From an uncultured Eubacteriaceae bacterium (lineage in GTDB: Bacteria; Bacillota; Clostridia; Eubacteriales; UBA1433), in the NCBI GenBank assembly GCA_964533615.1, contig CAZHMK010000005.1, forward strand, positions 141,218 to 205,217: a DNA stretch of 64,000 nucleotides. The letters run 5' to 3'. Below are positions 1-64,000 of the stretch, piece by piece. The notes beneath the pieces were generated by a model. The model was not told where the DNA came from. It was given only the letters and a program-made list of their open reading frames with translations, and ran no database searches. Position 1 is the first letter of the stretch. Each line of letters opens with the position of its first letter. The position numbers and the translations under genes are program-made.

Positions 1-1254
1 TTTATTCTGCCTATATCGGCTGTATCGGTAATGATGATTGTTAAGAGATCACAAAAGCATTTTAAAAACCAGCAGAAATATCTGGGTATCGTGAACGGAC
101 ATGTAGAGGAAATGTTTGGCAGCCACATCATTGTCAAAGCTTTCAGCGGGGAAAAAGACTCGATTAAAACCTTTGATAAACATAATGATTCACTGTATAA
201 GTCAGCGTGGAAATCCAACTTTTTATCCGGGATGATCATGCCGATTACGATGTTTATCGGCAACCTCGCTTATGTGGCGATCTGCATACTCGGCGGATAC
301 TTCACGGCAGGCGGCAGCATGACGGTTGGGGGCATTCAGGCATTTATGCAATATGTGCGCTCTTTTACGCAGCCGATTTCTCAGATCGCGAATATTTCCA
401 ATATCCTTCAGCAGACGGCAGCGGCCGCAGAGCGTGTGTTTGAATTTTTAGCTGAAGAGGAAGAGACGGATGACAGCGGTGCTACGGTTAGCGTTGATGA
501 AGGATTTAAACTTTCACTTGATGATCATGTCAGCTTTGAGCATGTGTCTTTTGGATATGACCCCGAAAATATCGTCATTCATGATTTTAGCTCCGATGTA
601 AAACTCGGACAGAAAATCGCTATCGTGGGACCTACTGGTGCCGGGAAAACAACACTTGTGAAATTATTGATGCGTTTTTATGATGTCACAAGCGGCGTTA
701 TCAAAATCGGCGGCAAAGATATCCGTGATTTTAAACGTGACGAGCTGCGAAGCCTCTTTGGCATGGTGCTTCAGGATACATGGCTCTATAACAGCACGAT
801 TGCCGATAATATTCGCTATGGCAAATTGACCGCCACTGACGAAGAAGTGCGCAAAGCGGCAAAAGCGGCGCAGGTGGATCACTTTGTGCGTACGCTCCCC
901 GAAGGCTACAACATGGTGCTCAACGAGGAAGCGAACAATATTTCGCAGGGGCAAAAACAACTGCTCACTATTGCCAGGGCAATACTGGCGGATCCGAAAA
1001 TATTGATTTTGGATGAGGCGACCAGCAGCGTGGATACGCGTACGGAAGTGCTCATTCAAAAGGCCATGGATAATTTGATGAGGGGCCGCACAAGCTTTGT
1101 GATCGCGCACAGGCTTTCCACGATTCGGAATGCGGATTTGATATTGGTCATCAATGAAGGCGACATCGTGGAACAGGGCACACACAATGAACTGCTTGCA
1201 AAAGGCGGATTTTACGCGAACTTGTATCAGAGCCAATTTGAAAATGCGGGGTAA
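1..1254 (+). CDS. ABC exporter, fused permease/ATPase subunit (3' part; 5' end outside window)
   Basis: The frame is open from base 1; the ORF track starts at internal Met 31. TM segments are followed by an NBD with Walker A GPTGAGKTT, signature ISQGQKQLL, Walker B ILILDEATS and H-loop IAHRLST. Confidence 0.9.
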   Translation, partial: FILPISAVSVMMIVKRSQKHFKNQQKYLGIVNGHVEEMFGSHIIVKAFSGEKDSIKTFDKHNDSLYKSAWKSNFLSGMIMPITMFIGNLAYVAICILGGYFTAGGSMTVGGIQAFMQYVRSFTQPISQIANISNILQQTAAAAERVFEFLAEEEETDDSGATVSVDEGFKLSLDDHVSFEHVSFGYDPENIVIHDFSSDVKLGQKIAIVGPTGAGKTTLVKLLMRFYDVTSGVIKIGGKDIRDFKRDELRSLFGMVLQDTWLYNSTIADNIRYGKLTATDEEVRKAAKAAQVDHFVRTLPEGYNMVLNEEANNISQGQKQLLTIARAILADPKILILDEATSSVDTRTEVLIQKAMDNLMRGRTSFVIAHRLSTIRNADLILVINEGDIVEQGTHNELLAKGGFYANLYQSQFENAG

Positions 1255-1351
1255 ATAATTTTTTATATTATATATTATTAATAATTGATAAGAATATTTA
1301 ATATAAAGAAATAAAAATTGTAAATAAATATATTTATAAATTATTTATTGT

Positions 1352-1380
1352 AGGGAGATAGTATTTTCTCCCTATTTTTA
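1352..1380 (+). terminator. Rho-independent terminator after the ABC exporter gene
   Basis: Stem agggaga-N8-tctccct followed by attttta, about 100 nt after the stop codon. Confidence 0.6.
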
Positions 1381-1471
1381 TTTGTTTATATTTATTATAA
1401 GTATAAGGTAATATTAATAATTATGATATAATGTGATAAATATGCCGAAATAATTTAAAAGGAGGAAAAAC

Positions 1472-2024
1472 ATGTCAGAATTGATTGCAACTATATCAGT
1501 TAATTTAAAAGAAGGGAGTTGTACTATTTCAGGCTCAGAAGATTTTATTAATAAGTATAAAAATGAAATATTTGAGTTTATTAAAAAAAAATAAATTTTT
1601 TGATAATGAAATTCATACAAATGATTATTTACAAAATCAGAATTCAAGTATTAAAAATAATACTGAAGAAAATATTATTGGAAAAGATAAATATATTGAA
1701 GAAGGTGTTTATCATATTGACGCATTAGATGGATCTATTTCAATTTTGAAAAAAATACCTGGAAATAGTAAGGCAGAAAAAACAAAAAATATTGCACTTA
1801 TTGTTCTTCATATTAAAAAAGAGCCAATTCATGCATCGTTAATAATACCTTTATGTGAAAAACATAATTGTTATGATCAAGCAAATTTTTCATCAATGTT
1901 TAAAAATGAAAAAACAAATATTGTTCGAAAAGGTAGCGGGAAAGCATGGACTATTGAATTGACAAAGCCTGGCAAAGAGGCTGCTATTAAATTGCTTGAG
2001 GATATGGTAAATGCGTCGAAATGA
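1472..2024 (+). CDS. Hypothetical protein, cassette gene 1, interrupted by a 1-nt frameshift at an A9 tract (ORF-track part 1563..2024)
   Basis: Strong RBS aaaaggagg sits just upstream of ATG 1472. That frame stops at TAA 1592-1594 immediately after A9 (1583-1591). Removing one A fuses it to ORF 1563..2024, which itself has no RBS. No domain recognised; very AT-rich. Confidence 0.6.
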
Positions 2025-2766
2025 TATTATAACTGAGTTGTTAAAAGATTATCCTAAAGAAATTATAGAAGTATTTATTGAAAATTATGTACGTGCTTTA
2101 GGAGAATATAGAAAAGGAAACTGGAAATACGTTGGTAATGAAATTGGTCAGTATGTTGAATGTGCGTATAGAATGATTGATTATAAACTTACAGGAAAGT
2201 ATATTCCTTTAAATGATAAATTGCCAAATTTCAATGAAATACAATTAAATAAATGGGAAAACGCTAATTCAAATATAATAATAGAATATAGAATTATTAT
2301 TCCAAGAAATTTATATGCAATGTATTGTATAAGAAATAAAAGAGGAATGATACATAAAAACCATATAGATCCAAATTATATGGATGCGACTTATTTATGT
2401 AATTCTGCAAAATGGGTATTAGCAGAATTCTTCAGACTTTCTTCTAATAAATCTTTTGATGAAACAATAGAAATCGTAAATTCGATAATTAACAGAGAAA
2501 TAAATTTAATTTGGAATAGTGGTTCTATTATTCGTATTTTAGATAGTAAAATGAATTGTTCTAATCAAGTTCTTTGTTTATTATATGTAAAAAATAACCA
2601 AACTACTAAAGAACTTTTTAAATCTACAGAATATTCTAATCTAACAAAATTTAAAGGGATATTAAAGGATTTGCATAATAAAAGATTAATAGAGTATAAC
2701 AACCAAATATGTACTATTTCTCCTTTAGGGGAAAAAATAGTTGAAGAATTATTAAATTCAAAATAA
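2011..2766 (+). CDS. Hypothetical protein, cassette gene 2; possible HEPN-like domain plus C-terminal winged helix
   Basis: Overlaps gene 1 by 14 nt. The motif CIRNKRGMIHKNH (R-x6-H, RN..G..H style) resembles a HEPN RNase signature. The C-terminal LHNKRLIEYNNQICTISPLGEKIV looks wHTH-like. The function is inference only. Confidence 0.65.
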   Translation: MRRNDIITELLKDYPKEIIEVFIENYVRALGEYRKGNWKYVGNEIGQYVECAYRMIDYKLTGKYIPLNDKLPNFNEIQLNKWENANSNIIIEYRIIIPRNLYAMYCIRNKRGMIHKNHIDPNYMDATYLCNSAKWVLAEFFRLSSNKSFDETIEIVNSIINREINLIWNSGSIIRILDSKMNCSNQVLCLLYVKNNQTTKELFKSTEYSNLTKFKGILKDLHNKRLIEYNNQICTISPLGEKIVEELLNSK

Positions 2767-2794
2767 TAATTTATAATTTAATAATTTAGCGTAA

Positions 2795-3230
2795 TATTCG
2801 TACGCTTCTAAATTAATACCTTCAATAGAACTTTTGACCATATATTTATTATCTTCATCAAATAACGATGAACCTTCGTCTGATTTTTTATGGCTGAAAA
2901 GCGTGTATTCACATCCCAAGTCTATTTGAGTTATTTACAAACCTTTCGAGTTAGTGTATGCAATTTCATAATATATCACAGTAGTCAGAATATAAGGCGA
3001 TAGATAACTAGGGGGGTAGACAACTTTTCATCGTTATAAGCGGTATATTACGGGGTATTTTTATATCACCGTCATATTCCGGCTGTATAAAAAGATTTAT
3101 TTTATAATTTTCGTTCTCTCCCGTGTATTCAGGATAAACATCAGGCGCGGCACAGGATGAAAGAATAATAAATAAAAAAAGGAAAACAATAAATATAAAA
3201 CTCTGTTTTAAGTTCAGCGGAAAAAATCAT
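2795..3230 (-). pseudogene. Degraded, 3'-truncated paralog of the lipoprotein family at 9859..10911
   Basis: Minus-strand fragments align to the intact paralogs: SSCAAPDVYPEYTGENENYKINLFIQPEYDGDIKIP, ITQIDLGCEYTLFSH and LFDEDNKYMVKSSIEGINLEAYEYY. They are broken by frame shifts and in-frame stops. Homology ends near 2795, where the AT-rich cassette begins. Confidence 0.7.
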
Positions 3231-3354
3231 ATCAATTTATTATATTTATGTCCTTTAAGTATATATAACTATATCGTATGTTTTTATACCTGCGCCGGTA
3301 TAATTGAGCCAGTTTGAGATATTGGAGTAAAGAGTGGTTAATATAAAAGCAATT

Positions 3355-3381
3355 AAAGAGAGGGCTGCCCTCTCTTTTTTT
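3355..3381. terminator. Hairpin with flanking A/T runs (possible bidirectional terminator)
   Basis: Stem aaagagaggg-ctg-ccctctcttt followed by a T run. Confidence 0.45.
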
Positions 3382-3398
3382 ATGAGTAATCAATCATT

Positions 3399-3660
3399 TT
3401 GGCGGGCGTGGGCAGGATCGTTACCCAAAAACTTCCCTGTCGGATTTTTTTAAATACGTTCAGAAAACGTCCCAAGATTTGCAGAAATATTCACAGTAAT
3501 CTGGTTGGATGGGTATCTTATATATATTATTTATTCTATTTATTCCAACACCCGCCCGGCCGGATCTTTCGACTGCGCTCAAGATGACCTCTTTCATCTT
3601 TATTTTTGTATAAGACAACCGGGGGTATCATTCTGAGCATATCCGCGGAGTTGATTGGAT
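3399..3660. repeat. Dispersed repeat family, cluster 1 (inverted doublet, reverse configuration)
   Basis: Contains a diverged core (ccctgtcggattttt..cgttcagaaaacgtcc). It is followed by ccggatctttcgactgcgctcaagatgacc (3559-3589), a spacer, and the inverted core atcattctgagcatatccgcggag (about 3624-3650). Confidence 0.8.
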
Positions 3661-3987
3661 AACTATTCTGCAAAACAAAATAAACAGGCCAGCATCCACC
3701 CAGTTATAGGGGAGGAGCCCCTCTCCCGCTTTCTTTTTTTGCCTAATAAATAATGAATGCAGGCACGTTGAGGATGACACATCATCCCATGATAGGAGGA
3801 AATTTCGTCATCTAAAGAGGATACTGTGTTTGGGCTGGCCGGCGTACAATATATATTTATAGAAAAAATAAGCGTTTGTTTGATTGATACATGAAGAAGG
3901 TTCTTGAATGAGGAGTATTGCAAAGGGCAGGTGATCCCCTGTGATAAAAAGAAATGTTATAGTTCATCCTTCTTAGTAAAGTATAGT

Positions 3988-4593
3988 TCAGTCAAATATT
4001 GAATAGAGGCGAAAATAGAGAGAGTCGATGGGCGTCGAATTATCATTCAAATAGATATCTACGGTGTAAAATCCTGGATAAGCATCCTCTAAAAGAGCGG
4101 AGGTGAATGTCTTTTCAGTAGTATGGCTGATATCTATTTTATCTTCAAAGATAATTTCATCATCCTGCTCCCACACAAATGTGAGATATGTATTTGCCGT
4201 AGCGTTTCGCACGGTAACAGTTGTGTAGAACTGATCGTATGTCCATTCATAATGATTATCTTTGCTATAGTAGGATTCGTCGTTGTCATCGTGTTTTGCA
4301 TATATTTGCGCATTAGAAACTGAAAAAATATTGTTATTATGAATTTTTACAGCAATCAAGATCGCAATAAAAATAATGACAATGATACCTGCAGCAAGAA
4401 CGATTTTTTTATATTCTCTTTTGTTTTGAATATCCTGCAATTGTTTTTGCTTTGCCGTCTTTTCAAGCTCAATACGCTGAAGCTCTTCATTAGGCAGGGG
4501 CTTTTCCGTGCCACAGTATTCGCATATATATACGCCTTTTGTTTCGTTGACGATCATATCGCCGCCGCATTGACTGCATCTTTCTTCGTTCAA
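3988..4593 (-). CDS. Membrane-anchored protein with N-terminal zinc ribbon
   Basis: Zinc ribbon CSQCGG..CEYCG, then one TM helix. The C-terminal domain is related to that of 6705..7148 (YLTFVWEQ / EITFRWFY; FYTVDIYLND / NYSVEIYING). Confidence 0.7.
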   Translation of the reverse strand: MNEERCSQCGGDMIVNETKGVYICEYCGTEKPLPNEELQRIELEKTAKQKQLQDIQNKREYKKIVLAAGIIVIIFIAILIAVKIHNNNIFSVSNAQIYAKHDDNDESYYSKDNHYEWTYDQFYTTVTVRNATANTYLTFVWEQDDEIIFEDKIDISHTTEKTFTSALLEDAYPGFYTVDIYLNDNSTPIDSLYFRLYSIFD

Positions 4594-4979
4594 ATCTATA
4601 TTCCTCCATTACATCACTGAATAGAACTGACCTCTGCTGTTTTTCAGGCAAACAAAAGCAGGGACTTGTCTACTTGTTTTTATGTTACCATTACTGGATT
4701 GAATTCTGCAAATTTATATCAGATTTTTCAATTCGTCCTGAAATTTAAAATATATCAATATTTTTTATTCATAATCGGATATTTGGAATGAATACGAAAT
4801 ACCACAGTTATATGGTATTGATAATACTTGGTTGTACAATACGTTTGCTTGATAGTGCTTAACTTTTACACTGGTTCATATGGTCTGCGTCCAAGCAGTA
4901 AGCCAAATCAAGCTGGGTTTGCGCTCTGACCCAAAATCTTTGTTTTCTATGTATCTATCCGAACCTCTGTGCACTATTT

Positions 4980-5032
4980 AAGGGGCGGGTCTACTTTTCT
5001 TAGCGCGCCAGCCCCTTTGTATTTTGTTATTT
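4980..5032 (+). terminator. Plus-strand intrinsic-terminator-like hairpin with no upstream plus-strand gene
   Basis: aaggggc..gcccctt GC-rich stem followed by tgtattttgttattt. It lies at the end of a 410-bp ORF-free region. Confidence 0.4.
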
Positions 5033-6212
5033 ATTGAATCTCATTGAGAAAATCGATCATGATCTCAATAAAATCATTTGGTTTTTCCCAATTGAAACTG
5101 TGGCCGGAGTCAACCTCTATGAGCACGTTATTTTCTATCAGCAAATGCGCCCGCTCGGCATCCTCACCGCTCATAGCCCCCATAAGAATACCGTTTTCAT
5201 CATACTTCCAATTTGTATGGATCAGGACGGATGGGCATTTGATCTTCGACAGGGCCTCGGCGTGATCAAAGCCTTTCAGCCATGAGCAATCATAGAATGC
5301 ATCGCCAAATCTGGGATCGTAGTCATTCATGAAATAAAATGTCCCGGTAATGGAAGGTGGGAAGAAAAATATTTTTAATCTCTCTTCGGGATGTTTCTCC
5401 CTGTAGGAGACGGCATATCGAATGATTCTTTTTTTCGCATTTCCAAAATAATTGATCCAATAGCAGTTTTCGAGGTAATACAGAGCAAAGTCATCCTCCT
5501 CATTCTGGTTCAGGAATGAATGACATGCCTGAAATGTGTCCACCTGTGCAAATGTTTTATCGCACCGGGAGGCCTCCGTTGAGAAAAGAGGCGGATCCTC
5601 CAGGACAATACCCAATACATTCTCGGAAGAATTGGCGGCAAGCCATGTCGTCAGCAGCCCCCCGGATGAATGACCCGAGACCACTGCCGGTTCACCAATC
5701 ACATTTTCAATAAACCAGGCAAAATCCTCACCCATTGCCTGGCCGCTATATTTCTCCGGGTCTTTGCTGGATTTCCCATGCCCGTGGCAATCCACCGCAT
5801 ACACGTGATAATATTTCGACAATTCCGGGAGTACCTTCGTATACATTCCCCACGCCGCTACTTGTCCGTGGATCAGCAGGAGGGAAGGACCGTGATTGGG
5901 GCCTTCTACATAATTCAAAACCGTTCCATCGTTTAAAGATACCGGCTTTTCCTCATAACCCGCTTCCATCGTCTGCCGGAATGGAACCTTGTCATAATTC
6001 AGATTGTTATACACATATACGGAAGCGAGCGCGATGACCATACACATCAGGATTACGACCGCTGTCAATATGATTGTCAAGTTGTTATACACGGAAGCGA
6101 GCACGATGACCACACATATCAGGATTGCAACCGCTATCAATACTGTTTTCAAGATTTTTTTCTTTTTCTTTTTTGGCTTAATACTGTTTGTGCCGGAAAA
6201 TTCTTTTTTCAT
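5031..6212 (-). CDS. Alpha/beta hydrolase with N-terminal membrane anchor
   Basis: LLLIHGQ, nucleophile elbow GHSSGG and C-terminal DSGH. The N-terminus is Lys-rich with a duplicated TM helix. Overlaps the upstream AbrB-type gene by 4 nt. Confidence 0.85.
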   Translation of the reverse strand: MKKEFSGTNSIKPKKKKKKILKTVLIAVAILICVVIVLASVYNNLTIILTAVVILMCMVIALASVYVYNNLNYDKVPFRQTMEAGYEEKPVSLNDGTVLNYVEGPNHGPSLLLIHGQVAAWGMYTKVLPELSKYYHVYAVDCHGHGKSSKDPEKYSGQAMGEDFAWFIENVIGEPAVVSGHSSGGLLTTWLAANSSENVLGIVLEDPPLFSTEASRCDKTFAQVDTFQACHSFLNQNEEDDFALYYLENCYWINYFGNAKKRIIRYAVSYREKHPEERLKIFFFPPSITGTFYFMNDYDPRFGDAFYDCSWLKGFDHAEALSKIKCPSVLIHTNWKYDENGILMGAMSGEDAERAHLLIENNVLIEVDSGHSFNWEKPNDFIEIMIDFLNEIQ

Positions 6213-6439
6213 TTATCCTCTTCCTCCTGGTTTTGCGCTTTTATGATCGCATCGGCGAATTGAAGAAACATATCGTTTTTAACAATCGCAATGCCCTGGG
6301 CTTCATCGCCCAAAAGGAGTAGCGTATCCCCGGGATTAATATCAAAGACTTCTCGTGCCTCTTTAGGTATAACGATTTGCCCTTTCTCTCCGACTTTCGC
6401 AGTCCAAGCGTATTTGCCTTTCGAGTTTTTCATTATCAA
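6209..6439 (-). CDS. AbrB/SpoVT-domain DNA-binding protein
   Basis: Swapped-hairpin motif GEKGQIVIPKEAREVFDINPGDTLLLL. RBS ggagg is present upstream of the ATG. Confidence 0.8.
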   Translation of the reverse strand: MIMKNSKGKYAWTAKVGEKGQIVIPKEAREVFDINPGDTLLLLGDEAQGIAIVKNDMFLQFADAIIKAQNQEEEDK

Positions 6440-6462
6440 CCTCCATAGTATTAAGTATGATA

Positions 6463-6510
6463 AGTATAAAAAGTATACTTAATTATACTTTTTATACTAT
6501 GAATAGTCAA
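6463..6510 (-). promoter_or_regulatory. Consensus sigma-A promoter plus 15-bp perfect inverted repeat (candidate operator)
   Basis: On the minus strand: TTGACT (6505-6510), a 17-nt spacer, then TATAAT (6482-6487). The inverted repeat agtataaaaagtata-N6-tatactttttatact (6463-6498) overlaps the -10 box. Confidence 0.65.
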
Positions 6511-6704
6511 TAAAAAAACGTCAAATGTATGTTTGGAATGAGCTTAGTTCAGATATATCAATAAGCTGTATCCCATTGTTTCCTTACGACTTTTTGTTCC
6601 TTTCATTATTCTACTCCGTAATTCAGCCGGATTTTTCTTTTGGCACTCAAAAACCCCGATATTAAGGGCGAGTTTCACAGCGAGTAGCTTGCTTTGCTAC
6701 ATCT

Positions 6705-7148
6705 TCAGTAATTTTCTACGCTGAAAGTAAGCGTTACGGATGGCTTTTCTTCACCGTTTATATATATTTCGACCGAGTAATTTCCAATCTGCCAAGCTTC
6801 GTTTGTGCGTGTAAGCATGCCACAGGCGATATCATTCTCATAGCTTGTTTTCTCTGTGTTAGAGGAAGTGATCGGAGAAGTTTCATAAAACCAACGGAAA
6901 GTGATTTCGGTATCTTCTTTCATATTTTTCAGGTAGGCCAGCGCTATAAAGCTCTCGGCATCGGAAGGATAAATCGCGACGATATCGATCGGTGTATCAT
7001 CGCTGTTGAATCCGGAGGTAAGCTGTGCGTAATTGATATAGGTTGTGGTGAGCTTGATAACTGCGAACCAAATGATCAAAGCAAGAATAACAGCAGCTAT
7101 TATGATAAAAACAGTTCTTTTTTTATTGTGTTTGACTTTTGTCGGCAT
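6705..7148 (-). CDS. Membrane-anchored protein, paralogous C-terminal domain to 3988..4593
   Basis: Basic N-terminus, one TM helix, and an extracytoplasmic domain sharing motifs with 3988..4593. Confidence 0.65.
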   Translation of the reverse strand: MPTKVKHNKKRTVFIIIAAVILALIIWFAVIKLTTTYINYAQLTSGFNSDDTPIDIVAIYPSDAESFIALAYLKNMKEDTEITFRWFYETSPITSSNTEKTSYENDIACGMLTRTNEAWQIGNYSVEIYINGEEKPSVTLTFSVENY

Positions 7149-7394
7149 TGCAGGCTCCTTTATACGTTCATATTATTATTCATATTAAATTTAACTGAAA
7201 TAAAGCCTGTTTGTCAATGACATTATGGAATGGAAAGGATAAAAAACCGGTTCTTTATGATTATTCGTATAAAGAAGGCGGGCCGTGTATGTTGAGCCGG
7301 TTAAAAGATGCGGGGCAGGCGGATGTTGGGGGGATGCAGTTTAATGAATATTCATCTCAGCAGGCGAGCAATATTCTCCCATACGGGTGAGCGG

Positions 7395-7525
7395 GAGCTG
7401 ATCTGTTTATTTTGCAGAAAAGCCATACCTGCCAGATTCTTCGACTGTGATCAGAATGACACCGCCCAAGATTTGCAGGCTGGCTCGCAGTAAGGCTGCT
7501 TGGATGTCTATTTAGAATGACACCG
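7395..7525 (+). repeat. Dispersed repeat family, cluster 2
   Basis: cctgccagattcttcgactgtgatcagaatgacac (7429-7463) followed by two diverged or partial cores. Confidence 0.8.
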
Positions 7526-7828
7526 TTTTCCGTTATTGCGGTGAGATCTGCCTATAGGGAAAAAAGATTTTACAGGAAAGGCTCTGGCTGGGAGCTGGCT
7601 TGTCTGTTTTGCAAAATGACATCGGATTTTTCGATTGTATTCGCAGTGAACCTGCCTTTGCTATGAATAAGAGTGGTTATGGGCGCCGGAGCCTGTGGAC
7701 AGGCTGACTTTTGGATGCCCGTATTAATACAAAGATAGATTTGTGATGCAGTAAATAGCGTAAGAAGTTTATCAACAGCAGAATTTATATGATATACTTT
7801 CATTACTATTACGAGGAGGGATTACTCT

Positions 7829-8275
7829 ATGGAATTTCGCAGGGCGACGCTGCAGGATGTGAGTACTTTGGCGAGGCTGCGCAGCCAACAATTGATTGAT
7901 GAAGACAATGAACCAATGAATGATATCGGCGATGCGCTGAAGGGTTATTTTTATGCGGGGATCGAAAATAATTCTTTCATTGCGTGGCTGGCGATCAAAG
8001 AAGGCGAGGTGATTGCAACAAGCGGGCTCTGCTTTTACAGGCTGCCGCCTACTTATACAAACCCCTCAGGGGAGGTGGCATATGTGACAAATATGTTTAC
8101 CGTAAAAGAATACAGAAGACGGGGAATCGCTTCAAAGCTGCTTGCCAATATTTTAATCGAGGCAAGACAATCCAAGGTCAGTATCGTGAGACTGCATGCA
8201 TCCTCAGAGGGCAAAGGCCTTTACAAAAAATATGGATTTGAAGAGTCATATGATTATATGGCATTGCAATTGTGA
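7829..8275 (+). CDS. GNAT family N-acetyltransferase
   Basis: Acetyl-CoA motif A: VKEYRRRGIASKLL. Size is typical of the family. Confidence 0.85.
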   Translation: MEFRRATLQDVSTLARLRSQQLIDEDNEPMNDIGDALKGYFYAGIENNSFIAWLAIKEGEVIATSGLCFYRLPPTYTNPSGEVAYVTNMFTVKEYRRRGIASKLLANILIEARQSKVSIVRLHASSEGKGLYKKYGFEESYDYMALQL

Positions 8276-8336
8276 TTTTTTTTACTATTTAATAAGAATT
8301 TTTATAATAAAATCAATTTAATTAAAGCTAAAGTGT

Positions 8337-9233
8337 TTAAAAAACAGGTGCAAACTGAAAAATCATACCAACGGTTACAGCGATGATAAAAATAGTCACA
8401 GCATAAAAAATAACAAGTCTTTTTTCAAAAATACCTGCAAGCAGGCTGATGGCAGGAATATCAATACCTGCTCCTCCGATTATGAGCGCGATAGCAGCTC
8501 CGTAGCTCATTCCTTTACTGATAAGCGAAGAGCTGATGGCAACCGCTGTTTCGGCACGCAAAAAATAAGGAATACCGACAAATGCGGCAGCGGGGATAGC
8601 CAAGGGATTATTTTCACCTGCAAAGGTTTGAATGAGACTTTGAGGTATGAGCGCATAAATGGCTGTGCCGAGCGCGACGCCGATGATCATATGCCAAAAG
8701 ATATGCTTGTAATCTTCCCAAGCTGTATGAAAGGCACGTGCGACCTTTAATTTTAATGTCGGCGGGACTTCTTTTTTTAGAGTATCGTGATGCGCAATGA
8801 TATAGGGGCGAATGAATCTTTCGCAGTTTCTTTTATCTAAAAAAATTCCTGAAACAACAGATAAAATCAAAATGCTTAAAAAATAAATCTGAGCATAAGA
8901 TACGCCCAGAATAGAAGTTATTTTTGCCATGATAATGGGGTTGAGCAGAGGGGAAGCGATTGTGAATGACATAACGGCGCCAAAAGGAAAATCGGCCTCG
9001 ATAAAAGCAAAAGTGATCGGGATCGTTGTAAAAGACCACAGAGGCGTTGCAGCGCCGAGCAAAGCACCTGCAATATAGCGTAGAATACCATGCCCCGATA
9101 AGAATGTTTTGATTTTATTTTGAGGAATATGCATAAAAACAAGACATACAAGTGAATTTAAGACCAGTATTAAAACGGTTAATTCTAACAGTACGTAAAT
9201 AAAATATCCGAAGATGTCGGTAAGAGCCTGCAT
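8337..9233 (-). CDS. Predicted permease (UPF0718/ArsP-like)
   Basis: Polytopic membrane protein of two homologous halves. The pattern resembles the predicted-permease family, but the usual Cys motif is absent (ATPLWSFTTIP). Confidence 0.55.
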   Translation of the reverse strand: MQALTDIFGYFIYVLLELTVLILVLNSLVCLVFMHIPQNKIKTFLSGHGILRYIAGALLGAATPLWSFTTIPITFAFIEADFPFGAVMSFTIASPLLNPIIMAKITSILGVSYAQIYFLSILILSVVSGIFLDKRNCERFIRPYIIAHHDTLKKEVPPTLKLKVARAFHTAWEDYKHIFWHMIIGVALGTAIYALIPQSLIQTFAGENNPLAIPAAAFVGIPYFLRAETAVAISSSLISKGMSYGAAIALIIGGAGIDIPAISLLAGIFEKRLVIFYAVTIFIIAVTVGMIFQFAPVF

Positions 9234-9858
9234 ACTACACCTTCCTATCTTTATTTAATATTATAATACGATTATTGCTAATAATATTTTATCACAAAAA
9301 GACATTATATGAAATAATTGTAGGAACGGTTTTTGCAAGAAAACGGTAACAAATTTGATGAGAAAATGAGGAGACGTTTTATAAGAAAAAAGAAAGAGCA
9401 AGCAGTGATGTTTGTTTTGCAGAAAAGATATATAGGAAAGCGCACAGTGAACAGGTTGGTATTTGGTTTGATCGGCTATGCAGTGGACATTGGCTGAAAG
9501 ATTAGAAAGATTTGTGAAAGTTTGATTATTGAAACAAATAATACTTTTCTATCGTATTCTTTGATTATCAGCAGTGACACTGCCTTATAAGTTAGGAGTG
9601 GAGTTGCGAGAGGCCTCTTTAGATAAAAAGAGAACAAGGGATATCTTAAACAGAGTCGAAAGATTGCAGAGGGTATGTGCTAGTCTGATATATTTTAAAA
9701 GAAAGGAAATATTAAGTATGAGCTGAAGGTGTATGCTGAGCTATTAATTTTGCAAAAGAGTTATGATTGCCGGTTCAGTTCATATAAGAGAAAATAAAAT
9801 AATATCAAGCCGTGCCTATTATCGGCGTCCCTGAGGATTGGGGCAGAGAAAGTGAAAG

Positions 9859-10371
9859 CTAATCTCTGTTAAACACCAGCTCCAAGTCTATAATCTCACC
9901 TTTTGAACTTGTCAGTTGTGTATTGATACGCTCTGTAGCGCCGCCGTCGTAGGTGAACTGAATAAAATAATAAGGTTCGATCAGATCAATATATTGCTGC
10001 GGTGAACAGTCCATAATATATTTATTATTTTCATCGAATAAAGACATATAGCCTGTGTTTTGATTTTGACTGCATTCACATGAATTAGAACCCCAATTGA
10101 TTTGTGTGATTCGCAGATTCTCTATATCTTCCTCTCCGATATACTTAATCTCATAACGCGTTGCCATTTGTAATTTTTCATCACCGAAAGTGATGCCTTT
10201 CGGTACTTTGGGGCTGCCGTCGTACTCAAGCTGTACACGAACATTGACTTCATAGTTTTCATTCCCGCCTGCATAATTGCGGTAGACGGATACTGTTTTC
10301 CCGCATGATGTAAAGCTGAGAAGTAACAAGCAAAGGAACAGACACAGTAAAAAAATTTTTATTTGTTTCAA
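9859..10371 (-). CDS. Lipoprotein, family member 1
   Basis: Signal peptide with lipobox LSFTSC. Tandem paralog of 10387..10911. Confidence 0.8.
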   Translation of the reverse strand: MKQIKIFLLCLFLCLLLLSFTSCGKTVSVYRNYAGGNENYEVNVRVQLEYDGSPKVPKGITFGDEKLQMATRYEIKYIGEEDIENLRITQINWGSNSCECSQNQNTGYMSLFDENNKYIMDCSPQQYIDLIEPYYFIQFTYDGGATERINTQLTSSKGEIIDLELVFNRD

Positions 10372-10386
10372 TAGGATGCGGCCTCC

Positions 10387-10911
10387 TTAGTTTTGAGTAG
10401 TTTTTTCTGTAAACACTAAATCTAAGTCTGTAAGCTCGCCTTTTGAACTTGTCAGTTGTGTATTGATACGCTCTGTAGTGCCGTCGGCGTAGGTGAATTG
10501 CACGTAATACGCATGCTCGGTGATATCAATTGTTTGCATTGAATCTTTTGTGCTGTATTTATTATCTTCATCAAATAAATTCATATAGCCGCCGATTTGG
10601 TTTTGACTGAGCAAATAGTATTTATTCCCCCATTCTACTCCGGTAATTTGCAGATTTTCCACATCTTTTGTGCCGATATACGTGATATCATAATACATCA
10701 TAGTCGTTAAATTCTCATCATCATACATCAGGCCTTTCGGCACTTTGGAACTGCCGTCGTATTCAAACTGTATACGGACACTGACTTTATAGTTTTCATT
10801 CTCGCCTGCGTAATTGCGGTAGACGGATACTGTATTTTTACAAGAAGTAAAGCTGAGAAGCAAAGCAGACAGGAATAAAAATAACAGTAGTTTTTTTGCT
10901 TGTTTTAACAT
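10387..10911 (-). CDS. Lipoprotein, family member 2
   Basis: Signal peptide with lipobox LSFTSC. Shares VSVYRNYAG.NENY, LFDE.NKY and ERINTQLTSSKGE with its neighbour. Confidence 0.8.
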   Translation of the reverse strand: MLKQAKKLLLFLFLSALLLSFTSCKNTVSVYRNYAGENENYKVSVRIQFEYDGSSKVPKGLMYDDENLTTMMYYDITYIGTKDVENLQITGVEWGNKYYLLSQNQIGGYMNLFDEDNKYSTKDSMQTIDITEHAYYVQFTYADGTTERINTQLTSSKGELTDLDLVFTEKTTQN

Positions 10912-11249
10912 TGGTGCTATCTCCTTCGTTTTGTGTATTCTATTCAGGGAACACTAACTTGACAGTATATTTTATTAAATTTGAGAGCGATTATTTCACA
11001 TAAAAATATTTGTGATTCTATTCTTATCTTAGCTTATTATATTTTTGTCTGCATGTTTTGTCAATAACAAAATGAAATATAAAGGCTGTATGCGTTTTTA
11101 GCGTTATGCATGCAGCATTTTATAAATTAAAAAAATAAAAAATTTTCGCTATTAAAGTATAAAAATTTCTACATCGTATATACTATTTATGAACTAAAAT
11201 GTTAAAGCTTACCTATTTACCTTTCTGTCTTTAAAGTATTCTAAAACAA

Positions 11250-11290
11250 GGGTTTAAAGTGTCTTTACTTTAAACCCTTTCCATTTTTAT
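11250..11290. terminator. 11-bp hairpin terminator (bidirectional-looking)
   Basis: gggtttaaagt-gtcttt-actttaaaccc followed by tttccattttt. Confidence 0.55.
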
Positions 11291-11472
11291 CGCGTTTTAT
11301 AATGGCGAAATATGGGATTGCTTTATTTAGAGTATAGAGAATTTTATTTTGAAGAAACTAAAACTGCCTCTCCAAAATGTATTCAAGAGAAGGATCTTTT
11401 AATAAATTTTTTTCTATTTTAATTATTTTCTTTTTGAGGCTTAAAGCACCCCTCTTTAAGCCTTTTATAATT

Positions 11473-12351
11473 TTAAAGTTTGTTGCTGAGCATAAAGACC
11501 GAGATTTCCGGGTGATTAAAAAAACGAATGCCAAAAAGCCCGCTGGCAAGACCGCAATTGACGTAAAGCATATGATTATTGATTGTATAAAGCCCTGCAT
11601 CATAAGAGGGGAAAAACTTTACCTCCGGAGAAAGCAGACCGCCTATGAAAGGAATACGGATCAGACCGCCGTGCATATGGCCGCTTAAAGTGAGGTTGGC
11701 GCCCCATTCGGCATACGTTTTAAAATAGAGGGGATTATGCGTAAGCAGTATCGTAAAAGCATTTGATTTGCTGCCAAGAAGCTGATACATATTTTCCGGC
11801 TCAAAAGAATATATTTCACGAAGGTTTCTTAAGTTTCTGTAATAACGCAGATTGAACCAAAGTCCGTACAGGTCGATGGATTCTTCTTCTTTTTTCAGAG
11901 AGATTTTTTCGTTATCGAGCACGATGATACCGATGGATTGAATGGTATTGAGCAGTTCATCTTGCAGGGAGGCTAAAAGCATTTGCTCATGATTGCCGAT
12001 AACGTAATAGACCGGACATATTTTTACGAGACTGCGTGCAAGCGAATAAAAAGTATCAAAGCTAGTATGCGTGGAGCTGACCATATCACCTGTAAGAACG
12101 ATGATATCCGGCTGCTGCTCTTTGACTTTTCTCAGCAAGCAGGCATTATTTTTTCCATAGGATCTGCTGTGCAGGTCTGAGAGCTGGACGATCTTGTATC
12201 CGTTGAAAGAAGAAGGGATGTTTTCGTTTTTGATTGTAAGAAAGCGAACACTTAAAAGTGTGTTACTTAATAATAATTCCACAAGCAACAGAAAAATAAT
12301 AAGTAATAATATTTTTAGCATACGAGACCTTCTTTTTTTTATTTTTGTCAT
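11473..12351 (-). CDS. Membrane-anchored metallophosphoesterase (YkuE/calcineurin-like)
   Basis: Motifs LSDLHS, GDMV, GNHE, LTHNP and GHMHGG, with an N-terminal TM helix. Confidence 0.85.
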   Translation of the reverse strand: MTKIKKRRSRMLKILLLIIFLLLVELLLSNTLLSVRFLTIKNENIPSSFNGYKIVQLSDLHSRSYGKNNACLLRKVKEQQPDIIVLTGDMVSSTHTSFDTFYSLARSLVKICPVYYVIGNHEQMLLASLQDELLNTIQSIGIIVLDNEKISLKKEEESIDLYGLWFNLRYYRNLRNLREIYSFEPENMYQLLGSKSNAFTILLTHNPLYFKTYAEWGANLTLSGHMHGGLIRIPFIGGLLSPEVKFFPSYDAGLYTINNHMLYVNCGLASGLFGIRFFNHPEISVFMLSNKL

Positions 12352-12415
12352 GTATGTAAAGTCTTGCTCTTTCTTGTTGATAGAGAGAGATTATATCATA
12401 TAGCCAATGCGGATA

Positions 12416-13075
12416 CTATTGAAAAAGGGAATATTTTTTTACAAAAATGCCGGCTTTTTTTGCTACGGCAGCTCTTGGGTTATTCAATTGATTTTTCGCG
12501 AAATCCAATATTTCTCTTCTCATATGCGAAGAGAGAAAATATTTATCAAAACAATCGAGCAGATGGGAATAAAGAACGTTTTTACATTCGCCTGAAGGCT
12601 CGCCCTTCATATAATAGGTATTGCTTTGCGCTGAGAGAAGTTTTTTTGTGACTGTCTCTTCTAAGGCAGGCTTGGCGGCAATGATTTTCGGTGCGTTTTT
12701 TACAACATTGGAAGCAGTGATCATGGACTGTGAAGAGAGAAAAGAAAAATAAAACGCAAAAATAGATTCAAATTTATTTTCGCTATCGACTGATGCCATA
12801 TTCGCCAGTGTGAAGAGTGCGCCCCAACGGATGATGTTGCTTTCGCTTGATAAAAAAGATACGATCTTATCGTAGTAAGGATAGAGAAGCGAGGGATCTA
12901 TTTCACTTAATTGACGAACGATCTTTTCACAAAGAAATTTAGTCGCGCCTTTCTGTGAATTGATAAGATCCAGCAGCATGGGAATATTTTCAGGAGCGGA
13001 TAAGAATTCTTTAGTCAGTTGTTCTGTCTGCGGTTTTGATTTCAGTCTCATTAAAAACTGATCATATGTTAACAT
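12416..13075 (-). CDS. Hypothetical all-helical (HEAT/ARM-like) protein
   Basis: Long ORF with a helical repeat-like composition. No catalytic motif recognised. Confidence 0.5.
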   Translation of the reverse strand: MLTYDQFLMRLKSKPQTEQLTKEFLSAPENIPMLLDLINSQKGATKFLCEKIVRQLSEIDPSLLYPYYDKIVSFLSSESNIIRWGALFTLANMASVDSENKFESIFAFYFSFLSSQSMITASNVVKNAPKIIAAKPALEETVTKKLLSAQSNTYYMKGEPSGECKNVLYSHLLDCFDKYFLSSHMRREILDFAKNQLNNPRAAVAKKAGIFVKKYSLFQ

Positions 13076-13187
13076 ATTAAAAACCTCAATTTTATTTTAA
13101 TTTTATTTAGATTTTAAAATAAATTAGCAGAAAATACCAGTTTATTTTAAAGCATATTTTTTTTACTCAAGGGAATAGTATACTCAT

Positions 13188-13270
13188 CACTGCGGCGAGT
13201 GCAGTGGAGAAAATAGGCTTATATTGGAATAGACTTATGTTTATTGCTTTTGAGTCTATTTTCTTTTTTT
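13188..13270 (+). repeat. Second repeat family, copy A
   Basis: cactgc-N7-gcagtg hairpin, then gagaaaataggc ... gagtctattttcttttttt. Confidence 0.65.
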
Positions 13271-13336
13271 AAATAAAATTAAAGTGCAAAATTTTTCCAA
13301 GAATAAAAGAATACGATCTGAGCAAAATAAGACTGT

Positions 13337-13415
13337 CACTGCGAACAGGCAGTGGAGAAAGTAGGCTTTTAAAAGCAGGTCTGAGGATTTGATTTTTTAG
13401 GTCTATTTTCTTTTT
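13337..13415 (+). repeat. Second repeat family, copy B
   Basis: cactgcgaacaggcagtggagaaagtaggc ... aggtctattttcttttt. It abuts the stop codon of 13414..13875. Confidence 0.65.
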
Positions 13416-13875
13416 ACAAGCAGTTTTTTACAAATTCAACCGGGTGCTGTGTACGGGAGGCGATTTCATCGATTGAAAGCCCTTGATCATAGAAGCGGTG
13501 CACAACGCATGTCATGCTTTCGCCCACTTCTATGATGTGATGATCCGGATCATAAAAGCGAACAACTCTTTGGCCCCAGGAATATTCAACAAGGGGATGA
13601 ATATATTCTATGGGACAAGCCGAAAGTTTATTCAAAAATTCATCAAATCGGTTTTCTTCAAAATACAATTCAAAACTGTTTGAGCCAAACGCAATAGCGG
13701 CTTTTTCTTTTTCAATAAATTTCTGCCAGCTATCCAAAGATTGAAGAGAAAAATTACCGTCAAAGGTAATGTTGGCGCCAAAATCCAAAATGACTTCCTG
13801 ACCTAAAACTTCCTCATAAAATTTACGTGATCGTGCCAGATCGCGTACAACGATCAGCGGACAAAAGAATTTCAT
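13414..13875 (-). CDS. VOC/glyoxalase-bleomycin resistance family protein
   Basis: N-terminal FCPLIVVRDLARSRKFYEEVLG is typical of the VOC fold. About 150 aa. Confidence 0.75.
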   Translation of the reverse strand: MKFFCPLIVVRDLARSRKFYEEVLGQEVILDFGANITFDGNFSLQSLDSWQKFIEKEKAAIAFGSNSFELYFEENRFDEFLNKLSACPIEYIHPLVEYSWGQRVVRFYDPDHHIIEVGESMTCVVHRFYDQGLSIDEIASRTQHPVEFVKNCL

Positions 13876-14012
13876 TGCCTGTGCTCCTTTTTTTAAATAA
13901 TATAAAAATTTAAAAATTTTTCGTCAAGTTTTCACACAATAAGCATAAGATATAATAGGAAATATTTCCAATATTATTTAAGCATATTTATAAAAAACGG
14001 GTCAAAATCTAT

Positions 14013-14088
14013 AACTGCTTAAGCAGTGGTTGGGAGAAACAGGCATAAAGGTCAAATTTTTTATGGCTTTTAGGTCTGTTTCTTTTTT
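14013..14088 (+). repeat. Second repeat family, copy C (diverged)
   Basis: aactgcttaagcagtgg..gggagaaacaggc ... taggtctgtttctttttt. It abuts the stop codon of 14087..14575. Confidence 0.55.
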
Positions 14089-14575
14089 AATCGAAATTTT
14101 TCATAACAAGCAGAGGATTAAAACAAATGGTGTAATTATCTACAGTAAAAAAAAGGCCATGTATGCTGATGAACTGTTCAAGCGCCATTTCAATAAATTT
14201 TTCGGTCACCTCTAAGAATTCCGCAAGTTCTGCACGATTGGCAACCCCTGCATTGAATGCGTCGATGAAGTCGCGCGGCTGGATCAATTTTTCTGCCGCC
14301 CAGCGGCGTGCTCTTTTTTCGGCCTTGACATTTTCTGTCTTGCTTTGATCGAGGATATTTCCGCAGGATGTGTAGTGATGGCCAAGCTCCTCGGCCAAAA
14401 TACAGGTTTCTTCGGCGGTAGTAGACAGATTTTTATTCAAAGCGATCGTGTTATCGCAGTAAAGTGCTTTTATTTTTCCCGCAAGCTGGCAATGGAGTAT
14501 TTCTATGTCATCATCGATAAAGCGTTTCAGAATGGAAAAATCAGACATGCGGCTTTGCCCCCAAATAGATTTCAT
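14087..14575 (-). CDS. ImmA/IrrE-like protein with altered metal motif
   Basis: KALYCDNTIALNKNLSTTAEETCILAEELGHHYT matches the ImmA-type layout. The HExxH position reads EELGH (first His replaced by Glu). No adjacent XRE partner. Confidence 0.55.
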   Translation of the reverse strand: MKSIWGQSRMSDFSILKRFIDDDIEILHCQLAGKIKALYCDNTIALNKNLSTTAEETCILAEELGHHYTSCGNILDQSKTENVKAEKRARRWAAEKLIQPRDFIDAFNAGVANRAELAEFLEVTEKFIEMALEQFISIHGLFFTVDNYTICFNPLLVMKNFD

Positions 14576-14689
14576 GATGTTATTGTAGCATAAACAAAAC
14601 AGAATATGCTACAACAAATTTGATTTTTATGTACCGATTATGTCGCCTGGAGAGCACGAGAATATTCAGCGGATTCAACGAAAGGATTC

Positions 14690-15065
14690 GAGGGGCTGTG
14701 ATATATTTTATAAGCAAAACCATTCCGCCGGATTCGCAGGCGTGCTCAGAATGACGGTGTTAGGTTTTACGATATGTATTGTTAAGAAGATCAAAAGAAT
14801 AATTTGCCAAAGCTTGTTTGCATTACAGAGTATGTGCCGTTCATTGCCGGATTTACAAATGATGTTTGCAAGGATGTTATTCTTATTTTTCAATTCCTTT
14901 TTTCAATACTTTAAACTCATCCCCTTTCCTCCATCCAACCGGATCTTTCGACTGCGCTCAAGATGACCCTGCTGTTTTCTGTTTTATATGGTTGATATGA
15001 TGATCATCATTGAGAAAGCCCGCCTTATCAGATTCGCAGGCTGCGCTCAGAATGATACTGCCTTG
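14690..15065 (+). repeat. Dispersed repeat family, cluster 3
   Basis: Cores at about 14721-14757 (gattcgcaggcgtgctcagaatgac), 14936-14969 (ccggatctttcgactgcgctcaagatgacc) and 15019-15058. Confidence 0.8.
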
Positions 15066-15187
15066 TTGAGAAAGGGTTTGTGGAAAAAACGCTGAGAGAG
15101 CGGATGGCATAGGTCAAATCTTGAAAGAAACACAAGCGAGCCGCTGAGAGCAGCGGGTGTTTATAATTTAAAAAAGAGAATTACTGA

Positions 15188-15592
15188 TTAATTTTCAAGC
15201 GATGTTAAAAACATAGGGGTTTCGTGCTCTCCGATATCAAAACCGCAGTTTTTATAAAAATTGACTTTTTGATCATAGGAAATCAACACAAGTCTTAAAT
15301 AGCTTTTATACTTTTCTTTTACTAAACGAAGCAGTTCTCTGCCGACTCCATGTGATTGATAGCTTGGTCTGATCAATAAAAAATGAATATACGCAGTCAT
15401 GATGCCGTCGTCTAATACATTGATAAGACCTATGAGAGTCTCGCCATCCCAAGCTGTGTAGACGGTATCTGAATTTTTCATGGCTTCAGAAATTTTATCG
15501 GGATACTTGCCGGAAGCCCAATCAACGGATAGAAAAAGATCCTGCAATTGCTGTGTATTGATAACTTTATTTACTTTGTAGATGATGTTCAT
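15188..15592 (-). CDS. GNAT family N-acetyltransferase
   Basis: Motif A LLIRPSYQSHGVGRELL. Overlaps the upstream CGNR gene by 26 nt. Confidence 0.85.
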   Translation of the reverse strand: MNIIYKVNKVINTQQLQDLFLSVDWASGKYPDKISEAMKNSDTVYTAWDGETLIGLINVLDDGIMTAYIHFLLIRPSYQSHGVGRELLRLVKEKYKSYLRLVLISYDQKVNFYKNCGFDIGEHETPMFLTSLEN

Positions 15593-16151
15593 TGTATCTC
15601 TCCTTTTGTCTTTCTCTGAATTTGCGTACTTTCATAAGAGATGCGCAAGTGTTATCGCACCATTTTCGCGTGCCTGCACGGCTTAGATCATAATAAATCC
15701 AGCCACAGTCGGGATTTTGACAAAGTTTTATGCGATCGATATCTAATTGAGTTAAAAGTTCGGCGAAAGAGAGCGCTATTTGGTATGTGATCCACTGCAT
15801 ATTTTCTTTTTTTGGAACTGTCTTTAATTGAAAGGTATTATTTACAGATTCCAATGTTTGATAAGAAACAGGAGATAAATACGCATTTAACCGGGAAATA
15901 GCTTTTTTGGATAACTTTTTTGTTTTGCAGAATTCAACAGCTACCTCGCTTAAAAAAGCTCTCAGGCCGATTAATGTTTTCATATCTTCGATATTTTCTA
16001 CATTTACTTCTTTCAGTTTCCATTTTTCACAAAAATCATGCATCCATTTTTGGCTATATAAAGGGTCTTCAAACAGCTGATGTGTTTTATACCATTTGCT
16101 GTTGATAAACTCAAGACATAACAAATCCATATTGTAACCTCCATAATGCAT
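15567..16151 (-). CDS. ABATE/CGNR zinc-finger putative regulator
   Basis: C-terminal CQNPDCGWIYYDLSRAGTRKWCDNTC...KVRKFR matches the CGNR zinc-finger pattern. Confidence 0.7.
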   Translation of the reverse strand: MHYGGYNMDLLCLEFINSKWYKTHQLFEDPLYSQKWMHDFCEKWKLKEVNVENIEDMKTLIGLRAFLSEVAVEFCKTKKLSKKAISRLNAYLSPVSYQTLESVNNTFQLKTVPKKENMQWITYQIALSFAELLTQLDIDRIKLCQNPDCGWIYYDLSRAGTRKWCDNTCASLMKVRKFRERQKERYNEHHLQSK

Positions 16152-16259
16152 ATTGACAGTTACATTTTAACGTGTTACATTTATTATAATGATGTAACTA
16201 TATTATGTCAATAAAAACGTTACACATTCTTGTTTTTTTATTTGGAGGGTTTTTTTATT

Positions 16260-16883
16260 GTGTTCACCATCGACTTGACAAAATATATTATTTTTTTAGG
16301 ATCTACATTCGTTCTCTGTATCATACCGGGACCTGATATGCTGTATATTATAGCTACAAGTATTCGGCTTGGAAGAAAAGCAGGGATAATGGCTGCGCTT
16401 GGAATATCGGTGAGCATGTTATTTTACACGATTGCTGTGAGCTGCGGACTGGCCGCTTTTTTCAATATTTCGAATCACGCTTTTCATCTATTGCAAGTTT
16501 GCGGCAGCCTTTATTTGATTTTAATCGGCATACAAACTTTGCATGATACTAAGAAACTAAACGCAAAAACAAACGGTCAAGAACAATCAACACTGATGAC
16601 ATTTCGACAGGCATTGTTTACAAATTTAATGAATCCTAAAGTTATTTTCTTTTATATTGCTTATTTGCCCCGGTTTACAAACAAGGCTCTTGGACATGTG
16701 GGCAGTCAGTTATTGCTGTTAGGATTTAGCTTTTTGCTGATCGGCTTTATAATAGATGCTGCGATAGGCCTGCTGAGTACTTATATTGCCGGCATTATAG
16801 TACATAATAAATCCTCAAAATTTTTTAAAATTCTTTCTGCTCTGATTTATTTTGCTTTGGGAATTTATATATTGCTCGGCTAA
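16260..16883 (+). CDS. LysE/RhtB family amino-acid exporter
   Basis: N-terminal FLGSTFVLCIIPGPDMLYI with a 6-TM layout. Start moved to GTG 16260, which lies 10 nt after RBS ggaggg; the ORF track starts at TTG 16230. Confidence 0.8.
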   Translation: MFTIDLTKYIIFLGSTFVLCIIPGPDMLYIIATSIRLGRKAGIMAALGISVSMLFYTIAVSCGLAAFFNISNHAFHLLQVCGSLYLILIGIQTLHDTKKLNAKTNGQEQSTLMTFRQALFTNLMNPKVIFFYIAYLPRFTNKALGHVGSQLLLLGFSFLLIGFIIDAAIGLLSTYIAGIIVHNKSSKFFKILSALIYFALGIYILLG

Positions 16884-16953
16884 ATATTTAGAGCAATTTA
16901 GAAACAAAAGAATAAATTGATAATGAAAAAATAAAAATTTTTTAAAAAAGGTA

Positions 16954-17013
16954 TTGACAATATTTACAAAAAGTGGTAAATATAAATTAGCACTCATCAA
17001 GAGAGAGTGCTAA
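16954..17013 (+). promoter_or_regulatory. Sigma-A promoter plus perfect CIRCE (HrcA operator)
   Basis: TTGACA (16954-16959), a 17-nt spacer, then TAAATA. This is followed by TTAGCACTC-N9-GAGTGCTAA at 16987-17013, identical to the CIRCE consensus. Confidence 0.85.
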
Positions 17014-17042
17014 CAAAATAAAAAATAAAGGAGTTGTTGATC

Positions 17043-17489
17043 ATGGCTGGATTAGTACCATTTAACAGAAAAGGAACAAATTTAGCAAACAGAGGTTTTG
17101 ATGATTTCTACAACATGCTTGACGACTTTTTCGCTGAACCATTCGCGCTTCGCAGAAGCTTTGCTGCGGATACTTTTAAAATAGATGTTGTAGAAAACGA
17201 AAAAGATTATCTTATCGAGGCGGATTTGCCGGGCGTTAAAAAAGAAGAAATCAGTATGGATATGACAGACGGCAGACTTACCATTGCAGTTGCCAGAGAA
17301 GAAAACAAAGACGAAAGCACTAAAAATTACATCCATAAAGAGAGAAGGTATTCTTCCATGGCCAGAGGGATTTATTTAGCTGACGCTTCCGGTAAAAATA
17401 TCAAAGCAAAGTTAAGCGACGGTATGCTGAGCATTATGGTTCCCAAAGCGGAAAAACCCGAAGGAAAAAACAAGATAGAAATAGAATAA
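17043..17489 (+). CDS. Hsp20/alpha-crystallin small heat-shock protein
   Basis: Alpha-crystallin domain FKIDVVENEKDYLIEADLPGVKKEEI. ATG 17043 lies 9 nt after RBS aaaggag. Confidence 0.9.
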   Translation: MAGLVPFNRKGTNLANRGFDDFYNMLDDFFAEPFALRRSFAADTFKIDVVENEKDYLIEADLPGVKKEEISMDMTDGRLTIAVAREENKDESTKNYIHKERRYSSMARGIYLADASGKNIKAKLSDGMLSIMVPKAEKPEGKNKIEIE

Positions 17490-17526
17490 ACAGAAATCAA
17501 TTTTCATGAATGCAACCTCACCTCAA

Positions 17527-17558
17527 AACAAGCAGGGCAGCCTGCTTGTTTTATTTTA
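17527..17558 (+). terminator. Terminator of hsp20
   Basis: aacaagcagg-gcag-cctgcttgtt followed by ttatttta. Confidence 0.75.
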
Positions 17559-17605
17559 TTATATATGTTATATTGAAAAAGATATAAAAACGGGGTTGTG
17601 TTGTT

Positions 17606-18142
17606 ATGAAAGAAGTATGTAAAAATATGAAAGACTGTATTGCTGCGTCCAAAAAATTTGAACATTTAAAGAAAGAGGAAATACCGGCTATTGCTGATGA
17701 AGACTTGCGCTTTGCCATCATGAGCTGGATCAGCGGACAGATAAGCGATGATTGCAGCAATGAATTCAAAGTGATTTCTTCACTGCCGAAACCTTGTCAA
17801 AATGTGTATGCATGCTGTGCCATTGCGGATGAGATATGCAACGGCGGATTTAACCAGTTGTTTTTCAACGCCACGGTGCAATTGATACAGATAGCACGGG
17901 AAGGTTTTTTGGAAATGGGGGAAGAAGAGATTGACGAGCTTTTAGAAAAAGCGATTGAAATTTATCATGATAATGAAGAAAAACTGCAGCAATTTGTTGA
18001 GGGAGCATGTGATAGTGCTGCGGCATCATTTGCGCAGCAGTTATTTCATGAACTGGACAGCAAGGTTGTATGTCACGAAAAAGAATTTGACGCTATGGTG
18101 GTTGCCTATATTCGTAAAAACGAAGAATATTTTGGTGATTGA
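17606..18142 (+). CDS. DUF4375 (DMP19-like) domain protein
   Basis: The CNGGFNQLFFN motif is characteristic of that family. Acidic helical protein. Confidence 0.55.
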   Translation: MKEVCKNMKDCIAASKKFEHLKKEEIPAIADEDLRFAIMSWISGQISDDCSNEFKVISSLPKPCQNVYACCAIADEICNGGFNQLFFNATVQLIQIAREGFLEMGEEEIDELLEKAIEIYHDNEEKLQQFVEGACDSAAASFAQQLFHELDSKVVCHEKEFDAMVVAYIRKNEEYFGD

Positions 18143-18162
18143 AGACGATCGAGTGATTAAAA

Positions 18163-18197
18163 AAACAAGCAGTGAGACGACTGCTTGTTTTTTTGTT
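18163..18197 (+). terminator. Terminator
   Basis: acaagcag-N8-ctgcttgt followed by a T run. Confidence 0.7.
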
Positions 18198-18445
18198 GTT
18201 CGGTATTTTTGCATAAGAGAAATTTTTCCGATCAGAATTCTTGACTATATTTAAAATGATACTGCTCTTTAACATTCTTTTTATCATGATGGATAAATGC
18301 CTTTCTATAATCGAGGCATTTGTAGAAAGTAAGGTTTTCTGGATTCTTTGACAGATATTCTATTTTTAAAAATAAAGTAAGCATATTTGAAAAGAGTATA
18401 TTATTTGTTTAAGCATACTATAAAATGAACTTATTTTCCTGATTT

Positions 18446-19081
18446 CTAATCAATCGAATTTAGTTTCTTTTCTATTTCTTTTCTCAGCTTTAATGTTTTT
18501 GCAAGCTTTTTCCCCGCTTCTGCTGCTTGATCTAATATTTTTTCGTTATTCAAAGCAGCTTGTTTTTTAAATAAACCCAATGCTTGAAGAGTATCAATCA
18601 CCCGGTAGCCCAAGGCTTCCAACGGTTTTGTCATAGCCTCGATTGTGCATCCCATATCAGCCTCAAAGTGTTGTTCGCATACAGCCATGACAACCGCATA
18701 TTTACCTCCAAGCACTTCGCCAATACCCATCCAGACACTGCGGTCATCTTCTGCGAACACTTCAAAGCAATAGCACCTGTCGATAAAAGCTTTCACTACG
18801 GCGGACACATTGTAAAAATAAGTCGGCGAACCCAGGATAATGGCATCGGCTTCAAGCAGACGCGGATATAATTTCTGCATATCATCATTGATCACACACT
18901 TATAAGTGTTTTTGCAGCCTTCACAGCCGGTACAATCTTTTATGACATAATCACCGAGAAAAATTATCTCGGCTTGTATACCTTCTTCTACAGCGGCCTC
19001 AACAGCTTTTTGGATAAGAGCGGATGTATTTCCATCTTTTCTCTTGCTTCCGATGATCCCTAAAATTTTGATAATAAACAC
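18446..19081 (-). CDS. Flavodoxin-like FMN reductase / iron-sulfur flavoprotein
   Basis: ILGIIGSKRKDGNTS plus the Cys cluster CTGCEGCKNTYKC. The start is uncertain because GTG 19081 directly abuts the RBS. Confidence 0.75.
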   Translation of the reverse strand: MFIIKILGIIGSKRKDGNTSALIQKAVEAAVEEGIQAEIIFLGDYVIKDCTGCEGCKNTYKCVINDDMQKLYPRLLEADAIILGSPTYFYNVSAVVKAFIDRCYCFEVFAEDDRSVWMGIGEVLGGKYAVVMAVCEQHFEADMGCTIEAMTKPLEALGYRVIDTLQALGLFKKQAALNNEKILDQAAEAGKKLAKTLKLRKEIEKKLNSID

Positions 19082-19291
19082 TCCTTTTATATGTACAGAT
19101 AGTACTCTGTATATAATGTCATTCTTTTTTAAGTTTAGTACAGCGCAGGGTTATGTGTCAAGATAAGCATTTTGACATTATCGTAAAAATAATCGATCAT
19201 GATGAGAATATGACTATTTCATTTACTTTTTTATGTCCTCGCCGTGTATGGTGAAAAGAATGGGTGTTGATCATTTTATCATGCGTTTCAT

Positions 19292-20122
19292 TTACATAGG
19301 TTTATACCAGACATTCATGCTTTCTATCCTGCCTGCGATATCTGTATTATTGATCAATGTGCCGCAGTATGTGTATCCGTTTTTTGCAAACGTGATATTC
19401 ATTCCTTCGGATGTTGATCTGGCTATTGTATAGGCGGTTTTTATGTTTAGCTTTTTCAAGCGCTTTTCCATTTGAATCAGCAGATATCTTGCCAGAGAAT
19501 GCCCTCTATACTCACTTAAGACTGCAAAATCCGTCATTTCGGCATTTGAATATTTTTCTGATAATTCTATAGACGACAATGCTATCAGTTTATCTTTATC
19601 CCAGATCCCAAAATAGATGAGATTTTCATCCATTGTTTTTTGTATATATTCTTCTTGGTGGATCGGGAACGGATAAGTTTTAAAAACGTTTTTATACAGT
19701 GTGACCATTTGAGGAATAGCTTTTTTATCGGCTTCTTTGCATATAAAATTTTTTATTTTGCTGTCTGTATAAGGCGTGCTGCTTAAATGCTTTGTCATTT
19801 CAAGAATATTGGTACGAATGTTTAGAGCAAGATCAATAGTTCTGTTTTTATCAAGATATTTACTAAAAAAATATCCTGCTTCCTCTCCATTATAAAATCC
19901 TTCGATCACGGCTTCTATTGCGTAACCATTTAGGATAAACCAATCTTTGTAAGAGGCTCTGGCTTTGATGATTATTTTGGTGTATTTATTTTGACGGGCC
20001 AGTTCATCAAGATTTTGTGTGATGCCGGGCAGATCCCGCTCATCAAGCGACATCACATAAATTCTGTTGCTACCTTTTCCGTGCTGAACTGTGGAATGAC
20101 CGATATATACTATTTTATCCAT
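19292..20122 (-). CDS. ablB: Beta-lysine N6-acetyltransferase-like GNAT (AblB-type)
   Basis: About 276 aa. The C-terminal GNAT has [11 protein letters not shown]. Overlaps the aminomutase gene by 8 nt. The N-terminal [22 protein letters not shown] is typical of AblB-type proteins. Confidence 0.65.
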
Positions 20123-21467
20123 TATAAAGCGTGTCCTCTAATTCTTCGTTTGGGATAAGTGTGATGATATCATTATAATCTGCCAGTAATTTTGTAATAC
20201 CAATTGTTTTATCATCTTCTACCTGCTCAAGTTTTAACTGAAGGGTGCAAGTATCACAGTCTAAATCACATTTAATATGATGATAACCCAAAGGTTCCTG
20301 ATAGGTGCTGATCATGCCTTCATAATTTCGCAGGACTACTTTATTGGTGGACCAGGATAAAAGATAATTTGGCATTACCGGGATCTTGCCTCCGCCTCCG
20401 GGCGCATCAATGACATATGTCGGCACTGCAAATCCGCTCGTATGGCCTCGCAGGCTCTCCATGATTTCTATTCCCTTGCCCACAGAGGTTCTGAAATGCT
20501 CGAGCCCTTCGGACAGATCACATTGATAAATATAATAAGGCCTTACTCTGTTTTTTACAAGTTTGTGCACCAAATTTTTCATGATTCTGGGACAATCATT
20601 GACATTGGCAAGAAGCACCGACTGATTGCCCAGAGGGATTCCGGCAAGCGCCAGCTTTTTTAAAGCTTCTTTTGCTGAGGTAGTGACTTCTTTGGGGTGA
20701 TTAAAATGTGTATTTATCCATATTGTTTTGTGATTTTTCAGCACTTTTATCAAATTATCCGTGATCCTGTATGGCAGTACGACCGGGGTTCTGGTGCCGA
20801 TCCTAACGACTTCAACATGTGGGATTTTATCCAGCTCTCCTAAAATCCAGTCAAGCAATTCATCCGAAAGCATAAAAGGATCACCGCCGGAGAGCAATAC
20901 ATCTCTGATGACGGTGTTTTGCCTGATATAGCTTAATCCTTCTTCAAGCTGTTGTTTTGAAGGGATGCAGTCACGATCGCCTACTTTTCTTTTCCGCGTG
21001 CAATGCCTGCAGTACATTGCGCATACATTGCTGACATGAAATAAAACCCTGTCGGGATAGCGATGAGTAATGCCGGGGGCCGGGCTGTCTGCATCTTCTG
21101 ACAGGGGATCTGCCATATCACAGTCTACTATGTGCAGTTCTCTTACATCCGGAAAGGCTTGCTTAAAAATCGGATCATTTTCGTAATCCTGTGTATCAAT
21201 CAGTGATAAATAATAGGGGGTAATAGACATTGGAAATACTTTTATGGTTTCTTCTATTTGTTTTCTTTTATCATTGGACAGTGAAATTCCTAAAATCATT
21301 TCGACAGTTTTAATATCTTTTATGGCGTGCTTTGCCTGCCATTTCCAATCTCTCCATAGCATATATGCTTTTTGCGAGATTTTTTCATTTTCAATTTTTT
21401 GTTTTGTCATTTCAATTGTTGATTGCATTATTTTCCTCCGTTTTTTTTTGCTTTGATGCTGATGCAA
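20115..21467 (-). CDS. ablA: Lysine 2,3-aminomutase (radical SAM, KamA/AblA)
   Basis: [12 protein letters not shown] (CxxxCxxC). The KamA-family layout includes the GGDPF..LSD region. RBS ggagg precedes the ATG. Confidence 0.85.
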
Positions 21468-21539
21468 ATCAGCGATTGGTATTTATCAAGCCTTACGTAG
21501 AATGTATCATTTTGAACATAAGAAAATGCATTCCGTACG

Positions 21540-21585
21540 AAAAAAAACACTCCAGACTCTATAAATGCATAGAGTTAGAGTGTTT
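21540..21585 (-). terminator. Intrinsic terminator inside the ablA leader (attenuator candidate)
   Basis: On the minus strand: aaacactctaactctatgcatttatagagtctggagtgttt followed by T8. It ends about 75 nt upstream of the ablA ATG. Confidence 0.6.
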
Positions 21586-21813
21586 AAGCTTTCCTGATTT
21601 TATCAGTTCACTTTATACTACGCGATTGTAATATAGATCATGACCTTTTGATCCTAATCAAACCCCAGTTCTATATGTATTTTTCATCAGGATTTTCGAC
21701 TATATGTTGGCTGGCTTATCTTTCCCCACTTTAAAAAACCGGCGTGAAAAAATTCACAAACCGTCTACTCAACCTGATTACTTCATATAATAAAACTTAA
21801 TAAATATAATATC

Positions 21814-21842
21814 AGTATAACATGATTATATGCCGAGGTCAA
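21814..21842 (-). promoter_or_regulatory. Candidate promoter of the ablAB leader
   Basis: On the minus strand: TTGACC (21837-21842), a 17-nt spacer, then TATACT (21814-21819). Confidence 0.4.
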
Positions 21843-21949
21843 TTTTACGCAATGATACTGTCTGCTTATCTGCATAGATGAAAGATTGTTTTGAGATTGA
21901 CGAAAGGGATAAGCGGATTATGATGAAAAGCAAATAAGAAGGATTGATT

Positions 21950-22560
21950 TGTTTTTTCTTCAGAAAATTTGCCCTGCCGGAAGAGCAGGCACGTTTAGCA
22001 TGATATCTGTTCAGTTTGTAAAAAGAAAGTGAGTCTATTGGCTATTGAGAGGAGGGTGTTGTAAGGGCGGGTGAACGCAGGAAAGCTCCTATGATTGCAT
22101 GTAAAGCTGGAGAATGATTGATTATTTGAAGAAAAGCCCTTCGCAGGATCTGTAGGCACGCTCAGAATGATACCATTTTGTTTTTCAAAGAGTGGGTGAA
22201 CGTAGTTCGGGTGTTTGGATTGGTTTAATATGCATTATAAAAAGGAAGGCAGTCGGTTTTTAGATAAAAAATAATTACCGGGGATGAGAGCGGGTTGATA
22301 ATTTATGAAAAGAAATCCAATTTTCCAGATTCTTGGACACGTTCAGAATGACACCATACTATCTGTCGAGGAGCGTGCGAATCCCGGTGAGGGGGTTTGG
22401 ATTGGGGCTAATATGTATTATGTATCGGGTAGTTTGATGATTTTATAAGAAGACACTCCACCCTGCCGAATTCTCAGACCGGCTTAAAATGACGCTGCCT
22501 CTTGATTTATATTAAACAGACAGAAGAGAGTCATCTTAAGATTTACGCGAGGAGCGGGTA
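21950..22560 (+). repeat. Dispersed repeat family, cluster 4 (diverged ~180-bp modules)
   Basis: Cores at about 21971-22007, 22137-22173, 22321-22354 and 22459-22496. The flanks are conserved (..atttgaagaaaagccc.. / ..ggtttggattgg..taatatg.attat..). Confidence 0.75.
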
Positions 22561-22906
22561 AGGGTTATTGATTAAAAATAGTTTATATATTTATTTAGAA
22601 ACAAAAAAGCTTGGATAATAGAGTCACTCATAGAGCAGTAAGTTTGGTCTTTATAACAGGCAATTAAATTGCCTGTTATTTTTATTGTTCCAACTCAGCC
22701 ACCTTTCTTCTATGATTAATTGAATAAAAGCAACCCATATTATTAAACTAATTTAATACAAGATGTGAGTGCAAAACGGTTTAAAAGTTATATAATAATT
22801 ATTGGATGTTTAAGTTAATTGAAACCTATGTGTTTTCTTAGATAGTTAGAAGCTGATTTAATATCTTTATTCAATAACAAGCATTTTCAAAAAGTGAGGT
22901 GTAAAA

Positions 22907-24514
22907 ATGAGTATTGATGAATTTTATCATCAAATAGAAAACATAAAATATCTCAAGAATATACATGGAAAAAAAGTTTGGGTTCAAGTTTCCGGCAATC
23001 GAAATCTTAATGGTGCCGACGCTTGTTTTTGGGCTGCTCTAATTCCTATAGAAGATCTTGAGAGCGTCTATCAAGATTATAGCTTCGATAATACGATTGG
23101 CACACAAGCACCATGTTTTGTTGAAAGTGGAGGGAAGGTGACATATGAAAAGTCATTTTATGGAAATAATAGGTCTGAAAATATCGTTCATTATCGAGAA
23201 TTTTATGGGATAAAACCCAGTTATGTAGAACTTTCAGAAGAGTTTAGGTTGTTAAATAATTTATATTTTGACACAAAAAACAATAAATATTTTGCTATTC
23301 TAAACAACGGTGAAAGCGAGGAAGTAGCTAAAATAGAAAATGAAACGAACACTTATGTTAAACTAAAGTACTTAACTAAATACTCTGCCGCTAAACAAAT
23401 GGCTTTATTACTATTTTTCGATATAAGAACTAAAATTCCAGGAAGCCTACGAGATAATAATTTAGTTGCATTTTCTAAAACCGTGAAAAAAGATGATTTA
23501 TTTTATGGTATTTGGGGCGGTGAAATGAAATTGATAGGGAGTAATGTATTTAGTGTAATTATGGGAAAAAAAATTATTAAACCTAAACCGATAGAGCAAA
23601 GTGGCTATTGGCCATTTGAAGAGGAAACACAATATCAAGATTATATTATCGGAGTTGATGAAAATGGCGATCCAGAATCATATACATCTAATCCAGACAA
23701 ACTTGCAAATTATTTTGGGTCTAACCCCAATGCCCCGCATTATTTAACACCTGTATTCTTCAAGAAAGAAGTACTGCAAAAATATTTATCACATCCAGAA
23801 ATATATAGCGTGGAAGATGGGCGTTTAAGGTGTCAATACCTATGGGGTATGGCCATTGATAATCACCATAAGAATTGCATATCTGCTTACTTAGGCGATC
23901 TCGGACGCGATCTTCCTAGCGAAGAGCAGTTACACTGGAAGAGCTATAATATTGTTTCTGAAGAAAATTTAAGTATGGTAAAGTTCAAGAGAGATTTTTT
24001 ATGTGTGTTTACCGAAGCGGAAATTATTGATTTAAAATTTAAGGTTGATTATAAGAAATTTCAGGAAAAATGGCAGAAAAAATACGGATGGGATTTTTTC
24101 TTACCTCTTTCTGCTAAAGATGCATATAATTTCAAACAACTGCGCATACCTGTGACTAACAGTCAAGAGGAGTTTGACCATTTAGTTTTGTCATTAGTTA
24201 AGTCAATAATAGATTCGTTAAATGAAAAAGAAATCTTAAAGCAATTAGATAATCCAGAAGGATTAAAAGGTAGTATTGCAAAGTTAGAAAGATTTCTATC
24301 AGAAAAGGATGCTGGGGATTATGAGATACATATTAAATTTTTAAGGAATCTCCAAGAACTTCGATCTACAGGGACGGGTCATAGAAAGGGTAAATCATAT
24401 GAAAAAATCGCTCATATTTTTAATATTAGAGATGATAATTTTTCAGATGCTTTTGAGTCAATCTTGCAATGTGCAGACGATTTAATACTATTTTTAATAA
24501 ATGGGTTATTATGA
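22907..24514 (+). CDS. Orphan 535-aa protein, possible C-terminal HEPN-like domain
   Basis: RBS gtgaggtg. AT-rich island. The only motif seen is FLRNLQELRSTGTGHRKG (R-x5-H) near the C-terminus. The N-terminal ~430 aa are unassigned. Confidence 0.7.
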   Translation: MSIDEFYHQIENIKYLKNIHGKKVWVQVSGNRNLNGADACFWAALIPIEDLESVYQDYSFDNTIGTQAPCFVESGGKVTYEKSFYGNNRSENIVHYREFYGIKPSYVELSEEFRLLNNLYFDTKNNKYFAILNNGESEEVAKIENETNTYVKLKYLTKYSAAKQMALLLFFDIRTKIPGSLRDNNLVAFSKTVKKDDLFYGIWGGEMKLIGSNVFSVIMGKKIIKPKPIEQSGYWPFEEETQYQDYIIGVDENGDPESYTSNPDKLANYFGSNPNAPHYLTPVFFKKEVLQKYLSHPEIYSVEDGRLRCQYLWGMAIDNHHKNCISAYLGDLGRDLPSEEQLHWKSYNIVSEENLSMVKFKRDFLCVFTEAEIIDLKFKVDYKKFQEKWQKKYGWDFFLPLSAKDAYNFKQLRIPVTNSQEEFDHLVLSLVKSIIDSLNEKEILKQLDNPEGLKGSIAKLERFLSEKDAGDYEIHIKFLRNLQELRSTGTGHRKGKSYEKIAHIFNIRDDNFSDAFESILQCADDLILFLINGLL

Positions 24515-24639
24515 ATGTAAATCATACTCGAAGTTGCGACCTCCTATACTTTATTTGTACATTGACTTTAACAAACAAAATAAAGACCACTTCAAAGCAA
24601 GTGATGTTTATGCTGTCATAATTCGATTCCGCTTTGCTG

Positions 24640-24670
24640 CTCATGAGAGCTCTCATGAGTCCAAGCTTTT
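24640..24670 (+). terminator. Terminator (20-bp perfect palindrome)
   Basis: ctcatgagagctctcatgag followed by tccaagcttttt. Confidence 0.6.
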
Positions 24671-24694
24671 TATGTATATTTTAATTTGTATTTA

Positions 24695-25309
24695 TTAAGA
24701 AAGCTCCGCTTCGGTGACGATGTCTTTTTCGAGCGAGTCGCGTTTGACTTCCTCATAAAAGCCCGAGAAAGAAGCGCCCATATAGGGACCGACATAGAAG
24801 AACATAAGCAGTCCGCCGGTGAGAGCCGAGAGGAACATCCAGCCCAAAAAACTGAGATAAAATACAAAAAGATCCATTTTGCGGCCGTTCATCATGCGCA
24901 TTGAAAGCTTGAGTGCGTCTTGAGCTTTTACGTTGGGGCAGTCGGCAAGAATAAAAGGGGTCAGGGCATACGAGAAAGATTTGATAATGCCGGGGATTAT
25001 GAAGAGAAGTGTCCAAAGAAAAATAAATAATTCCATCCAAAGATATCCACCCACATTGCGCCCGAAATCATGAAACCCTTTGTTGAACATGGTGCCGAAA
25101 TCCGGGCTTTGCCCGCGGTAAATAAGTAAAAAGAACCAGCACAGCCCTACCGTCAAAGGCCCCGAAAGGATCAGCGAGCCGATGCCGAATGTCACAGCGC
25201 TAGCTCCGGCCATAATTGCGGCAAAGACGACGATAACACCCACTTGTGTCCAGTAGTCTTGCCTGATCAATGTTTTTGCATAAGTTTTGATTTCTACTCT
25301 TGACTTCAT
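24695..25309 (-). CDS. DUF975 family membrane protein
   Basis: LWTLLFIIPGIIKSFSYALTPFILADCP...LSFLGW...YVGPY matches the DUF975 signature pattern. Confidence 0.8.
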   Translation of the reverse strand: MKSRVEIKTYAKTLIRQDYWTQVGVIVVFAAIMAGASAVTFGIGSLILSGPLTVGLCWFFLLIYRGQSPDFGTMFNKGFHDFGRNVGGYLWMELFIFLWTLLFIIPGIIKSFSYALTPFILADCPNVKAQDALKLSMRMMNGRKMDLFVFYLSFLGWMFLSALTGGLLMFFYVGPYMGASFSGFYEEVKRDSLEKDIVTEAELS

Positions 25310-25519
25310 TTTTTCCTCCTTACAGACTATACTGCATCATGCAGCACAGAACGTTGATATGTTGCGATCATACGCCATTATAAATACCATTTTTATGATA
25401 CATTTGTTTAAAGATTTTGTCTATAAGGAATTAAAAATTGATGAAAGATGTAAATCTTTGCATAAAAAAGCGTAAAGAATGATTGTATGAAATAAATAAA
25501 ATTATTTATATAATGAAAT

Positions 25520-26275
25520 TTAATCTATAGTAGCATTTTGTAAAAGCTGTTTCAATTGTTTTAGTCTTTCCTGTACCAAAATTGAACAGGGTTCTTTTAC
25601 TTCGCTCTCGCTTCGTCCCAAAACAAAAGTGATATGACGCCTGCACGTGCTTTCGGCCGTATCTTTGTTTTTAAAGCTGATCGAATCGAAAATAAGGAAA
25701 TGTTCGCGAATAATAAAGTCATATGTATCTTTATCTGCCATGATATAAATGCGGTATTTATTGATTTGGGATTTGATATTTTTATAAGCATCAATCAGAT
25801 ATTTGTTTTTGCTGCAAAGCACAATATATTCATGGAAGATATCTTCTGAAATCAGCATATTTTTGTAATCTCCGGAGTGATATGCGTTTTCGATTTGTTT
25901 CGCGTAATCCTCTAATTGCGTGATTTCTTTATCTGTAACTCTCGCGGCCGCACAGCCTGCCGCCTGTGGTTCTATGAGATATCTGAAATTCGTTAAATCG
26001 AAGTAATCATTTGCGTTAAGAGGCGCAACAACAGCAGATTTTTTATAGTTTCTGATAACATATCCTTCTTTTTCCAGCATATGTATCGCTTCTCTGACAG
26101 GAGAGCGGCTCACATCTAAAGATTCCGCAATGTAGGATTCCACCAGTACTGTTTCGGGCAAAAAAATAAAATTAATAATCTCGTAAAGCAAAATTTCATA
26201 GATTGCCTGTGTAATAGATATAAACGGATTTTCATTTAATTTATTGGTTAAATCATCTTTATTTATTTTAATCAC
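25520..26275 (-). CDS. GntR family transcriptional regulator (FadR/FCD type)
   Basis: wHTH ESYIAESLDVSRSPVREAIHMLEKEGYV followed by a helical effector domain. Confidence 0.85.
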   Translation of the reverse strand: MIKINKDDLTNKLNENPFISITQAIYEILLYEIINFIFLPETVLVESYIAESLDVSRSPVREAIHMLEKEGYVIRNYKKSAVVAPLNANDYFDLTNFRYLIEPQAAGCAAARVTDKEITQLEDYAKQIENAYHSGDYKNMLISEDIFHEYIVLCSKNKYLIDAYKNIKSQINKYRIYIMADKDTYDFIIREHFLIFDSISFKNKDTAESTCRRHITFVLGRSESEVKEPCSILVQERLKQLKQLLQNATID

Positions 26276-26472
26276 CTTTTTATCATTTGGTACACTAATA
26301 TTATAATTCCTTTGTCTTTATTTCGCAACAACATGTTCATAAAAAAGTACATAACAGCATAAAAATACGTGAAATAACATTCAATGTAAACGTTATGTTT
26401 ATATTTTGACACTTGAAAATCGAAGTGATATAAAATGAAAAGATATGCTAAGCGGAGGAATTATAAATTATT

Positions 26473-27774
26473 ATGAATTTTAAAAATGAATATGCAAAAA
26501 AGTTAACAACGCCTGCTGAGGCGGTGAGCAGAATAATAAACGGTGACAAAATCGCCGTACAGGCATCGAGCCAATGCTCTGTGATTTTACTCAATGAATT
26601 ATACAAAATAAAAAATGAATTAAATGATGTTATCGTCTCATCCTCTCTTTCTGTTCGAGGACATGATATTTTCAATGCCGACTGTAATGAAAACATACAT
26701 TATATTTCTTCATTTTTGGGCGCATACGAACGTGATGCGATAAAAAAAGGGAGAAAAATCGATTATTATTGCTTCCAGCTGAGAAATGCCGAAAAAGTTA
26801 TACGAACAAGGTTGCAGCCGACCGTCTTATTTATCATGGCATGCCCGATGGACGAGGAAGGATATTTTAATTTAAGCCTGTCTCCCGGGGACATGGATGC
26901 ATTCACAAAAGATGCAAGAGAAGTGATTGTGCAGGTCAATGACCGGCTTCCGCATATAAACGGATACAAAGTACATATCAGTGAGGTAACCGCATTATTT
27001 GAGGAAAGTGAGGAAGTTGCCGAACTTCAGTCCGGGGAACCCGATGATACGGAAAAGAAAGTGGCATCTTACATTGTTGACAGGATCCCAAACAAGGCGT
27101 GTTTACAAATAGGTATAGGAGGAATCTCGAATGCGGTGGGATACAGCCTTAAAGATCATAAGCATCTTGGGATTCATACGGAAATGTACACGGAGTCCAT
27201 GTTTTCTTTAACACAGAAAGGCGCAGTAGACAACAGCGCCAAACAAGTGTACAAGGGAATATCTGTCATGGGTTTTGCAATGGGAAGCAGCGAAATGTAT
27301 ACATTTTTAGATCATAATCCAAATGTATTGGCAAAATCCGTTTCTTATACAAACGATCCTTACATCATAGCACAGCAGGATAATTTTGTTTCGGTAAACA
27401 GCTGTATCAGCACCGACATCACGGGGCAGGTATGCAGTGAGTCTATAGGAAGCAGGCAGTTCAGCGGAACAGGCGGCCAGCTGGATTTTGTAAGAGGGGC
27501 TCAAATGAGCAAGGGCGGGATGTCGTTTATAGCGATGAAATCAACAAATACCAAAAAAGACGGTACCGTTACATCAAAAATTGTTTTCAATCATCCCATG
27601 GGAACAGTGATTACAACACCGCGTACAGATGTGCAGTATATCGTGACCGAATACGGTGTTGCGGATATGCTCAATCAGTCGGCCGCAGGCAGAGCAAAAG
27701 AACTCATTAAAATCGCGCATCCAAATTTTCGGGATGAATTAAAGCATCAGGCCAAGCAAGCAGACATTTTATAA
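26473..27774 (+). CDS. Acetyl-CoA hydrolase/CoA-transferase family enzyme (4-hydroxybutyrate/butyryl-CoA:acetate type)
   Basis: Family layout with QIGIGGISNAVG and GIHTEMYTES (catalytic Glu region). 433 aa. Confidence 0.8.
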   Translation: MNFKNEYAKKLTTPAEAVSRIINGDKIAVQASSQCSVILLNELYKIKNELNDVIVSSSLSVRGHDIFNADCNENIHYISSFLGAYERDAIKKGRKIDYYCFQLRNAEKVIRTRLQPTVLFIMACPMDEEGYFNLSLSPGDMDAFTKDAREVIVQVNDRLPHINGYKVHISEVTALFEESEEVAELQSGEPDDTEKKVASYIVDRIPNKACLQIGIGGISNAVGYSLKDHKHLGIHTEMYTESMFSLTQKGAVDNSAKQVYKGISVMGFAMGSSEMYTFLDHNPNVLAKSVSYTNDPYIIAQQDNFVSVNSCISTDITGQVCSESIGSRQFSGTGGQLDFVRGAQMSKGGMSFIAMKSTNTKKDGTVTSKIVFNHPMGTVITTPRTDVQYIVTEYGVADMLNQSAAGRAKELIKIAHPNFRDELKHQAKQADIL

Positions 27775-27819
27775 AGTTTTCAGGAAAATCAGACAAAAAT
27801 ATTTAAAGGAGCTTTCATT

Positions 27820-29052
27820 TTGGAAACAGTGAAAATAAAGCAAGTAAACCGAATAAAAGTATTGCTTATGGGCATGTTTGTTATGTCATTTGGCGGTATC
27901 AGCTATTCGTGGAGTATTATTCAACCTTTTATAATGAGTCACTACGCAATTGATGCAGCTGCCGCAAGCGTGCCCTTTTCGATGAATCTTGGAATATTTG
28001 TCGTAGGATGCATCATAGGCGGCAGGCTTCAGACTCGGTATTCGATTCGAAAAGCTTTGAGATTTGGAATTATTATAAGTTTTTCAGGCTTATTTTTTAC
28101 GGGACTCGTACCGGCAAGGATGCCCTGGCTGCTTACGGTTACATTTGGGGCATTTACAGGTATTGGAGGGGGCATTGTCTATAACACTTTGATAGCGGCA
28201 ATGCAAAAATATTTTCCCGATAAAAAAGGTATGGCCGGCGGAGCAATTCTTTGCATGATCGGTCTATCCGGTTTTTATATGTCGCCCTTTATTAACTTTC
28301 TTTTAAACAATTACAGTTTAAGAGTAATGTTTTTATTAGTAGCTATTCTAACTTTGGCTGTCGGGTTAGTCGGAAGTATATACGTCAAAGAACCTCCGTA
28401 CGGATATATGGCCAACTATCAGACAGCAAACAACAAAGCGCTGTCTTCAGCGAAGCAGTATGAGCCCAAAGAGATGCTGAAAACAAAATATTACTACATT
28501 ATTACCATATCCATGTTTTTAGCGGTTCCCGGGTTTATGCTGATCAGTCCTCAATTCGTGCTTATCAGCTCGCAGCGCATGATCACAAGCACACAGGCCC
28601 TCAGCGCAGTGATGCTGGCATCCATATTTCAGGCTGTGGGCCGTTTGGTTGTGCCTTCCCTGTCGGATAAGGTGGGCAGAAAAATCACGCTGATTTGTGT
28701 ATTTGGTTTTAGTACCGCCTGTATTACGGGGCTTGTTATGGCAAAGGGAATGCTCTATCCCGTCTTGTTTGTGGCTCTGGCGTTTTTTTACGGCGGCACG
28801 CTGGGCACTTTCCCCGCGCTTTCAACGGATTATTTTGGAATAAAAAATGCCGGGATCAATTACGGGTTTATTATGATAGGTTTCGGGCTCGCGTCCCTGC
28901 TTTGCCCGGTGCTTATAAAGGCCGTGCAAGGCACGAGTCTTGGGGTTGCGCTATCCTTTGTGATAGCGGGGGTAGCGTGCGTGTTAGGGCTTATACTGCT
29001 GTCGCGGTTAAAAAGCCCGGATCACGAACAAGCCGGCCGATTGGATCAATAA
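27820..29052 (+). CDS. MFS transporter (oxalate/formate antiporter-like)
   Basis: 12-TM layout. TTG start lies 8 nt after RBS aaggag. Confidence 0.8.
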   Translation: METVKIKQVNRIKVLLMGMFVMSFGGISYSWSIIQPFIMSHYAIDAAAASVPFSMNLGIFVVGCIIGGRLQTRYSIRKALRFGIIISFSGLFFTGLVPARMPWLLTVTFGAFTGIGGGIVYNTLIAAMQKYFPDKKGMAGGAILCMIGLSGFYMSPFINFLLNNYSLRVMFLLVAILTLAVGLVGSIYVKEPPYGYMANYQTANNKALSSAKQYEPKEMLKTKYYYIITISMFLAVPGFMLISPQFVLISSQRMITSTQALSAVMLASIFQAVGRLVVPSLSDKVGRKITLICVFGFSTACITGLVMAKGMLYPVLFVALAFFYGGTLGTFPALSTDYFGIKNAGINYGFIMIGFGLASLLCPVLIKAVQGTSLGVALSFVIAGVACVLGLILLSRLKSPDHEQAGRLDQ

Positions 29053-29104
29053 GTTTATATTTTGAATATATTGTTTAAATTCTATATGGAGGTTATTTTT
29101 TATT

Positions 29105-30310
29105 ATGCAAACAACTGCTAAGGGAAAACTTAACAAAGGACATTATTTTACAAGCATCAGCGTAGGGGTTGCCGCAGTTTGGTTCTCATCTCACTGCGGA
29201 GCCGGGTTCGCATCGGGCACACAAGAAGTGCATTATTTTGTGCAGCACGGGTTTTTAGGTGCAATTTTACCTGTTTTTTCGATGACACTGGTCGGACTTA
29301 TCATGTATATATCGCTCGAAATGAGTCGGCTGTATTCTGTGTTTACATATATTGAGATCGTCAACAAAGTATATGACCCAATTCAGTTCGTGATGGGTAA
29401 AATATACGATGTCATATCTCTTATAACGCTACCGTTGGCACCGGCGGCATGTCTCGCGGGCGGTGCCGTGCTGTTTAACCAATATTTTGGCATTCCAAAC
29501 TTTTTTGGGACATTGATTATGCTTATACTTACCGTATTTGTATGCATATTCGGTGCTAAATTTGTCAGAATGTTTGGCTCGGCATTAACGATCATAATGA
29601 TCGTATGCGTAGCTGTTATCACCGGATATGGCATCATTGCGCAATGGAGTAATATCTCCATGCATTTTGCGGATAAAGTAGTTTACACATCCTATCCAAA
29701 AGCTATATGGGGAGCGGTGTTATACGGATTGTTTCAAGCCGGCATTTGGTCGGCGGGGGCTTCTTCGGCGGTTGGCATAAGGTACCGTAATGAGCCAAAA
29801 GGCACCGCAATCTTAGGCATTATTTTGAATTCGTTTATGCTGTGTGCTGTTTGCCTTATGCTGATAGGCGGAATGCCGACGGTTGCAACTGATGCGCAGG
29901 CTCAATTGCTGCCTACCCTTTTTGTCGTAAACTCACTGGATAGTCAGGTCTTTAAAGTCATTTATCCGTTATTGTTATTCATGGCTCTTGTTACAACGGC
30001 CGTGGGCTTTGTATTTGCGGCTCAATCCAGACTGAAACTGATTTTCTTCAAGAAAATGAAAAATGAAAAACTGAAAAACGGCATTATCGCCACAGGCTGG
30101 ACAATCATTATCTGGATCATATCTCAAGTAGGACTTATTGCGATTATCAGCAAAGGATATGCCTACACCGGATATATAAATATATTTACTTTGGTAATAC
30201 CTTTCTTTACACTGGGTATTAGAAATATTAAAAGAGCGCGTAGACTTGAAGAAGCCGGCGAACTGCCGCCAGGCGTATCAAATCTTGTAGAACCAGCAAG
30301 CGGAAATTAA
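29105..30310 (+). CDS. YkvI-family membrane transporter-like protein
   Basis: The N-terminal HCGAGFASGTQEVHYF motif is typical of YkvI-like proteins. Polytopic. Confidence 0.6.
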   Translation: MQTTAKGKLNKGHYFTSISVGVAAVWFSSHCGAGFASGTQEVHYFVQHGFLGAILPVFSMTLVGLIMYISLEMSRLYSVFTYIEIVNKVYDPIQFVMGKIYDVISLITLPLAPAACLAGGAVLFNQYFGIPNFFGTLIMLILTVFVCIFGAKFVRMFGSALTIIMIVCVAVITGYGIIAQWSNISMHFADKVVYTSYPKAIWGAVLYGLFQAGIWSAGASSAVGIRYRNEPKGTAILGIILNSFMLCAVCLMLIGGMPTVATDAQAQLLPTLFVVNSLDSQVFKVIYPLLLFMALVTTAVGFVFAAQSRLKLIFFKKMKNEKLKNGIIATGWTIIIWIISQVGLIAIISKGYAYTGYINIFTLVIPFFTLGIRNIKRARRLEEAGELPPGVSNLVEPASGN

Positions 30311-30361
30311 AGTATAATTTAATATTATAAATAAACAATGTATTCAATTATAATATTTTAG

Positions 30362-30384
30362 TGCACGGTGAAGCCCACCGTGCA
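30362..30384 (+). terminator. Hairpin after the YkvI-like gene
   Basis: tgcacggtg-aagcc-caccgtgca. The tail is AT-rich but not a clean T run. Confidence 0.5.
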
Positions 30385-30438
30385 TTATAATTATAAGCAG
30401 AACATATTCATTGAATGGATATTAAGGAGGATAATCTT

Positions 30439-32121
30439 ATGAAGGAAAAAACATACCAAAGCGACCTGATGAAAAAAGGGCCCATCAGACAGGCCGCGCG
30501 CTCGCTCATCAAAGCGGCCGGATTCACCGATGAAGAGATCAGCAGACCATTTATCGGCGTTGCCAATTCCTGGACAAATATTTTCCCCGGGCATTCGCAT
30601 CTCGATAAATTGGGGCAGGCAGTCATGGACGGTGTGCGGATAGCGGGGGGCACGCCTGTTATGTTTGAAAACATCGCGATCTGTGACGGCATGGCTATGG
30701 GTACAGACGGTATGAAGTATTCGCTTCCGAGCAGAGAGCTCATTGCCAATTCGATCGAGACGATGGCAAAAGCGCACAACTGCGATGCGCTGGTGCTGGT
30801 TGCAAGCTGCGATAAAATAATACCGGGCATGCTCATCGGCGCTCTGAGAGTGAACATACCGACGATTTTAATTACAGGCGGACCTATGCAAAAAGGAAAA
30901 TTCAGAGGAAAACTAGACGAAATAGGGCCGCTGGAAGCTTCCGCGAAATTAAAACTGGGGGAAATTACGCCGGAAGAATTTAAACTGTATGAAGACGAAA
31001 GCTGTCCCGGCTGCGGCTCCTGCTTCGGAATGTTTACGGCAAACTCAATGGCATGCATGTCGGAGATTTTGGGGCTCGGGCTTGTCGGGAACGGAACGGT
31101 GGCGGCTATACGCGCAGAGAGAACCAGAATGGCGAAAAAGGCCGGCATGATGATCATGGATTTGCTCAAGGCAGATTTGAAGCCGAGGGATATTGTAACA
31201 AAAACAGCTATTGAGAATGCCATCACGCTTGATATGATGCTCGGGTGCTCTACAAACACGGCATTGCACTTGCCTGCTATTGCTAGCGCAGCGGGGATCG
31301 ATATGGAGCTGGAGGATTTTGACAGAATAAGCAGGATTGCGCCGCAGGTGTGCAAGCTTTCTCCTTCGGGAGTTCACAGTATGGAAGATTTGGACATGGC
31401 GGGCGGCGTGAGCGCAGTTATTAAACAAGGCATCAAGGCCGGCATCGTAGACGGTGACGCGTTGTCTGTGAGCATGAAGACAATCGCAGACAATGTTGCA
31501 GGTGCAGCTGTCTACGATAAAGACGTGATACGCCCGACGGACGATCCTTATTTAAAGGAAGGCGGGCTGAGAATACTTAAAGGCAATATCGCACCGCTCG
31601 GAGCTGTTATTAAAATAGGCGGTGTGGATCCTAAAATGTATAAGCACGTGGGGCCTGCCCGTGTGTTTGATAGTGAAAACGACGCGATGGGCGCGTTGGT
31701 TGAGGGACGCATCAAGAAAGGAGATGTCATGATCATTCGCTATGAAGGCCCGAAGGGCGGACCGGGTATGCAGGAGATGCTCAACGTGACGGGCTATATT
31801 TGCGGCGCAGGATTGGATAAAGATGTCGCGCTCATCACAGACGGCAGATTTTCCGGCGCGAGTCGCGGCGGCGTGATCGGCCATGTTTCGCCTGAGGCGG
31901 CGCTGGGAGGAGCCATCGCTTTGATAGAAGAGGGGGATATGATCGACATCGATCTAAACGAAAGAACAATTAATTTGCTCATCGATGAACAGATCCTTCA
32001 AAAAAGAAAAGAAGCGTGGGTATGCCCTGCCGCAAAAGTGGAGGGCGGCTGGCTGGCGCAATACGCCTACATGGTCGGCCCGACCTCAAAAGGTGCTCAG
32101 CTTTGTATCGATAAGAAATAA
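30439..32121 (+). CDS. ilvD: Dihydroxy-acid dehydratase (IlvD/Edd family)
   Basis: CDGMAMG, SCDKIIPGML, CPGCGSCFGMFTANSM and TDGRFSG. Start set to ATG 30439, 8 nt after RBS aaggagg; the ORF track starts at 30415. Confidence 0.9.
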   Translation: MKEKTYQSDLMKKGPIRQAARSLIKAAGFTDEEISRPFIGVANSWTNIFPGHSHLDKLGQAVMDGVRIAGGTPVMFENIAICDGMAMGTDGMKYSLPSRELIANSIETMAKAHNCDALVLVASCDKIIPGMLIGALRVNIPTILITGGPMQKGKFRGKLDEIGPLEASAKLKLGEITPEEFKLYEDESCPGCGSCFGMFTANSMACMSEILGLGLVGNGTVAAIRAERTRMAKKAGMMIMDLLKADLKPRDIVTKTAIENAITLDMMLGCSTNTALHLPAIASAAGIDMELEDFDRISRIAPQVCKLSPSGVHSMEDLDMAGGVSAVIKQGIKAGIVDGDALSVSMKTIADNVAGAAVYDKDVIRPTDDPYLKEGGLRILKGNIAPLGAVIKIGGVDPKMYKHVGPARVFDSENDAMGALVEGRIKKGDVMIIRYEGPKGGPGMQEMLNVTGYICGAGLDKDVALITDGRFSGASRGGVIGHVSPEAALGGAIALIEEGDMIDIDLNERTINLLIDEQILQKRKEAWVCPAAKVEGGWLAQYAYMVGPTSKGAQLCIDKK

Positions 32122-32137
32122 AGTATAAAGTTTTTCC

Positions 32138-32173
32138 ATAAGCTCTGTAATTTTACAGAGCTTATTTAATTTT
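32138..32173 (+). terminator. Terminator of ilvD
   Basis: ataagctctgta-attt-tacagagcttat (12 bp) followed by ttaatttta. Confidence 0.75.
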
Positions 32174-32285
32174 AATAAAATCATTGCATTATGTTATTTT
32201 TTACGGTTAAATATATCTTAGGGAAATTTTTGTCGAATAAAATAGATTTATTATTCAAATACAAAATGAATCAAAGGAATACGTA

Positions 32286-33284
32286 ATGAAAAGAATTTTG
32301 ATCATATTATTTTGCGGATTGCTGTGTATGCTGCCGACAGCAACTGTGTTTGCCGCGCCCGGCGGAGAGTACAGCATTGATGAACTGAAAATGAAGGTGC
32401 AAATACCAACGGACTGGGTGGTATTCACACCTGATACGAATGATGATGATACGGATCTGGCATATTACGGATTTAGCAGCGCGCAGGAAATGAAAGAGGA
32501 GCTGTTTTATGGCACTGATCTGTATTTATCTGCGTATTATGATATTTTTATAACAGGGGTGATGAGCTTTGAGGATGAATACAGCGAAGAGATCGGCTAC
32601 CTTGCCCAGATGGATTCGCTGTATGAAAATTTGTTCATGCTCGGAGCGCAGTTTGCGGAAGGCATGGCGGAAGACGGCTGGGAATACAGCGACTTTGAGC
32701 TCTACGAAAATGAAGAAAATGTGTATCTCAAATGGGATATGAGCATGGACAGTGACGACTTTATTTGCTATGGCGTAGGGTATATGACCATTATGAACGG
32801 AAAATATATCGCGTGTTTTTACTCAAAGTTTGATGAATTGATAGAGCCCGACAGGCAAAAATTTCAGGAAATGGTCGATCAGGTAACGTATACGGAGGAT
32901 GCTTTTACGGCTGCGAGCCAGAGTGTAAGCAGTGATGAGGGCGAACTGACAAATGAAATCGCCGGGGTGCTTACGGACAATAAAGACTTGATCAGCAAAA
33001 TGGCACTCATTGCGGTGGCGTGTTTTGCTGTTATTGCCGGAATCATTATTTTATTTATTGCAATGAGTAAAAGCAAGAAAAAGAAGACGGCGACTGTTAG
33101 AAGACAGCTTGCACAAACGCAAGAGGTTACTTACACGGCGGCGGCAGATAAAACAGAATACAATGCAAGAAGCAAAGATGACGAAAATACGCAACGCAAT
33201 TTGGTTATCTGTGATTACTGCAAAAAGGCGGTGCCTTCAGAGAGCACAGTCTGCCCCGTATGCGGAGAAAAGCTGAAAAAATAA
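32286..33284 (+). CDS. Secreted/membrane-anchored protein with C-terminal zinc ribbon, paralog 1
   Basis: Signal peptide, acidic ectodomain, TM helix, and a Lys-rich tail ending in CDYCKKAVPSESTVCPVCGEKL. Confidence 0.75.
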   Translation: MKRILIILFCGLLCMLPTATVFAAPGGEYSIDELKMKVQIPTDWVVFTPDTNDDDTDLAYYGFSSAQEMKEELFYGTDLYLSAYYDIFITGVMSFEDEYSEEIGYLAQMDSLYENLFMLGAQFAEGMAEDGWEYSDFELYENEENVYLKWDMSMDSDDFICYGVGYMTIMNGKYIACFYSKFDELIEPDRQKFQEMVDQVTYTEDAFTAASQSVSSDEGELTNEIAGVLTDNKDLISKMALIAVACFAVIAGIIILFIAMSKSKKKKTATVRRQLAQTQEVTYTAAADKTEYNARSKDDENTQRNLVICDYCKKAVPSESTVCPVCGEKLKK

Positions 33285-33308
33285 AGTACTTGTCGGAAAG
33301 GATACATC

Positions 33309-34292
33309 ATGAAAAAAGGTCTTACGGCGTTACTGATATTAATATTATTCATGACTCCATCGGCAGGAGTGCTGGCCGCATCCGGTGGAGAAGTTTATAT
33401 CGAAGAATTTGATATGACCGTTGATTTGGCGCAGGAGTGGACGGTCTTTACGCAAGAGACGGCGGATGACGATGAAGATGTGTATGATTACGGATATGAA
33501 AGCGCTCAGGAAGTTAGAGATTATTGCATTGAAAATGACGTCGGGATACTAGCTTACTACGGTCATTATTTTTATATTGTTGCTTCAAGAAAAGATGATT
33601 TCAGTGAGTATATTTACTCTCTGGCAGATATGGATGCAGATATTCTGGAAGATATGAAAAACGCCATAGAAACTTTAGGGGAGTATAATAAGGATAATTC
33701 AGAGATAAGTCAATCAGAAATATACCAAAATGACAATAACGCATACATACGTTTGGATATAGATAACAATAGTGAAAACATATATTGCATTATTTATATA
33801 ACAATTATTAAAGGAAAGTATGTAGAAAATTATTTAATGTCGGATAAGTATTTTTCAGATATAGAAAAAAAGCAATTTGAAACAATGATAGACAGCATCA
33901 CATACGGAAATGATATGTATGCTCTTGCGGATGAAAGCACAAGCGGCGAAGAGGGGGAACTCACCAATGAAGATGACGGGGCACTTACGGATCATAAAAA
34001 CTTGACTGGTAAAATGGCGTTCATTGCGGCGGTGTGTTTTGCGGTCATTGCCGGGGTAATCATTTTTGTGATGATTAAGAGTAAAAAGAAAACAAAGACA
34101 GAAGCGATGCAGCAGTTTGCCGAGATAGAGAAAACATTTCAGGACAGAATGGACGAAGCATTGAACGCTCCCAAACCGGAAAAAAAAGAAAAGGCAAAAC
34201 AAAGTATGATGATCTGTGAGTACTGCAAAAAGGCGGTGCCTTCAGAGAGCGCAGTCTGCCCCGTATGCGGAGAAAAGCTGAAAAAATCTTAA
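33309..34292 (+). CDS. Secreted/membrane-anchored protein with C-terminal zinc ribbon, paralog 2
   Basis: Same architecture as paralog 1. The 3' 67 nt are nearly identical to those of paralog 1. Confidence 0.75.
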   Translation: MKKGLTALLILILFMTPSAGVLAASGGEVYIEEFDMTVDLAQEWTVFTQETADDDEDVYDYGYESAQEVRDYCIENDVGILAYYGHYFYIVASRKDDFSEYIYSLADMDADILEDMKNAIETLGEYNKDNSEISQSEIYQNDNNAYIRLDIDNNSENIYCIIYITIIKGKYVENYLMSDKYFSDIEKKQFETMIDSITYGNDMYALADESTSGEEGELTNEDDGALTDHKNLTGKMAFIAAVCFAVIAGVIIFVMIKSKKKTKTEAMQQFAEIEKTFQDRMDEALNAPKPEKKEKAKQSMMICEYCKKAVPSESAVCPVCGEKLKKS

Positions 34293-34461
34293 GCCCGGGC
34301 GTAATGCCTTTTCATGTTAAATTAAAATTTGAACGTAAAAAAACAATTATTTGCCACAAAAACAGAAATTTTAAAACACAAACTTGCCACACTCTTGTTT
34401 TATGATGAGCATAAGCAAAACAAAATTTGCAATTAAAAGAAACAACAGGAGTGAAAATAAA

Positions 34462-34917
34462 ATGAAGTTTTCTAAAAAATTGATTATATTATCAGCGGCG
34501 GCTGTGCTGCTGCTCGCAACTTCGGCGACTGTGTTTGCCGCAACATCCGGGGATTCTCCCGCGGAAATTCTCGCAAGGCTTACAAACCGCTCAACAGACA
34601 GCGTCATAGAGCAAAGAGCACAGACTCAGCAGCGTTACGGAGAGATGGCAGAGAGCGCGGGGATCTCACAGCAATTTAAAGAAGAGACGACAGAGCTTAT
34701 GCAAGCGCGCCTCGAAGAACGCGTGCAAGCGGGAACCATGACACAGGCACAGGCGGATGAAGTGCTGCAACGCATTCAGGAAAATCAGGAAAACTGTGAC
34801 GGAGACTGCGACAATGCAACCGGCACACAAGGCACAGGCGGCATCAGATTCGGCAGCGGTGCAGGCGGATTTGGTGGCGGCGACAAAGACGGCAGCTGCA
34901 TTATCGATGAAGAATAA
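34462..34917 (+). CDS. Small secreted protein
   Basis: ATG 34462 follows an aggag RBS. Signal peptide MKFSKKLIILSAAAVLLLATSATVFA, a helical Gln/Glu-rich core, and a Gly-rich C-terminus. Confidence 0.7.
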   Translation: MKFSKKLIILSAAAVLLLATSATVFAATSGDSPAEILARLTNRSTDSVIEQRAQTQQRYGEMAESAGISQQFKEETTELMQARLEERVQAGTMTQAQADEVLQRIQENQENCDGDCDNATGTQGTGGIRFGSGAGGFGGGDKDGSCIIDEE

Positions 34918-34949
34918 TTCGCGGTGTTGATTGTTGAAATAAAGTAGCA

Positions 34950-34973
34950 AAAAGGCGCTTTGAGCGCCTTTTT
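34950..34973. terminator. Bidirectional terminator between convergent genes
   Basis: aaaaggcgc-tttga-gcgcctttt with an A run on the left and a T run on the right. Confidence 0.8.
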
Positions 34974-35002
34974 GATTGGGGAAAACAAAAAATTAAAAAA
35001 TA

Positions 35003-35827
35003 TTATACAGGATTTAAATTCGGAGAATAGAACATTACTTCTGTTCCTTTGTAAGAGGTATTCGCACTGTATTTAATAGTATATTCTCTACTTATATAAT
35101 CTTGATAAATTTGTTTTATTTCATCAACGTTATCATATGTTACTATCCATTTATGATTAAGTTTTGCTATTTCTTTTGCTAATGTAATATGATTATTTGT
35201 ATCATAATAATTCGTATATAGTTCTTTGCCCTTATAAAAATAAGGTGGATCTAAAAAAATAAATATATTATTATGATTGTCTAATTGATGAAAGAATTCA
35301 ATTGCATCTAAATTGTAAAAATGTATTTTGTCTTTATAACTATCAATTAAATTTAATTTTTGCAGTATACTTTTTTTGTTAAATCTACAATTTAATTTAT
35401 AATTCCCGTTTTGATTGTATCCACCAATAGGCCCAGCAGTTATTATACCTGAATGATTCGTTCTATTCAGAAATAATGTTGAAAAAGCTAATTCAAATAA
35501 CTCGGCTGTGCTTTTGTTATTTTGAATTTCTTTTTGTTTATACCATTCATTAATAGTTATGTCCGTTGAAATTATTTTTTCACATAGTTTGTCATTATTT
35601 GTTAACACTGTATTCCAAAAAGCATAGATACTTCTGTCAATATCATTAAGAATGATATTGTCTACAACTTCATTATTTAACAATGCCAGGGCTAAACCGC
35701 TCCCACCTGCATATGGCTCAACATATGTACATCCTAATAAATTATTTTTTTCAATTAGACTTTGTGTATAATTATATAATTGTGTTTTGCCACCAGGGTA
35801 TCTTAATGGCGATAATGTTATAGGCAT
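35003..35827 (-). CDS. Dam-class (D12) N6-adenine DNA methyltransferase
   Basis: LRYPGGK, EPYAGGSG (AdoMet motif) and FLDPPY (catalytic motif IV). RBS aaggag. Confidence 0.9.
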   Translation of the reverse strand: MPITLSPLRYPGGKTQLYNYTQSLIEKNNLLGCTYVEPYAGGSGLALALLNNEVVDNIILNDIDRSIYAFWNTVLTNNDKLCEKIISTDITINEWYKQKEIQNNKSTAELFELAFSTLFLNRTNHSGIITAGPIGGYNQNGNYKLNCRFNKKSILQKLNLIDSYKDKIHFYNLDAIEFFHQLDNHNNIFIFLDPPYFYKGKELYTNYYDTNNHITLAKEIAKLNHKWIVTYDNVDEIKQIYQDYISREYTIKYSANTSYKGTEVMFYSPNLNPV

Positions 35828-35886
35828 ATTAAGCTCCTTAATATAAATGTTAGTATAAAAATTTTATTATCATTAAATATTTCAAT

Positions 35887-37242
35887 TTATTTTGACCAGA
35901 GAATAGTAATTAAATTAGAAAAATTATCCCAAGTCAGCAATAAATCTTTTGGGATAGGATTAAAATTTTTGTTATGTACATATGAATTGAAAGTTCGCAT
36001 TGAGAAAATACTATTTTTGTTGGAAATGGCAATATCCATTGGTTTTATTGCATCATTGGTTAATGATTGTTTTCCTTTAACATCATTTATCACTTTTGAA
36101 AATTTATTTCTTAAGTTGTCATCTATAGAATAATTAATATTATTTATATCTAAATAATGTTCTATCGATAATTCAATAAAAACCCTAAGTAAAACAGCCA
36201 CAGCATTTGAATATTTTTCGATTTCCATACTTCTAAGCTCGAAATATATATTATTTAATCTATTATCTGTAATGCTCAATTTATAATTTGCCGGAATCAA
36301 TGTATTGCGTTCATACGAAGGTTTAATATTCCGTTTATGCATAATTTTGGAAGTATCAGTTATCTTTTTATCAGCACTTTCTTCTAATACAGGTGTTACA
36401 TTATTCATACTTTTTTCAAATGGCAATACTTGATTAGATTGTAAATTTGTATTTTCAATTGTTTTAGCCTGCAAATTAGATTTAGCAGAAAGATTATGTA
36501 TGAATTCTTCTATGGCAGGATTATCATAAACAATTTTAACAGTTTTACCTTTTAACTCATCTGCAATAGTTTTAATTTTTGATGCAAATTCTTTTTCATC
36601 ATTAATAATTAATTGACCATTTTTATAATCAAATTTAGCAAAATTTTGAGTAATTGGTCTGGTTAAAATTCTCTCCCAATTAGTTCTTGTAACTGAATTG
36701 ATTTCATTAGAAGTTAAATATTTATTTTTTTCTAAAAAATTTAGTGTGTTTTGCAAAGGTGTATTATGGCCTCTTAAATACTTAAATCGATCCTTTTGAG
36801 TCGAACCCCAAGTAATTAAACCTCGGCCGCTGTCTTCGCCAATATGCCTTCGCTCTAAAAAAATCATAAGCTGTTCTATTTCATTTTCTTTAAAAATAAA
36901 GGCAGGAATTTCATTTCCATAAGATATATCAGACAAACTTAAAGAGGAAAATTTTCTAAAATATTTTTTATTAGTTTTTATTAAATCAGGATTTGATAAT
37001 ATTTTTAACGCAGTAATTCTTCTATTGCCATCATAAACAGTGAGTTTATTATTATATTTATATACAGCAATCGTTTCTATTATTCCATTTTTGCATATAT
37101 CTTCAGCTAATTTATATATTTTATCGGGCAATGTTTCAATCATTTTTTCTATAGATAATTTTTCGTTATCTAAGGGTTCAAACCTAGGATTTTCATTCCA
37201 AAGATATAAGTCACTAAGTTTTATATAATCAAGTTCAGGCAT
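35887..37242 (-). CDS. ParB/Srx-fold N-terminal domain protein with unassigned ~300-aa C-terminal region
   Basis: LWNENPRF and VYDGNRRITALK are ParB-type motifs. The C-terminal helical region carries MRTFNSYVH (R-x6-H). RBS ggagg. Confidence 0.7.
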   Translation of the reverse strand: MPELDYIKLSDLYLWNENPRFEPLDNEKLSIEKMIETLPDKIYKLAEDICKNGIIETIAVYKYNNKLTVYDGNRRITALKILSNPDLIKTNKKYFRKFSSLSLSDISYGNEIPAFIFKENEIEQLMIFLERRHIGEDSGRGLITWGSTQKDRFKYLRGHNTPLQNTLNFLEKNKYLTSNEINSVTRTNWERILTRPITQNFAKFDYKNGQLIINDEKEFASKIKTIADELKGKTVKIVYDNPAIEEFIHNLSAKSNLQAKTIENTNLQSNQVLPFEKSMNNVTPVLEESADKKITDTSKIMHKRNIKPSYERNTLIPANYKLSITDNRLNNIYFELRSMEIEKYSNAVAVLLRVFIELSIEHYLDINNINYSIDDNLRNKFSKVINDVKGKQSLTNDAIKPMDIAISNKNSIFSMRTFNSYVHNKNFNPIPKDLLLTWDNFSNLITILWSK

Positions 37243-37299
37243 ATTTACCTCCGCATTGATATATTTAATTATAGCAAAAAAGTATTAGTTAATCGATAT

Positions 37300-39054
37300 T
37301 TAAAATAGAAGGTTTAATTTTCTATTTTCATTGTCTGTTGTTAAAGCAAGCATGGATATTAATTCTATATTTTGATTTTCGAAATTGTTTCGTTGGGGTC
37401 TATATGTTAAATCTTCGTCTGAGATAGATTCAATTAAATAATGAGGAGCCAAAGCATTATATGATATAAGAAATTCAGAATTAAAATTAAAAATTTCTTC
37501 GGTTCGTTCATTTAATATGTACTTAAAAATATTATGATTAGTATCAATATAAAAATATTTATAGTAATTATTAAACCATTCTTTTTGTTTTTTTCTTGAT
37601 CTTGTTGGGTATGGATTACAAGAACTTATAAAATGATCTTTTGTGTAAGTATTATATCGATTTAATGTCCAAAACTCGTGCTCATCTTCTAAATTATCTA
37701 AAAATTGATAAATGTATTTTTCTGGATTTAAATTGCTAGGTAAAAAAGTAATATTTTCAGGGAAGTCAGTTTTATTATAAGACCTCATTAATTTTTTCAA
37801 ATTATCACGTGCATCACCATCTAATAAAAGTATTGATGTATTTATCTCTTCAATACTTTCATTCAAAAATAATCGAATTAATTCATTACATCCTAATTCA
37901 GTTACTTTAATATATATATTATTTATAAAAATAGGGGCTAAAAGATTTAATGCTATTATTTGCGCTTCATTATCTTCGACAAATACTTTAATTTTCGGGA
38001 GTTCTTGGCTTATTAAGTTTAAATGATTTTTAATAGATAAAAAAGGTGGATTAGATTCAGATGTTATTTTTGTTGAATTTTTTCTTAAATAAATTATTTC
38101 AATATTATCATGAGTTTTTTTATCTTTTATAGAATTTTGTCGCATTTGATAGCTTTCTTCAATAATATGTGTAGAGTGAGTAGTAATGATAAATTGAATG
38201 TTATCTTTTGATGCAATTCGATTTAAAAAATTTATTAAATTTTTTTGTACTGGAGGATGAAGTGATGACTCTATTTCATCTATTACGAATACGGCTCCTT
38301 TATAATCGGTTCCTTGTTTTGATTTTACTCTTCTAATAGATAAAATCATTAGTAGTATTTTTCCTATTACATCTTCGCCAGATGACATAGATCTATAATC
38401 TCTATTCTCAAAAATTATATTAGCGGTATATTTAATACTAGATTTTAATGAGGATATCTTTTTAATATGTTCTCGTTTTAATAATATTTCATTATACCAA
38501 TTATGATATAAATTTAATTCTTTTTCATCAAGTTGAATTTCGGAAATTTTTATGCTTTTATCATCTATTTTTGATAAAGGAAATAATCTGTCTAAATACA
38601 ATGCCGCAACTGGTATGTCTTTTATGAAACCGCTACCTTTTGTTCTGGTTTCAGTCCAAACTCTTAGTTTTTTTGCTGATGAGTCTTTTCTTAATTCAGA
38701 TTTATAGGTATAAAAACCATTTTCGTTTATTTCAGTATTTAAAAAATTAATTTTTGCCCATAAACAATCTTCTTTATCATATTCTGGGTATGCTAATTTT
38801 ATGTTTTTTTCAAATTTTCCTTCTAAATATTGTCCATCGATGCTTATATAAGTTTTAGGTGGATATTTTTGATTTGCACTTTTCCTCGAATTATTAAATG
38901 GTTGTATGAGTAAACCTAGTATTGTAGATTTCATAGTACCATTATAGCCAGAGATTATAGTAATATTCTGGCCTAAAGTTATTTCAAAATTTTTTAAATC
39001 TCTAAAATTTGCTTCCAAACTTTTGATTATCATAAAAATTCCTATCGCTTTCAT
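37300..39054 (-). CDS. OLD-family-like protein: ABC/SMC-type ATPase plus C-terminal Toprim/DUF4435-like module
   Basis: P-loop ISGYNGTMKST, Walker B VFVIDEIESSLHP and IITTHSTH. The C-terminus has KVFVEDNEAQ and ILLLDGDARD acidic motifs. The alternative start Met 39033 fits family N-termini (MIIKSLEANFRDL). Confidence 0.65.
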   Translation of the reverse strand: MKAIGIFMIIKSLEANFRDLKNFEITLGQNITIISGYNGTMKSTILGLLIQPFNNSRKSANQKYPPKTYISIDGQYLEGKFEKNIKLAYPEYDKEDCLWAKINFLNTEINENGFYTYKSELRKDSSAKKLRVWTETRTKGSGFIKDIPVAALYLDRLFPLSKIDDKSIKISEIQLDEKELNLYHNWYNEILLKREHIKKISSLKSSIKYTANIIFENRDYRSMSSGEDVIGKILLMILSIRRVKSKQGTDYKGAVFVIDEIESSLHPPVQKNLINFLNRIASKDNIQFIITTHSTHIIEESYQMRQNSIKDKKTHDNIEIIYLRKNSTKITSESNPPFLSIKNHLNLISQELPKIKVFVEDNEAQIIALNLLAPIFINNIYIKVTELGCNELIRLFLNESIEEINTSILLLDGDARDNLKKLMRSYNKTDFPENITFLPSNLNPEKYIYQFLDNLEDEHEFWTLNRYNTYTKDHFISSCNPYPTRSRKKQKEWFNNYYKYFYIDTNHNIFKYILNERTEEIFNFNSEFLISYNALAPHYLIESISDEDLTYRPQRNNFENQNIELISMLALTTDNENRKLNLLF

Positions 39055-39127
39055 GTTTAAGACATTATTAAAAAATAAAATAATGACAGCGGAATCTGTC
39101 TTTTTTTAAAAGCATTATTTACTAATA

Positions 39128-39156
39128 ATTATAGTAAAATTATGTCGAAATGTCAT
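39128..39156 (-). promoter_or_regulatory. Promoter of the three-gene island
   Basis: On the minus strand: ATGACA (39151-39156), a 17-nt spacer, then TATAAT (39128-39133). Confidence 0.5.
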
Positions 39157-39201
39157 TAAATTATTGATTATTTATTAAAATTATATATAAATTAAATATT
39201 C

Positions 39202-40137
39202 TTATCTCTCCAGCGCGTCGGCATTGACGGCATTGAGCGTATAGAGTAGGTCGTAGGTGAACTCACAGACGGGGGTGGGGACGCTGTAGTGCCTGCCCAA
39301 ATCGAGGATAACACCGAGCAGGGCATCGATTTCCATTTGGCGGCCCGCCAGCAGATCCTGCGCCATGGAACTGTAGTTTTCGGGCGGATAGTTGTCGCGG
39401 TAGCGGTAGAGTTTTGTGATGTCTTCTTCTGTAAGCCCCGTGCCCGCGGCCTTGGAGACTGCGACGACTTCTTTCATGATCAGTGTCATCGCGCTGTTGG
39501 CTTCTTCGATCTTTTGGAAATATTCATGAGGACCCCGCAGAAGAGCCTGCACCGTATTTCCGCTCGCGTTGATGAGCAGTTTTGCCCACAGATCGCGGAT
39601 GATGGTCGAAGAGATCGTGCACGGGATACCGCCTTTTTTAAAGAGTGACTGCACGGCGAAGAGTCTTTCTGTTTGCGTGTTCCCGTCTTTTTCTCCTATA
39701 TTGATGCCGCCTGTTCTCGTTGAGAAACGCACGCCTTTGCCGCTGCGCTGTGAGCTGATGGTGACTGTGCTGTAGAGGAGTTTTTCCATGCCGTAGACGG
39801 CGCCGATTTTTTCTTCGCTCGTGACGCCGTTCATTAAGGCGATGATGACAGTGCGTTCATCGACGTGGTTTTTAATATCTTTGATAGCCTCTTGCAGGCT
39901 ATAGTCTTTTACGGCGACGATAACTAAATCGGATGGAGATGTTTTTTCTTTGGGAGAGACGATATTAAAGTGATAGGATTTGCCATTGATCATAAGGTCT
40001 TGTTTTTTAAGACGCTCGGCACGCTGTCCTGACGCGATGATTTGAAGGTTTTGGCGGCCTAAAGCGTTGTATGCGGCAACTGCGGCAATGGCTCCGACTG
40101 CGCCGAGGCCGATTAAGCTGACGTTTTTTATTTCCAT
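39202..40137 (-). CDS. panE: 2-dehydropantoate 2-reductase (PanE/ApbA family)
   Basis: N-terminal LIGLGAVGAIAA Rossmann motif with the ApbA family layout. Start set to Met 40137 with RBS gaaggt; the ORF-track start 40242 runs into repeat sequence. Confidence 0.8.
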   Translation of the reverse strand: MEIKNVSLIGLGAVGAIAAVAAYNALGRQNLQIIASGQRAERLKKQDLMINGKSYHFNIVSPKEKTSPSDLVIVAVKDYSLQEAIKDIKNHVDERTVIIALMNGVTSEEKIGAVYGMEKLLYSTVTISSQRSGKGVRFSTRTGGINIGEKDGNTQTERLFAVQSLFKKGGIPCTISSTIIRDLWAKLLINASGNTVQALLRGPHEYFQKIEEANSAMTLIMKEVVAVSKAAGTGLTEEDITKLYRYRDNYPPENYSSMAQDLLAGRQMEIDALLGVILDLGRHYSVPTPVCEFTYDLLYTLNAVNADALER

Positions 40138-40229
40138 GGAAATACCTTCTTTCACAGTTACTAAAGATGCAGGCAGGATATATTCATTGAAGTTGATTTT
40201 ATTATAGCAGAAGACGGGATATATTATCA

Positions 40230-40510
40230 GATAAAAAAACAAAAGGGGTCATCTTGAGTGCAGTCGAAAGATCCGGCGGGTTGGGGTTGGTATGAGTATT
40301 TTGTGAAGAAGATAATCTGCCCCGCCAGATTCTTCGACTATGCTCAGAATGACACCAAGGTTCGGGTGGTGATGTTGGTCTGCACATACTATATAAGATA
40401 GCCGTCCCGCCAGATTCTTCGACACGCTCAGAATGACACAGGCCCATCAGATTCGCAGGCACGCTCAGAATGACACCGTCCCCAAGGTTCGGCTGGCAGA
40501 GGTTTTATCC
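40230..40510 (+). repeat. Dispersed repeat family, cluster 5
   Basis: Inverted variant ggtcatcttgagtgcagtcgaaagatccgg (40246-40277), then cores at 40318-40354, 40404-40439 and 40442-40476. Confidence 0.85.
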
Positions 40511-40556
40511 GCACCGTAAATATTGTACTGATGATGTATGCCCGTAAAATGTTTCA

Positions 40557-41432
40557 TTAAAAGATGCCCGGGAGCCAGTATGCAAGCATATAGCCTAGGA
40601 TGAAAGAAGCGGCATTGGCTGTAAGCGCGTATATGCCCGGTTTGAAAGCGGAAATCTTTTTTTCGCTGTATTTTCGCAAATACCAAGTATAAAGCACGGC
40701 TTCTATAATAAACACCGCAATTTCCAGCAGAACATAAAAAATCATAAAAGCCAGAAATCCGGAGTAATGGTCGATGATGCCAAGCGTGATATTGAGCGCA
40801 ACCTGCGTGAATACGTTGACGAGGACGATAAAGCGAAAGAGCTTCTTTTGTCGAAAACCAAACAACAGCGCGATGAGGAGCTCTATAGCGATCGTAAGCA
40901 GGATACGAACAAAGAGGGAGAGAATTTCATTGGTATAGTTATAAGACTTTGTTACGGTCATTTGCGCATTGTCTTGCGCCGGGATATCGGCGGTGAAATA
41001 GCTGTCGAAAGCATATCGCTCTAAAGGCTCACTGCTGATGAGAAACGTGTCCGTATCGGGGAAGTATAGCAAAATTTTGAAGCGCTGCGGCGGATAATAG
41101 GTCCAGCTGAAACGCTGCGTTTGAGAGCAATCTTCAAAATATTGCAGAAAATAGAATCCGTCCGCATCTTTATACTGCGCGAATTTCAAAAAAACGTCAT
41201 ACTCTTCGTCGTCTTGCTGATAGCGTGCATAATCTGCATTGTCTTCGCTTAACGCCGAATACGGACCCGTGGATTTTTCGCTCGAAAGCAAAGTGGCATA
41301 ATAAGAATGGCCTTCAAGTCCGCTGAAATCAATGATAACAGAAGGCTTCGGGCCCACATCCGCATGAGAGGTGATAGGGAACACAATCAGCAGGGCTAAG
41401 GCGCAAAGCAATATGGAAACTATTTTTTTCAT
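40557..41432 (-). CDS. Hypothetical membrane protein
   Basis: Signal peptide, an extracytoplasmic domain of about 150 aa, then about 4 TM helices. Confidence 0.65.
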   Translation of the reverse strand: MKKIVSILLCALALLIVFPITSHADVGPKPSVIIDFSGLEGHSYYATLLSSEKSTGPYSALSEDNADYARYQQDDEEYDVFLKFAQYKDADGFYFLQYFEDCSQTQRFSWTYYPPQRFKILLYFPDTDTFLISSEPLERYAFDSYFTADIPAQDNAQMTVTKSYNYTNEILSLFVRILLTIAIELLIALLFGFRQKKLFRFIVLVNVFTQVALNITLGIIDHYSGFLAFMIFYVLLEIAVFIIEAVLYTWYLRKYSEKKISAFKPGIYALTANAASFILGYMLAYWLPGIF

Positions 41433-41574
41433 AACATTTTTCCTTTATCAGAGTTATTTTACAAAAAAGGAGCAAAATTGGTACTTATGTTATTTGTTAT
41501 AAAGAAAAGCGTCGCTGTTTATGTAGAGTATATATTTTTTCTTTGAGTTTAACAAGTCAGGCTGAATGGGGATA

Positions 41575-41845
41575 GCCTAATTATTATTGCGAGAGAGTCT
41601 GCCCCGCCAGATTCACAGGCACGCTAGTGACACCAGCCCCAGGGTTTGGTAGGTGCTGGGTCTGTTTGAATTGCAGAATACACCTACTCCTACCAGATTC
41701 TTCGACACGCTCAGAATGACACTGCCCCATCAGATTCTTCGACTATGCTCAGAATGACACCGCTTCATCAGATTCGCAGGCACGCTCGCAGTGACGCCAG
41801 CCTCTTGTATGATAAAAATAGAGAAAGTCGTCTTGAACGAGGGCT
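41575..41845 (+). repeat. Dispersed repeat family, cluster 6
   Basis: Cores at 41600-41633, 41688-41722, 41724-41760 and 41763-41797, plus a degenerate inverted unit reaching the stop codon of 41844..42500. Confidence 0.85.
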
Positions 41846-42500
41846 AGATGTATTTACTGCCTTCTTTGATGCTCAGCTTTGAAAGCTTGTATTCGTATTT
41901 GGCGATGAAGCCTCTTACCCATGCGGGATCGGTTTTGCTGTATTCTCTCAGACTCCAGCCGATGGCTTTATTGATAAAAAATTCTTCCGTGCCGAAGTTG
42001 TTGCAAAGTATTTTTAAAAGCAGTCCGGTATCGGTTTTTTCTTTTAGGCCGAGCTGGTGCAAAATAGCTGTGCGGCGCAGCCACATATTCTCATCCGTGC
42101 TCCACTTTATCATCATGTCGGATACGTGCGGATAGGAAAGAGAAAGCGTGCCGAAAAGTTTGCTTAGGATATCGACCGTATCCCACCACGATTTTGTGGT
42201 GAGGAGCATCTTCAGCTGAGGGATATCGGCGTCTGTGAGATATTTTTGTTTTGAGAGGACATAGTCGGAAGCGATGTACTGCGCTTCGCGATAGGGCTTT
42301 TCCCAGCAGATTTTCACAAACTCCCAGTCGATGTGTTTTTCACCTCTGACGAGTTTGAAATACCGATTTGCTATTTTTCTTCGCGCAGCGCTTTGTATGC
42401 CCAAAAAGGGAAACAGGTTTTTCATGTAAGCGCTCATGGCGGCGGCGGTGGATTTGTTTTCCGATTTTTCAAGTTCTTCAAACAGGGTTTCGTACCACAT
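41844..42500 (-). CDS. DNA alkylation repair protein (AlkC/AlkD-type HEAT-repeat family)
   Basis: AAAMSAYMKNLFPFLGIQSAARRKI and WWDTVD...NMWLRRTAIL..INKAIGWSLREY are typical of this family. Confidence 0.8.
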   Translation of the reverse strand: MWYETLFEELEKSENKSTAAAMSAYMKNLFPFLGIQSAARRKIANRYFKLVRGEKHIDWEFVKICWEKPYREAQYIASDYVLSKQKYLTDADIPQLKMLLTTKSWWDTVDILSKLFGTLSLSYPHVSDMMIKWSTDENMWLRRTAILHQLGLKEKTDTGLLLKILCNNFGTEEFFINKAIGWSLREYSKTDPAWVRGFIAKYEYKLSKLSIKEGSKYI

Positions 42501-42539
42501 GGTTTGCTCTCCGTTTTTAGAATATTTTAGATGAATTAA

Positions 42540-43052
42540 TCATTCATGATAGTAATCATTTTGCCACTGCAATGGATTTGAATGAATATATTCCTTGATT
42601 TTATCATAATCTTTCTGACCACGGATAATATGGTCATGAAAAGAACGCTGCCATAACGGTCGACCATATTGCTTAGAGGTGATGGTTTTGAATGAATTTA
42701 TTATTTTAGATATGGAGATTGTAGGGGACGCCGCCCACGGCGTCCCGTCTTTTTGTAATAAAATAATCATATGAATATGATTAGGCATAATAACATATGC
42801 ATCAACAGACACATGTTTATATACATCAGGGATGTTTAATACTATTTTTTGAACCATCTCACCGGTAGGGCTCAATATGATCTGCGGGAGGCTGTAGGCA
42901 GCCTCTCCTACGTTTTCTTGAGCGAGATATCCTTCATCCCATAAAATTGCTTGTCTATCTTTGGTGCAGATGGTTATAAAATAGGCACCATTGCTGCTGT
43001 AGTCGTAATCGTGCAAGCGGTTGGCTTTTCGGGTAGGTTGTTTATTTAACAT
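42540..43052 (-). CDS. IS200/RAYT-like Y1 (HUH) transposase-family protein
   Basis: YFITICTKDR, the HUH motif in YVIMPNHIHMIIL, WQRSFHDHIIR and EYIHSNPLQW. 170 aa. Repeat arrays lie on both flanks. Confidence 0.8.
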   Translation of the reverse strand: MLNKQPTRKANRLHDYDYSSNGAYFITICTKDRQAILWDEGYLAQENVGEAAYSLPQIILSPTGEMVQKIVLNIPDVYKHVSVDAYVIMPNHIHMIILLQKDGTPWAASPTISISKIINSFKTITSKQYGRPLWQRSFHDHIIRGQKDYDKIKEYIHSNPLQWQNDYYHE

Positions 43053-43194
43053 TTTTAACCTGTATAAATAGTTTATTTACTATTATTTTACAGTGAATGT
43101 GTTATTTAGTAAAGAAAGATAATGGCAAAATGATATAAATGAATGAGTAGGCATAATGCAAGGGATATCGTTGATATGTTTAGGGTATAGAAAA

Positions 43195-43812
43195 TATTTT
43201 TCACGCCAGATTGGCAGGCATGCTCGCAGTGATGCTCGTCTCGTGTGTTGGCGTTTGTATGTCGATTTTGTAAAAAGGATGCGAGAGAGCGGGAGGCTGA
43301 GGGCAGCCTCCCCTACGGTTATGTATTCCATTTGATATTTGATTTGGTAAATGGCAAGATTTATAAGCATGTTGGTCTGATTATTTTATAGAGAATACCC
43401 ACCTTGCCAGATTGGCAGGCATGCTCGCAGTGACACAAACCCCTTGTTTGATAAAAACGAGAGGGGTCATCTTGAGCGCAGTCGAAAGATCCGGTGGGTT
43501 GGGGATGGTATGAATATTTTATGAAGAAGATAATCTGCCCCGCCAGATTCTTCGACACGCTCAGAATGACACTGCTCCCAGGGTCCGGTTGGAGTTGGTC
43601 TGCTTGAATTGCAGGATACACCCACTCCCATCAGATTCTTCGATACACTCAGAATGACATTGCGCCGCCAGATTGGCAGGCATGCTCAGAATGACACCGA
43701 CCCATCAGATTCTTCGACTATGCTCAGAATGACACTGCCATTCAAGGTTCGGGGGGCGTTGGTATGAATATTTTATGAAGAAGATATCTACCCCATCAGA
43801 TTCTTCGATATA
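43195..43812 (+). repeat. Dispersed repeat family, cluster 7 (about 8 cores including one inverted doublet)
   Basis: Cores at 43201-43234, 43398-43436, inverted 43463-43494, 43536-43572, 43626-43660, 43663-43697 and 43700-43736, plus a truncated one at 43790-43810. Confidence 0.9.
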
Positions 43813-43857
43813 TTTATAAAACCATTATAACAAATATGCATACGAAAGGCGATAAAA

Positions 43858-45339
43858 TCAGGGCAGGTGAATTGTTTTCGTTGCCACGGAGCGGGTAAAA
43901 AAGCTGTCATGCTCCACGAAGAGAATGGTCGGCTCAAATGAGAGCAGGAGCTGCTCTATTTGCATGCGTGAAAAAATGTCGATGAAATTGAGCGGCTCAT
44001 CCCAAATGTGCAGGTGTGCCTTCTCGCACAGGCTGGAGGCGATAAGCACTTTTTTCTTTTGCCCTTCGCTTAGTGAGGCCATATCTTTTTCAAACTGCGT
44101 TTTTGTGAAATCGAGTTTTTGCAGGATCGCTTTAAAGAGACTTTCGTCGATGGCTTTGCGCGCGGCATGCTCCGTCAGGCTGCCCGAGAGAGCGGTGGTA
44201 TCCTGCGGCACATAGGAGATGAGCAGTCGGCTGCCTTTGTTGAAACTGCCCGTATAAGTTAGATCTTCTCCGCAGATGAGCTTTAGGATGCTGGATTTGC
44301 CCGAACCGTTGCCGCCTGTAAGCGCGATGCGATCCCCTTGCTCGACCGTAAAAGAGATATCTTTACAGGCACAGTGAGCGCCGTAGTAGACAAAGACTTT
44401 ATCAAGCGCCGCGAGCTGCCGTTTGTGATAGACAAGCTGAGAAATTTTTAAGCTGTGCATGCTCTCCACATTTTTTAAAAGTTTGGATTTTTCTTCTATG
44501 GCCGTCTGCGCCCTTGCCTCGATGACTTTTGAGGTTTTCATCATCTTGGCCGCTTTATGGCCGACGTAGCCGCGGTCGGGGCGAAGACCCGAATTTTTTG
44601 TATTGTATTTTGCTTTTTCTGCTTTATTTGACCAGCGCGATGTACGAAGAGAGGACTCGGTGAGGCGGCTGAGTTCTCTCTTCAGTTTCTCGTTCTGCGA
44701 TATCTCAAATTGATCCTGCATGATTTTATTTTCGTACCAACTTGAAAAATTACCTTTTTGCAGTTGTATATCCGCCTTGTTGATCGAAAGGATATGATCG
44801 ATGCAGCCGTCGAGAAAAGCCCTGTCGTGCGAGACTAGGATGTATGATTTTTTGGATTGCAGGTAACGGCTCAAAAGGCTTCTCGCCTGCGCATCCAGAT
44901 GGTTGGTGGGCTCGTCGATGAGCAAAAGATTATTTTCTTTTAGAAACATCACAGCCAGCAGCACTTTGGTCTGTTCACCGTTGCTGAGTGTGTCAAACGG
45001 CCTGTAGAGCACATCCTCGCTCACTTGCAGCAGGGAGCATTCCCGCACAAGCTGCCAGTGTTCGCAGGCGGCGTGTATGCCGTTTGCGACATCGATCGTT
45101 AAACTCTCCTTATCTTCTATTTCATACGGAAAATATTCAAAATCGACCGCTGCGGTAACGGCGCCGTGGTGGGGAAGTTCGTTTTGCAGCAGTTTTAAAA
45201 AGGTAGTTTTGCCACGGCCGTTTCTTCCCGCGAGGCCGAGACGCCAGGAGCTGTCCAGCCTGAGAGAGACATTTTCAAAAACGGGGTCATAAGAGCCCTC
45301 ATAGGTAAAAGTGAGATTATTTATATTAATTTGCGACAT
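43858..45339 (-). CDS. ABC-F ATPase (Lsa/ARE-like ribosome-protection type)
   Basis: Two NBDs (GRNGRGKTT / GGNGSGKSS; LSNGEQTKV / LSEGQKKKV), no TM domain, and an interdomain linker. Start set to Met 45339 after RBS ggagga. The N-terminus MSQININNLTFTYEGSYDPVF is Lsa-like. Confidence 0.8.
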   Translation of the reverse strand: MSQININNLTFTYEGSYDPVFENVSLRLDSSWRLGLAGRNGRGKTTFLKLLQNELPHHGAVTAAVDFEYFPYEIEDKESLTIDVANGIHAACEHWQLVRECSLLQVSEDVLYRPFDTLSNGEQTKVLLAVMFLKENNLLLIDEPTNHLDAQARSLLSRYLQSKKSYILVSHDRAFLDGCIDHILSINKADIQLQKGNFSSWYENKIMQDQFEISQNEKLKRELSRLTESSLRTSRWSNKAEKAKYNTKNSGLRPDRGYVGHKAAKMMKTSKVIEARAQTAIEEKSKLLKNVESMHSLKISQLVYHKRQLAALDKVFVYYGAHCACKDISFTVEQGDRIALTGGNGSGKSSILKLICGEDLTYTGSFNKGSRLLISYVPQDTTALSGSLTEHAARKAIDESLFKAILQKLDFTKTQFEKDMASLSEGQKKKVLIASSLCEKAHLHIWDEPLNFIDIFSRMQIEQLLLSFEPTILFVEHDSFFTRSVATKTIHLP

Positions 45340-45363
45340 AAGACGTAGTATCCTCCTAAAAAT

Positions 45364-45405
45364 GATTATGAGCCGCAAGAAAATGAATTCCCGCAGCTCA
45401 TAATC
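45364..45405 (-). terminator. Attenuator hairpin immediately upstream of the ABC-F RBS
   Basis: On the minus strand: gattatgagctgc-loop-gcggctcataatc (12 of 13 bp) followed by cattttt and then aggagg. Confidence 0.6.
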
Positions 45406-45543
45406 TACAGATCGCTAGCCTGTATGAGGTTAAGATTTGTAAGAGGACAAATTTATATGAGTGAAAAGAATGGTCATTTTCTTGCGCGGGCATAATAAGA
45501 AAAACAGCACGTTCGCTAAAAATTTTCTATTATGCATTTTATC

Positions 45544-45564
45544 TTAGCAAGAAGTATGACGCAT
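45544..45564 (-). promoter_or_regulatory. Candidate leader peptide ORF (MRHTSC)
   Basis: On the minus strand: ggagatgaaaacATGcgtcatacttcttgcTAA. It has its own RBS and sits about 140 nt upstream of the attenuator hairpin. Confidence 0.45.
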
Positions 45565-45690
45565 GTTTTCATCTCCGTTCAAAATTTATTTAAATCGCAG
45601 TATATCATATTCATTTTAAAAAGTAAACGTTTTTAAAAGTTAAATTTTTGGCAATTGAAATTATTACTGTTTAGAAACATAAAGCGAATA

Positions 45691-46650
45691 TTAGCCGGTA
45701 AATGCAGGCAGTATATGTTCTTTTATCAGGAACAGTCTGTCGCGTGCATTTGGTATAAAGGATGAAACGATCGCAATGACGAGACATTTTTGCGGAATAC
45801 AGCAGATGACATTGCCGCCGTCTCCCAACGCCATATAATCGTCGTCTTCGCCCAGCCACCACAGATATCCGTACCGGTTGGGATTTGCTTTCGTTGAGGC
45901 GTCTACCCATTCTTTTGAGATAACTTGCATTTCTTTCCAACGGCCGCCGCGCAGATACAACAGACCGAAACGCGCCATATCGCGCGCGGTAAGGCATAGC
46001 CCCCAGCCGCCTGCGGAGCTGCCGGCCGGGTCACTCACCCAGCCCCGCACGTTTTTGCCGAACAAGTCATCGAATCCGTAGCCTTTCATTTTATGACTTG
46101 CAATCTGCCTCATGCCGAGGGGAGCGAATAAATGCTCGTTGGCAAATTCCCGCGCGCTTTGCCCCGTGGCGCGTGTGAGAATAGCCGAAAGTAGGTGCGC
46201 GCCTGCCGAGGAATATTTGAAAGCGCCGATTTGGCCGCTGTGGCCCAGCATATCCAAAATATAGCCCACCCAGTCGGGACAAGCACACATGGCCTCAAAC
46301 GGTTCATGCCAGTCTTCAAACGCGTAAGGCGCTGTCATTGTGAGCAGATGGTGGATCGCAATATCTTCTTTAACGCTGTCTGTCGTATCGAGCGCATACT
46401 CGGGGAAGAAAGAAAGCGCCTTTTCATTCACGCTTTTGATATAGCCTTTATCGACGGCGATGCCGATGAGAGCGGAAAGCACGCTCTTTGTGAGTGAAGC
46501 CACATGAATCGCGTCGTCTGGCGTGCAGCCGTTAAAATATTTTTCATAGGTCATAAAGCCGTCTTTTATAACCGCGAGGCCGCAGATGTTGGCATAGTCC
46601 GTTTTGATGATGTCATCCAGCGCATCTAATTTTTTAGTGTCTATATTCAT
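45691..46650 (-). CDS. Serine hydrolase, beta-lactamase/PBP (class C-like) family
   Basis: SxxK motif ASLTKS with a typical family N-terminal region. Confidence 0.8.
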   Translation of the reverse strand: MNIDTKKLDALDDIIKTDYANICGLAVIKDGFMTYEKYFNGCTPDDAIHVASLTKSVLSALIGIAVDKGYIKSVNEKALSFFPEYALDTTDSVKEDIAIHHLLTMTAPYAFEDWHEPFEAMCACPDWVGYILDMLGHSGQIGAFKYSSAGAHLLSAILTRATGQSAREFANEHLFAPLGMRQIASHKMKGYGFDDLFGKNVRGWVSDPAGSSAGGWGLCLTARDMARFGLLYLRGGRWKEMQVISKEWVDASTKANPNRYGYLWWLGEDDDYMALGDGGNVICCIPQKCLVIAIVSSFIPNARDRLFLIKEHILPAFTG

Positions 46651-46904
46651 TTCAAGCAGGTTTGCTTTCTGCCAGTGCTCAGTGGGGAAATAGTGGTTTT
46701 GTATAAGTGAATCCTCCTTATATACATTTGCGTATTTTGATTTGTATCTATGTTTGTATATATCCGACGTATGAGGCTAAGTCAAATAAATTTTTAAAAT
46801 TTAAGATTTGATAGTCCTTGTTATTTGTAATAAAGGTATGCTAATATGTAATCAATGGCTGCGAGAATATAATAATATTCAGCGGGCGGTAATTTTAAAA
46901 TATT

Positions 46905-47000
46905 TGGAACCATCAGATTTTTGACGCGCTCGCAGTGATATCCGCCCTGCGATTGAACGAGGGGGAGGTCTTTTCATATTGAAGGAGGGGTTACGAGTGC
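46905..47000 (+). repeat. Dispersed repeat family, cluster 11 (single core plus linker module)
   Basis: ccatcagatttttgacgcgctcgcagtgatatc (46911-46945), then gggaggtcttttcatattgaaggagggg. The latter recurs at about 53958 and 55305. Confidence 0.65.
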
Positions 47001-47096
47001 GGGCGTTTATCAAAAAAAAATACAGAAGCAAACGGATTTATTATATATAAAATAAAAGAGCCTTTATTCAATATAAATGGGAAAAGGAAGAAAAGG

Positions 47097-48359
47097 ATGA
47101 AAAAAGTAAGGATTGTGTTGCTGTTCGCTGTTATAGCAGCATTTTTGCTCGGTGCAGCCGGCTGCGCCAGTGCGGAAGAAAAAGCCATCAAAAAAGCTTC
47201 AGGCACCGAAGAGCTGGCGGCGTTGGCGGCGGAGTATATGGAGAAAGAAAATTATGAAGCGGCTTATAGCGCAGCGCTGAAAATAATCGAGACAGACCCC
47301 GAAAACGCGGCGGGCTATACAGGCGCATCTTCCGCGCTGCTTGAAATGTCGAAAGAAAACTATGCTCAAATCAACGATCTGTTGGTGCAGGCAAGCACAA
47401 GCGCAACAGATACCGATGAGGTGAGCCGATGGATCGACGAGAATGATACGGCACTCAAAATCACGATGCCTTTTATCGCCGATTACAACAGCGAAGAGGA
47501 GATCAACACCGTGGGAAATTCAGGCAGCAACATCATGAATATCGGATATGTGGCATCACAGGGACAGTGGATTTACTTTCGCAACAATGATGAGGACGGA
47601 GCGCTCTACAAAATGCGCAACGATAAAACAGGAGCCAGAAAACTCAGTGATGATGTACCGAAGTTTATCAATGCGGTCGGAGACTGGATTTATTACGTGT
47701 GCGAAAATGAAGATGACGCACTGTATAAAATCCGCACGGACGGAAAAGAACGCGCGAGAATAACGGATGACGGCTGCGAGTATGTTTCCTATGCTGACGA
47801 CTGGCTCTACTACGGCAATTTGAGCGATGAGCTCTATTTGTACAAGATTCGCACAGACGGCAGCGGCAGAACGAGGCTTGCAAAGAAAATGACAAAGTGC
47901 CCGTATGTGGTTGGAGATTGGGTATATTACACAAGCAAGCAGGACGGCGGCCGCCTGTATAAGGTGAGCACAGACGGCAAGCAAAATAAAAAAGTAAGCG
48001 ATGAATATATGTATGCGTTCGCCATTTATGAAGGCTATGTGTATTACTGGCACGGAGACAGCGCGGATCTGATTATTTACCGCATCGGTATTGACGGAGG
48101 CAAGCCTGAGGCCGTGTATGATGCGAACGGTAAAAAAATCAGCGGATTTAATGTCATAGATGATAGGATGTGTGTTTTGGCGGGGGATAAAATCACGATC
48201 GTGAACACGACCACTTTTAAAGAAGAAAAGACGATAGACAATACAAGCGAATTTGTTTTTACGACAGACGGCGGGAAGGTATATTTTTGGGAATGGTATG
48301 ATGATAACTCGCTTTATGTCATGAATGCCGACGGCAGCGGTGTTGAGAAGATGGAGTAG
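47097..48359 (+). CDS. Lipoprotein with DUF5050-type beta-propeller repeats
   Basis: Lipobox LLGAAGC. Repeated GDWIYY..DDALYKIRTDG.. blades. Confidence 0.7.
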   Translation: MKKVRIVLLFAVIAAFLLGAAGCASAEEKAIKKASGTEELAALAAEYMEKENYEAAYSAALKIIETDPENAAGYTGASSALLEMSKENYAQINDLLVQASTSATDTDEVSRWIDENDTALKITMPFIADYNSEEEINTVGNSGSNIMNIGYVASQGQWIYFRNNDEDGALYKMRNDKTGARKLSDDVPKFINAVGDWIYYVCENEDDALYKIRTDGKERARITDDGCEYVSYADDWLYYGNLSDELYLYKIRTDGSGRTRLAKKMTKCPYVVGDWVYYTSKQDGGRLYKVSTDGKQNKKVSDEYMYAFAIYEGYVYYWHGDSADLIIYRIGIDGGKPEAVYDANGKKISGFNVIDDRMCVLAGDKITIVNTTTFKEEKTIDNTSEFVFTTDGGKVYFWEWYDDNSLYVMNADGSGVEKME

Positions 48360-48578
48360 GGAAATGCAGGAATGGAAAGTTGTTTGATCTCCAAGCGGTA
48401 CGGCAGATGATTTTATATAGACCTATGTTTTATTGTTTAATGGAAGAAGAATTACAAATCATTGTATACGGACTGCCGTCATTGATTATACTCATTGTTT
48501 TAGTCCATGCTTTACGCAAAGGCAGGAAAAGCAAATGAGTATAAATATACTTTAAAATAATAAATATTTGAGGTAAAC

Positions 48579-49163
48579 ATGAAAAAAAAATTAATATTTA
48601 TTTATATTTGTATTATTGCCATAAGTATTTTCGCATCATGTGGCAGTCATTTATCTTATGAACAAATTGTTAGAGTTGTTATAAAGAATCAAGCATTGCT
48701 TAATCAAGTACCTGATGAAATAAAAAAATATAATGAACCATATGTTTCCATGACTAAAAAAAGACCTGTAGAAAACGCAATATCAGTACCAGTCCCAAAG
48801 GACATAGATGGACTGTATATTATTGAACACATAGATAAGAATTATAAAATTTCAAATATAGAGAATGATATATTTAAAAAAGTATTAAATATAAAAGGTA
48901 TAATTGATATTGCATTTTATGATATCAGTGAAAAAGGACGGTTCTCTGTTTTTTTCAGCTGCGGTGGAGAAGGTATTGGAAGTGCGATGAGTGAATATGG
49001 GTTTTATTATACGGAAGATAATAAGCCGATAGGTGACGATGGAGCTGATTATGAGTTTATGCAAAGTGAAGAAGGCTGGATCTGGACGGAAGAGGACTCG
49101 GATAACGAATACTATACTCAAAGAATAACAGATAACTGGTTTTATTATGAATGTTCGTGGTAA
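48579..49163 (+). CDS. Hypothetical lipoprotein
   Basis: Signal peptide with lipobox IFASC. AT-rich gene. Confidence 0.65.
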   Translation: MKKKLIFIYICIIAISIFASCGSHLSYEQIVRVVIKNQALLNQVPDEIKKYNEPYVSMTKKRPVENAISVPVPKDIDGLYIIEHIDKNYKISNIENDIFKKVLNIKGIIDIAFYDISEKGRFSVFFSCGGEGIGSAMSEYGFYYTEDNKPIGDDGADYEFMQSEEGWIWTEEDSDNEYYTQRITDNWFYYECSW

Positions 49164-49343
49164 TTGATATGTATAATTTAACTAATTTTAAAAAATTAAA
49201 TTGGCAGATTCATTAGAGAATATAGAGTCACTGATGTATACTTGCTGAGGCGTGATGATCAGGTATCAGCCTAACGTATTCACAGTCAAGCTTGAAATAC
49301 TTATTAACATGAGCTCGGGCAGTGAACGTTTATCAAAGTTTAA

Positions 49344-49577
49344 TTAAAATTCAAAAAAATCATTATATGAAATGCCCAATATGTCTTTGATTGCATTGAG
49401 CTCTTCGATGGAAATATGGCGAATCCCCGCTTCGATTTTCGCCAGCGTGCCACGAGAAATATCACAGCCATACACTTGCAGCTGCGCTGAAAGCTGCTCT
49501 TGTGTCATACCTTTTGCATTTCTGTATCTGCGTATGTTTGAGCCGATATTTTTATCGGCCTTAATATTTTGGCCCAT
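49344..49577 (-). CDS. XRE family HTH regulator (77 aa)
   Basis: IRRYRNAKGMTQEQLSAQL...SRGTLAKIEAG. Start set to Met 49577; the longer ORF-track N-terminus has no support. Confidence 0.75.
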   Translation of the reverse strand: MGQNIKADKNIGSNIRRYRNAKGMTQEQLSAQLQVYGCDISRGTLAKIEAGIRHISIEELNAIKDILGISYNDFFEF

Positions 49578-49904
49578 AAAGTTCAACCGCTTTCCTTGTT
49601 CCGAATACGGAACATTTTTATTGATTATATAGAATAATCGTATTATAATTGCTCTGATATTGGAGCAAAAGAATGATATTTCATGCCGAATTACAAACAA
49701 ATGTATTTTATACTTTTCAACGCGGTCGTAAACGCAATTGATCAATTAGAAAATGCCCAACAAAAGAGCGAGGATATATACATTGAGAGTGATGATATAC
49801 CGTTGATTTTTTTGCCCGAGATGGCAAAGGAAGTGCAGGACATCGAGCAAGGGTTTATTGATTAGAAGGATGTTGAAAAAGCGGGTGAGCGATGCGTGCG
49901 GGTG

Positions 49905-50700
49905 GTTTGCTATGCATAATTTTATATAAGATACCTGTCCCGCCAGATTCTTCGACTGCGCTCAGAATGACACCGTCCCCAGGTTTTTGATGATGTTCAG
50001 AATGACACCGTCCCCAGGGTTTGATTGGTGTTGGTCTGTTTGAATTACAGGATATACCTGCCCCGCCAGATTCTTCGACACGCTCAGAATGACGCTGCCC
50101 CCAGGGGACGGTTGGTGTTACTCTGTTTGAATTACAGGATACACCTGCCCCGCCAGATTCTTCGACTACGCTCAGAATGACATCCACCCGTGTTTAACGT
50201 GAGGATGGTTGAATAATTTTATATAAGATACCTGCCCCGCCAGATTCGCAGACACGCTCGGAGTGACACTGCCCCTGGAGTTCGGCTGATGTAGGTCTGA
50301 TTATTATTGCGAGAAAGCCTGCCCGTCGGATTCGCAGGCTGACACAAGTCTCTTGTCTGATATAAAAAAGAACGAAAAGGGGTTATCTTGAGCAGGGTCA
50401 AAAGATCCGGTGGGTTAGGGATTAGGCATAAGAAAGTAAGAAAGATTGAATGTGGGTTGGATCGATGTGCAAAATTTGATACATTAGAGAGCAGTTTGAT
50501 AATTTTATATGAAATACCTGCCCTGCCAGATTCTTCGACGCGCTCAGAATGACACCGGTCTCAGGGTTCGGTTGGAGTTGGTCTGTTTAAATTACAGAAT
50601 ACACCTACTCCCGACAAGATTCTTCGACTACGCTCAGAATGACACCGTCCCCCGGGTTTTTGATGATGTTCAGAATGACACCTGCCTCAGGGCTCGTATT
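49905..50700 (+). repeat. Dispersed repeat family, cluster 8 (largest, about 11 cores)
   Basis: Cores at 49936-49972, 49984-50008, 50058-50094, 50146-50181, 50232-50269, 50318-50345, inverted 50378-50410, 50518-50554, 50607-50645 and 50655-50680. The array ends about 20 nt before the GtrA stop codon. Confidence 0.9.
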
Positions 50701-50718
50701 TATACGATATGGGGTGGT

Positions 50719-51192
50719 TTATTGCGAAAGGTCGTCGAGTAGATCGGGGGAATGATTTTTTTGCGCGTATTTGCCGGTGTTGATGGAATTGCGGTAGACG
50801 ACGAGGCGGTAGAACAAAAATTCCGTTGTGAGGTTGATAAGCATGGTGCCGCCGAAAACGATGTACTCGTTCCAGCCGATGTTCGTGAGGGCTTCGCCCC
50901 ACCAAGTGGAAAGCGGCGTGAAGATGAGATAATAAAACGCCACCTGGAGCATGGCTTTGGGGATATTGGCCGCCGATTTGAATGTGAATCTTCTGTTGAC
51001 CGTGAAATTATAGAGCACCGAGAGCGTGAGCGCAATGAGATAACACGGCCAGTAGGGTAATAACGTGAGCTCATTGAGCAAAGTGAAACTGGCTGCCTGA
51101 AGAATACCGGCCGATGCCGAAAACGCAGTGAATTTTATAAATTGCAGGATGTTTTGTTTTGCGGTAAGGGTAGTATTTGTTTTTGTTTTCAT
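50719..51192 (-). CDS. GtrA family membrane protein
   Basis: 4-TM protein with FIKFTAFSASAGILQ and the VNRRFTFKS motif. Confidence 0.8.
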   Translation of the reverse strand: MKTKTNTTLTAKQNILQFIKFTAFSASAGILQAASFTLLNELTLLPYWPCYLIALTLSVLYNFTVNRRFTFKSAANIPKAMLQVAFYYLIFTPLSTWWGEALTNIGWNEYIVFGGTMLINLTTEFLFYRLVVYRNSINTGKYAQKNHSPDLLDDLSQ

Positions 51193-51253
51193 GAACTCTC
51201 TTTTTCAAAGGAATTTTTCAAGCGCTTCAAGTGATGGGGTGTATAAAGGAACA

Positions 51254-51574
51254 TCAGGCTTTGCGTTTGCTTTTTATGTATTCTTTGAACCGTTCGATAT
51301 CTTCGAGTTCTGCGTCTGTCCACTCTCCGTCATGGTGCGCCGCGATCGTGACGGGCTCATCAGCCTCTTCGTAAATATTAAAGATGTCTGTTTTGCCCAG
51401 CAGGAAATCAATAGAGCATGAAAACATCTCCGACAGCTTTTTTAGATTTTGCACTGTTGGGTTTTTCTTTCCGCTTTCCCATTCGGACACTGTGGGGGCG
51501 GATACTTTTAACGTGAGCGCGACTTCTTTTTGACTGTATTTTGCCATTTGACGTGCTTTTTTTATATTATTCAT
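51254..51574 (-). CDS. XRE/Cro-CI type repressor (prophage-like)
   Basis: IKKARQMAKYSQKEVALTLKVSAPTVSEWESGKKNP. Confidence 0.85.
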   Translation of the reverse strand: MNNIKKARQMAKYSQKEVALTLKVSAPTVSEWESGKKNPTVQNLKKLSEMFSCSIDFLLGKTDIFNIYEEADEPVTIAAHHDGEWTDAELEDIERFKEYIKSKRKA

Positions 51575-51634
51575 ATTTTCACATACCTTTTAACTTATTT
51601 TATAGCGAATTTCGTCGAATTTCAATCCGTTAAA

Positions 51635-51692
51635 ATTAGCAATAAGCTATTGACAAAAGAAATTATTGCGCTATAATTAGCTTAAAGCTAAT
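51635..51692 (+). promoter_or_regulatory. Divergent early promoter with two ATTAGC-N5-GCTAAT type operators
   Basis: TTGACA (51650-51655), a 16-nt spacer, then TATAAT (51672-51677). A perfect palindrome ATTAGC-N5-GCTAAT at 51676-51692 overlaps the -10 box. A near-palindrome ATTAGC-N5-GCTATT at 51635-51651 overlaps the -35 box. Confidence 0.55.
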
Positions 51693-52168
51693 ATTATTCC
51701 AGATATTGCCAAAAAAAATTGCTCATGGCGAAAACGGACAGGTTCTTTTAAATTTTCAAAGTTATTTATTTTTACGATCAGAATGATTTTTTTCCGCAAA
51801 GAAAAATACCGATGCGATACATCGATATTTTCACAAGAGACTTTTATTGGTTAAGAATTTGAACTTATTTGTTACTAAAATACTAAAAATTTTAAACGTT
51901 GTCAATAGTAAAACCAAAAAAACATCGACTAAAAATTAACAAACAAAAAAGAATCCTTACATAAAAAAAGAATGATAAGAAGCGATTAAAAAAGGTTTGA
52001 ATCAAAAAGAGAAAAAGAAACATTCTGTATGCATTACGCAAATTAATTATGTAAGAACTCTTTGAGGAAATTATAGAAGATAATGATTTGTTTGTCAATG
52101 GGAAATAGACGGCAATTGATAAAAATTTAACTAAATATGTAAAAAATAATCATTTACTTAAGAAGGAG

Positions 52169-52897
52169 ATGAAAAGTGTGAGTTATATTGATAAAATCAA
52201 CGCATTTGAGCGCTGGAACCAAACCAACCATCTGCCGCCGATGTCACAGCTTTTATACTATAAACTCTTAGCGCTCTTTAACAAAAGTACATGGCAGGAA
52301 TGGATCAGCGCCGAGAATAAACGGCTGATGGCCGAAATAAAAATAAAGAGGGAGGCAACATTTATACAGCTGCGCAACTGCCTGATTGATAAACAGCTTA
52401 TTGAATACAAAAAAGGAAAAAAAGGAAGTCCGGGCAAATATAAGTTAAAAGAAATCGTTTATTTAAGCGAAGCCAAAAGCGTAGTACAAAGCGTAGCCCA
52501 AACCGAAACCATACATAGAGAAAGAACAAGAGAAAGAGAGAGCAATTATCTATCGATAATTACTCTCTACAGCGAGACATGTAAAAGCCTGCCTGCCTGT
52601 AAGTCATTGACGCAAAAAAGAAGACAAGCCTTAAAGAACGGACTGGATCATGGATATGAGATCAGTGATTTTGAGCAGACTTTTATAAAGGCGCAGGCGA
52701 GCGGCTTTCTGCGGGGTGAGAACGGCCGGGGCTGGAAGGCTGATTTTGACTGGCTGATCACTGTAAAAAATATGAAAAAGGTGCTGGAAGGATTCTATGA
52801 CGATGCGCCTGAGAAAAAGGTACAGCAGAAAAGTGATAATATTTTCGTTCAGCTGCTGCGGGAAGGAGGAAGCTATGGACAGGCAGGGCGCACTTAA
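52169..52897 (+). CDS. Phage replisome-organiser-like protein (conserved phage C-terminus type)
   Basis: The C-terminal GENGRGWKADFDWLITVKNMKKVLEGFY resembles the conserved phage C-terminal domain. The true start may be GTG 52178. Confidence 0.55.
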   Translation: MKSVSYIDKINAFERWNQTNHLPPMSQLLYYKLLALFNKSTWQEWISAENKRLMAEIKIKREATFIQLRNCLIDKQLIEYKKGKKGSPGKYKLKEIVYLSEAKSVVQSVAQTETIHRERTRERESNYLSIITLYSETCKSLPACKSLTQKRRQALKNGLDHGYEISDFEQTFIKAQASGFLRGENGRGWKADFDWLITVKNMKKVLEGFYDDAPEKKVQQKSDNIFVQLLREGGSYGQAGRT

Positions 52898-53279
52898 AAT
52901 GCTGGGTATCATCAAAGCCGCGTATCCTTTGTTTTATAAAAACATGTCGCGCCCGGATGCCGAGACTGTGGTCTCGCTTTGGCAGGAAGTGTTTAAAGAT
53001 GTGGACGAGACGGAAGCGGCAGTGGCGCTGAAATGCTATATCTCAGAGGATAAGGCTTTTCCGCCTGCGCCGGGAGAAATCATGGAGCGGGTGCGCAGGC
53101 TGCATAAGTATATGAATGTGCCGTATGGCATTGCACTCGAGGAATGGATGGGTGAAGGTTACTACGCCATTCCAAAGGAGATGAGAGATTATATCGGCTC
53201 AAAAGAGGCTGAGCTGCTGAGTGACGGAGAGGCAGAAAAGAAAAAGTCGGTGTTTAGAAATTATCGGGATGAGGAATAA
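52875..53279 (+). CDS. Phage helicase-loader (G39P-like) protein
   Basis: ATG 52875 follows RBS ggaagg. The N-terminal ALKMLGIIKAAYPLFYKNMS..ETVVSLWQEVFKD pattern is that of G39P-type loaders. Confidence 0.5.
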   Translation: MDRQGALKMLGIIKAAYPLFYKNMSRPDAETVVSLWQEVFKDVDETEAAVALKCYISEDKAFPPAPGEIMERVRRLHKYMNVPYGIALEEWMGEGYYAIPKEMRDYIGSKEAELLSDGEAEKKKSVFRNYRDEE

Positions 53280-53309
53280 GGATATGAAAAAGCAGAGAGG
53301 CCGATATCA

Positions 53310-53465
53310 ATGAGCGCGCCGAAAAGCACATGCTACAAATGCAAAAGAAGAAAGGCGGGATGCCACAGCGTATGCGCGGACTATATCGCCTATCGCAGAG
53401 AGCATGAGGCGTATCAAAGGATTATTTTGGAAAAGAAACAAAAAGAAGCATTGCTCTACAAATAG
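53310..53465 (+). CDS. Small Cys-rich phage-type protein (51 aa)
   Basis: MSAPKSTCYKCKRRKAGCHSVCADYIAYRREHE... The ORF is below the track cutoff and was read manually. Confidence 0.45.
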   Translation: MSAPKSTCYKCKRRKAGCHSVCADYIAYRREHEAYQRIILEKKQKEALLYK

Positions 53466-53475
53466 GAGCGGGAAA

Positions 53476-53937
53476 ATGAATAATCACAGGAGGCAAAGGA
53501 TGAAAACGGATTTTACATACAGAGCGACAGAGGCGATATTATACAAGTATCGGCTGCTGAAAATACAGATAGAAAACGATATGCGCGCGCTGAAAGAGTA
53601 TGACGAACAAAAGCGTATCGGGCCGAGCGCGGTGGACACCACAGCCGATAAGGTAACAACGAGCACAGTCGCAGACAGTACATTTCGCGAGGCGATGCTG
53701 ATCCTGGAGGACAAAAAAAGGATCCGGCGGGCGATCGAGAAAAACAAGGCCGTGATCGGCAAAGTGGACAGGTCGATGCAGATTCTCACAAGTGAAGAGA
53801 ATAAAATCATTGAGGATAAGTATTTTTGCCGTAAAAAAGATTATGAGATATTTATGCAGCTGAATATGGCGGCGAGCACGTATTACCGCGTTAAGCAGCA
53901 TGCTGTGCGTAGTATTTCGACGGTTTTGTTTGGATGA
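53476..53937 (+). CDS. ArpU/RinA-like phage late transcription regulator (sigma region-4-like)
   Basis: ATG 53476 follows RBS aggag. The N-terminal ATEAILYKYRLLK and the C-terminal HTH LNMAASTYYRVKQHAVRSI are present. Confidence 0.55.
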   Translation: MNNHRRQRMKTDFTYRATEAILYKYRLLKIQIENDMRALKEYDEQKRIGPSAVDTTADKVTTSTVADSTFREAMLILEDKKRIRRAIEKNKAVIGKVDRSMQILTSEENKIIEDKYFCRKKDYEIFMQLNMAASTYYRVKQHAVRSISTVLFG

Positions 53938-53944
53938 GGCAAGG

Positions 53945-54410
53945 GTAGTCTTGCATGAGTGGGAGGTCTTTTGCATATTGAAAGAAGGGTATTGGAGAGG
54001 GGCATGATGATTTGAAGAGAGAAAAATCGTCCCCGCCAGATTCTTCGACTACGCTCAGAATGACACTGCCCCCTGGGTTTGGTTGGCGTTGGTCTGTTTG
54101 AATTATAGGATATGCCTAGTCCCGCCAGATTCTTCGACTACGCTCAGAGTGACACTGCCCCAGTTTTTTGATGATGTTTAGAATGACACCTGCCCAGGGT
54201 TCGGCCGGTGTGGGTCTGATTATTATTGCGAGAAAGTCTGCCCGTCGGATTCGCAGGCACGCTCAGAATGACATCCACCCGTGTTTAATGCATGCAAGGT
54301 TGATTTAAAAATTTTATATAAAATATTTACCCTGCCAGATTCTTCGATATACTCACAGTGACACCTGCCCTCGATTTTTTGATGATGTTCAGAATGATAG
54401 CTGCCAGTGG
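53945..54410 (+). repeat. Dispersed repeat family, cluster 9
   Basis: Cores at 54029-54066, 54119-54155, 54162-54189, 54237-54273, 54329-54364 and 54373-54400. Confidence 0.9.
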
Positions 54411-54557
54411 AAGGGAGTTGTAAGAGAGGACGAGCAATGCTGAGGCAGGTGTTAGTCTGATATATATCAGATAAGATACTTGTGCAGTCAGGTGCGGCGA
54501 ACGAAAGAGGGGGTGGTATTTAAAGTATGATATGGTATAGTAGGGATAACATTCGCA

Positions 54558-55298
54558 ATGTATATGAGGTATGAAATGGAACGTTTATATATTCGGCAGT
54601 TGAAAATCGGCGGCCTTGATGAAAGCGCATATACCGCGCATCTGCCTGTTATGCGGTGGCTGATCGAAGCGGGAGAGTTCGCCTTTGAAAAACAAGTGAC
54701 ATTTTTTATTGGTGAGAACGGAACGGGAAAATCCACGCTCATAGAAGCCATAGCCCTTTGCGCCGGATTTAACGCGGAAGGAGGCTCGAAGAATTTTAAC
54801 TTTTCTACAAAGCAAACCTCTTCTGATGTATATAAATCCATTACGCTCGTAAAAGCGGCATATGAAAAAGACGGTTTTTTTCTGCGAGCGGAAAGCTTTT
54901 ATAATGTCGCCACACAGGTAGACGAGCTGGAACTGAGCTTAGAAGGATACGGAGGATGCTCGCTGCATGAGCAATCCCACGGTGAGAGTTTTATGGCGCT
55001 GGTTCAAAACCGTTTCAGAGGGGAAGGACTTTATATTTTGGACGAGCCCGAAGCGGCCTTATCACCGTCGCGGCAAATGGCGCTGCTTGCGGAGATGAAA
55101 AGACTTGCGGATGAAGATTCCCAGTTTATCATTGCGACGCATTCGCCGATTTTGCTCGCTTATCCCGGTGCCGATATTTATCAGATCAGTGAGGACGGTA
55201 TTGAGAAGGTGGCTTACCGGGAGTGTGAACACTACAGGCTCACAAGGGATTTTTTGAATCAGCCCGAGCGAATGATGCATTATTTGTTTCATGAATAA
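54558..55298 (+). CDS. Stand-alone ABC/SMC-like AAA ATPase (~245 aa family)
   Basis: FFIGENGTGKSTLIEAI, HEQSHGESF, LYILDEPEAALSP and IIATHSPILL. Confidence 0.75.
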   Translation: MYMRYEMERLYIRQLKIGGLDESAYTAHLPVMRWLIEAGEFAFEKQVTFFIGENGTGKSTLIEAIALCAGFNAEGGSKNFNFSTKQTSSDVYKSITLVKAAYEKDGFFLRAESFYNVATQVDELELSLEGYGGCSLHEQSHGESFMALVQNRFRGEGLYILDEPEAALSPSRQMALLAEMKRLADEDSQFIIATHSPILLAYPGADIYQISEDGIEKVAYRECEHYRLTRDFLNQPERMMHYLFHE

Positions 55299-55299
55299 T

Positions 55300-55745
55300 G
55301 CGAAAGTCTTCTACATATTGAGAGAAGAGTGTTGGAGGGGGTATGATGACGTGAAGAAAAACCGTCCCCGACAGATTCTTCGACACGCTCAGAATGACAC
55401 CTGCCTCTTGTCTGATATAAAAAAAATGAGGGGGTCATCTTGAGCAGAGTCGAAAGATCCGGTTGGATAAGGATGGGGTGTGAGAGAGCGGGAAAGATCG
55501 GGGTGTAGGCTGGACTGATATGCAGAAGCTGATGTGTTCGAGGATGGAGAAGGGTATAATTATTTGAAGAAGAAAAACCGTCCCCGACAGATTCTTCGAC
55601 ACGCTCAGAATGACACTGCCCCCTGGGTTCGGTTGGTGTTGGTCTGTTTGAATTACAGGATATGCCTAGTCCCGCCAGATTCTTCGATACACTCACAGTG
55701 ACACTGCCCCCGGTTTTTTGATGATGTTCAGAATGATAGCTGCCC
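55300..55745 (+). repeat. Dispersed repeat family, cluster 10
   Basis: Cores at 55364-55400, inverted 55432-55462, 55579-55616, 55669-55705 and 55712-55738. Confidence 0.9.
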
Positions 55746-55866
55746 ATGTTTCATGCAAAAAGAAATTCCGGTCGGGTGGAGCAATAAAGAAGTCAAATAC
55801 GCGGCGAGCATTAGACATCATAAAAGGTTTATGGTAGAATTTTTCAGGAAAAAGGAGCGGTGTAAA

Positions 55867-56772
55867 ATGAAAGTGTATTTAAGCGAAAGCATGGACCGGC
55901 AGGCACTTGATCGGCTGAAGGCAAAGGCAGAGATTGTGGATGATTTTGATCATCCGGAGGAATTGGATGCCATCATTATACGGCGTGTGGTTTTAACGAG
56001 GGAAATTTTGAAAAGAGCCACACGATGTAAAATCGTTGCCATGCACGGAGTAGGACTGGATACCATCGATATGGATGCGGCAAAGGAATTCGGCATTCCC
56101 GTCGTAAATGTGCCGGGCGGAAGTGCGGAGAGCGTTGCGGAACTGGCGGTAACCTTTATGCTGGCAATGGGACGTAAACTCAAACAAGCAGAGCGAGGCC
56201 TTACCGAGGGGCGCTATAAGGGGTTTGGACCTTCTGAATTGATAGGTGTTGAGGTAATGGGAAAAAAGGTAGGGTTGGTAGGGTTTGGGCACATATCCAG
56301 ACGAGTCGGCGAAATTATGCGCACCGCATTTGGATGCCGTATTTTAGTCTATAACCCTTCACTTACAAAAGAAAAAGCAATTGCTATGGATGTTGAAAAA
56401 GTGGAGCAGCTGAAAGAATTGTTTGCGCTTTGCGACTTTGTGAGCATCAGTGTACCGCTTAAAGACAGCACGCGAAATATGATTAATGATGATATTTTTG
56501 CGAACGCAAATCCCAATTTGATTTTAGTCAACACTGCACGCGGCGGGATCGTGGATGAAGGGGCGCTCTATCGTGCGCTTACACAAAGAAAAATCGCGGC
56601 CGCAGGCTTTGACGTCAGTGTCAAAGAACCGATGGATAAAGATGATCCGCTTTTAGAACTGGAGAATTTTATGGCAACGCCTCATATCGGCGCAAGTACA
56701 CCGGACGCAAAACGCAGGGTGGGGCATGTGGTCGTGGATAATATTTTTAAAGCGTGGGGGATCGAAAGATAA
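55867..56772 (+). CDS. D-isomer-specific 2-hydroxyacid dehydrogenase (PGDH-like)
   Basis: VGLVGFGHISRRVG NAD motif, plus ARGGIVDE and the catalytic His region TPHIGAST. Start set to Met 55867 after RBS aggag. Confidence 0.85.
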   Translation: MKVYLSESMDRQALDRLKAKAEIVDDFDHPEELDAIIIRRVVLTREILKRATRCKIVAMHGVGLDTIDMDAAKEFGIPVVNVPGGSAESVAELAVTFMLAMGRKLKQAERGLTEGRYKGFGPSELIGVEVMGKKVGLVGFGHISRRVGEIMRTAFGCRILVYNPSLTKEKAIAMDVEKVEQLKELFALCDFVSISVPLKDSTRNMINDDIFANANPNLILVNTARGGIVDEGALYRALTQRKIAAAGFDVSVKEPMDKDDPLLELENFMATPHIGASTPDAKRRVGHVVVDNIFKAWGIER

Positions 56773-57064
56773 GCGGACTTGATAATAACAAGGCGCTCCC
56801 TGCCATATTGTCAAGTGATGAGTTGAACTTTGTTTGAAGTTAAATAAAATAATTAACATTTGTTGATATAGAAAAAAATTCAGAGTTTAAGTCAGAGGAT
56901 ATGTAATTGGCAGAATGAATTGTTAAATGTCTTTGGCTACTTAATTAGAGTTTAGGCCAAGATTTTTCAGTTCTGTATCTTCTCGTATTTTTAATCGGGT
57001 TTTATTACCGTACACAGGGCAGAATATCCATTTTGTTTTATCCGCCCTGTTCCATCACCTTCCG

Positions 57065-59611
57065 TCAAGTTATATCATCGTGAAGTGCGTCAATGATATT
57101 TTCTTTTTTTATCTTTCTGACGGCATACAGCATGGTAATAAATATTACAAGGAAAACCCCGCACACGCTGATGCCAATGCTGCTCCACGGGAACATAAAA
57201 TCGAGGTCAGCACCGCCGATGTCCATTCCTTTATAAATCAGCCAAGAGAGAATCCCGGCGACAGGCAGGCCGAACAACAATGTCCGCAGCCCATAAAAGG
57301 CGCACTCAAAACGCATCATTTTATTAAAATCGCGGTCGGACATTCCCACAGAGCGGAGCATGGCAAGTTCTCGCCGCCGCAGCCTGATATTGGTGGAGAT
57401 CGTGTTGAACACATTGGCAATCGCAATCAGCGAGATCATAATGATAAAAACAACGGTAAACAGGTTAACAATGAATAGGGTATTGCGGTTCTGTTCAAGC
57501 GTCTCATAGATATTGTATAGGGTATATTGGGAGGTGATTCCCGCACCCTCAAGTATTGTTGTCATCTCATTCACCGACTGTGCCGGATTCTCGGATAAAA
57601 AAGTCAAGCCCAGTTCCTCTTGTTCGCCGGGGGCTTCAAACTTCTCTTTCAGCGAATAGGGAGCGACCATCATAAAAACGCAAGACTCCGGCGCGGAAGA
57701 CTCCCTTGGAAGCGTATCAAGCGGTATCGTATCGACAAAGGTCATATCTATATTTTGCCCCTGATTCGCCGCCTCATCATCCGTTTCGGGGAAAATTGTG
57801 AACGCCATGGAGTTGTCCGCGAACATGTTAGACAGCTCGCCTTGATCGTTAAATTTGGCGACGGCGATCATTTTTGCGTTTTCCCTGGTGTATTCCTCTG
57901 TGGACAAGCCCAGGCCTTTGATAAAACTCAAGAATTCACTATCCTCAATAAACTGAATGTCCATTGACAGGTCGGCCGTTTCGTTCGGCGAATCATATCC
58001 TGCGAATTCCCGGTAGCGGTCTGAAAAATTGCTTCCCTTAACCGCGCAGGAATACGTCATAATGGCCTGGTAGGAGCTGCTGTAAACCCCGTTGGCCGTT
58101 TTCAATTGATCGTAAAGTTGGAACACTCCGTCTTCGTCCATTTCCTGCGTTGAAAAACAGATGTCATAGTCGCTGTCCACTACGGACCGTTCCGCCTCCT
58201 GTTTCAGATATGTTCCGAAAGTGCTTGCCGATACAAACAGCACGACGCTTAAAGTAAGCGATAACACGATGCTCCGATAACGTTTCTTGTTTCTTTTAAA
58301 GTTCTTTAACGCAAGAGTCCCTTCCAACCCGTAGATGTCCTCCGCGAACTTTGATGTTTTTACAGCTTTTGATTCGAGTTTAACCTCGTTCGTTTGGCGA
58401 ATACACTCCATCACGGGAGTGTCGGCGGCCTTGCGGGCCGGGATATAGGCCGAGATCAAAATAGTGACCATGCTGACCACCGCCGCGATGACAATCGCGA
58501 GGACGGACACCGTCAAGGTTAAAGGTACGGTGCTGTAGGCAATGCTCCCGAAATTTTTGGCGACAATGGAAATCACAAGCTTGATACTGCCGATGCCAAC
58601 AAGCACGCCTATCGGTATACCGACCGCACCTATGCAAAGCCCCTCAAACAGCACCGAATTCCGTAGTTGTTTTGCCGTGGCTCCCACAGAGGATAGAATC
58701 CCGAACTGCTGTATGCGTTCGTTCAGCGATATGTTAAACGAATTATAAATCAGAAAGACCGAGCCTATCATAATCAAGGCAACCAAAATGCCGCCAATCG
58801 AGTACAGAAGCGCGTTGAACATCGTATCATCCGAAAGGCCAATGAAGCGCAACACATTATCATTAAATACATAGCTATAGATTTCGGTTGTGCTGCTGGC
58901 ATAAGTACGGACTTGGCGCGGGTTCGTCAGCGTGACAAATATGCTGTAGCTGTCCACGTTGTTCGTTATATCTGCTGTTGTTATCAAGGTATATCCCGGT
59001 GCGGAATACTCCTCAAAAGCGGGTCTTTCGTAGATACCGACAACAGTGTAGGTTTTCTCGGTTTGGGGCACAAGGGTTTCCTCCCCTGTAGCGTAAGGGG
59101 TATGTTGTCCGAGCGTTTCGTCTCCGTCCATACGGCTTCCGACAGCAAGTGAAAGCGTGTTGCCCACCGAATATTTAACACCGCCGTTTGTCGCAACGTG
59201 CGCCGGGATAAGAATTTCTCCGCTATTTCCCGGCATTCTGCCTGAAACCAAGGTTATCGGCACGGTATCAAAGGCTTCCTCGCTGAATCCGGTTATAAAA
59301 AGATAGGGCTTATTGGGATTTTGCCCGCCTTCAAGCGCGGCATAACCGATATTTTCAATTGCGGTGGCGTTTGCAACTCCATTGTCGAGAGATCGTTTCT
59401 CTACAAAAGAGGAATCAACGTTCAAAAATTCGACGTGCCAACCGCCGTATTTCACGACCGCGCCGTTTACCATATAGTTTTGCAGGGAAACGGCAAAGGT
59501 AGCAACTGCCGTAATCATGGCGGCGGACAGGACAACTCCGATAATTGTTACAATCGTTCGTGTGCGGCTTTTTTTCATGCCCTGCAGGGTCACTTTGTTG
59601 AAAATGTTCAT
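57065..59611 (-). CDS. FtsX-family ABC transporter permease (large, 848 aa)
   Basis: Two FtsX-type 4-TM modules with large extracytoplasmic loops. Overlaps the ATPase gene by 4 nt. Confidence 0.85.
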   Translation of the reverse strand: MNIFNKVTLQGMKKSRTRTIVTIIGVVLSAAMITAVATFAVSLQNYMVNGAVVKYGGWHVEFLNVDSSFVEKRSLDNGVANATAIENIGYAALEGGQNPNKPYLFITGFSEEAFDTVPITLVSGRMPGNSGEILIPAHVATNGGVKYSVGNTLSLAVGSRMDGDETLGQHTPYATGEETLVPQTEKTYTVVGIYERPAFEEYSAPGYTLITTADITNNVDSYSIFVTLTNPRQVRTYASSTTEIYSYVFNDNVLRFIGLSDDTMFNALLYSIGGILVALIMIGSVFLIYNSFNISLNERIQQFGILSSVGATAKQLRNSVLFEGLCIGAVGIPIGVLVGIGSIKLVISIVAKNFGSIAYSTVPLTLTVSVLAIVIAAVVSMVTILISAYIPARKAADTPVMECIRQTNEVKLESKAVKTSKFAEDIYGLEGTLALKNFKRNKKRYRSIVLSLTLSVVLFVSASTFGTYLKQEAERSVVDSDYDICFSTQEMDEDGVFQLYDQLKTANGVYSSSYQAIMTYSCAVKGSNFSDRYREFAGYDSPNETADLSMDIQFIEDSEFLSFIKGLGLSTEEYTRENAKMIAVAKFNDQGELSNMFADNSMAFTIFPETDDEAANQGQNIDMTFVDTIPLDTLPRESSAPESCVFMMVAPYSLKEKFEAPGEQEELGLTFLSENPAQSVNEMTTILEGAGITSQYTLYNIYETLEQNRNTLFIVNLFTVVFIIMISLIAIANVFNTISTNIRLRRRELAMLRSVGMSDRDFNKMMRFECAFYGLRTLLFGLPVAGILSWLIYKGMDIGGADLDFMFPWSSIGISVCGVFLVIFITMLYAVRKIKKENIIDALHDDIT

Positions 59612-60291
59612 GGCCGTACCCTCTCATCCCGCACGATTTTGCCATCTGATATGCCGACAATGCGGTCTGCTTGCAGGGCAATATTCTCGTCATGCGTGAC
59701 GATGATAAGGGTTTGCCCGTATTTTTTATGGCTTAATTTCAGCAGATTGATAATTTCATATCCATTCCGACTGTCCAAATTGCCCGTGGGTTCGTCGGCA
59801 AGCATGACCGCCGGGGCGTTCATTAAAGCGCGCCCTATGGAAACGCGCTGCTGCTGACCGCCCGAAAGCTGATTGGGCAAATGCGTTTTTCTGTCTTTTA
59901 GCCCAAGCAGGTCCAACAAGTCATTCAGCCGTTCCTTATTGACCTTGCGCTTGTCCATCAGTATAGGCAAGGTGACGTTTTCTACCACATTCAGAGTGGG
60001 AATGAGGTTGTGAAACTGGTAAATCAGCCCAACCTGCCGCCTGCGGAAAATGGCGAGTTTTTCATTGCTTTGGGCATATACGTCCTACCCGTCCAAATAT
60101 ACCTTTCCGCTTGTCGGCATGTCCACACCGGCCATAATGTGAAGCAATGTGGATTTGCCGGAGCCGGAGGAGCCGATGACTGCGGTAAACGCTCCCTTTT
60201 CGATTGTAAGCGAAACATGGTCAAGCGCGGTAACCTGATTTGCACCCTTGCCATAGACCTTGCATAGATCTTCAACTCTTAATAGCTCCAT
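59608..60291 (-). pseudogene. ABC transporter ATP-binding protein with an in-frame TAG
   Basis: Walker [10 protein letters not shown] ... YLDG-TAG(60085-60087)-DVYAQSNEKLAIFRRRQVGLIYQFHNL ... LSGGQQQRVSIGRAL, MLADEPTGNLD. A single stop codon splits an otherwise colinear gene. Start Met 60291 follows RBS aaaggagg. Confidence 0.8.
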
Positions 60292-60321
60292 TATGAGCCT
60301 CCTTTGCATTTTTTATCTGTT

Positions 60322-60699
60322 TCAAACCTGTTTTTCAGTTTTCTGGTCGGTACCGTTACACAGCAGTACAATACCCGTAACCGTCAGGGCTATCGCCGGA
60401 ATAAACGGCCAGAAAGGAATCCAGTCGAGATGGAGCAGGTTGCGAAGATTTGTCAGCGTGAGTACCAGGGCAAAGCCTGTCTGCGCGTAGTGGCGTTTGC
60501 GCACCGCGTCAATCAACCACAGCACACCAAGGGTGCAAATCAGCACTCCCAAAATAAACAAAGAGTCAAAAAAATTAGACAGGGGCCTCCAAAACGGGGA
60601 GAGACCAGACCAAAACTCGTTTGGTACAAGTTGCCCCAGCAGCAAAATTCCACCCAATACAATTAACACAATGCCGGAGGTTTTATTGCGTTTCTTCAT
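60322..60699 (-). CDS. Small membrane protein
   Basis: Met 60699 follows RBS aaaggag. 4 predicted TM helices. Confidence 0.6.
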   Translation of the reverse strand: MKKRNKTSGIVLIVLGGILLLGQLVPNEFWSGLSPFWRPLSNFFDSLFILGVLICTLGVLWLIDAVRKRHYAQTGFALVLTLTNLRNLLHLDWIPFWPFIPAIALTVTGIVLLCNGTDQKTEKQV

Positions 60700-60937
60700 G
60701 GTGAAAACTCCTTTCATCTATATGATCGTTCAAGGCGCGAAACGTATGCTTTTTTAGGGCGAGCCACAAAAAATGCCGCATGGTTTGCGCTTCCGGGTCA
60801 TACAACCAGCGGCATGTGCGGCAAGCGTCATCGGCGGTATACGTGTATACGGCTTCGCCTTTGCGTGTTCTCATCGCCTTTACTCATATCATGGAGCTTT
60901 CAACTGACATCCCGGTGACTTTCCGGTGAGAGATCCG

Positions 60938-61926
60938 TCACTTTGGGAAACGAATGGCAAATATCGCGCCGCCCTGCGGGTGATTTTTTGCAGTAATCGT
61001 TCCTCCCTGTCGCGTTATTATCATCTTGCAGAGAGCCAATCCAATCCCATATCCTGTCGAGCCTGCGTTTTTCCCACGATAGAATCTGTCAAACAGGCGA
61101 GGTAAATCTTCTTTTTCAAAGCCCGCGCCGCTGTCGTGGATGATCACCTCGGTAAACAGTGGGTTATCCTCGCAAAGAATCTCAATCTTCCCATTATCGC
61201 CTACGCTTTCCATGCAATTTTTGAGGATATTTTGAATTGCTTCCGAAAGCCAACCCGGATCGCCTTGAATAATGATTCCTTTCGGCGCGTTTATTTGCAA
61301 AGCAATATCGTGCAGCTCCATTGAGATTAAAAACGGGTGAAGCGCAGCGTTTATCAAAGTACTCACATCTATCTGCTCGCTTTGGAAAACCACAATGCCC
61401 GCGTCCAGACGGGATAATTTCAACAGAGAAGTCAGCAGCCAATCCACCTGTACAAACAACTCCTCTGTTTCCCGCATCAATGCTTTCCGGTCATTTTCGT
61501 CAGGGCTCTTCTCTAACAATGACAGAATAAGGTTCGGGATGTAAGAGGGGTGCGGAGTTGATGGGCTATGTCGGCCAGCGAATCCGCAAGATGTTTTTTT
61601 TCTTTTTTCAACGCTTCGTTTTTTTCCCGTATACGTAGCGTCATTTTTGTTATCTCGCTTTGCAGAATGGAAAGTTCGCCCTCGTTCGATTCACCAATAT
61701 ACAGATGGTCAGCGTTATGAAGCACAAGATCGATTTGATCTGAAATCCGCTCAATGCTTTTATATCGGGCTTTGGTAAATGCGAAAAACGCTGTTTCAAC
61801 GGCGGCGGCAAAAGAAATGGCAAGGATTCCAGCCGCTGCGTTGATTGCAAATCCCAGCGTCACAGCGGCGGTAGCTATTAAAGAGAACAAAATGGCAAAA
61901 TGCAGGAATTCTCTATTCCGAAGCAT
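60938..61926 (-). pseudogene. Sensor histidine kinase, frameshifted after the H-box
   Basis: The N-terminal ORF has 2 TM helices and the H-box IAHQLRTPLTS, then a stop at 61513. The C-terminal ORF continues as NLILSLLEKSPDE... with the HATPase_c motifs GYGIGLAL. The frames join with a 1-nt gap at or near the GGG run at 61536-61538. Confidence 0.8.
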
Positions 61927-62599
61927 ACCCGTCCCCCAATCTATATCCTGTTCCGCGAACGGTCAGAATGATTTGTGGGCTTGCAGGGTCGTTCTCTATC
62001 TTTTCCCGCAGGCGTTTAATGTACACGGTCAATGTATTGTCATTAACAAACTCGCCCGAAGCATCCCACAATTCGTCAAGCAGCCTGCTCCTGGTGATAA
62101 TGCTTTTTGGATTGTTAATAAATACCAATAACAAGCGGTATTCTAAGGCTGAAAGAAAGACCTCGTTGCCGTCCTTTTTCACAACGCCACTTGCCGTATC
62201 GACATGAAGTCCGCAGATTTCAAAAGCCGATGGGGAACGTCCGCTTTTTCGCAGGGCGGTTTTGATTCGCGCGATTAATTCACACGGACGAAAAGGCTTA
62301 GTGACATAGTCGTCAGCGCCCATGTTCAGCCCGGTAACAACACTCGCCTCATCGTCGGAAGCCGTCAGAAAAATAACGGGAACATCTTGTGTTTCTTTGA
62401 TTTCCGTGCAAACCGTAAAGCCATTTCCGTCAGGTAAAGAAATATCAATCAACGCTAAGTCAAATTTATTCCCGTTAAGCGCGGCAAGGGCATCCCCCCG
62501 CGTAGGGGCGTGCGTAACTGTAAATCCCTCCGAGCGAAGCAAAAGCATAAGGTTTTTAGCGATTACCTTATCATCCTCAACCAAAAATATCCGTTTCAT
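61913..62599 (-). CDS. OmpR-family response regulator
   Basis: Receiver domain (FLVEDD, DLALIDISLPDG, K in VTKPF) plus a winged-helix output domain (TVRGTGYRL). Confidence 0.9.
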   Translation of the reverse strand: MKRIFLVEDDKVIAKNLMLLLRSEGFTVTHAPTRGDALAALNGNKFDLALIDISLPDGNGFTVCTEIKETQDVPVIFLTASDDEASVVTGLNMGADDYVTKPFRPCELIARIKTALRKSGRSPSAFEICGLHVDTASGVVKKDGNEVFLSALEYRLLLVFINNPKSIITRSRLLDELWDASGEFVNDNTLTVYIKRLREKIENDPASPQIILTVRGTGYRLGDGYASE

Positions 62600-62790
62600 T
62601 TATTTTCATCATCCTTTATTTTATTGCGCCTATATCGTCTGTCAGCCGGTTTTTCAGCGTCAGCCGGAACAAGCCGTGTATTTCCCATTTTTTTAGCTCC
62701 CTTAATTCGCCTGGCAGAGCAATGGTATACGACCATTCTGCCTGTAATCCCCCAAATTTTCGTTGTTTCTTTTGTCGTTATATAATCCAC
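62596..62790 (-). CDS. Small excisionase/MerR-like HTH protein
   Basis: GTG 62790 lies 8 nt after RBS ggagg. DYITTKETTKIWGITGRMVVYHCSARRIKGAKKMGNTRLVPADAEKP is a common HTH family in Clostridial mobile cassettes. Overlaps the response regulator gene by 4 nt. Confidence 0.6.
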   Translation of the reverse strand: MDYITTKETTKIWGITGRMVVYHCSARRIKGAKKMGNTRLVPADAEKPADRRYRRNKIKDDENK

Positions 62791-62907
62791 CCATAACACC
62801 TCCACAATTTTATTATATTTCTTTTGGCGAAAATATACAAAGAGGGAAATAACTTGGGGATAGACGAAAGACATCGCGAGTATCCGTATAATGGGTAGGG
62901 ACACTTT

Positions 62908-63260
62908 TTAAATATAGATCAGTTCTGATAAGATGATTTCCTCGGCCTGTGCTTTCAATGCATTCATCAGGCCAACCCATTTCATGGGGTCGCTGGCTTT
63001 CAACTGTTCCGTCACATCTGCTGATTCCATCAGCTTAGGCATCATCATTTCAAGTCTGCAGTGTGTTGCTTCATCAATCTCCAGTAAATGCGGATACAGT
63101 TTCTCGCTTAAAATCAGGCTACTGTAAGGCCGGGCCGGTATTTCTTCAAATACCGTTTTCTCATACGCCCATACTTACCAATGGGTTTATCCGGTTGGTT
63201 TTTAAGGGCCAAGTCGGGGATGTAGTAGTCTTCGTTACAGGAATAGGTCAAGTCTGCCAT
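62908..63260 (-). pseudogene. tnpV: TnpV-like transposon protein, frameshifted
   Basis: MADLTYSCNEDYYIPDLALKNQPDKPIGKYGRMRKRYLKKYRPGL, then a frame break near 63126, then ..SSLILSEKLYPHLLEIDEA...VTEQLKASDPMKWVGLMNALKAQAEEI. The 353-nt length is not a multiple of 3. Confidence 0.75.
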
Positions 63261-63443
63261 TGCGGTCACTCCTTTTCTTGTTTATGGTTTTAAGAAAAGT
63301 TCAGTTGATCGTGTCCCTGTTTGTGAATTTTATGGGCAAATGAACTCTTCACGAACAAGTATGGCATATCTTTATTTACTGTTTAATAAAGAAGTATTTA
63401 TGAAATATTTAGAAAGGGCAGCAGATAAGTGAAATGCGGCAAT

Positions 63444-63481
63444 AATAATAGGCTACTGATTTTATGCAATAGCCTATTATT
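63444..63481 (-). terminator. Terminator downstream of the nrdD-like gene
   Basis: 12-bp stem aataataggcta / tagcctattatt with an AT-rich tail on the minus strand. Confidence 0.55.
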
Positions 63482-63632
63482 TGTGTTTTGAAGAAAAGGG
63501 CGAAGCGATAGAGTACAGTGTATGCAAAGCGTTTTTTTTACTGTGAATGAAATAGTCGGCGTTTTTATGCTGCATTTTTTATAATAAATATTTTAAAAAC
63601 AAATGATATTTGCATATACTATGGGTTATGAG

Positions 63633-64000
63633 CTATATATTTTGAATATATGTTTTTATTTTCTCGATTCCGGCAATGATTTCCGTGCTATTTGAAGATA
63701 GGGTCACAAGTGTGGGAGCTTGTTGGACCCCGTATTTGTCAACTTGATCCTGATGATTTACTGCATCAACAGATACATATTGAATATTAGCGGTATCTAA
63801 CAATTTTTTTACCGTTTTGCAATTTACGCAAGTTGGAGTCGTAAACAAGATAAATTCCATATTTTCTTTCTTTTCATCTTTAAAAGCTGTTTTTGATTGA
63901 GTGGGAATATATACCTTGCGGTCTTTATACTCCTGCATTTTTCCTGCATTCCAGTTTTTAACGGGACGATAATAACCGGTAATACGGCTGTATACCTCCG
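63633..64000 (-). CDS. nrdD: Anaerobic ribonucleotide reductase C-terminus fused to a glutaredoxin/NrdH-like domain (5' end outside window)
   Basis: The frame stays open upstream of Met 63938 to the window edge and reads EVYSRITGYYRPVKNWNAGK, a glycyl-radical RxTGY region. It is followed in frame by a thioredoxin-fold segment FILFTTPTCVNCKTVKKLL. Confidence 0.6.
   Translation of the reverse strand, partial: EVYSRITGYYRPVKNWNAGKMQEYKDRKVYIPTQSKTAFKDEKKENMEFILFTTPTCVNCKTVKKLLDTANIQYVSVDAVNHQDQVDKYGVQQAPTLVTLSSNSTEIIAGIEKIKTYIQNI

Follow-up and report, generated by a model that had tools for sequence, protein, structure and literature searches.

Ssn nucleases and related repeat systems

The subterminal hairpins of IS200/IS605 elements are recognized in a strand-specific manner and on single-stranded DNA (ssDNA). 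The concepts of REP/BIME elements, REPINs, and RAYT proteins reportedly go back to Nunvar in 2010, Bertels and Rainey in 2011, and Ton-Hoang in 2012. The closest described system, that of the Ssn nuclease and the Ssn-related motif (SRM; NTS or dRS3 in Neisseria), was reported only in 2025 (Chenal et al. 2025, Nat Commun 16:2388, PMC11893778), in a paper that also draws the comparison with REP/RAYT and cites the likeness to IS200/IS605. SsnA is a GIY-YIG ssDNA nuclease of family cd10448, and the SRM is a hairpin-forming inverted repeat, 20-50 nt in length (PMC11893778). The Neisseria and Wolbachia enzymes bind this hairpin as ssDNA only and on the GTCAT strand only, and cut a few nucleotides 5′ of GTCAT; the RNA form is not bound by Neisseria SsnA (PMC11893778). 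The flanks that matter most to SsnA are a 5′ GTC for cleavage and a 3′ C for binding, and in Neisseria, incoming ssDNA with the repeats recombines less because of the nuclease (PMC11893778). A search string for SRMs, HGTCWYN(0-2)YYVSBRHN(0-5)WNVSBRGN(0-2)RNCYNB, was built from 29 genomes as an operational tool; SRM hosts are mostly Gram-negative, and 19% of the surveyed genomes with more than 200 SRMs were without an ssn homologue (PMC11893778). Tandem arrays, replication strand, and Firmicutes are not mentioned in that paper (PMC11893778).

A dense family of intergenic cores

The DNA analyzed here is a stretch of 64 kb (the window) on a contig of at least 419 kb from a Firmicute, in which a short core recurs in ordered arrays. 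At up to two mismatches, GCTCAGAATGAC matches the window 40 times against 4.05 expected, a count reached by none of 100 shuffles, and a gapless scan with a 33-nt core at up to 11 mismatches yields 27 sites against 0-2 in shuffles. An iterated nhmmer model, which is blind to the ATCTT/AAGAT ("D") class, reports 36 cores at E<0.05, and 31 of these are full length. With the D-type and decayed copies added by eye, the total rises to about 50 cores, or ~0.8 per kb, spread over 11 intergenic sites between the long ORFs of the ORF map (Table 1). An earlier sequence-only reading of the window had described just such a dense, modular, intergenic family of about 50 cores in 11 arrays, and its occurrence is far above chance. 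All 11 arrays are where that reading had put them, and their summed extent by its coordinates, 4354 nt with some non-repeat stretches included, agrees with its figure of ~4.3 kb. The decayed copy that it had suspected near 9405-9480 is more convincing at ~9566-9672, as a doublet of a decayed core on the + strand, a spacer, and a D-type core on the - strand. Its modular architecture is borne out by tandem repetition at intervals of 37-38 nt and 87 nt and by linkers that recur; the 87-nt unit of array 9 consists of a core and an L1 linker, and near-identical tandem units show 87-88% matches. Arrays that abut stop codons, likewise described before, are exemplified by array 6, whose decayed D-type core on the - strand extends to the stop codon of ORF 41844..42500(-).

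Table 1. Arrays of cores and one decayed doublet in the window (A to D, core classes; L1 and L2, linkers)
Feature	Position	Strand	Content
Array 1	3399..3660		Decayed cores, then D-type on + (3556-3590) facing A-type on - (3624-3657); inverted doublet
Array 2	7395..7525	+	Full A-type core 7428-7463, then decayed B-type and partial 3′ half
Decayed doublet	9566..9672		Remnant ...cagcagtgacac on +, spacer, decayed D-type on - (gggatatcttaaacagagtcgaaagatt)
Array 3	14690..15065	+	B-type 14725-14755 and 15028-15058; D-type on + 14935-14970
Array 4	21950..22560	+	4-5 diverged cores (22153-22174, 22325-22355, 22463-22495, others); decayed D(-) remnant at end
Array 5	40231..40510	+	D(-) 40246-40275, L2 linker, A 40321-40355, A 40406-40439, B 40443-40476
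Array 6	41575..41845	+	B-like, L1 linker, two A in 38-nt tandem, B, spacer, decayed D(-)
Array 7	43195..43812	+	B 43204, B 43406, D(-) 43466-43495, then A, A, B, A, truncated A
Array 8	46905..47000	+	One decayed core, 46910-46940
Array 9 (largest)	49905..50700	+	A, C, A, A, B, partial B, D(-) ~50383-50412, A, A, C
Array 10	53945..54410	+	A, A, C, B, A, C; between two + strand genes
Array 11	55300..55745	+	A, spacer, D(-) 55434-55463, A, A, C

Cores of the A, B, and C types are strongly biased in orientation. They lie on the + strand in 35 of 36 cases (a 35:1 bias; binomial p = 1e-9), the sole copy on the - strand being the A-type core of array 1. The bias is the same between the - strand genes at 40-46 kb and the + strand genes at 54-56 kb and is thus independent of gene direction. 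GC skew is positive over 1-58 kb of the window, where gene orientation is mixed.

Three further observations concern the makeup of the arrays. The heptamer CTGCCCC recurs on both sides of cores and was considered as a target-site duplication; the 37-38-nt tandem unit explains it equally well, and no such duplication is claimed. A tRNA or tmRNA origin of the repeats was looked for in the window and none was found. The arrays also produce spurious ORFs, such as one of 152 aa at 55289..55747 (-) that runs across array 11.

The core as a hairpin with an internal loop

Read on the complementary strand, the core is composed of GTCA + ATTCT - GA - G..C - GA - AGAAT + C. The lower stem of 5 bp is separated by a conserved 2x2 internal loop (GA/GA on the GTCA strand, TC/TC on the opposite one) from a short G-C upper stem, which a small loop closes. 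On the strand that would be cleaved, GTC precedes and C follows the hairpin: among the 31 full-length window cores, the + strand reads GAC after the stem in 28 and G before it in 28, corresponding to GTC...C on the - strand. The flank column that the search pattern leaves free is at least 90% conserved across lineages.

Judged from comparative alignment, the hairpin is real. The double compensatory change between ATTCT/AGAAT and ATCTT/AAGAT to which the sequence-only reading had drawn attention is genuine, and the stem covaries between lineages. In an alignment of 114 distinct sequences, changes on both sides affect 79 cells, whereas shuffles give 23 +/- 7 and not one of 500 gets as high; 88% of cells are paired compared with 22-47% in slid controls. 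In addition, the upper stem grows longer with the length of the insert, the inserted DNA being self-complementary. The same reading had rightly noted that the attcgcagg and attggcagg classes do not keep a perfect stem; all five pairs are complementary in only 17 of the 31 full-length cores, and the stem is imperfect in the other 14. Many copies, among them those of the B and C classes, are probably decayed and poor substrates. In nearest-neighbour folding, window cores reach -0.7 to -0.8 kcal/mol and do not surpass shuffles, and the Neisseria NTS reaches -11 kcal/mol, so that the case for the hairpin rests on covariation and not on predicted stability. An asymmetry of mismatches, with 16 G.T against 5 A.C, is no more than suggestive as a pointer to the folding strand. 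GNA triloops of the GCGAAGC type and tandem G.A pairs, both known to stabilize DNA mini-hairpins, are presumably present on the GTCAT strand of the canonical core.

Association with Ssn-family nuclease genes across phyla

The family is not confined to one genome. The exact core is present in Armatimonadota, Chloroflexota, Dehalococcoidales, and one Eubacteriaceae MAG, and the motif occurs in cyanobacteria and other Firmicutes as well; the core is without lineage restriction. In these lineages, the motif brackets a gene for a single-domain GIY-YIG protein of ~94 aa as inverted repeats with their GTCA ends outward. At one Chloroflexota locus (L003), a GIY-YIG ORF extends with its 3′ end into the core, and in about one third of the 120 best GIY-YIG homologues the protein carries terminal extensions that are translated core-like repeats (e.g., ILRQAQND, DSSLRSE*, VILSETKNL, and CHSERSEES). 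Annotators should be warned that arrays of this kind give rise to spurious ORFs and to false C-terminal extensions on GIY-YIG proteins.

The association was quantified at 80 metagenomic loci with ssn homologues, which contain 211 anchored motif matches with 5/5 stems, representing 9 stem sequences; shuffled loci contain none. Within 150 nt of the gene, motif density amounts to ~3.3 per kb in the dominant orientation and ~5 per kb in both, compared with 0.02-0.12 per kb in each orientation beyond 1 kb, a 30- to 100-fold enrichment. Upstream copies mostly point one way and downstream copies mostly the other. The hairpin with the GA/TC internal loop is present at 64 of the 80 loci, and the same class is found beside ssn homologues in another Firmicute and on a plasmid of the cyanobacterium Planktothrix. 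This hairpin class thus flanks Ssn-family nuclease genes. The link is one-directional, since most copies on IMG/VR contigs are solo: an ssn gene lies nearby in only 1 of 92 stretches with the canonical core.

In a Neisseria control locus of 1.5 kb, the published SRM string matches at 6 sites. It matches none of the window cores, none of five core classes taken singly, and none of the 80 metagenomic ssn loci. A large class of Ssn-associated hairpins that spans phyla thus escapes the published motif definition, and surveys based on the string probably undercount the Ssn/SRM system.

A close relative with ssn genes in its arrays

A close relative, 87-97% identical at the nucleotide level in syntenic DNA, harbors two identical GIY-YIG ORFs (Pfam GIY-YIG, E = 1e-17) inside arrays that are syntenic with those of the window. 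The encoded protein shares 47% identity with the Neisseria SsnA homologue (E = 3e-28), and a 99%-identical protein in the same arrangement occurs in six JGI metagenomes that, to judge from their sample and contig numbers, may come from the sample series of the window. No ssn gene is found in the 64 kb of the window; at the orthologous site, the relative's gene replaces the D core and L2 linker of array 5. A derivation of the L2 linker from the 5′ untranslated region of ssn was considered and dropped, because local alignment against shuffles reached p = 0.05-0.1 at best. Array edges are also the places where strains differ in gene cassettes at several sites, the cassettes being the ssn gene, a pair consisting of a RAYT and a DNA-alkylation-repair gene, and a methyltransferase/ATPase island.

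Proposed explanation

It is likely that the cores are a local, highly amplified form of Ssn-related hairpin motifs, serving as ssDNA recognition sites of an Ssn-family (cd10448) nuclease, a GIY-YIG protein of ~94 aa with a single domain. The repeats extend the known Ssn system and do not constitute a new one. The sequence-only reading had made the interest of the family depend on its not being catalogued already; the family belongs to the Ssn/SRM (NTS, dRS3) system (PMC11893778), and its interest is lowered to that extent. What goes beyond the published description is the hairpin class missed by the string, the arrangement of cores and linkers in tandem arrays, the bias toward one strand, and the gene-cassette differences between strains at array edges.

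In the proposed scheme, two kinds of unit would have been duplicated or spread by gene conversion as the arrays grew: a core with its linker (37-38 nt or ~87 nt) and the inverted core doublet. The GTCAT strand, on which cleavage would occur, would be kept on the - strand of the window. GC skew alone suggests that this is the leading-strand template, which at the fork is less exposed in single-stranded form; such a placement would limit self-cleavage. The arrays may further serve as junctions for cassette exchange between strains. To our knowledge, a hydrolytic GIY-YIG nuclease alone cannot perform strand transfer.

A broader formulation is offered tentatively. It holds that the cores represent a distinct, internal-loop class of Ssn targets that the published string misses and that is widespread in Chloroflexota, Armatimonadota, cyanobacteria, and Firmicutes; that in the present Firmicute this class has been organized into BIME-like arrays with the cleavable strand almost exclusively on one replication strand, which would suggest selection against self-cleavage at the fork; and that cassettes differ between strains at the array edges. 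Through the strong strand bias, a connection between replication and a nuclease confined to ssDNA becomes testable. Together with its cognate Ssn, each hairpin class is a candidate sequence-specific ssDNA cutter for biotechnology, an idea that originates with the published work (PMC11893778).

Alternative explanations

An alternative that seems unlikely, though it deserves consideration, is that the cores are orphan relics, i.e., Ssn-type repeats in a strain that lost its nuclease, inactive and persisting as recombination substrates or slippage-prone DNA. The ssn gene is absent from the window exactly where the relative has it, many cores are degenerate, and the 19% of genomes rich in SRMs but devoid of an ssn homologue (PMC11893778) set a precedent. 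However, the stretch from which the gene is absent measures 64 kb on a contig that is at least 419 kb long, perfect stems are kept in 17 of 31 full-length cores and both flank determinants in 28 of 31, and the 87-88% matches between near-identical tandem units point to recent turnover.

Much less probable is the view that the cores are REP/BIME elements (REPINs) mobilized by a RAYT-type Y1 transposase, for which the window does contain a candidate at 42540..43052(-). This RAYT-like gene matches Pfam Y1_Tnp (E = 4e-7) and scores 72.9 bits with NCBIfam REP_Tyr_transpos, below the cut-off of 80; among solved structures, its product best matches E. coli TnpA_REP (4ER8). The gene is part of a two-gene cassette located between arrays 6 and 7, with a REPIN-like inverted core doublet on either side, and the mosaic of cores and linkers resembles BIMEs. 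The RAYT has, however, GTAG-type hairpins of its own, and a scan of the window for GTAG plus a hairpin picks out strong candidates at just three places, all within or adjoining the gene (42721-42748, 42886-42911, and 43290-43316, the last on the - strand within array 7 and unrelated to the cores). Such hairpins are also found in or beside the RAYT homologues of the relative and of Chakrabartyella, whereas the abundant cores carry GTCA and no GTAG. The relative's 86%-identical RAYT resides at another locus with no cores adjoining, and no RAYT homologue was found in 182 loci (1.2 Mb) chosen for cores or ssn genes; the cores associate strongly with GIY-YIG genes instead. The RAYT is therefore rejected as the mobilizer of the cores, on account of its own GTAG hairpins and the lack of co-occurrence. 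With neither GTAG next to the palindrome nor co-occurrence with a RAYT gene, the family is not of the ordinary REP/BIME kind, in agreement with the sequence-only reading.

A role at the RNA level, as terminators, transcript stabilizers, or small RNAs, is hardly credible. It would fit intergenic hairpins of which some directly follow stop codons, but core orientation ignores the direction of flanking genes, the hairpin is not followed by a T-run, a terminator scan places no terminator on cores, and predicted folding is weak. Rfam (4227 covariance models) gives no match at the gathering score in the window and 20 related loci, nor any at E up to 5 in the largest array; moreover, Neisseria SsnA does not bind the RNA form (PMC11893778). 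Inverted half-sites of a dsDNA-binding protein, such as an operator or nucleoid-protein site, are barely tenable, for although the two 5-nt halves change together between lineages in a pattern that a dimeric dsDNA binder would also produce, their spacing varies from 9 to >40 nt, inserted DNA is self-complementary and so extends the stem, and the associated protein is a nuclease shown, for the Neisseria and Wolbachia enzymes, to bind ssDNA only (PMC11893778).

Comparison with known systems

The Ssn-related reading places the cores among several systems of small hairpins. With IS200/IS605 they share the strand-specific recognition of ssDNA hairpins, and an orientation bias relative to replication would be expected; they differ in their much smaller units and in lacking both a strand-transfer transposase and defined element ends at which cleavage sites lie. 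Like REP/BIME-RAYT systems, they are short intergenic hairpins in hundreds of copies, mostly solo, with linker mosaics, inverted doublets, and a small nuclease gene bracketed by inverted copies. In contrast to these systems, the partner is a GIY-YIG and not an HUH/Y1 protein, the cores carry no GTAG tetranucleotide, and the RAYT of the window has a separate, low-copy family of GTAG hairpins.

The likeness to Ssn/SRM is the most extensive. In both cases, the partner is a ~94-aa single-domain GIY-YIG protein, GTCAT, a palindrome, and C occur in a fixed orientation on both sides of its gene, and the copies are intergenic, clustered, and spread over phyla, with a loop that tolerates extension. Window cores form the hairpin by which SRMs are defined, if with a weak predicted free energy, and carry its oriented flanks (5′ GTC, 3′ C). 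Several differences nevertheless exist. The stem here comprises 5+1-2 bp and is broken by a GA/GA (TC/TC) 2x2 loop, whereas that of the SRM is a continuous, GC-rich stem of 8-9 bp, and predicted stability is ~-1 kcal/mol here as against -11 kcal/mol for the SRM (Neisseria NTS). Finally, the window presents the motif in head-to-tail arrays with conserved linkers and a 35:1 strand bias, and its host is a Firmicute.

The repeat family in the window

The abundant family of core repeats described by the sequence-only reading is real and striking in density. The 12-mer GCTCAGAATGAC is matched 40 times with up to two mismatches (<=2) against 4.05 matches expected, a count reached by 0/100 dinucleotide-preserving shuffles, and a gapless scan with the 33-nt core of that reading yields 27 sites as compared with 0-2 in shuffles. 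An iterated nhmmer model retrieves 36 cores at E<0.05, including 31 full-length ones; the model is blind to the ATCTT/AAGAT (D) class, and by-eye reading of the arrays, with D-type and decayed copies included, arrives at the approximately 50 cores that had been counted. All 11 arrays were found where they had been placed, intergenic as claimed, with long ORFs on either side. Their proposed modular build is borne out by Tandem Repeats Finder, with period lengths of 37-38 nt and 87 nt, and by the recurring linkers that the repeat finder recovered. A 152-aa ORF traversing the whole of array 11 (55289-55747, minus strand) is almost certainly spurious.

Perfect stems occur in only 17/31 full-length window cores, so many copies have probably decayed. 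D cores are nearly always opposed to an A or B core. On the plus strand, G precedes the stem in 28/31 cores and GAC follows it in 28/31, which reads GTC...C on the minus strand. Cores of classes A, B, and C lie on the plus strand in 35 of 36 cases (p = 1e-9), and this bias is the same between minus-strand genes (arrays at 40-46 kb) and between plus-strand genes (54-56 kb); core orientation is therefore independent of transcription. GC skew is positive over 1-58 kb of the window. If the plus strand is leading, the GTCAT strand of the hairpin, the one that is cleavable, would be the leading-strand template, i.e., the strand less exposed as single-stranded DNA at the fork, a replication-strand reading of the bias that GC skew alone suggests. 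Recurrent promoter-like hexamer pairs with weak consensus matches were also seen inside array linkers, namely TTGGTA-18-GATAAT (e.g., 40287-40316, plus strand) and, three times on the minus strand, CTGGCA-16-TAAAAT (43410-43383, 50529-50502, and 54338-54311).

Core classes, repeat consensus sequences, and features of the window
Feature	Position (strand)	Sequence or context
Class A core		CCAGATTCTTCGAC(T)ACGCTCAGAATGAC; stem perfect
Class B core		...GATTCGCAGGCACGCTCAGAATGAC and ...GATTGGCAGGCATGCTCGCAGTGAC; stems imperfect
Class C core		...GGTTTTTGATGATGTTCAGAATGAC; pairs through G.T only
Class D core		CCGGATCTTTCGACTGCGCTCAAGATGAC; stem perfect, sequence different from class A stem
D + A/B pairs, head-to-head	43406-43495, 55367-55463	across A-rich spacer
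D + A/B pairs, tail-to-tail	40246-40356, 43466-43572	across L2 linker
Repeat upstream of nuclease gene		tGTCATyCTGAGCgnaGCGAAGrATCtc
Repeat downstream of nuclease gene		GAGATyCTTCGCtnCGCTCAGrATGACa; reverse complement of upstream repeat
D12 adenine methyltransferase	35003..35827	in island 34981-39156
Unknown 451-aa protein		in island 34981-39156
PtuA/AAA_15-like ATPase	37300..39054	in island 34981-39156
RAYT GTAG-type hairpins	42721-42748 (+), 42886-42911 (-)	in RAYT ORF
RAYT GTAG-type hairpin	43290-43316 (-)	upstream of RAYT gene

Spread of the core and association with a nuclease gene

Whether copies exist outside the window, a question raised by the sequence-only reading, is answered by their presence in a close relative and across phyla. 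The core is not restricted to one lineage: an exact search for CCAGATTCTTCGACNNGCTCAGAATGACA, covering one genome per species, also returned a chromosome from Armatimonadota and one MAG each from Chloroflexota and Dehalococcoidales. At the Chloroflexota locus, there is overlap between the core and the 3′ end of an ORF for a 123-aa GIY-YIG protein; in translation, the core supplies the protein's C-terminus, PQILRQAQNDK. Relatives of this protein number in the thousands, and about one third of the best 120 bear terminal extensions (e.g., ETLRFAQGD, DSSLRSE*, DPSLRSG*, VILSETKNLGEG or CHSERSEES) that back-translate to the same loop, flanked by stems that differ but are mutually complementary. Many GIY-YIG proteins in the databases have C- or N-terminal extensions that are translated repeats.

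The trimmed nuclease domain was aligned and 80 metagenomic loci encoding relatives were fetched, in which a repeat copy lies on each side of nearly every gene. A hairpin pattern fixed solely at GAC and at the constant loop-side positions gave 211 matches with 5/5 complementary stems in these loci, comprising nine stem sequences (ATTCT, ATCCT, ATGCT, ACCCT, ATTCC, ATCCC, ACTCT, and two rarer ones), whereas shuffled loci gave no fully complementary match. Hairpin density amounts to ~3.3 per kb in the dominant orientation (~5 per kb for both together) at <=150 nt from the gene; at distances over 1 kb, each orientation contributes 0.02-0.12 per kb. Copies upstream of the gene mostly point one way (39 vs 21; next bin 15 vs 2) and those downstream mostly the opposite way (39 vs 21). 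Since the same hairpin class flanks homologues of ssn, the gene for a small single-domain GIY-YIG nuclease, in Firmicutes bacterium HGW-Firmicutes-15 and on a Planktothrix agardhii plasmid, the internal-loop hairpin is a widespread class and no local oddity. Elsewhere, the canonical core is mostly solo, with a nuclease gene near only 1/92 IMG/VR stretches. On the Planktothrix plasmid (p1, NZ_LR882964.1 18456-19513), arrays of GTCATTCTGAGTGAAACGAAGAATC lie on both sides of the ssn homologue, which is located inside a defence island between a type IIL MmeI restriction-modification gene and DISARM drmA.

Structure of the hairpin

In this class, a stem of 5 bp leads into a 2x2 internal loop that is conserved, reading GA/GA on the GTCAT strand and TC/TC on the strand in which the window is read; beyond it, one or two G-C pairs enclose a small loop. 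In a 114-sequence alignment, 88% of cells are paired, as opposed to 22-47% with partner columns slid, and both-sided changes are found in 79 cells vs 23 +/- 7 in shuffles (reached by 0/500). The two stem halves could also be read as fixed-spacing half-sites on duplex DNA; however, the gap between them ranges from 9 to >40 nt, and the extra DNA is itself self-complementary. Because such inserts extend the upper stem, an intra-strand hairpin is favoured. For the window cores, folding is predicted to be weak, at -0.7 to -0.8 kcal/mol, which does not exceed that of shuffled sequences and compares with -11 kcal/mol for NTS, the Neisseria version of the repeat; this is in keeping with the short stem interrupted by the internal loop. 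A role at the RNA level is argued against because core orientation does not follow transcription, terminator features are absent from the cores, and Rfam yielded no match.

Comparison with a close relative

The relative, represented by two loci of an Eubacteriaceae MAG contig (L002 and L006), is 87-97% identical to the window in syntenic DNA and shares its cores and linkers. Synteny pairs L006, in reversed orientation, with window 34.3-44.8 kb; the locus contains two identical ssn ORFs with identical flanks. The first occupies the exact site of a D core plus L2 linker in the window (~40246-40320), and both sequences share the left (...GAAGAATCYGGCKGGG) and right (ATGACCC...) boundaries. No ssn gene was found in the 64-kb window; at this site, inside an inverted core pair, the two sequences differ by presence or absence of the gene. 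Six JGI metagenomes, whose sample and contig numbering suggests the sample series of the window, encode a 99%-identical protein in the same arrangement. The apparent resemblance between the L2 linker and the 5′ untranslated region of ssn is not significant.

Two further differences are both bounded by arrays. Window 41839-43406, with one gene for DNA alkylation repair and one for a RAYT, is missing from L006; a core(+)/spacer/D(-) doublet lies at either side of it in two direct copies, consistent with recombination between the doublets. At window 34981-39156 there is a low-GC (25-35%) segment that looks like a defence island, where L006 has an array, an ssn gene, and an array. At the level of single units, the window has one 37-nt core that L006 lacks. 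A 6.6-kb segment (56798-63369) encoding an 848-aa FtsX-like permease, a histidine-kinase fragment, and a response regulator is missing from L002, with no arrays noted at its edges.

Other genes were recorded in passing. A Lsa-family ABC-F ribosomal-protection protein (43858-45378, minus strand; 716 bits, slightly below the family cut-off of 750) is encoded directly next to the large array 7. ORFs 9859..10371 and 10387..10911 (minus strand) are adjacent tandem duplicates, 76-80% identical and ~540 nt apart; a Pfam scan of the first, the second being outside the scan, matched nothing.

The RAYT-like transposase

The RAYT-like Y1 transposase gene amid the arrays (ORF 42540..43052, minus strand) could be taken as the partner of the abundant cores. 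It is not, because it has GTAG hairpins of its own, has no homologue in 1.2 Mb of loci chosen for cores or ssn genes, and lies in the relative at a different locus without adjoining cores. Strong GTAG-plus-hairpin sequences in the window are restricted to one upstream of the gene and two inside its ORF. A Chakrabartyella homologue has GTAG hairpins on its flanks and two more inside the ORF, and the relative's copy contains the same two in-ORF hairpins. This inverted in-ORF pair, common to the relative (L183) and Chakrabartyella piscis (L186), is unusual; it codes for VGEAAYSLP and DGTPWAASPT, and at the protein level the clade conserves it as VG(E/D)...P and ...SPT.

Relation to the Ssn/SRM system

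The target of Neisseria meningitidis SsnA, a single-domain GIY-YIG protein of 94 aa (cd10448), is the repeat NTS (CGTCATTCCCGCGMAVGCGGGAATCYRG, a superset of dRS3), which it binds as ssDNA only, with no binding to dsDNA, RNA, or the opposite strand; the cut falls a few nucleotides upstream of it (Chenal et al. 2025, PMC11893778). The base most important for binding is the C just after the palindrome, cleavage depends most on the three nucleotides before it, and loop identity is dispensable (PMC11893778). Chenal et al. generalised the repeats as Ssn-related motifs (SRM), with at least one SRM near 71% of ssn homologues and SRM on both sides of 42%; NTS-ssnA-NTS was likened to an insertion sequence, the system was compared with REP/RAYT/BIME, and the nuclease reduces transformation of Neisseria by NTS-bearing DNA (PMC11893778).

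The relative's 94-aa protein (L006 2722-3003) has a Pfam GIY-YIG match at E = 1e-17 and is 47% identical to a Neisseria gonorrhoeae homologue (E = 3e-28), whose gene itself has flanking NTS copies. This gonorrhoeae gene is covered by a 71-aa ORF only, with the N-terminal part apparently out of frame, and may be frameshifted; its 2.17-Mb record (NZ_CP119142.1) is labelled a plasmid, its size suggesting a chromosome. Like NTS, the window cores retain both flank determinants, GTC...C on the minus strand, and from these sequence comparisons we conclude that they are Ssn-type hairpin repeats. The family is therefore already catalogued, a point on which the sequence-only reading had made its interest depend: it belongs to the system named in 2025, of which it is a variant.

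Several differences exist between this variant and the published description. The published SRM search string, HGTCWYN(0-2)YYVSBRHN(0-5)WNVSBRGN(0-2)RNCYNB (PMC11893778), matched no core in the window and none of the 80 ssn loci, although 64/80 carry the internal-loop hairpin class, whereas it found 6 sites in a 1.5-kb Neisseria locus used as a positive control. This arises from the stem anatomy (5 bp plus a 2x2 internal loop): stems of NTS and of the Rhizobium version are continuous over 8-9 bp, while those of the window class are interrupted. Tandem arrays, replication strand, and Firmicutes find no mention in PMC11893778. Going beyond the published description, the window repeats form head-to-tail arrays with conserved linkers. 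The features worth following in this variant are the hairpin class missed by the string, the array organisation, the bias in strand, and the junctions at cassettes.

Follow-up and report, generated by a model that had tools for sequence, protein, structure and literature searches.

The window, i.e., the whole 64-kb stretch of DNA that was analyzed, harbors intergenic clusters of short hairpin-type repeats and, amid the densest of these clusters, a gene encoding a REP-associated tyrosine (Y1/HUH) transposase (RAYT, TnpA_Y1 class 2). Together with 8.4 kb upstream and 8.6 kb downstream, the region examined comprised ~81 kb of one replichore, in which the RAYT gene occurs in one copy. Clusters were found at no fewer than 12 intergenic sites over ~63 kb, and the genes flanking them are unrelated. 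The features within the window are given below, where plus sense means that the unit reads ..CAGATTCTTCGAC..GCTCAGAATGACA on the plus strand.

Cluster 1, 3557..3641, minus: the sole inverted cluster, with a variant unit (3557-3589) in plus sense and a weak ATTCT-type unit (3628-3641; E=0.03) in minus sense
Cluster 2, 7429..7525, plus: one good and one or two degenerate units, all in plus sense (tag strand on minus), between divergent genes
Cluster 3, 14725..15057, plus: three plus sense units, the middle one (14936-14971) being the ATCTT/AAGAT variant
Cluster 4, 22143..22493, plus: three degenerate plus sense units between divergent genes
Cluster 5, 40245..40478, plus: an opposite-strand variant (40245-40279), then three plus sense units
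Cluster 6, 41604..41787, plus: two intact and two degenerate units, all in plus sense
RAYT gene (TnpA_Y1 class 2), 42540..43052, minus: 170 aa, with the motifs NHIH (HuH), WQ and YIHSNP (catalytic Tyr)
GTAG-tagged REP hairpin GTAGGAGAGGCTGCCTACAGCCTCCC, 42886..42911, minus: in frame within the RAYT gene, encoding VGEAAYSLP
Cluster 7, 43207..43808, plus: about seven plus sense units and an opposite-strand variant (43463-43497; doublet), directly upstream of the RAYT gene
Canonical GTAG-tagged REP hairpin GTAGGGGAGGCTGCCCTCAGCCTCCC, 43291..43316, minus: ~240 nt upstream of the RAYT start, embedded in cluster 7
Cluster 8, 49940..50682, plus: the largest array, with about nine plus sense units in ~87-nt head-to-tail modules and an opposite-strand variant (50379-50413)
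Cluster 9, 54032..54397, plus: four to five plus sense units between two plus strand genes, with one 89-bp module that is variable between strains
Cluster 10, 55368..55737, plus: three to four plus sense units and an opposite-strand variant (55432-55465), between two plus strand genes

The arrays are mosaics resembling BIMEs/NIMEs, in which ~30-nt units and a conserved ~55-nt spacer are arranged head-to-tail with a few inverted doublets. Several clusters have long modules in common, namely 129 nt in six copies, such modules being present in clusters 8, 9 and 10, and 104 nt at 93% identity between clusters 5 and 7. Cluster 1 is the smallest and most degenerate cluster and has no long module, and its doublet is the mirror image of the usual one.

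On its tag strand, the ~30-nt unit reads 5'-TGTC-A[4 variable nt]-GAGC-N3-4-GTCGA-[4 complementary nt]T-C, and consists of an unpaired 5' tag (TGTC), a covarying stem of 5 bp and a conserved loop. Among 214 tagged units from many taxa, 114 had arms with Watson-Crick pairs at all five positions, as compared to 12 of 1620 untagged matches. Both partners of a pair were found changed in 48 cells, versus 12.6 +/- 3.5 in shuffles, none of 500 of which reached 48, and slid controls of this covariation test gave lower values. These compensatory stem changes demonstrate that the unit has the capacity to form a hairpin when the nucleic acid is single-stranded. The stem flavors include ATTCT/AGAAT, ATCCT/AGGAT, ACCCT/AGGGT, ATGCT/AGCAT and ATCTT/AAGAT; the first pair is A-T, the second mostly T-A, and Watson-Crick pairing with covariation is restricted to five pairs. 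Positions 6-9 form a conserved GA/GC..GTC/GA core with G.A, A.G and G-C as the only possible pairs, which would leave a loop of 3-4 nt, and the units end in 3' tails of CTG(G) and CCG(G). The tag was TGTC in 118, CGTC in 9 and GGTC in 6 of the 188 units with at least four of five positions paired, and it is TGTC or GGTC in the window. As DNA, a single unit folds weakly (-4.0 kcal/mol for one strand and -1.1 kcal/mol for the other), which is within the range of shuffles, and a test for the folding strand gave equal numbers of G.T and A.C mismatches (7:7).

A profile census of the window and the 8.6 kb past its end (E<1e-3) identified 38 repeat units. In 33 of them the sense ..CAGATTCTTCGAC..GCTCAGAATGACA lies on the plus strand and the tag strand, 5'-TGTCATTCTGAGCG.., on the minus strand. 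Similarly, the 14-mer GCTCAGAATGACAC gave 30 matches at up to two mismatches, 28 on plus and 2 on minus, where 0.25 would be expected by chance. As tandem copies inside a cluster are not independent of each other, the number of clusters is a fairer statistic for orientation than that of units; 11 of 12 clusters have the same sense (two-sided binomial p=0.006, post hoc). Among the matches listed for a close relative (L028), a further co-oriented cluster is located ~18 kb further on. The near-uniform strand orientation that an earlier, sequence-only reading had described was thus borne out. The same reading had taken the variant to be the opposite-sense unit and to form the second half of inverted doublets, which applies in part. 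All five opposite-sense units (at 40245, 43463, 50379, 55432 and, in window-equivalent coordinates, 66286) are the ATCTT/AAGAT variant (GTCATCTTGAGCGCAGTCGAAAGATCC), and four of them complete an inverted doublet, lying ~30 nt downstream of a plus sense unit or the remnant of one. However, the unit at 40245 has no upstream partner, and at 3557-3589 and 14936-14971 the variant shares the sense of the main units.

The clusters are flanked by genes of mixed direction: five are located between two minus strand genes, two between two plus strand genes, three between divergent and one between convergent genes. Orientation is therefore independent of the neighboring genes, as had been proposed, and it does not follow the local transcription direction in the window. 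Co-orientation of the arrays, independent of local transcription, is hence confirmed.

The RAYT matches Pfam PF01797 above the cutoff (E=4e-7) and NCBIfam NF047646 with E=2.5e-20 and 72.9 bits against a cutoff of 80, and the IS200 model NF033573 yielded 27 bits against a cutoff of 55. Its top PDB match is 4ER8, TnpArep, its JGI name is RayT, and a comparison of its motifs with those in PMC6006769 places it in class 2 (Y...NP). An IS200/IS605 element or a gene-less derivative (PATE) was considered and rejected: YIHSNP is a class 2 motif, and each unit is a lone hairpin placed in an array or an inverted doublet. GTAG REPs are present in two copies in the 64-kb window, none of them downstream of the RAYT gene. 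GTAG hairpins flank the RAYT homologs of other Clostridia, and an in-gene REP is a trait of subclass 2.4 TnpA_Y1 (Quentin et al., 2018, PMC6006769). With a RAYT gene in the midst of the arrays, the region is REPtron-like. The earlier suggestion that HUH/Y1 transposition would account for the co-orientation is partly supported and gains plausibility from this gene, which the earlier reading did not mention, and its own GTAG REPs upstream and inside it, but the units that abound here are of a type other than the canonical GT[AG]G REPs. The RAYT is at most a candidate for the mover of the abundant TGTC units.

Comparison with related strains indicated that the arrays are still changing. Array length differs between two strains in one 89-bp module of cluster 9, which is either present or absent, and a comparison with a relative of 88-95% identity shows rearrangement of the arrays. 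One related strain has unchanged arrays but carries the RAYT gene at another locus and in the opposite orientation. Gene content also varies between the relatives; one indel junction adjoins cluster 2, and the largest indel (56.8-63.4 kb) has no clusters at its borders. In a metagenome scan, exact copies of the lineage-specific core were almost confined to this region, the loci of the lineage all mapping to the window, with one other match in the same sample (L137) of unconfirmed origin. A scan of a genome collection showed that the genome of the relative has at least the copies among the matches listed.

The plus strand is G-rich in 25 of 32 2-kb windows and also in the flanks. As this holds throughout, all clusters are located on one replichore, as a replication model needs. 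The analysis covered ~81 kb of this replichore, and the strand preference of replication-oriented chromosomal motifs such as Chi and KOPS would be one that switches at ori and ter across the genome. The same relation between orientation and the G-rich strand was observed on the contig of the relative and likewise on contig L137 from the same sample, the organism of which is unconfirmed. Y1 transposition is coupled to the lagging strand (summary in PMC6006769). In other lineages, neighboring clusters within one locus (8 kb or slightly more) had the same or the opposite orientation in a ratio of roughly 9:13 by tally, and in other taxa orientation was split 50:50 relative to local GC skew once |skew| was 0.06 or higher. 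In Clostridia, no match was found between orientation and gene-strand bias. Since orientation ignores both strong GC skew and, in Clostridia, gene-strand bias, no replication polarity is seen in the family as a whole. Nor did a preference emerge for the flanking genes across taxa (24 plus/plus, 26 minus/minus, 15 convergent, 11 divergent).

The reading we favor, with a probability of roughly 45%, is that the repeats are REP-type units whose clusters were seeded by a strand-specific process on single-stranded DNA and have grown in place, with selection reinforcing their co-orientation. New clusters would be seeded strand-specifically via single-stranded DNA at the replication fork, by Y1/HUH-type cleavage and rejoining carried out by the RAYT here or by another enzyme in trans. 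With the whole region on one replichore, every seeding event would have the same sense. The seeds would then expand in place by slippage or unequal exchange, a growth that could add only co-oriented copies, and selection against inversions between long inverted arrays would probably reinforce the pattern. Counting for this reading are the shares in one sense among the units (33 of 38) and the clusters (11 of 12), the independence from flanking gene direction, the covarying hairpin, the agreement with the family of CGTC/TGTC-tagged REPs, the changing arrays, the G-rich plus strand, the RAYT gene and a precedent in Pseudomonas fluorescens SBW25 (PMC3116915). Counting against it, the GT[AG]G foot that class 2 RAYTs are known to read is missing from the abundant units, and the cognate GTAG REP has only two copies in the window; CGTC-type REPs are reportedly without a link to transposases (PMC3733652), and a RAYT adjoins the core only once in an independent lineage. 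The roughly 9:13 ratio of same to opposite neighbors in other lineages and the missing tie to strong GC skew or gene-strand bias also count against it, as do the weak fold of the single unit (-4.0 and -1.1 kcal/mol) and the relocated RAYT gene of the related strain with its unchanged arrays. Furthermore, the simplest IS608-like expectation would make the tag strand the lagging-strand template, and the opposite holds if plus is leading; this mismatch would lift if the complementary strand were the active one. A more specific version appears rather improbable to us: a class 2 RAYT, while retaining GTAG REPs of its own, would mobilize and amplify the CGTC/TGTC-tagged REPs strand-specifically, and the region would be an active 'mixed REPtron' with head-to-tail arrays growing on a single strand at the fork.

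Selection against inverted long arrays would yield the same local pattern as an insertion bias. The units may insert either way, but inverted arrays (100-400 bp, 65-93% identical, within tens of kb) would promote harmful inversions within the replichore, so that only co-oriented long arrays survive. We regard selection of this kind, acting in place of an insertion bias, as possible but somewhat doubtful. It would fit with the long modules that the clusters have in common (129 nt in six copies; 104 nt at 93%), with the small, degenerate and module-free state of the sole inverted cluster (3557-3641), with the tolerance of short opposite-sense variant units (~35 nt) and with the recombinational activity of the region between relatives, and also with the random orientation of neighbors in other lineages, which have mostly single units or short arrays. 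However, no inversion between arrays occurred in the strains compared, where the RAYT gene alone has a different position and orientation; deletions promoted by direct repeats should be counterselected as well, and the model leaves the seeding of new sites unexplained. Another account is historical accident, in which a few same-sense founder clusters were spread by recombination or gene conversion and the 11:1 ratio reflects few independent events. The near-confinement of the exact lineage-specific core to this region in the metagenome scan, the modules common to clusters 5 and 7 (104 nt, 93%) and to clusters 8, 9 and 10 (129 nt) and the post hoc nature of the statistic speak for such local copying. 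We nevertheless consider it unlikely, as the clusters are spread over at least 12 distinct intergenic sites among unrelated genes and each of these sites therefore required a separate insertion, as orientation cannot be set by gene conversion, and as the binomial p is 0.006.

A role at the RNA level, as 3' stabilizers, terminators or protein-binding hairpins whose sense follows mis-called transcription units, appears very unlikely. REPs are often located downstream of genes and may be transcribed (PMC3733652), the core directly precedes a terminator-like hairpin in several Clostridia, and five clusters lie between two minus strand genes; yet two clusters between plus strand genes and three between divergent genes have the same sense, the flanks across taxa are balanced (24 plus/plus and 26 minus/minus, with 15 convergent and 11 divergent), and Rfam gave no match in the window at the gathering score or in 49850-50750 at E up to 10. 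A scan of 39.5-56.5 kb for promoters and terminators revealed nothing but weak matches within arrays, and a tRNA scan found none. Readings of the unit as a hammerhead, k-turn, CsrA site, parS or CIRCE-like operator were rejected by reasoning from the key positions, which do not fit. An integron-like cassette array, in which co-oriented recombination sites separate mobile gene cassettes, would explain co-oriented imperfect palindromes between short accessory genes, the varying gene content and the indel junction beside cluster 2. It is largely refuted: neither an integrase nor another site-specific recombinase is encoded in the window or its flanks, the repeats are tandem arrays rather than single sites, genes point both ways, and the largest indel (56.8-63.4 kb) is unbounded by clusters. 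A BLAST search with a two-unit query did not match plasmid and phage collections, the motif is absent from the supplementary tables of PMC6006769, and a literature search on the DNA core and on peptides from spurious ORFs over such repeats returned nothing relevant.

REP/BIME-like arrays as such are a known phenomenon, of which the arrays described here are a variant. REP elements rank among the commonest bacterial repeats. The region combines largely co-oriented, still-changing arrays of the TGTC type with a RAYT gene among them and with close relatives that can be compared. Together these make the question of how enzyme and repeat are connected testable, in terms of cutting of the hairpins by the RAYT, the strand cut and a possible reversal of orientation at the origin. 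Should no such connection exist, the region would represent further BIME-like clutter in an island of accessory genes. If a mixed REPtron is indeed present, the CGTC/TGTC-tagged REPs, orphans since 2013, would gain a transposase.

With REPtrons such as those of E. coli K-12 and the TnpA_Y1 class 2 systems (PMC6006769), the region has in common a class 2 Y1/HUH gene with HuH, WQ and Y...NP motifs, a GT[AG]G-footed hairpin less than 1 kb away, a second one within the reading frame of the gene, a subclass 2.4 trait, and intergenic mosaic clusters of hairpin repeats. In contrast to these REPtrons, the numerous repeats near the gene are of the TGTC and not the GTAG type, GTAG REPs being limited to two copies in 64 kb, and REPs flank the RAYT gene only on its upstream side. 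IS200/IS605 elements (IS608, ISDra2), which have a lagging-strand-template bias, are similar in Y1/HUH hairpin recognition, and their strand-specific single-strand mechanism would co-orient copies within a replichore (PMC6006769). However, the transposase here is of class 2 (Y...NP) rather than the IS200 type (Y...Q), the gene is not enclosed by left and right ends, tnpB is missing, and the units are at most putatively mobile. In P. fluorescens SBW25, tandem REP arrays occur in forward orientation at ~2 Mbp (five) and in reverse orientation at ~4 Mbp (six), each ~2 Mbp from the origin (Bertels and Rainey, 2011, PMC3116915). These are likewise evenly spaced head-to-tail arrays at several sites with one orientation per genome region, but they consist of GTAG-type REPs in a gammaproteobacterium with a cognate RAYT, and here one region of one replichore is seen.

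The closest counterpart is the superfamily of CGTC/TGTC-tagged REPs, which includes Neisseria dRS3 and Rickettsia RPE-4/-6 (Di Nocera et al., 2013, PMC3733652). According to that study, these REPs have a 5' tag of CGTC, often TGTC, a stem of 8-9 bp with A-T and T-A as first pairs, a loop of 4-5 nt and a short unpaired 3' tail, mostly CCA; head-to-head dimers are the rule, head-to-tail ones negligible and clusters rare, and no transposase gene is linked to them. The units described here similarly have an unpaired 5' tag (TGTC, less often CGTC/GGTC), a stem starting with A-T and then T-A, a short loop and a 3' tail, occur in many phyla and form inverted heterodimers of two stem flavors. Across other taxa, they are also without a regularly adjacent transposase gene, the window itself being the exception: a tblastn search of ~985 kb of loci from other taxa found a RAYT homolog adjoining the core once in an independent lineage (L103), and no protein family besides common transporters recurred beside the repeats in 146 such loci. 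They differ in the stem, with five Watson-Crick pairs and a conserved GA..GA/GC core as opposed to a perfect stem of 8-9 bp, and in the tail, which is CTG(G)/CCG(G) instead of CCA, with a similar length and C first. The window contains head-to-tail arrays and tail-to-tail doublets in place of the published head-to-head rule, the host is a member of the Clostridia, which the five phyla listed in PMC3733652 do not include, and a RAYT gene is located among the arrays. In other lineages, the core is present in well over a dozen phyla, head-to-head heterodimers occur (L124, L161), and head-to-tail arrays are also found in Ignavibacteria and others. The arrays can further be likened to the neisserial intergenic mosaic elements (dRS3 and RS units), intergenic mosaics where conserved spacer modules separate successive hairpins of the CGTC type; apart from the tag and the ATTC..GAAT stem ends, the sequences have nothing in common. 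Judged by their tag, first stem pairs, spread across phyla and lack of a dedicated transposase, the units agree with most of the description of CGTC/TGTC-tagged REPs and differ from it in the lengths of stem and loop, the tail and the type of dimer.

The 14-mer core GCTCAGAATGACAC of the TGTC-tagged repeat unit occurs 30 times in the window with at most 2 mismatches (28 on the + strand, 2 on the - strand; chance expectation 0.25), and its variant ATCTTGAGCGCAGTCGAAAGATCC five times (3 +, 2 -). A profile built on the main and variant forms was run across the window and 8.6 kb past its end and detected 38 units at E<1e-3, of which 33 carry the sense ..CAGATTCTTCGAC-N2-3-GCTCAGAATGACA on the + strand. 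The 8.4 kb preceding the window contained no units.

Repeat units located by the profile census (window coordinates)
3.56 kb: unit cluster
7.4 kb: unit cluster
~9.65 kb: lone weak variant-like unit
14.7-15.1 kb: unit cluster
22.1-22.5 kb: unit cluster
40.2-40.5 kb: unit cluster
41.6-41.8 kb: unit cluster
43.2-43.8 kb: unit cluster
49.9-50.7 kb: unit cluster
54.0-54.4 kb: unit cluster
55.4-55.7 kb: unit cluster
~66.1-66.5 kb (window-equivalent): further cluster just beyond the window end

As clusters contain tandem duplicates, the number of clusters is the fairer statistic. One sense prevailed in 11 of 12 clusters (two-sided binomial p=0.006, a post hoc value), and the sole inverted cluster (3557-3641) is the mirror image of the usual doublet. 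The genes flanking the clusters point in mixed directions: five clusters lie between two - strand genes, two between two + strand genes, three at divergent gene pairs and one at a convergent pair. Thus, the near-uniform orientation proposed by the sequence-only reading was confirmed, as was its independence from the direction of neighbouring genes, since transcription is not followed. The same reading had assigned the opposite sense to the variant, as the second half of inverted doublets, which held in part. All five opposite-sense units belong to the variant with the ATCTT/AAGAT stem, but this variant also occurs in the majority sense, at 3557-3589 and 14936-14971. Four of the five follow a + sense unit or unit remnant by about 30 nt and make an inverted doublet with it, whereas the one at 40245 lacks such a partner upstream.

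On the strand complementary to the majority sense, the unit reads 5'-TGTC-A-NNNN-GAGC-N3-4-GTCGA-NNNN-T-C, in which the two variable 4-nt blocks and the flanking A and T are mutually complementary. In a survey of all conserved-loop matches across loci of many taxa (about 1.1 Mb), the arms formed 5/5 Watson-Crick pairs in 114 of 214 unique units with a preceding GTC, compared to 12 of 1620 untagged loop matches. The stem flavours include ATTCT/AGAAT, ATCCT/AGGAT, ACCCT/AGGGT, ATGCT/AGCAT, ATCTT/AAGAT and ATGGT/ACCAT. In an alignment of 79 units, selected without regard to the 3' arm, two-sided changes occurred at four of the five stem pairs, and 48 cells had changes on both sides of a pair, compared to 12.6 +/- 3.5 in shuffled alignments (0 of 500 shuffles reached 48); slid controls all scored below the observed covariation. 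Compensatory changes so far above the shuffles indicate that the hairpin is under selection. Single mismatches in the stems were divided 7:7 between G.T and A.C, favouring neither strand as the one that folds, and a lone unit folds weakly on either strand. Within the window, each unit sits in a module of about 87 nt that repeats head to tail in the order G-rich, AT-rich, C-rich, unit and C-rich stretch.

The window corresponds to the reverse of positions 256,925-320,924 in the 419.6-kb metagenome contig Ga0334897_000009 (JGI 3300037528), and its strain is present in other assemblies too. Between two assemblies of one strain (L001 and L002), the intergenic region of cluster 9 (54032-54397) differs by exactly 89 bp, which corresponds to the gain or loss of a single repeat module. 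The GTDB MAG CAZOOZ01 (labelled "uncultured Eubacteriaceae") is a relative with 88-95% identity; its clusters share both site and sense with those of the window, and it has an extra co-oriented cluster about 18 kb further on (L028). The arrays are rearranged between this relative and the window strain; they are changeable. A complete metagenome scan for the lineage-specific core returned 29 loci, and all those of the window lineage mapped to the window region, so that intact copies are concentrated there; degenerate copies elsewhere would escape such a scan. The single other match from the same sample (L137) is from an unconfirmed organism.

The + strand is G-rich in 25 of the 32 2-kb segments of the window and in both flanks, which places the whole region on one replichore, with the + strand most likely the leading strand. 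The same relation between cluster sense and G-rich strand was observed in CAZOOZ01 and in L137, a separate contig of the relative's sample for which it is unconfirmed that the organism is the same. In other lineages, comparison of unit sense with the flanking genes gave 24 (+,+), 26 (-,-), 15 convergent and 11 divergent arrangements, comparison with local GC skew gave 69 of 113 overall and 22 of 43 at |skew| >=0.06, and neighbouring clusters within one locus were of same and opposite sense at roughly 9:13 by our own tally. Among Clostridia, unit sense had no link to gene-strand bias. These cross-lineage tests are noisy proxies, as most loci span at most 8 kb, and they argue against a general replication polarity of the repeat family. 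The data show co-orientation to be a trait of the arrays of the window lineage, not of the whole family.

The region also encodes a REP-associated tyrosine transposase (RAYT), accompanied by a second, distinct hairpin type.

The RAYT gene and its GTAG REPs
42540-43052, - strand: RAYT ORF, 170 aa
42886-42911, - strand: second GTAG REP copy, in frame inside the RAYT gene, encoding VGEAAYSLP
43291-43316, - strand: canonical GTAG-footed hairpin GTAGGGGAGGCTGCCCTCAGCCTCCC, ~240 nt upstream of the RAYT gene, within cluster 7

The protein matches Pfam Y1_Tnp above cutoff and the NCBIfam "REP-associated tyrosine transposase" at E=2.5e-20 (72.9 bits, below the cutoff of 80); among solved structures, E. 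coli TnpArep (PDB 4ER8) is the best match, and an identical protein is named RayT at JGI. By its motifs NHIH, WQ and YIHSNP it belongs to class 2 as defined by Quentin et al. (2018), with subclasses 2.4 and 2.6 the closest, and in-gene REPs are a hallmark of subclass 2.4 (PMC6006769). Translation of the upstream GTAG REP would read VGEAALSLP, and VGEAAxxLP is the majority sequence at the in-gene position among ten aligned family members; the hairpin and the RAYT segment therefore appear to be one sequence. A genuine RAYT and its own REP type are thus surrounded in this region by arrays of a second REP type. In two other Clostridia, GTAG hairpins flank the homologous gene, with a low density of TGTC-type doublets in the vicinity. 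The usual description of RAYT genes is that they do not move. In a related strain (L136, Ga0334887_1028798; window-equivalent 47.9-49.8 kb), however, an 86% identical RAYT gene is located not at 42.5-43.05 kb but in the stretch equivalent to 48360-49313, in opposite orientation, and the arrays retain their own orientation there. A homologue of 50% identity in Ruminococcus flavefaciens (JHXF01000001.1; L160 10001-10519) is located, with hardly any intergenic space around it, in the origin-region row dnaA-dnaN-S4-recF-remA-like-[RAYT]-gyrB-gyrA, which is an unusual setting for a relative of transposases.

With at least 12 sites between unrelated flanking genes, each must have required its own seeding event, and their orientation needs a cause other than gene conversion or slippage, which cannot set it. 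Seeds may have been placed in the same sense by a strand-specific single-strand process at the fork within one replichore, and tandem growth in place would then have produced the arrays. Such a process, the mode of action of Y1/HUH enzymes (PMC6006769), would be the simplest known route to a uniform seed sense, and the tandem REP arrays of P. fluorescens SBW25, with five at ~2 Mbp forward and six at ~4 Mbp reverse (PMC3116915), are a published precedent for co-oriented REP arrays. However, the RAYT encoded here belongs to a kind known to recognise GTAG rather than TGTC feet, CGTC-type REPs are, as far as the description of that family goes, without a known enzyme (PMC3733652), and the tag strand would not be the lagging-strand template if + is the leading strand. 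We hold strand-specific seeding with local growth to be the likeliest explanation, but only tentatively, at a probability of roughly 0.45.

The main rival is selection alone, acting against inversions between long inverted arrays. Such selection would fit the tiny size and degenerate state of the sole inverted cluster and the tolerance of short units in the opposite sense, but we regard it as unlikely to be the whole cause; it is compatible with strand-specific seeding rather than exclusive of it. A historical accident appears more improbable still, and other readings share the remaining confidence.

Several other features were observed in the region. A 6.6-kb segment (56799-63368) missing from the close relative (L084) contains an FtsX/MacB permease, pieces of an ABC ATPase, a two-component system and two TnpV fragments at ~62.9-63.3 kb. 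The ATPase is split across two to three short ORFs and probably a pseudogene, and the segment, which has no repeats at its boundaries, looks like a decayed inserted element. At 35003-39054, a D12-class methyltransferase adjoins a 451-aa unknown and an AAA_21/AAA_15 ATPase, and just upstream of the window (L156 1-4064) lies a Z1 / NgoFVII-like endonuclease / C5 methylase set; together they resemble a defence or accessory island, with several Xre-type regulators and one MazE. A second AAA_21 ATPase is encoded at 54576-55298. Two tandem paralogous gene pairs (9859-10911 and 32286-34292, the latter ending in a zinc-ribbon motif), with 76-88% DNA identity over 100-200 nt, have no relation to the repeat clusters.

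A scan of one genome per species with TTCGAC-N2-3-GCTCAGAATGACAC returned at least 117 loci (L005-L121). Among the matches listed, the core occurs in Clostridia, Bacteroidota, Chloroflexi, Acidobacteria, Verrucomicrobia, Ignavibacteria, Latescibacterota, Armatimonadetes, Eremiobacterota, Gemmatimonadota, Myxococcales, Treponemataceae, Parcubacteria, Saccharibacteria, Peribacteria (candidate-phyla-radiation groups thus included) and others, far past the five phyla that the 2013 account lists for CGTC-tagged REPs (PMC3733652). Closed genomes rich in copies of the family include the complete MAG chromosomes OZ244744.1, OZ253497.1 and OY970325.1, and Chakrabartyella piscis CP092441.1. The unit had no match in Rfam (window) or in plasmid and phage collections, and literature searches with core sequence strings returned nothing. 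Tight head-to-tail arrays with a period of 24-25 nt, in which the end of the preceding unit provides the next unit's 5' stem half, were seen in Stygiobacter electus (L052 3916-4081) and an Ignavibacteria MAG (L038 2637-2685), and other lineages (L122, L123, L125, L140, L150) have arrays that repeat every 30-40 nt. In other Clostridia (L020, L023, L079, L100, L013, L022, L075), a further GC-rich hairpin separates the unit's 5' stem half GATTC from its loop TTCGAC, which suggests that one type of repeat has been inserted inside another. At L130 350-1117 and L103, TGTC units adjoin other widespread repeat types, an CTTTGCGAGGA[GA]CGAGCCGT..GTGACGTGGCAATCTC-type element and the GTAG-type hairpin GTAGGGGCGACCATTGGTCGTCC, so that several hairpin families co-occur in these genomes.

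Matched by description, most unit features fit the CGTC-tagged REPs as Di Nocera et al. (2013; PMC3733652) portray them: an unpaired CGTC tag, often TGTC, a stem starting A-T, T-A, short loops and a short tail, unlike partners in inverted dimers, and occurrence in several phyla with no linked transposase gene in that portrayal. In contrast, the window unit has just five Watson-Crick pairs followed by a conserved core, its tails are CTG or CCG instead of the CCA given there, and it forms head-to-tail arrays and tail-to-tail doublets, which the same account calls negligible or rare. In this region, the question of what mobilises the orphan CGTC/TGTC-tagged family becomes concretely testable. REP/BIME arrays, RAYTs with in-gene REPs, CGTC-tagged REPs and co-oriented tandem REP arrays have all been described already; what is new is their combination, in which a clostridial host has CGTC/TGTC-type units organised as long head-to-tail arrays, with 11 of 12 clusters co-oriented across ~63 kb and a RAYT gene among them.

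Follow-up and report, generated by a model that had tools for sequence, protein, structure and literature searches.

GTAGG hairpins within and beside a RAYT-type gene as its probable cognate REPs, distinct from the CAGATT repeat arrays around it

The window analyzed here, a 64-kb (64,000-nt) stretch of a contig from an uncultured Eubacteriaceae bacterium, contains a gene for a RAYT (TnpA_REP-like) Y1 HUH enzyme between two arrays of a repeat with a CAGATT core. The enzyme is probably a RAYT of TnpAY1 subclass 2.4 whose cognate REPs are the GTAGG-footed hairpins within and just upstream of its own gene; by the same reading, the CAGATT arrays form a repeat family of their own and most likely derive, as gene-less copies, from a GIY-YIG element. 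The original prediction paired the enzyme with the CAGATT family, the most visible adjacent repeats, and this attractive but wrong pairing is now corrected. A hairpin with a GTAG foot identifies the cognate repeat of a RAYT, which in this clade can also be read from the sequence of the gene itself. Since the substrate is written in every gene, one can test directly how the specificities of RAYT and REP co-evolve.

Table 1. Features of the RAYT locus and its flanking arrays in the window.
Feature	Position	Strand	Basis and remarks
CAGATT-core array ("family A"), 4 units	41599..41802	+	nhmmer
AlkD-like DNA alkylation repair gene	41844..42500	-	PF08713 DNA_alkylation, 225 bits; 40 nt 3' of the RAYT gene
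RAYT / TnpA_REP-like Y1 HUH gene	42540..43052	-	170 aa
Putative catalytic Tyr155 codon, in EYIHSNP	42588..42590	-	direct reading of the sequence
In-gene REP site 2, GTAGGGGACGCCGCCCACGGCGTCCC on the non-coding strand	42721..42746	+	encodes GTPWAASPT (aa 103-111); inverted relative to site 1
HUH codons, His92-Ile93-His94	42771..42779	-	direct reading of the sequence
In-gene REP site 1, GTAGGAGAGGCTGCCTACAGCCTCCC on the coding strand	42886..42911	-	encodes VGEAAYSLP (aa 48-56)
CAGATT-core array, 6 complete units plus a partial one	43201..43810	+	nhmmer
Extragenic REP, GTAGGGGAGGCTGCCCTCAGCCTCCC	43291..43316	-	238 nt 5' of the RAYT start codon; orientation and stem class as site 1
Inverted variant unit in the 43201-43810 array, GGTCATCTTGAGCGCAGTCGAAAGATCCGG	43465..43494		
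26-nt module, two copies in the 43201-43810 array	43507-43532, 43761-43786		like the region 5' of the sister-species GIY-YIG gene

The RAYT-type gene

The ORF is present as originally described, with an HUH motif (MPNHIHMII) and a tyrosine region (WQRSFHDHIIR and EYIHSNP), and its product matches Pfam PF01797 Y1_Tnp with 30.6 bits, above the gathering threshold of 23. The best NCBIfam family by far is NF047646 REP_Tyr_transpos (72.9 bits, E 2.5e-20), yet this score lies below the curated equivalog cut-off of 80; NF033573 IS200 scores 27.1 bits, below its cut-off of 55. The closest solved relative is the E. coli TnpA_REP (YafM, 4ER8), by sequence as well as by fold. A profile search of the PDB finds 4ER8 at 2.8e-11 and the IS200-type 2EC2 at 0.0024. 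With an AF2 model of the protein (pLDDT 77.6, pTM 0.76), Foldseek places 4er8_A first (2.1e-8), and all of the top 30 PDB matches are Y1 transposases.

H92, H94, and Y155 are invariant in an alignment of 25 homologues (A1), and Tyr155 aligns with the tyrosine of YIYINP in 4ER8. E. coli TnpA_REP reads the GTAG foot with W94, Q95, E100, H101, and R104 (PMC6006769). The residues expected to do so are retained here as W134, Q135, D140, H141, and R144, and the same alignment has W, Q, D/E, H, and R fixed or almost fixed at these positions. These comparisons of sequence and modeled structure support the assignment of the protein to IS200-related single-domain Y1 enzymes, as originally proposed, and within them to the RAYT branch and not to an IS. 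The protein also fits the signature of subclass 2.4 (Quentin, Siguier, Chandler & Fichant 2018, BMC Genomics 19:475, PMC6006769), which corresponds to RAYT Group 4 of Bertels et al. 2017 (PMC5581495): its NHIH and WQ match NH[IFV]H and WQ of the subclass, and its Y motif is an inexact match, being YIHSNP here and YI[DE][TN]NP in homologues against a signature of YIxNNP.

The CAGATT arrays and the GIY-YIG gene

CAGATT cores, of which zero are expected by chance, occupy 10 or more intergenic regions of the window. The co-orientation reported in the original prediction is extreme: an nhmmer profile finds 35 copies on the plus strand and one weak partial copy on the minus strand. Arrays do flank the RAYT gene on both sides, but the unit counts differ from those first given: 4 on the left (about 5 noted), and 6 full units, one partial unit, and an inverted variant on the right (about 8 noted). 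The arrays at the gene are indeed dense, but they are not the densest, since the array at 49935-50686 has 9 copies and further arrays lie elsewhere, near 7.4, 14.7-15.1, 22.2, 40.3, 46.9, 54.0-54.4, and 55.4-55.7 kb.

The 43-nt consensus of the family contains no GTAG or GT[AG]G foot. As ssDNA, cores of both strands fold with z-scores of -0.01 to +1.94, no better than shuffles, and a 341-nt array folded as RNA has no structure beyond that of shuffles. The array as a REP-like element or structured RNA was dropped for this reason. A weak 5-bp ATTCT/AGAAT stem with tandem G-A pairs, seen by eye in the core, is given no support by energy calculations, and no Rfam family passes the gathering threshold anywhere in the window. 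The CAGATT arrays are a repeat family separate from the RAYT; they are not REPs and not its cognate DNA.

In the sister species (GCA_964581565.1; locus L005), two identical 94-aa GIY-YIG genes (COG2827-like) lie inside CAGATT arrays, one of them at a position where the window has no gene. Occupied and empty GIY-YIG sites are found between the sister genomes, and the units bracket the gene. Homologues of the GIY-YIG gene in 80 unrelated metagenome loci (with flanks of 2.5 kb on either side) are flanked by the same units, TGTCAYY...RRTGACA. TGTCAYY occurs at 3.76 per kb within 250 nt 5' of the gene, compared with 0.15-0.45 per kb at a distance; RRTGACA occurs at 4.32 per kb within 250 nt 3' of the gene, and 29 of 59 genes have both motifs. 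No GIY-YIG gene occurs in the window or in the 80 RAYT loci outside the sister species, and no RAYT gene was found in the 80 GIY-YIG metagenome loci.

Because GIY-YIG genes reside inside the sister arrays and their metagenome homologues have matching flanking units, the arrays of the window are most likely gene-less, MITE-like derivatives of a small element built on the 94-aa GIY-YIG nuclease gene. The position of this gene suggests that it may have a role in moving the CAGATT units. The GIY-YIG-associated element is a working grouping and not a published family, and a literature search for a GIY-YIG/repeat association found nothing relevant. If the association is true, it would account for spurious ORFs and assembly breaks that are very common in metagenomes.

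Alternatively, the arrays could belong to the host, for example as protein-binding or regulatory sites, or be a preferred landing site of a homing GIY-YIG gene, and neither derive from the GIY-YIG element nor be mobilized by it. That 35 units occur in a window with no GIY-YIG gene, that the sister species has just two copies of the gene, and that the units here are direct and not terminal inverted repeats would all be in keeping with such an origin. It is nevertheless unlikely, though worth keeping in mind, since the arrays hold a module like the region 5' of the GIY-YIG gene, and F and R units tightly bracket GIY-YIG genes in many unrelated metagenomes.

GTAGG hairpins at the RAYT gene

Copies of GTAGG with a GC hairpin number three in the 64-kb window, all within about 1 kb of the RAYT gene and one of them outside the ORF. 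These GTAG-footed GC hairpins had been missed in the original prediction. In each, a 9-bp GC-rich stem with a 4-nt loop follows the GTAGG foot. Folded as ssDNA, site 1 has an energy of -8.7 kcal/mol (z -4.0), which none of 200 shuffles equals, site 2 of -13.2 kcal/mol (z -4.7), and the upstream REP of -11.2 kcal/mol (z -3.5). The two in-gene REPs are in frame and mutually inverted, one some 120 nt ahead of the HUH codons and the other some 70 nt past them, and the residues that they encode form low-confidence loops in the AF2 model (pLDDT below 50 at residues 49-55 for site 1 and 103-109 for site 2). Sites 1 and 2 of this gene differ at 6 of 26 positions, which makes it an outlier among its homologues; two of the changes are compensatory pairs.

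The three hairpins at the gene constitute a minimal REPtron. No GTAGG hairpin was found away from the RAYT gene in the window, and the sister species, over 20 kb, has none beyond the gene itself. As no dispersed REP population is seen in this lineage, the transposase activity of the RAYT on REPs may be vestigial.

In-gene REPs among the homologues

The homologue survey covered 80 RAYT loci (1.19 Mb in total, with flanks of 10 kb on either side). The clade belongs to Clostridia (MAGs of Oscillospiraceae and Acutalibacteraceae), and the in-gene sites were compared across more than 60 Clostridia species. In 61 single-gene homologue loci, a GTAGG hairpin is present at both equivalent in-gene sites. 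Site 1 and site 2 differ on average by 1.6 of 19 nt inside one gene and by 10.4 of 19 nt across genes. Covariation of the stems, computed on a REP set pre-selected for at least 8 of 9 pairs, gives 126 double-change cells against 32.8 in shuffles, and none of 500 shuffles is as high. The codons are also nearly fixed: V48 is encoded by GTA in 69 of 71 Val codons (background frequency 0.32), G49 by GGG in 69 of 70 (0.29), and P110 by CCT in 67 of 73 homologues (0.24). Three loci (L056, L074, and L077) have tandem duplications at the in-gene sites. Many homologue loci contain dispersed REP copies, and 37 of 111 flank REPs are within 4 mismatches of the in-gene REP of their own locus. Identity of the RAYT of the window to its orthologue in the sister species rises abruptly from 76% to 97%, precisely at site 1.

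The survey shows that the in-gene REP copies are DNA-level elements located in two surface loops and evolving in concert inside each gene. Replacement by the current REP type of the genome, either RAYT-mediated or recombinational, could account for this concerted evolution. REPs in frame within tnpA_REP genes of subclass 2.4 (Group 4) are already published (PMC6006769), and the gene of the window adds a probable member to that set. The survey extends the published note with two fixed inverted sites, concerted evolution, covariation, and frozen synonymous sites.

It is very unlikely that the in-gene hairpins are ordinary conserved protein motifs, or regulatory mRNA structures that act on translation or stability, and not REP DNA. 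V48, P110, and T111 are near-invariant, as a protein motif would be; both segments would form hairpins in the mRNA too, and REP hairpins 5' of IS200-type genes damp expression (PMC3733652). Selection on protein or mRNA is, however, at odds with the fixed synonymous positions (GTA-GGG and CCT), with residues that vary freely between the fixed positions and covary as base pairs, and with the placement of both segments in disordered loops of the AF2 model. The same sequences also occur outside genes at their own loci, and the copy number of the sites varies through tandem duplication. The wobble pairs of site 2 point weakly in the same direction, the events being few and the copies not independent: seven are G-T on the GTAG strand and none is A-C, and these wobbles would be C-A mismatches in the mRNA.

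Local arrangement of the gene and the arrays

The AlkD-like gene lies between the left array and the ORF, as the original prediction had it. In the sister species the RAYT orthologue has no such gene beside it, and the AlkD-like gene is a passenger or neighbor outside the RAYT system. Relative to the sister genome, 41729-43405 of the window, which contains the AlkD-like and RAYT genes, is an indel: there the array at 41599-41802 runs on into the array at 43406-43721, the two forming one unbroken array, and the RAYT ORF sits alone elsewhere. A local insertion or deletion with direct repeat units at its bounds is the sole reason why the AlkD-like and RAYT genes lie between two arrays, and the two-sided flanking, first taken as the arrangement of REP/RAYT systems, is explained by an indel within a single array.

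That the RAYT mobilizes or maintains the flanking CAGATT family, as an atypical, co-oriented REP/RAYT system, is now highly improbable. Besides the position of the gene between two arrays, this proposal could draw on the presence of both gene and arrays in the two sister species, on the 35:1 bias, an asymmetry expected of single-strand HUH transposition into one replication template, and on the atypical non-GTAG structures reported for RAYT subclass 2.6 and class 3. The indel, however, accounts for the flanking, and equally dense arrays occur far from the gene. The co-occurrence check suggested with the original prediction, made on loci with 10-kb flanks, also went against it: CAGATT units are absent from 78 of the 80 loci of RAYT homologues in other species. 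The nhmmer copies number 33 in the window, 27 in the sister locus L005, and 3 in two other loci. The units have neither a GT[AG]G foot nor a hairpin above background, whereas the protein keeps its GTAG-reading residues and has GTAGG REPs of its own at the gene; the gene that is found within the arrays is the GIY-YIG gene.

There is almost no chance that the gene encodes the transposase of an autonomous IS200/IS605 element, a reading for which the Pfam Y1_Tnp match and the lone ORF at another position in the sister species might speak, given the sub-threshold IS200 score, a Y motif lacking Y---Q, no subterminal hairpin ends (re-examination confirmed that IS ends are not seen) and no tnpB found, one genomic context for the exact protein across 18 contigs, and the greater closeness of 4ER8 than of IS200-type structures.

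Known systems and proposed mechanism

The available text on subclass 2.4 (PMC6006769) describes several features shared with the gene studied here: the HuH and WQ motifs, two insertions, one at alphaB of about 8 aa and one of variable length between beta3 and alphaC, long canonical REPs that have a GT[AG]G foot and a stem starting with three G-C pairs, and REPs in frame inside the gene, here with site 2 after the HUH strand. The low gene copy number of the subclass is probably shared as well. The differences, again as far as that text goes, are that the published set comes mainly from Cyanobacteria and Bacteroidetes whereas the present clade is from Clostridia, that the Y motif here is YIHSNP, and that the 64-kb window has almost no dispersed REPs. 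In the same text, insertions lie "generally between HuH and Y" and the alphaB insertion is a small domain; here the alphaB insertion is a REP copy, inverted relative to the second copy, and both evolve in concert.

The E. coli TnpA_REP shares the fold, the catalytic motifs, and the contact residues (W, Q, E to D, H, R) with the present protein, despite an identity of about 20%, and a GTAG-footed hairpin is its substrate and the predicted one here. The REPs of the E. coli REP/BIME system are extragenic, flank the gene as inverted pairs, and number in the hundreds, whereas in the window the ORF itself contains two of the three copies. Based on homology with 4ER8, the RAYT protein would bind the REP hairpin on ssDNA, read the GTAG foot through W134, Q135, D140, H141, and R144, and cut and rejoin the strand by means of Tyr155 and an HUH-bound metal. 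IS200/IS605 TnpA proteins (IS608, ISDra2) have the same HUH/Y1 fold and a single-strand hairpin-recognition mechanism that the RAYT may share, but the RAYT differs from them in a score below the family cut-off, another Y motif, the lack of IS ends and tnpB, and no multicopy behavior across the 18 contigs.

A bolder proposal, doubtful as a whole, is that the inverted pair in the ORF is a REPIN with the HUH strand coded in its spacer, and not passive debris. Each RAYT of the clade would then hold master copies of its own substrate, which the enzyme homogenizes with one another and with the REP class of the genome, and at which recombination breaks and reshuffles RAYT genes. Separately, it holds that the CAGATT arrays may belong to a class of mobile elements, so far undescribed and spread across phyla, that are borne by GIY-YIG genes and have MITE-like derivatives.

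Like GIY-YIG homing genes and MITE-type non-autonomous elements, the proposed GIY-YIG element combines a small gene bracketed by short conserved units with gene-less arrays elsewhere and with occupied and empty sites. It differs from them in that the CAGATT units are tandem and co-oriented, and around the GIY-YIG gene in this lineage they are direct and not inverted repeats. It also has a stand-alone 94-aa GIY-YIG domain with no DNA-binding extension and no intron or intein context; the protein matches a group I intron endonuclease model weakly, with 25.6 bits against a cut-off of 56.

The RAYT gene and its three REPs

The RAYT gene and its REPs, most of them within the gene itself, make up a minimal REPtron that probably belongs to a published RAYT subclass, and this REPtron sits among arrays of an unrelated repeat family by accident of rearrangement. 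That family, the CAGATT repeats, points to a GIY-YIG gene. Two side results deserve following: the pair of in-gene REP sites that evolve in concert, and the repeat associated with GIY-YIG genes.

The original prediction of a RAYT-type Y1 transposase is right, given the family scores and the best match by both profile and fold, which is 4ER8, the E. coli TnpA_REP structure. As predicted, the ORF (42540–43052, minus strand) encodes 170 amino acids with MPNHIHMII, WQRSFHDHIIR, and EYIHSNP, and the neighboring gene, at 41844–42500, encodes a DNA alkylation repair protein of the AlkD type (225 bits). The protein exceeds the Pfam Y1_Tnp threshold (30.6 bits vs 23). Its top NCBIfam family is REP_Tyr_transpos (72.9 bits, E 2.5e-20, below the curated cut-off of 80), and the NCBIfam IS200 model gives 27.1 bits with a cut-off of 55. 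The family profile matches 4ER8 at 2.8e-11 and the IS200-type transposase 2EC2 at 0.0024. Foldseek with the AlphaFold model (pLDDT 77.6, pTM 0.76) places 4er8_A at the top (2.1e-8), with the transposases of IS608 and ISDra2 next. Three parts of the model have low confidence: the N-terminus, residues 49–55, and residues 103–109; the last two are the two REP-coded segments. The residues that PMC6006769 reports as contacting the GTAG foot in 4ER8 (W94, Q95, E100, H101, and R104) correspond to W134, Q135, D140, H141, and R144 in the RAYT protein, and are conserved in the family. There are more than 4,000 relatives of this protein; an identical protein occurs in 18 metagenome contigs, in one genomic context throughout.

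A scan of the 64 kb for GTAG with a GC-rich stem picks out three strong GTAGG-foot hairpins that are related to one another, all at the RAYT gene, and a stricter scan finds the same three and nothing else. A REP consists of a GT[AG]G foot and a palindrome, and the three hairpins match this textbook anatomy. None of 200 shuffles folds as well. Sites 1 and 2 lie in frame within the ORF and bracket the HUH codons (42771–42779), and the third REP is 238 nt 5' of the start codon. Because just three REPs are visible, RAYT activity in this genome may be low.

Features of the RAYT locus, the second repeat unit, and the GIY-YIG genes of the sister species (locus L005)
Feature	Position	Strand	Sequence	Remarks
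REP site 2	42721–42746	+	GTAGGGGACGCCGCCCACGGCGTCCC	ssDNA fold -13.2 kcal/mol, z -4.7; inverted; peptide GTPWAASPT (aa 103–111)
REP site 1	42886–42911	-	GTAGGAGAGGCTGCCTACAGCCTCCC	ssDNA fold -8.7 kcal/mol, z -4.0; coding strand; peptide VGEAAYSLP (aa 48–56)
Upstream REP	43291–43316	-	GTAGGGGAGGCTGCCCTCAGCCTCCC	ssDNA fold -11.2 kcal/mol, z -3.5
Second unit	3560–3589	-	GGTCATCTTGAGCGCAGTCGAAAGATCCGG	
Second unit	14939–14968	-	GGTCATCTTGAGCGCAGTCGAAAGATCCGG	
Second unit	40247–40276	+	GGTCATCTTGAGCGCAGTCGAAAGATCCGG	
Second unit	43465–43494	+	GGTCATCTTGAGCGCAGTCGAAAGATCCGG	
Second unit	55433–55462	+	GGTCATCTTGAGCGCAGTCGAAAGATCCGG	
GIY-YIG gene, L005	1695–1979	-	YYVYILTNKTNTVLYVGVTNDL...	
GIY-YIG gene, L005	3355–3639	-	YYVYILTNKTNTVLYVGVTNDL...	

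In-gene REPs across homologues

In an alignment of 25 RAYT homologues, both REP-coded segments occupy conserved positions; they are unlike between proteins and matching within one protein. For example, VGDDAHIVP goes with GTMWASSPT and VGEDIILPP with GRMISSPT, each pair being one DNA read in two orientations. A DNA survey of 80 homologous loci from reference genomes, mainly Oscillospiraceae, Acutalibacteraceae, and other Clostridia MAGs, finds in almost every gene a coding-strand GTAGG hairpin some 120 nt ahead of the HUH codons and a second, inverted copy some 70 nt past them. The two sites evolve in concert within each gene: of 19 variable positions, 1.6 differ on average within a gene and 10.4 between genes (61 single-gene loci).

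As many as four pair types occur at a stem position. In a set chosen beforehand for 8 or more of the 9 pairs, covariation amounts to 126 double-change cells vs 32.8 in shuffles (0 of 500 as high), and pairing falls to 34–56% in slid stem registers. Synonymous sites were counted from an anchor on the protein alignment, not on hairpin detection. At site 1, 69 of the 71 Val codons read GTA (background 0.32), the Gly that follows is GGG in 69 of 70 (0.29), and the Pro of site 2 is CCT in 67 of 73 (0.24). Since these codons are fixed far above background, it is the DNA word GTAGGG that is constrained, rather than the amino acids. Wobble pairs on the GTAG-bearing strand are G-T in 7 and 7 cases at the two sites and A-C in 3 and 0, a bias that, in small numbers and non-independent copies, is the pattern expected of a DNA-strand element and not of mRNA structure.

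REP copy number at the in-gene sites varies via tandem duplication. Two scored copies occur at site 1 in one locus (L074) and at site 2 in another (L077), and the protein of a third (L056) has a REP-coded peptide in three repeated units at site 2. Among flanking GTAGG hairpins, 37 of 111 are within 4 mismatches of an in-gene REP of their own locus, and the others are of different classes. Two loci (L027, L071) carry an additional REP of a different class after site 2. Across these five ORFs, in-frame duplication or addition lengthens loops by 10–40 residues with the frame kept. Several loci (L012, L015, L022, L038) have two RAYT paralogues 1–2.5 kb apart, with a different REP class within each ORF.

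Quentin, Siguier, Chandler and Fichant (2018) sort Y1 proteins into 12 subclasses (PMC6006769). In that account, subclass 2.4, which corresponds to RAYT Group 4 (Bertels et al. 2017), is defined by three motifs (NH[IFV]H, WQ, and YIxNNP), by 8 aa inserted at alphaB, by a further, variable insertion that falls between beta3 and alphaC, and by long REPs with three G-C pairs at the stem base; REPs lying in frame inside such genes are also described (PMC6006769). The RAYT protein largely fits this description (NHIH and WQ, with YIHSNP as its Y motif), and thus an in-gene REP is a known phenomenon. To the text of the published account the survey adds that a REP copy makes up the alphaB insertion, that sites 1 and 2 are mutually inverted and evolve in concert, and that the RAYT clade is large in Clostridia.

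CAGATT arrays

The CAGATT cores are real (9 matches to the exact core at up to 3 mismatches vs 0 expected). A profile built from 25 copies gives 36 matches in the window, of which 35 are on the plus strand, in agreement with the predicted co-orientation; the lone minus match is a weak 22-nt fragment. Clusters are present on both sides of the RAYT gene, with counts of 4 (41599–41802) and 7 (43201–43810) vs the predicted 5 and 8 or so. They are among the densest arrays, as described, but are not unique in this, nine copies being found at 49935–50686. The arrays occupy at least 10 intergenic sites, whatever the orientation of the flanking genes.

The proposal that the RAYT is the enzyme of these repeats is unsupported. 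GTAG is absent from the 43-nt consensus, CTGCCCCGCCAGATTCTTCGACACGCTCAGAATGACACTGCCC. On both strands, single units lack structure beyond that of shuffles (z -0.01 to +1.94); folding 341 nt of array as RNA gives z +0.85, and no Rfam family matched. Run with nhmmer at a larger database size, the profile finds 33 matches in the window and 27 in L005. Beyond these, single copies number three, spread over two further loci, and the other 78 RAYT loci have none (80 loci, 1.19 Mb in total); the co-occurrence check thus goes against the pairing, as RAYT homologues are widespread without the repeat.

A second unit type, about the inverse of the CAGATT core, has five window copies on both strands. Three of these are at the left edge of CAGATT arrays and give an inverted-repeat layout there.

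Rearrangement relative to the sister species

In L005, the counterpart of window 40443–41728 is directly joined to that of 43406–43721 (junction 5071/5072). Therefore, window 41729–43405, with AlkD, RAYT, and the upstream REP, is an indel. Both of its ends are within two or three bases of a CAGATT unit start, and recombination between co-oriented units accounts for the arrays on both sides of the RAYT gene. The sister RAYT lies some 5 kb from there and is oppositely oriented (L005 10001–10504); homology between the orthologues is limited to the ORF, and the flanks are unrelated. From the start codon as far as site 1 the two ORFs are 75.8% identical; the figure is 96.9% for the part between the REPs and 92.7% from there to the stop codon, neighboring genes being 92–96% identical; a 9-nt indel lies directly 5' of GTAG. 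The identity break at site 1 suggests, in this single case, recombination at the in-gene REP.

Window 35003–39054 (minus strand, within a stretch of 30% GC) encodes a D12-class methyltransferase, a 451-aa protein without Pfam match, and a 584-aa AAA_15/AAA_21 ATPase, and resembles an island of the defence type. In the sister species, its place is taken by a GIY-YIG gene and arrays.

A GIY-YIG gene associated with the repeats

The sister species (GCA_964581565.1, L005/L006; RAYT 86% identical) has two identical stand-alone GIY-YIG genes of 94 aa, both within CAGATT arrays. Window 40247–40330 is orthologous to one of these sites; it is an empty site, in which the array is kept and some 75 nt stand in place of the gene. 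This filler, like its copies at 43465–43532, has two parts, the inverted variant unit and a 26-nt module that resembles the stretch immediately upstream of the GIY-YIG gene.

A metagenome scan with a GIY-YIG homologue alignment gave 80 loci. By eye, many of the genes have TGTCAT[TC]C..GAGC...GAAG.ATC upstream and its inverse downstream. Across the 80 loci, TGTCAYY...GAGC...AATC units and their inverse bracket the homologues with 10–20-fold local enrichment: TGTCAYY occurs at 3.76 per kb in the 250 nt upstream (0.15–0.45 beyond 500 nt) and RRTGACA at 4.32 per kb in the 250 nt downstream (0.3–0.5 at distance). Both motifs are found at 29 of the 59 genes with both flanks available. No RAYT gene occurs in these loci (268 kb), and among the RAYT loci only those of the sister species hold a GIY-YIG gene. 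We infer that the CAGATT arrays are either derivatives of a GIY-YIG-associated element that lack the gene, or its targets, any role of the nuclease in moving them being putative. Literature searches gave no description of a GIY-YIG/repeat association. In one sister-species sample, an ApbA gene between two GIY-YIG copies is missing from one locus (L171) relative to two others (L168, L169), which is consistent with deletion via recombination between duplicated elements.
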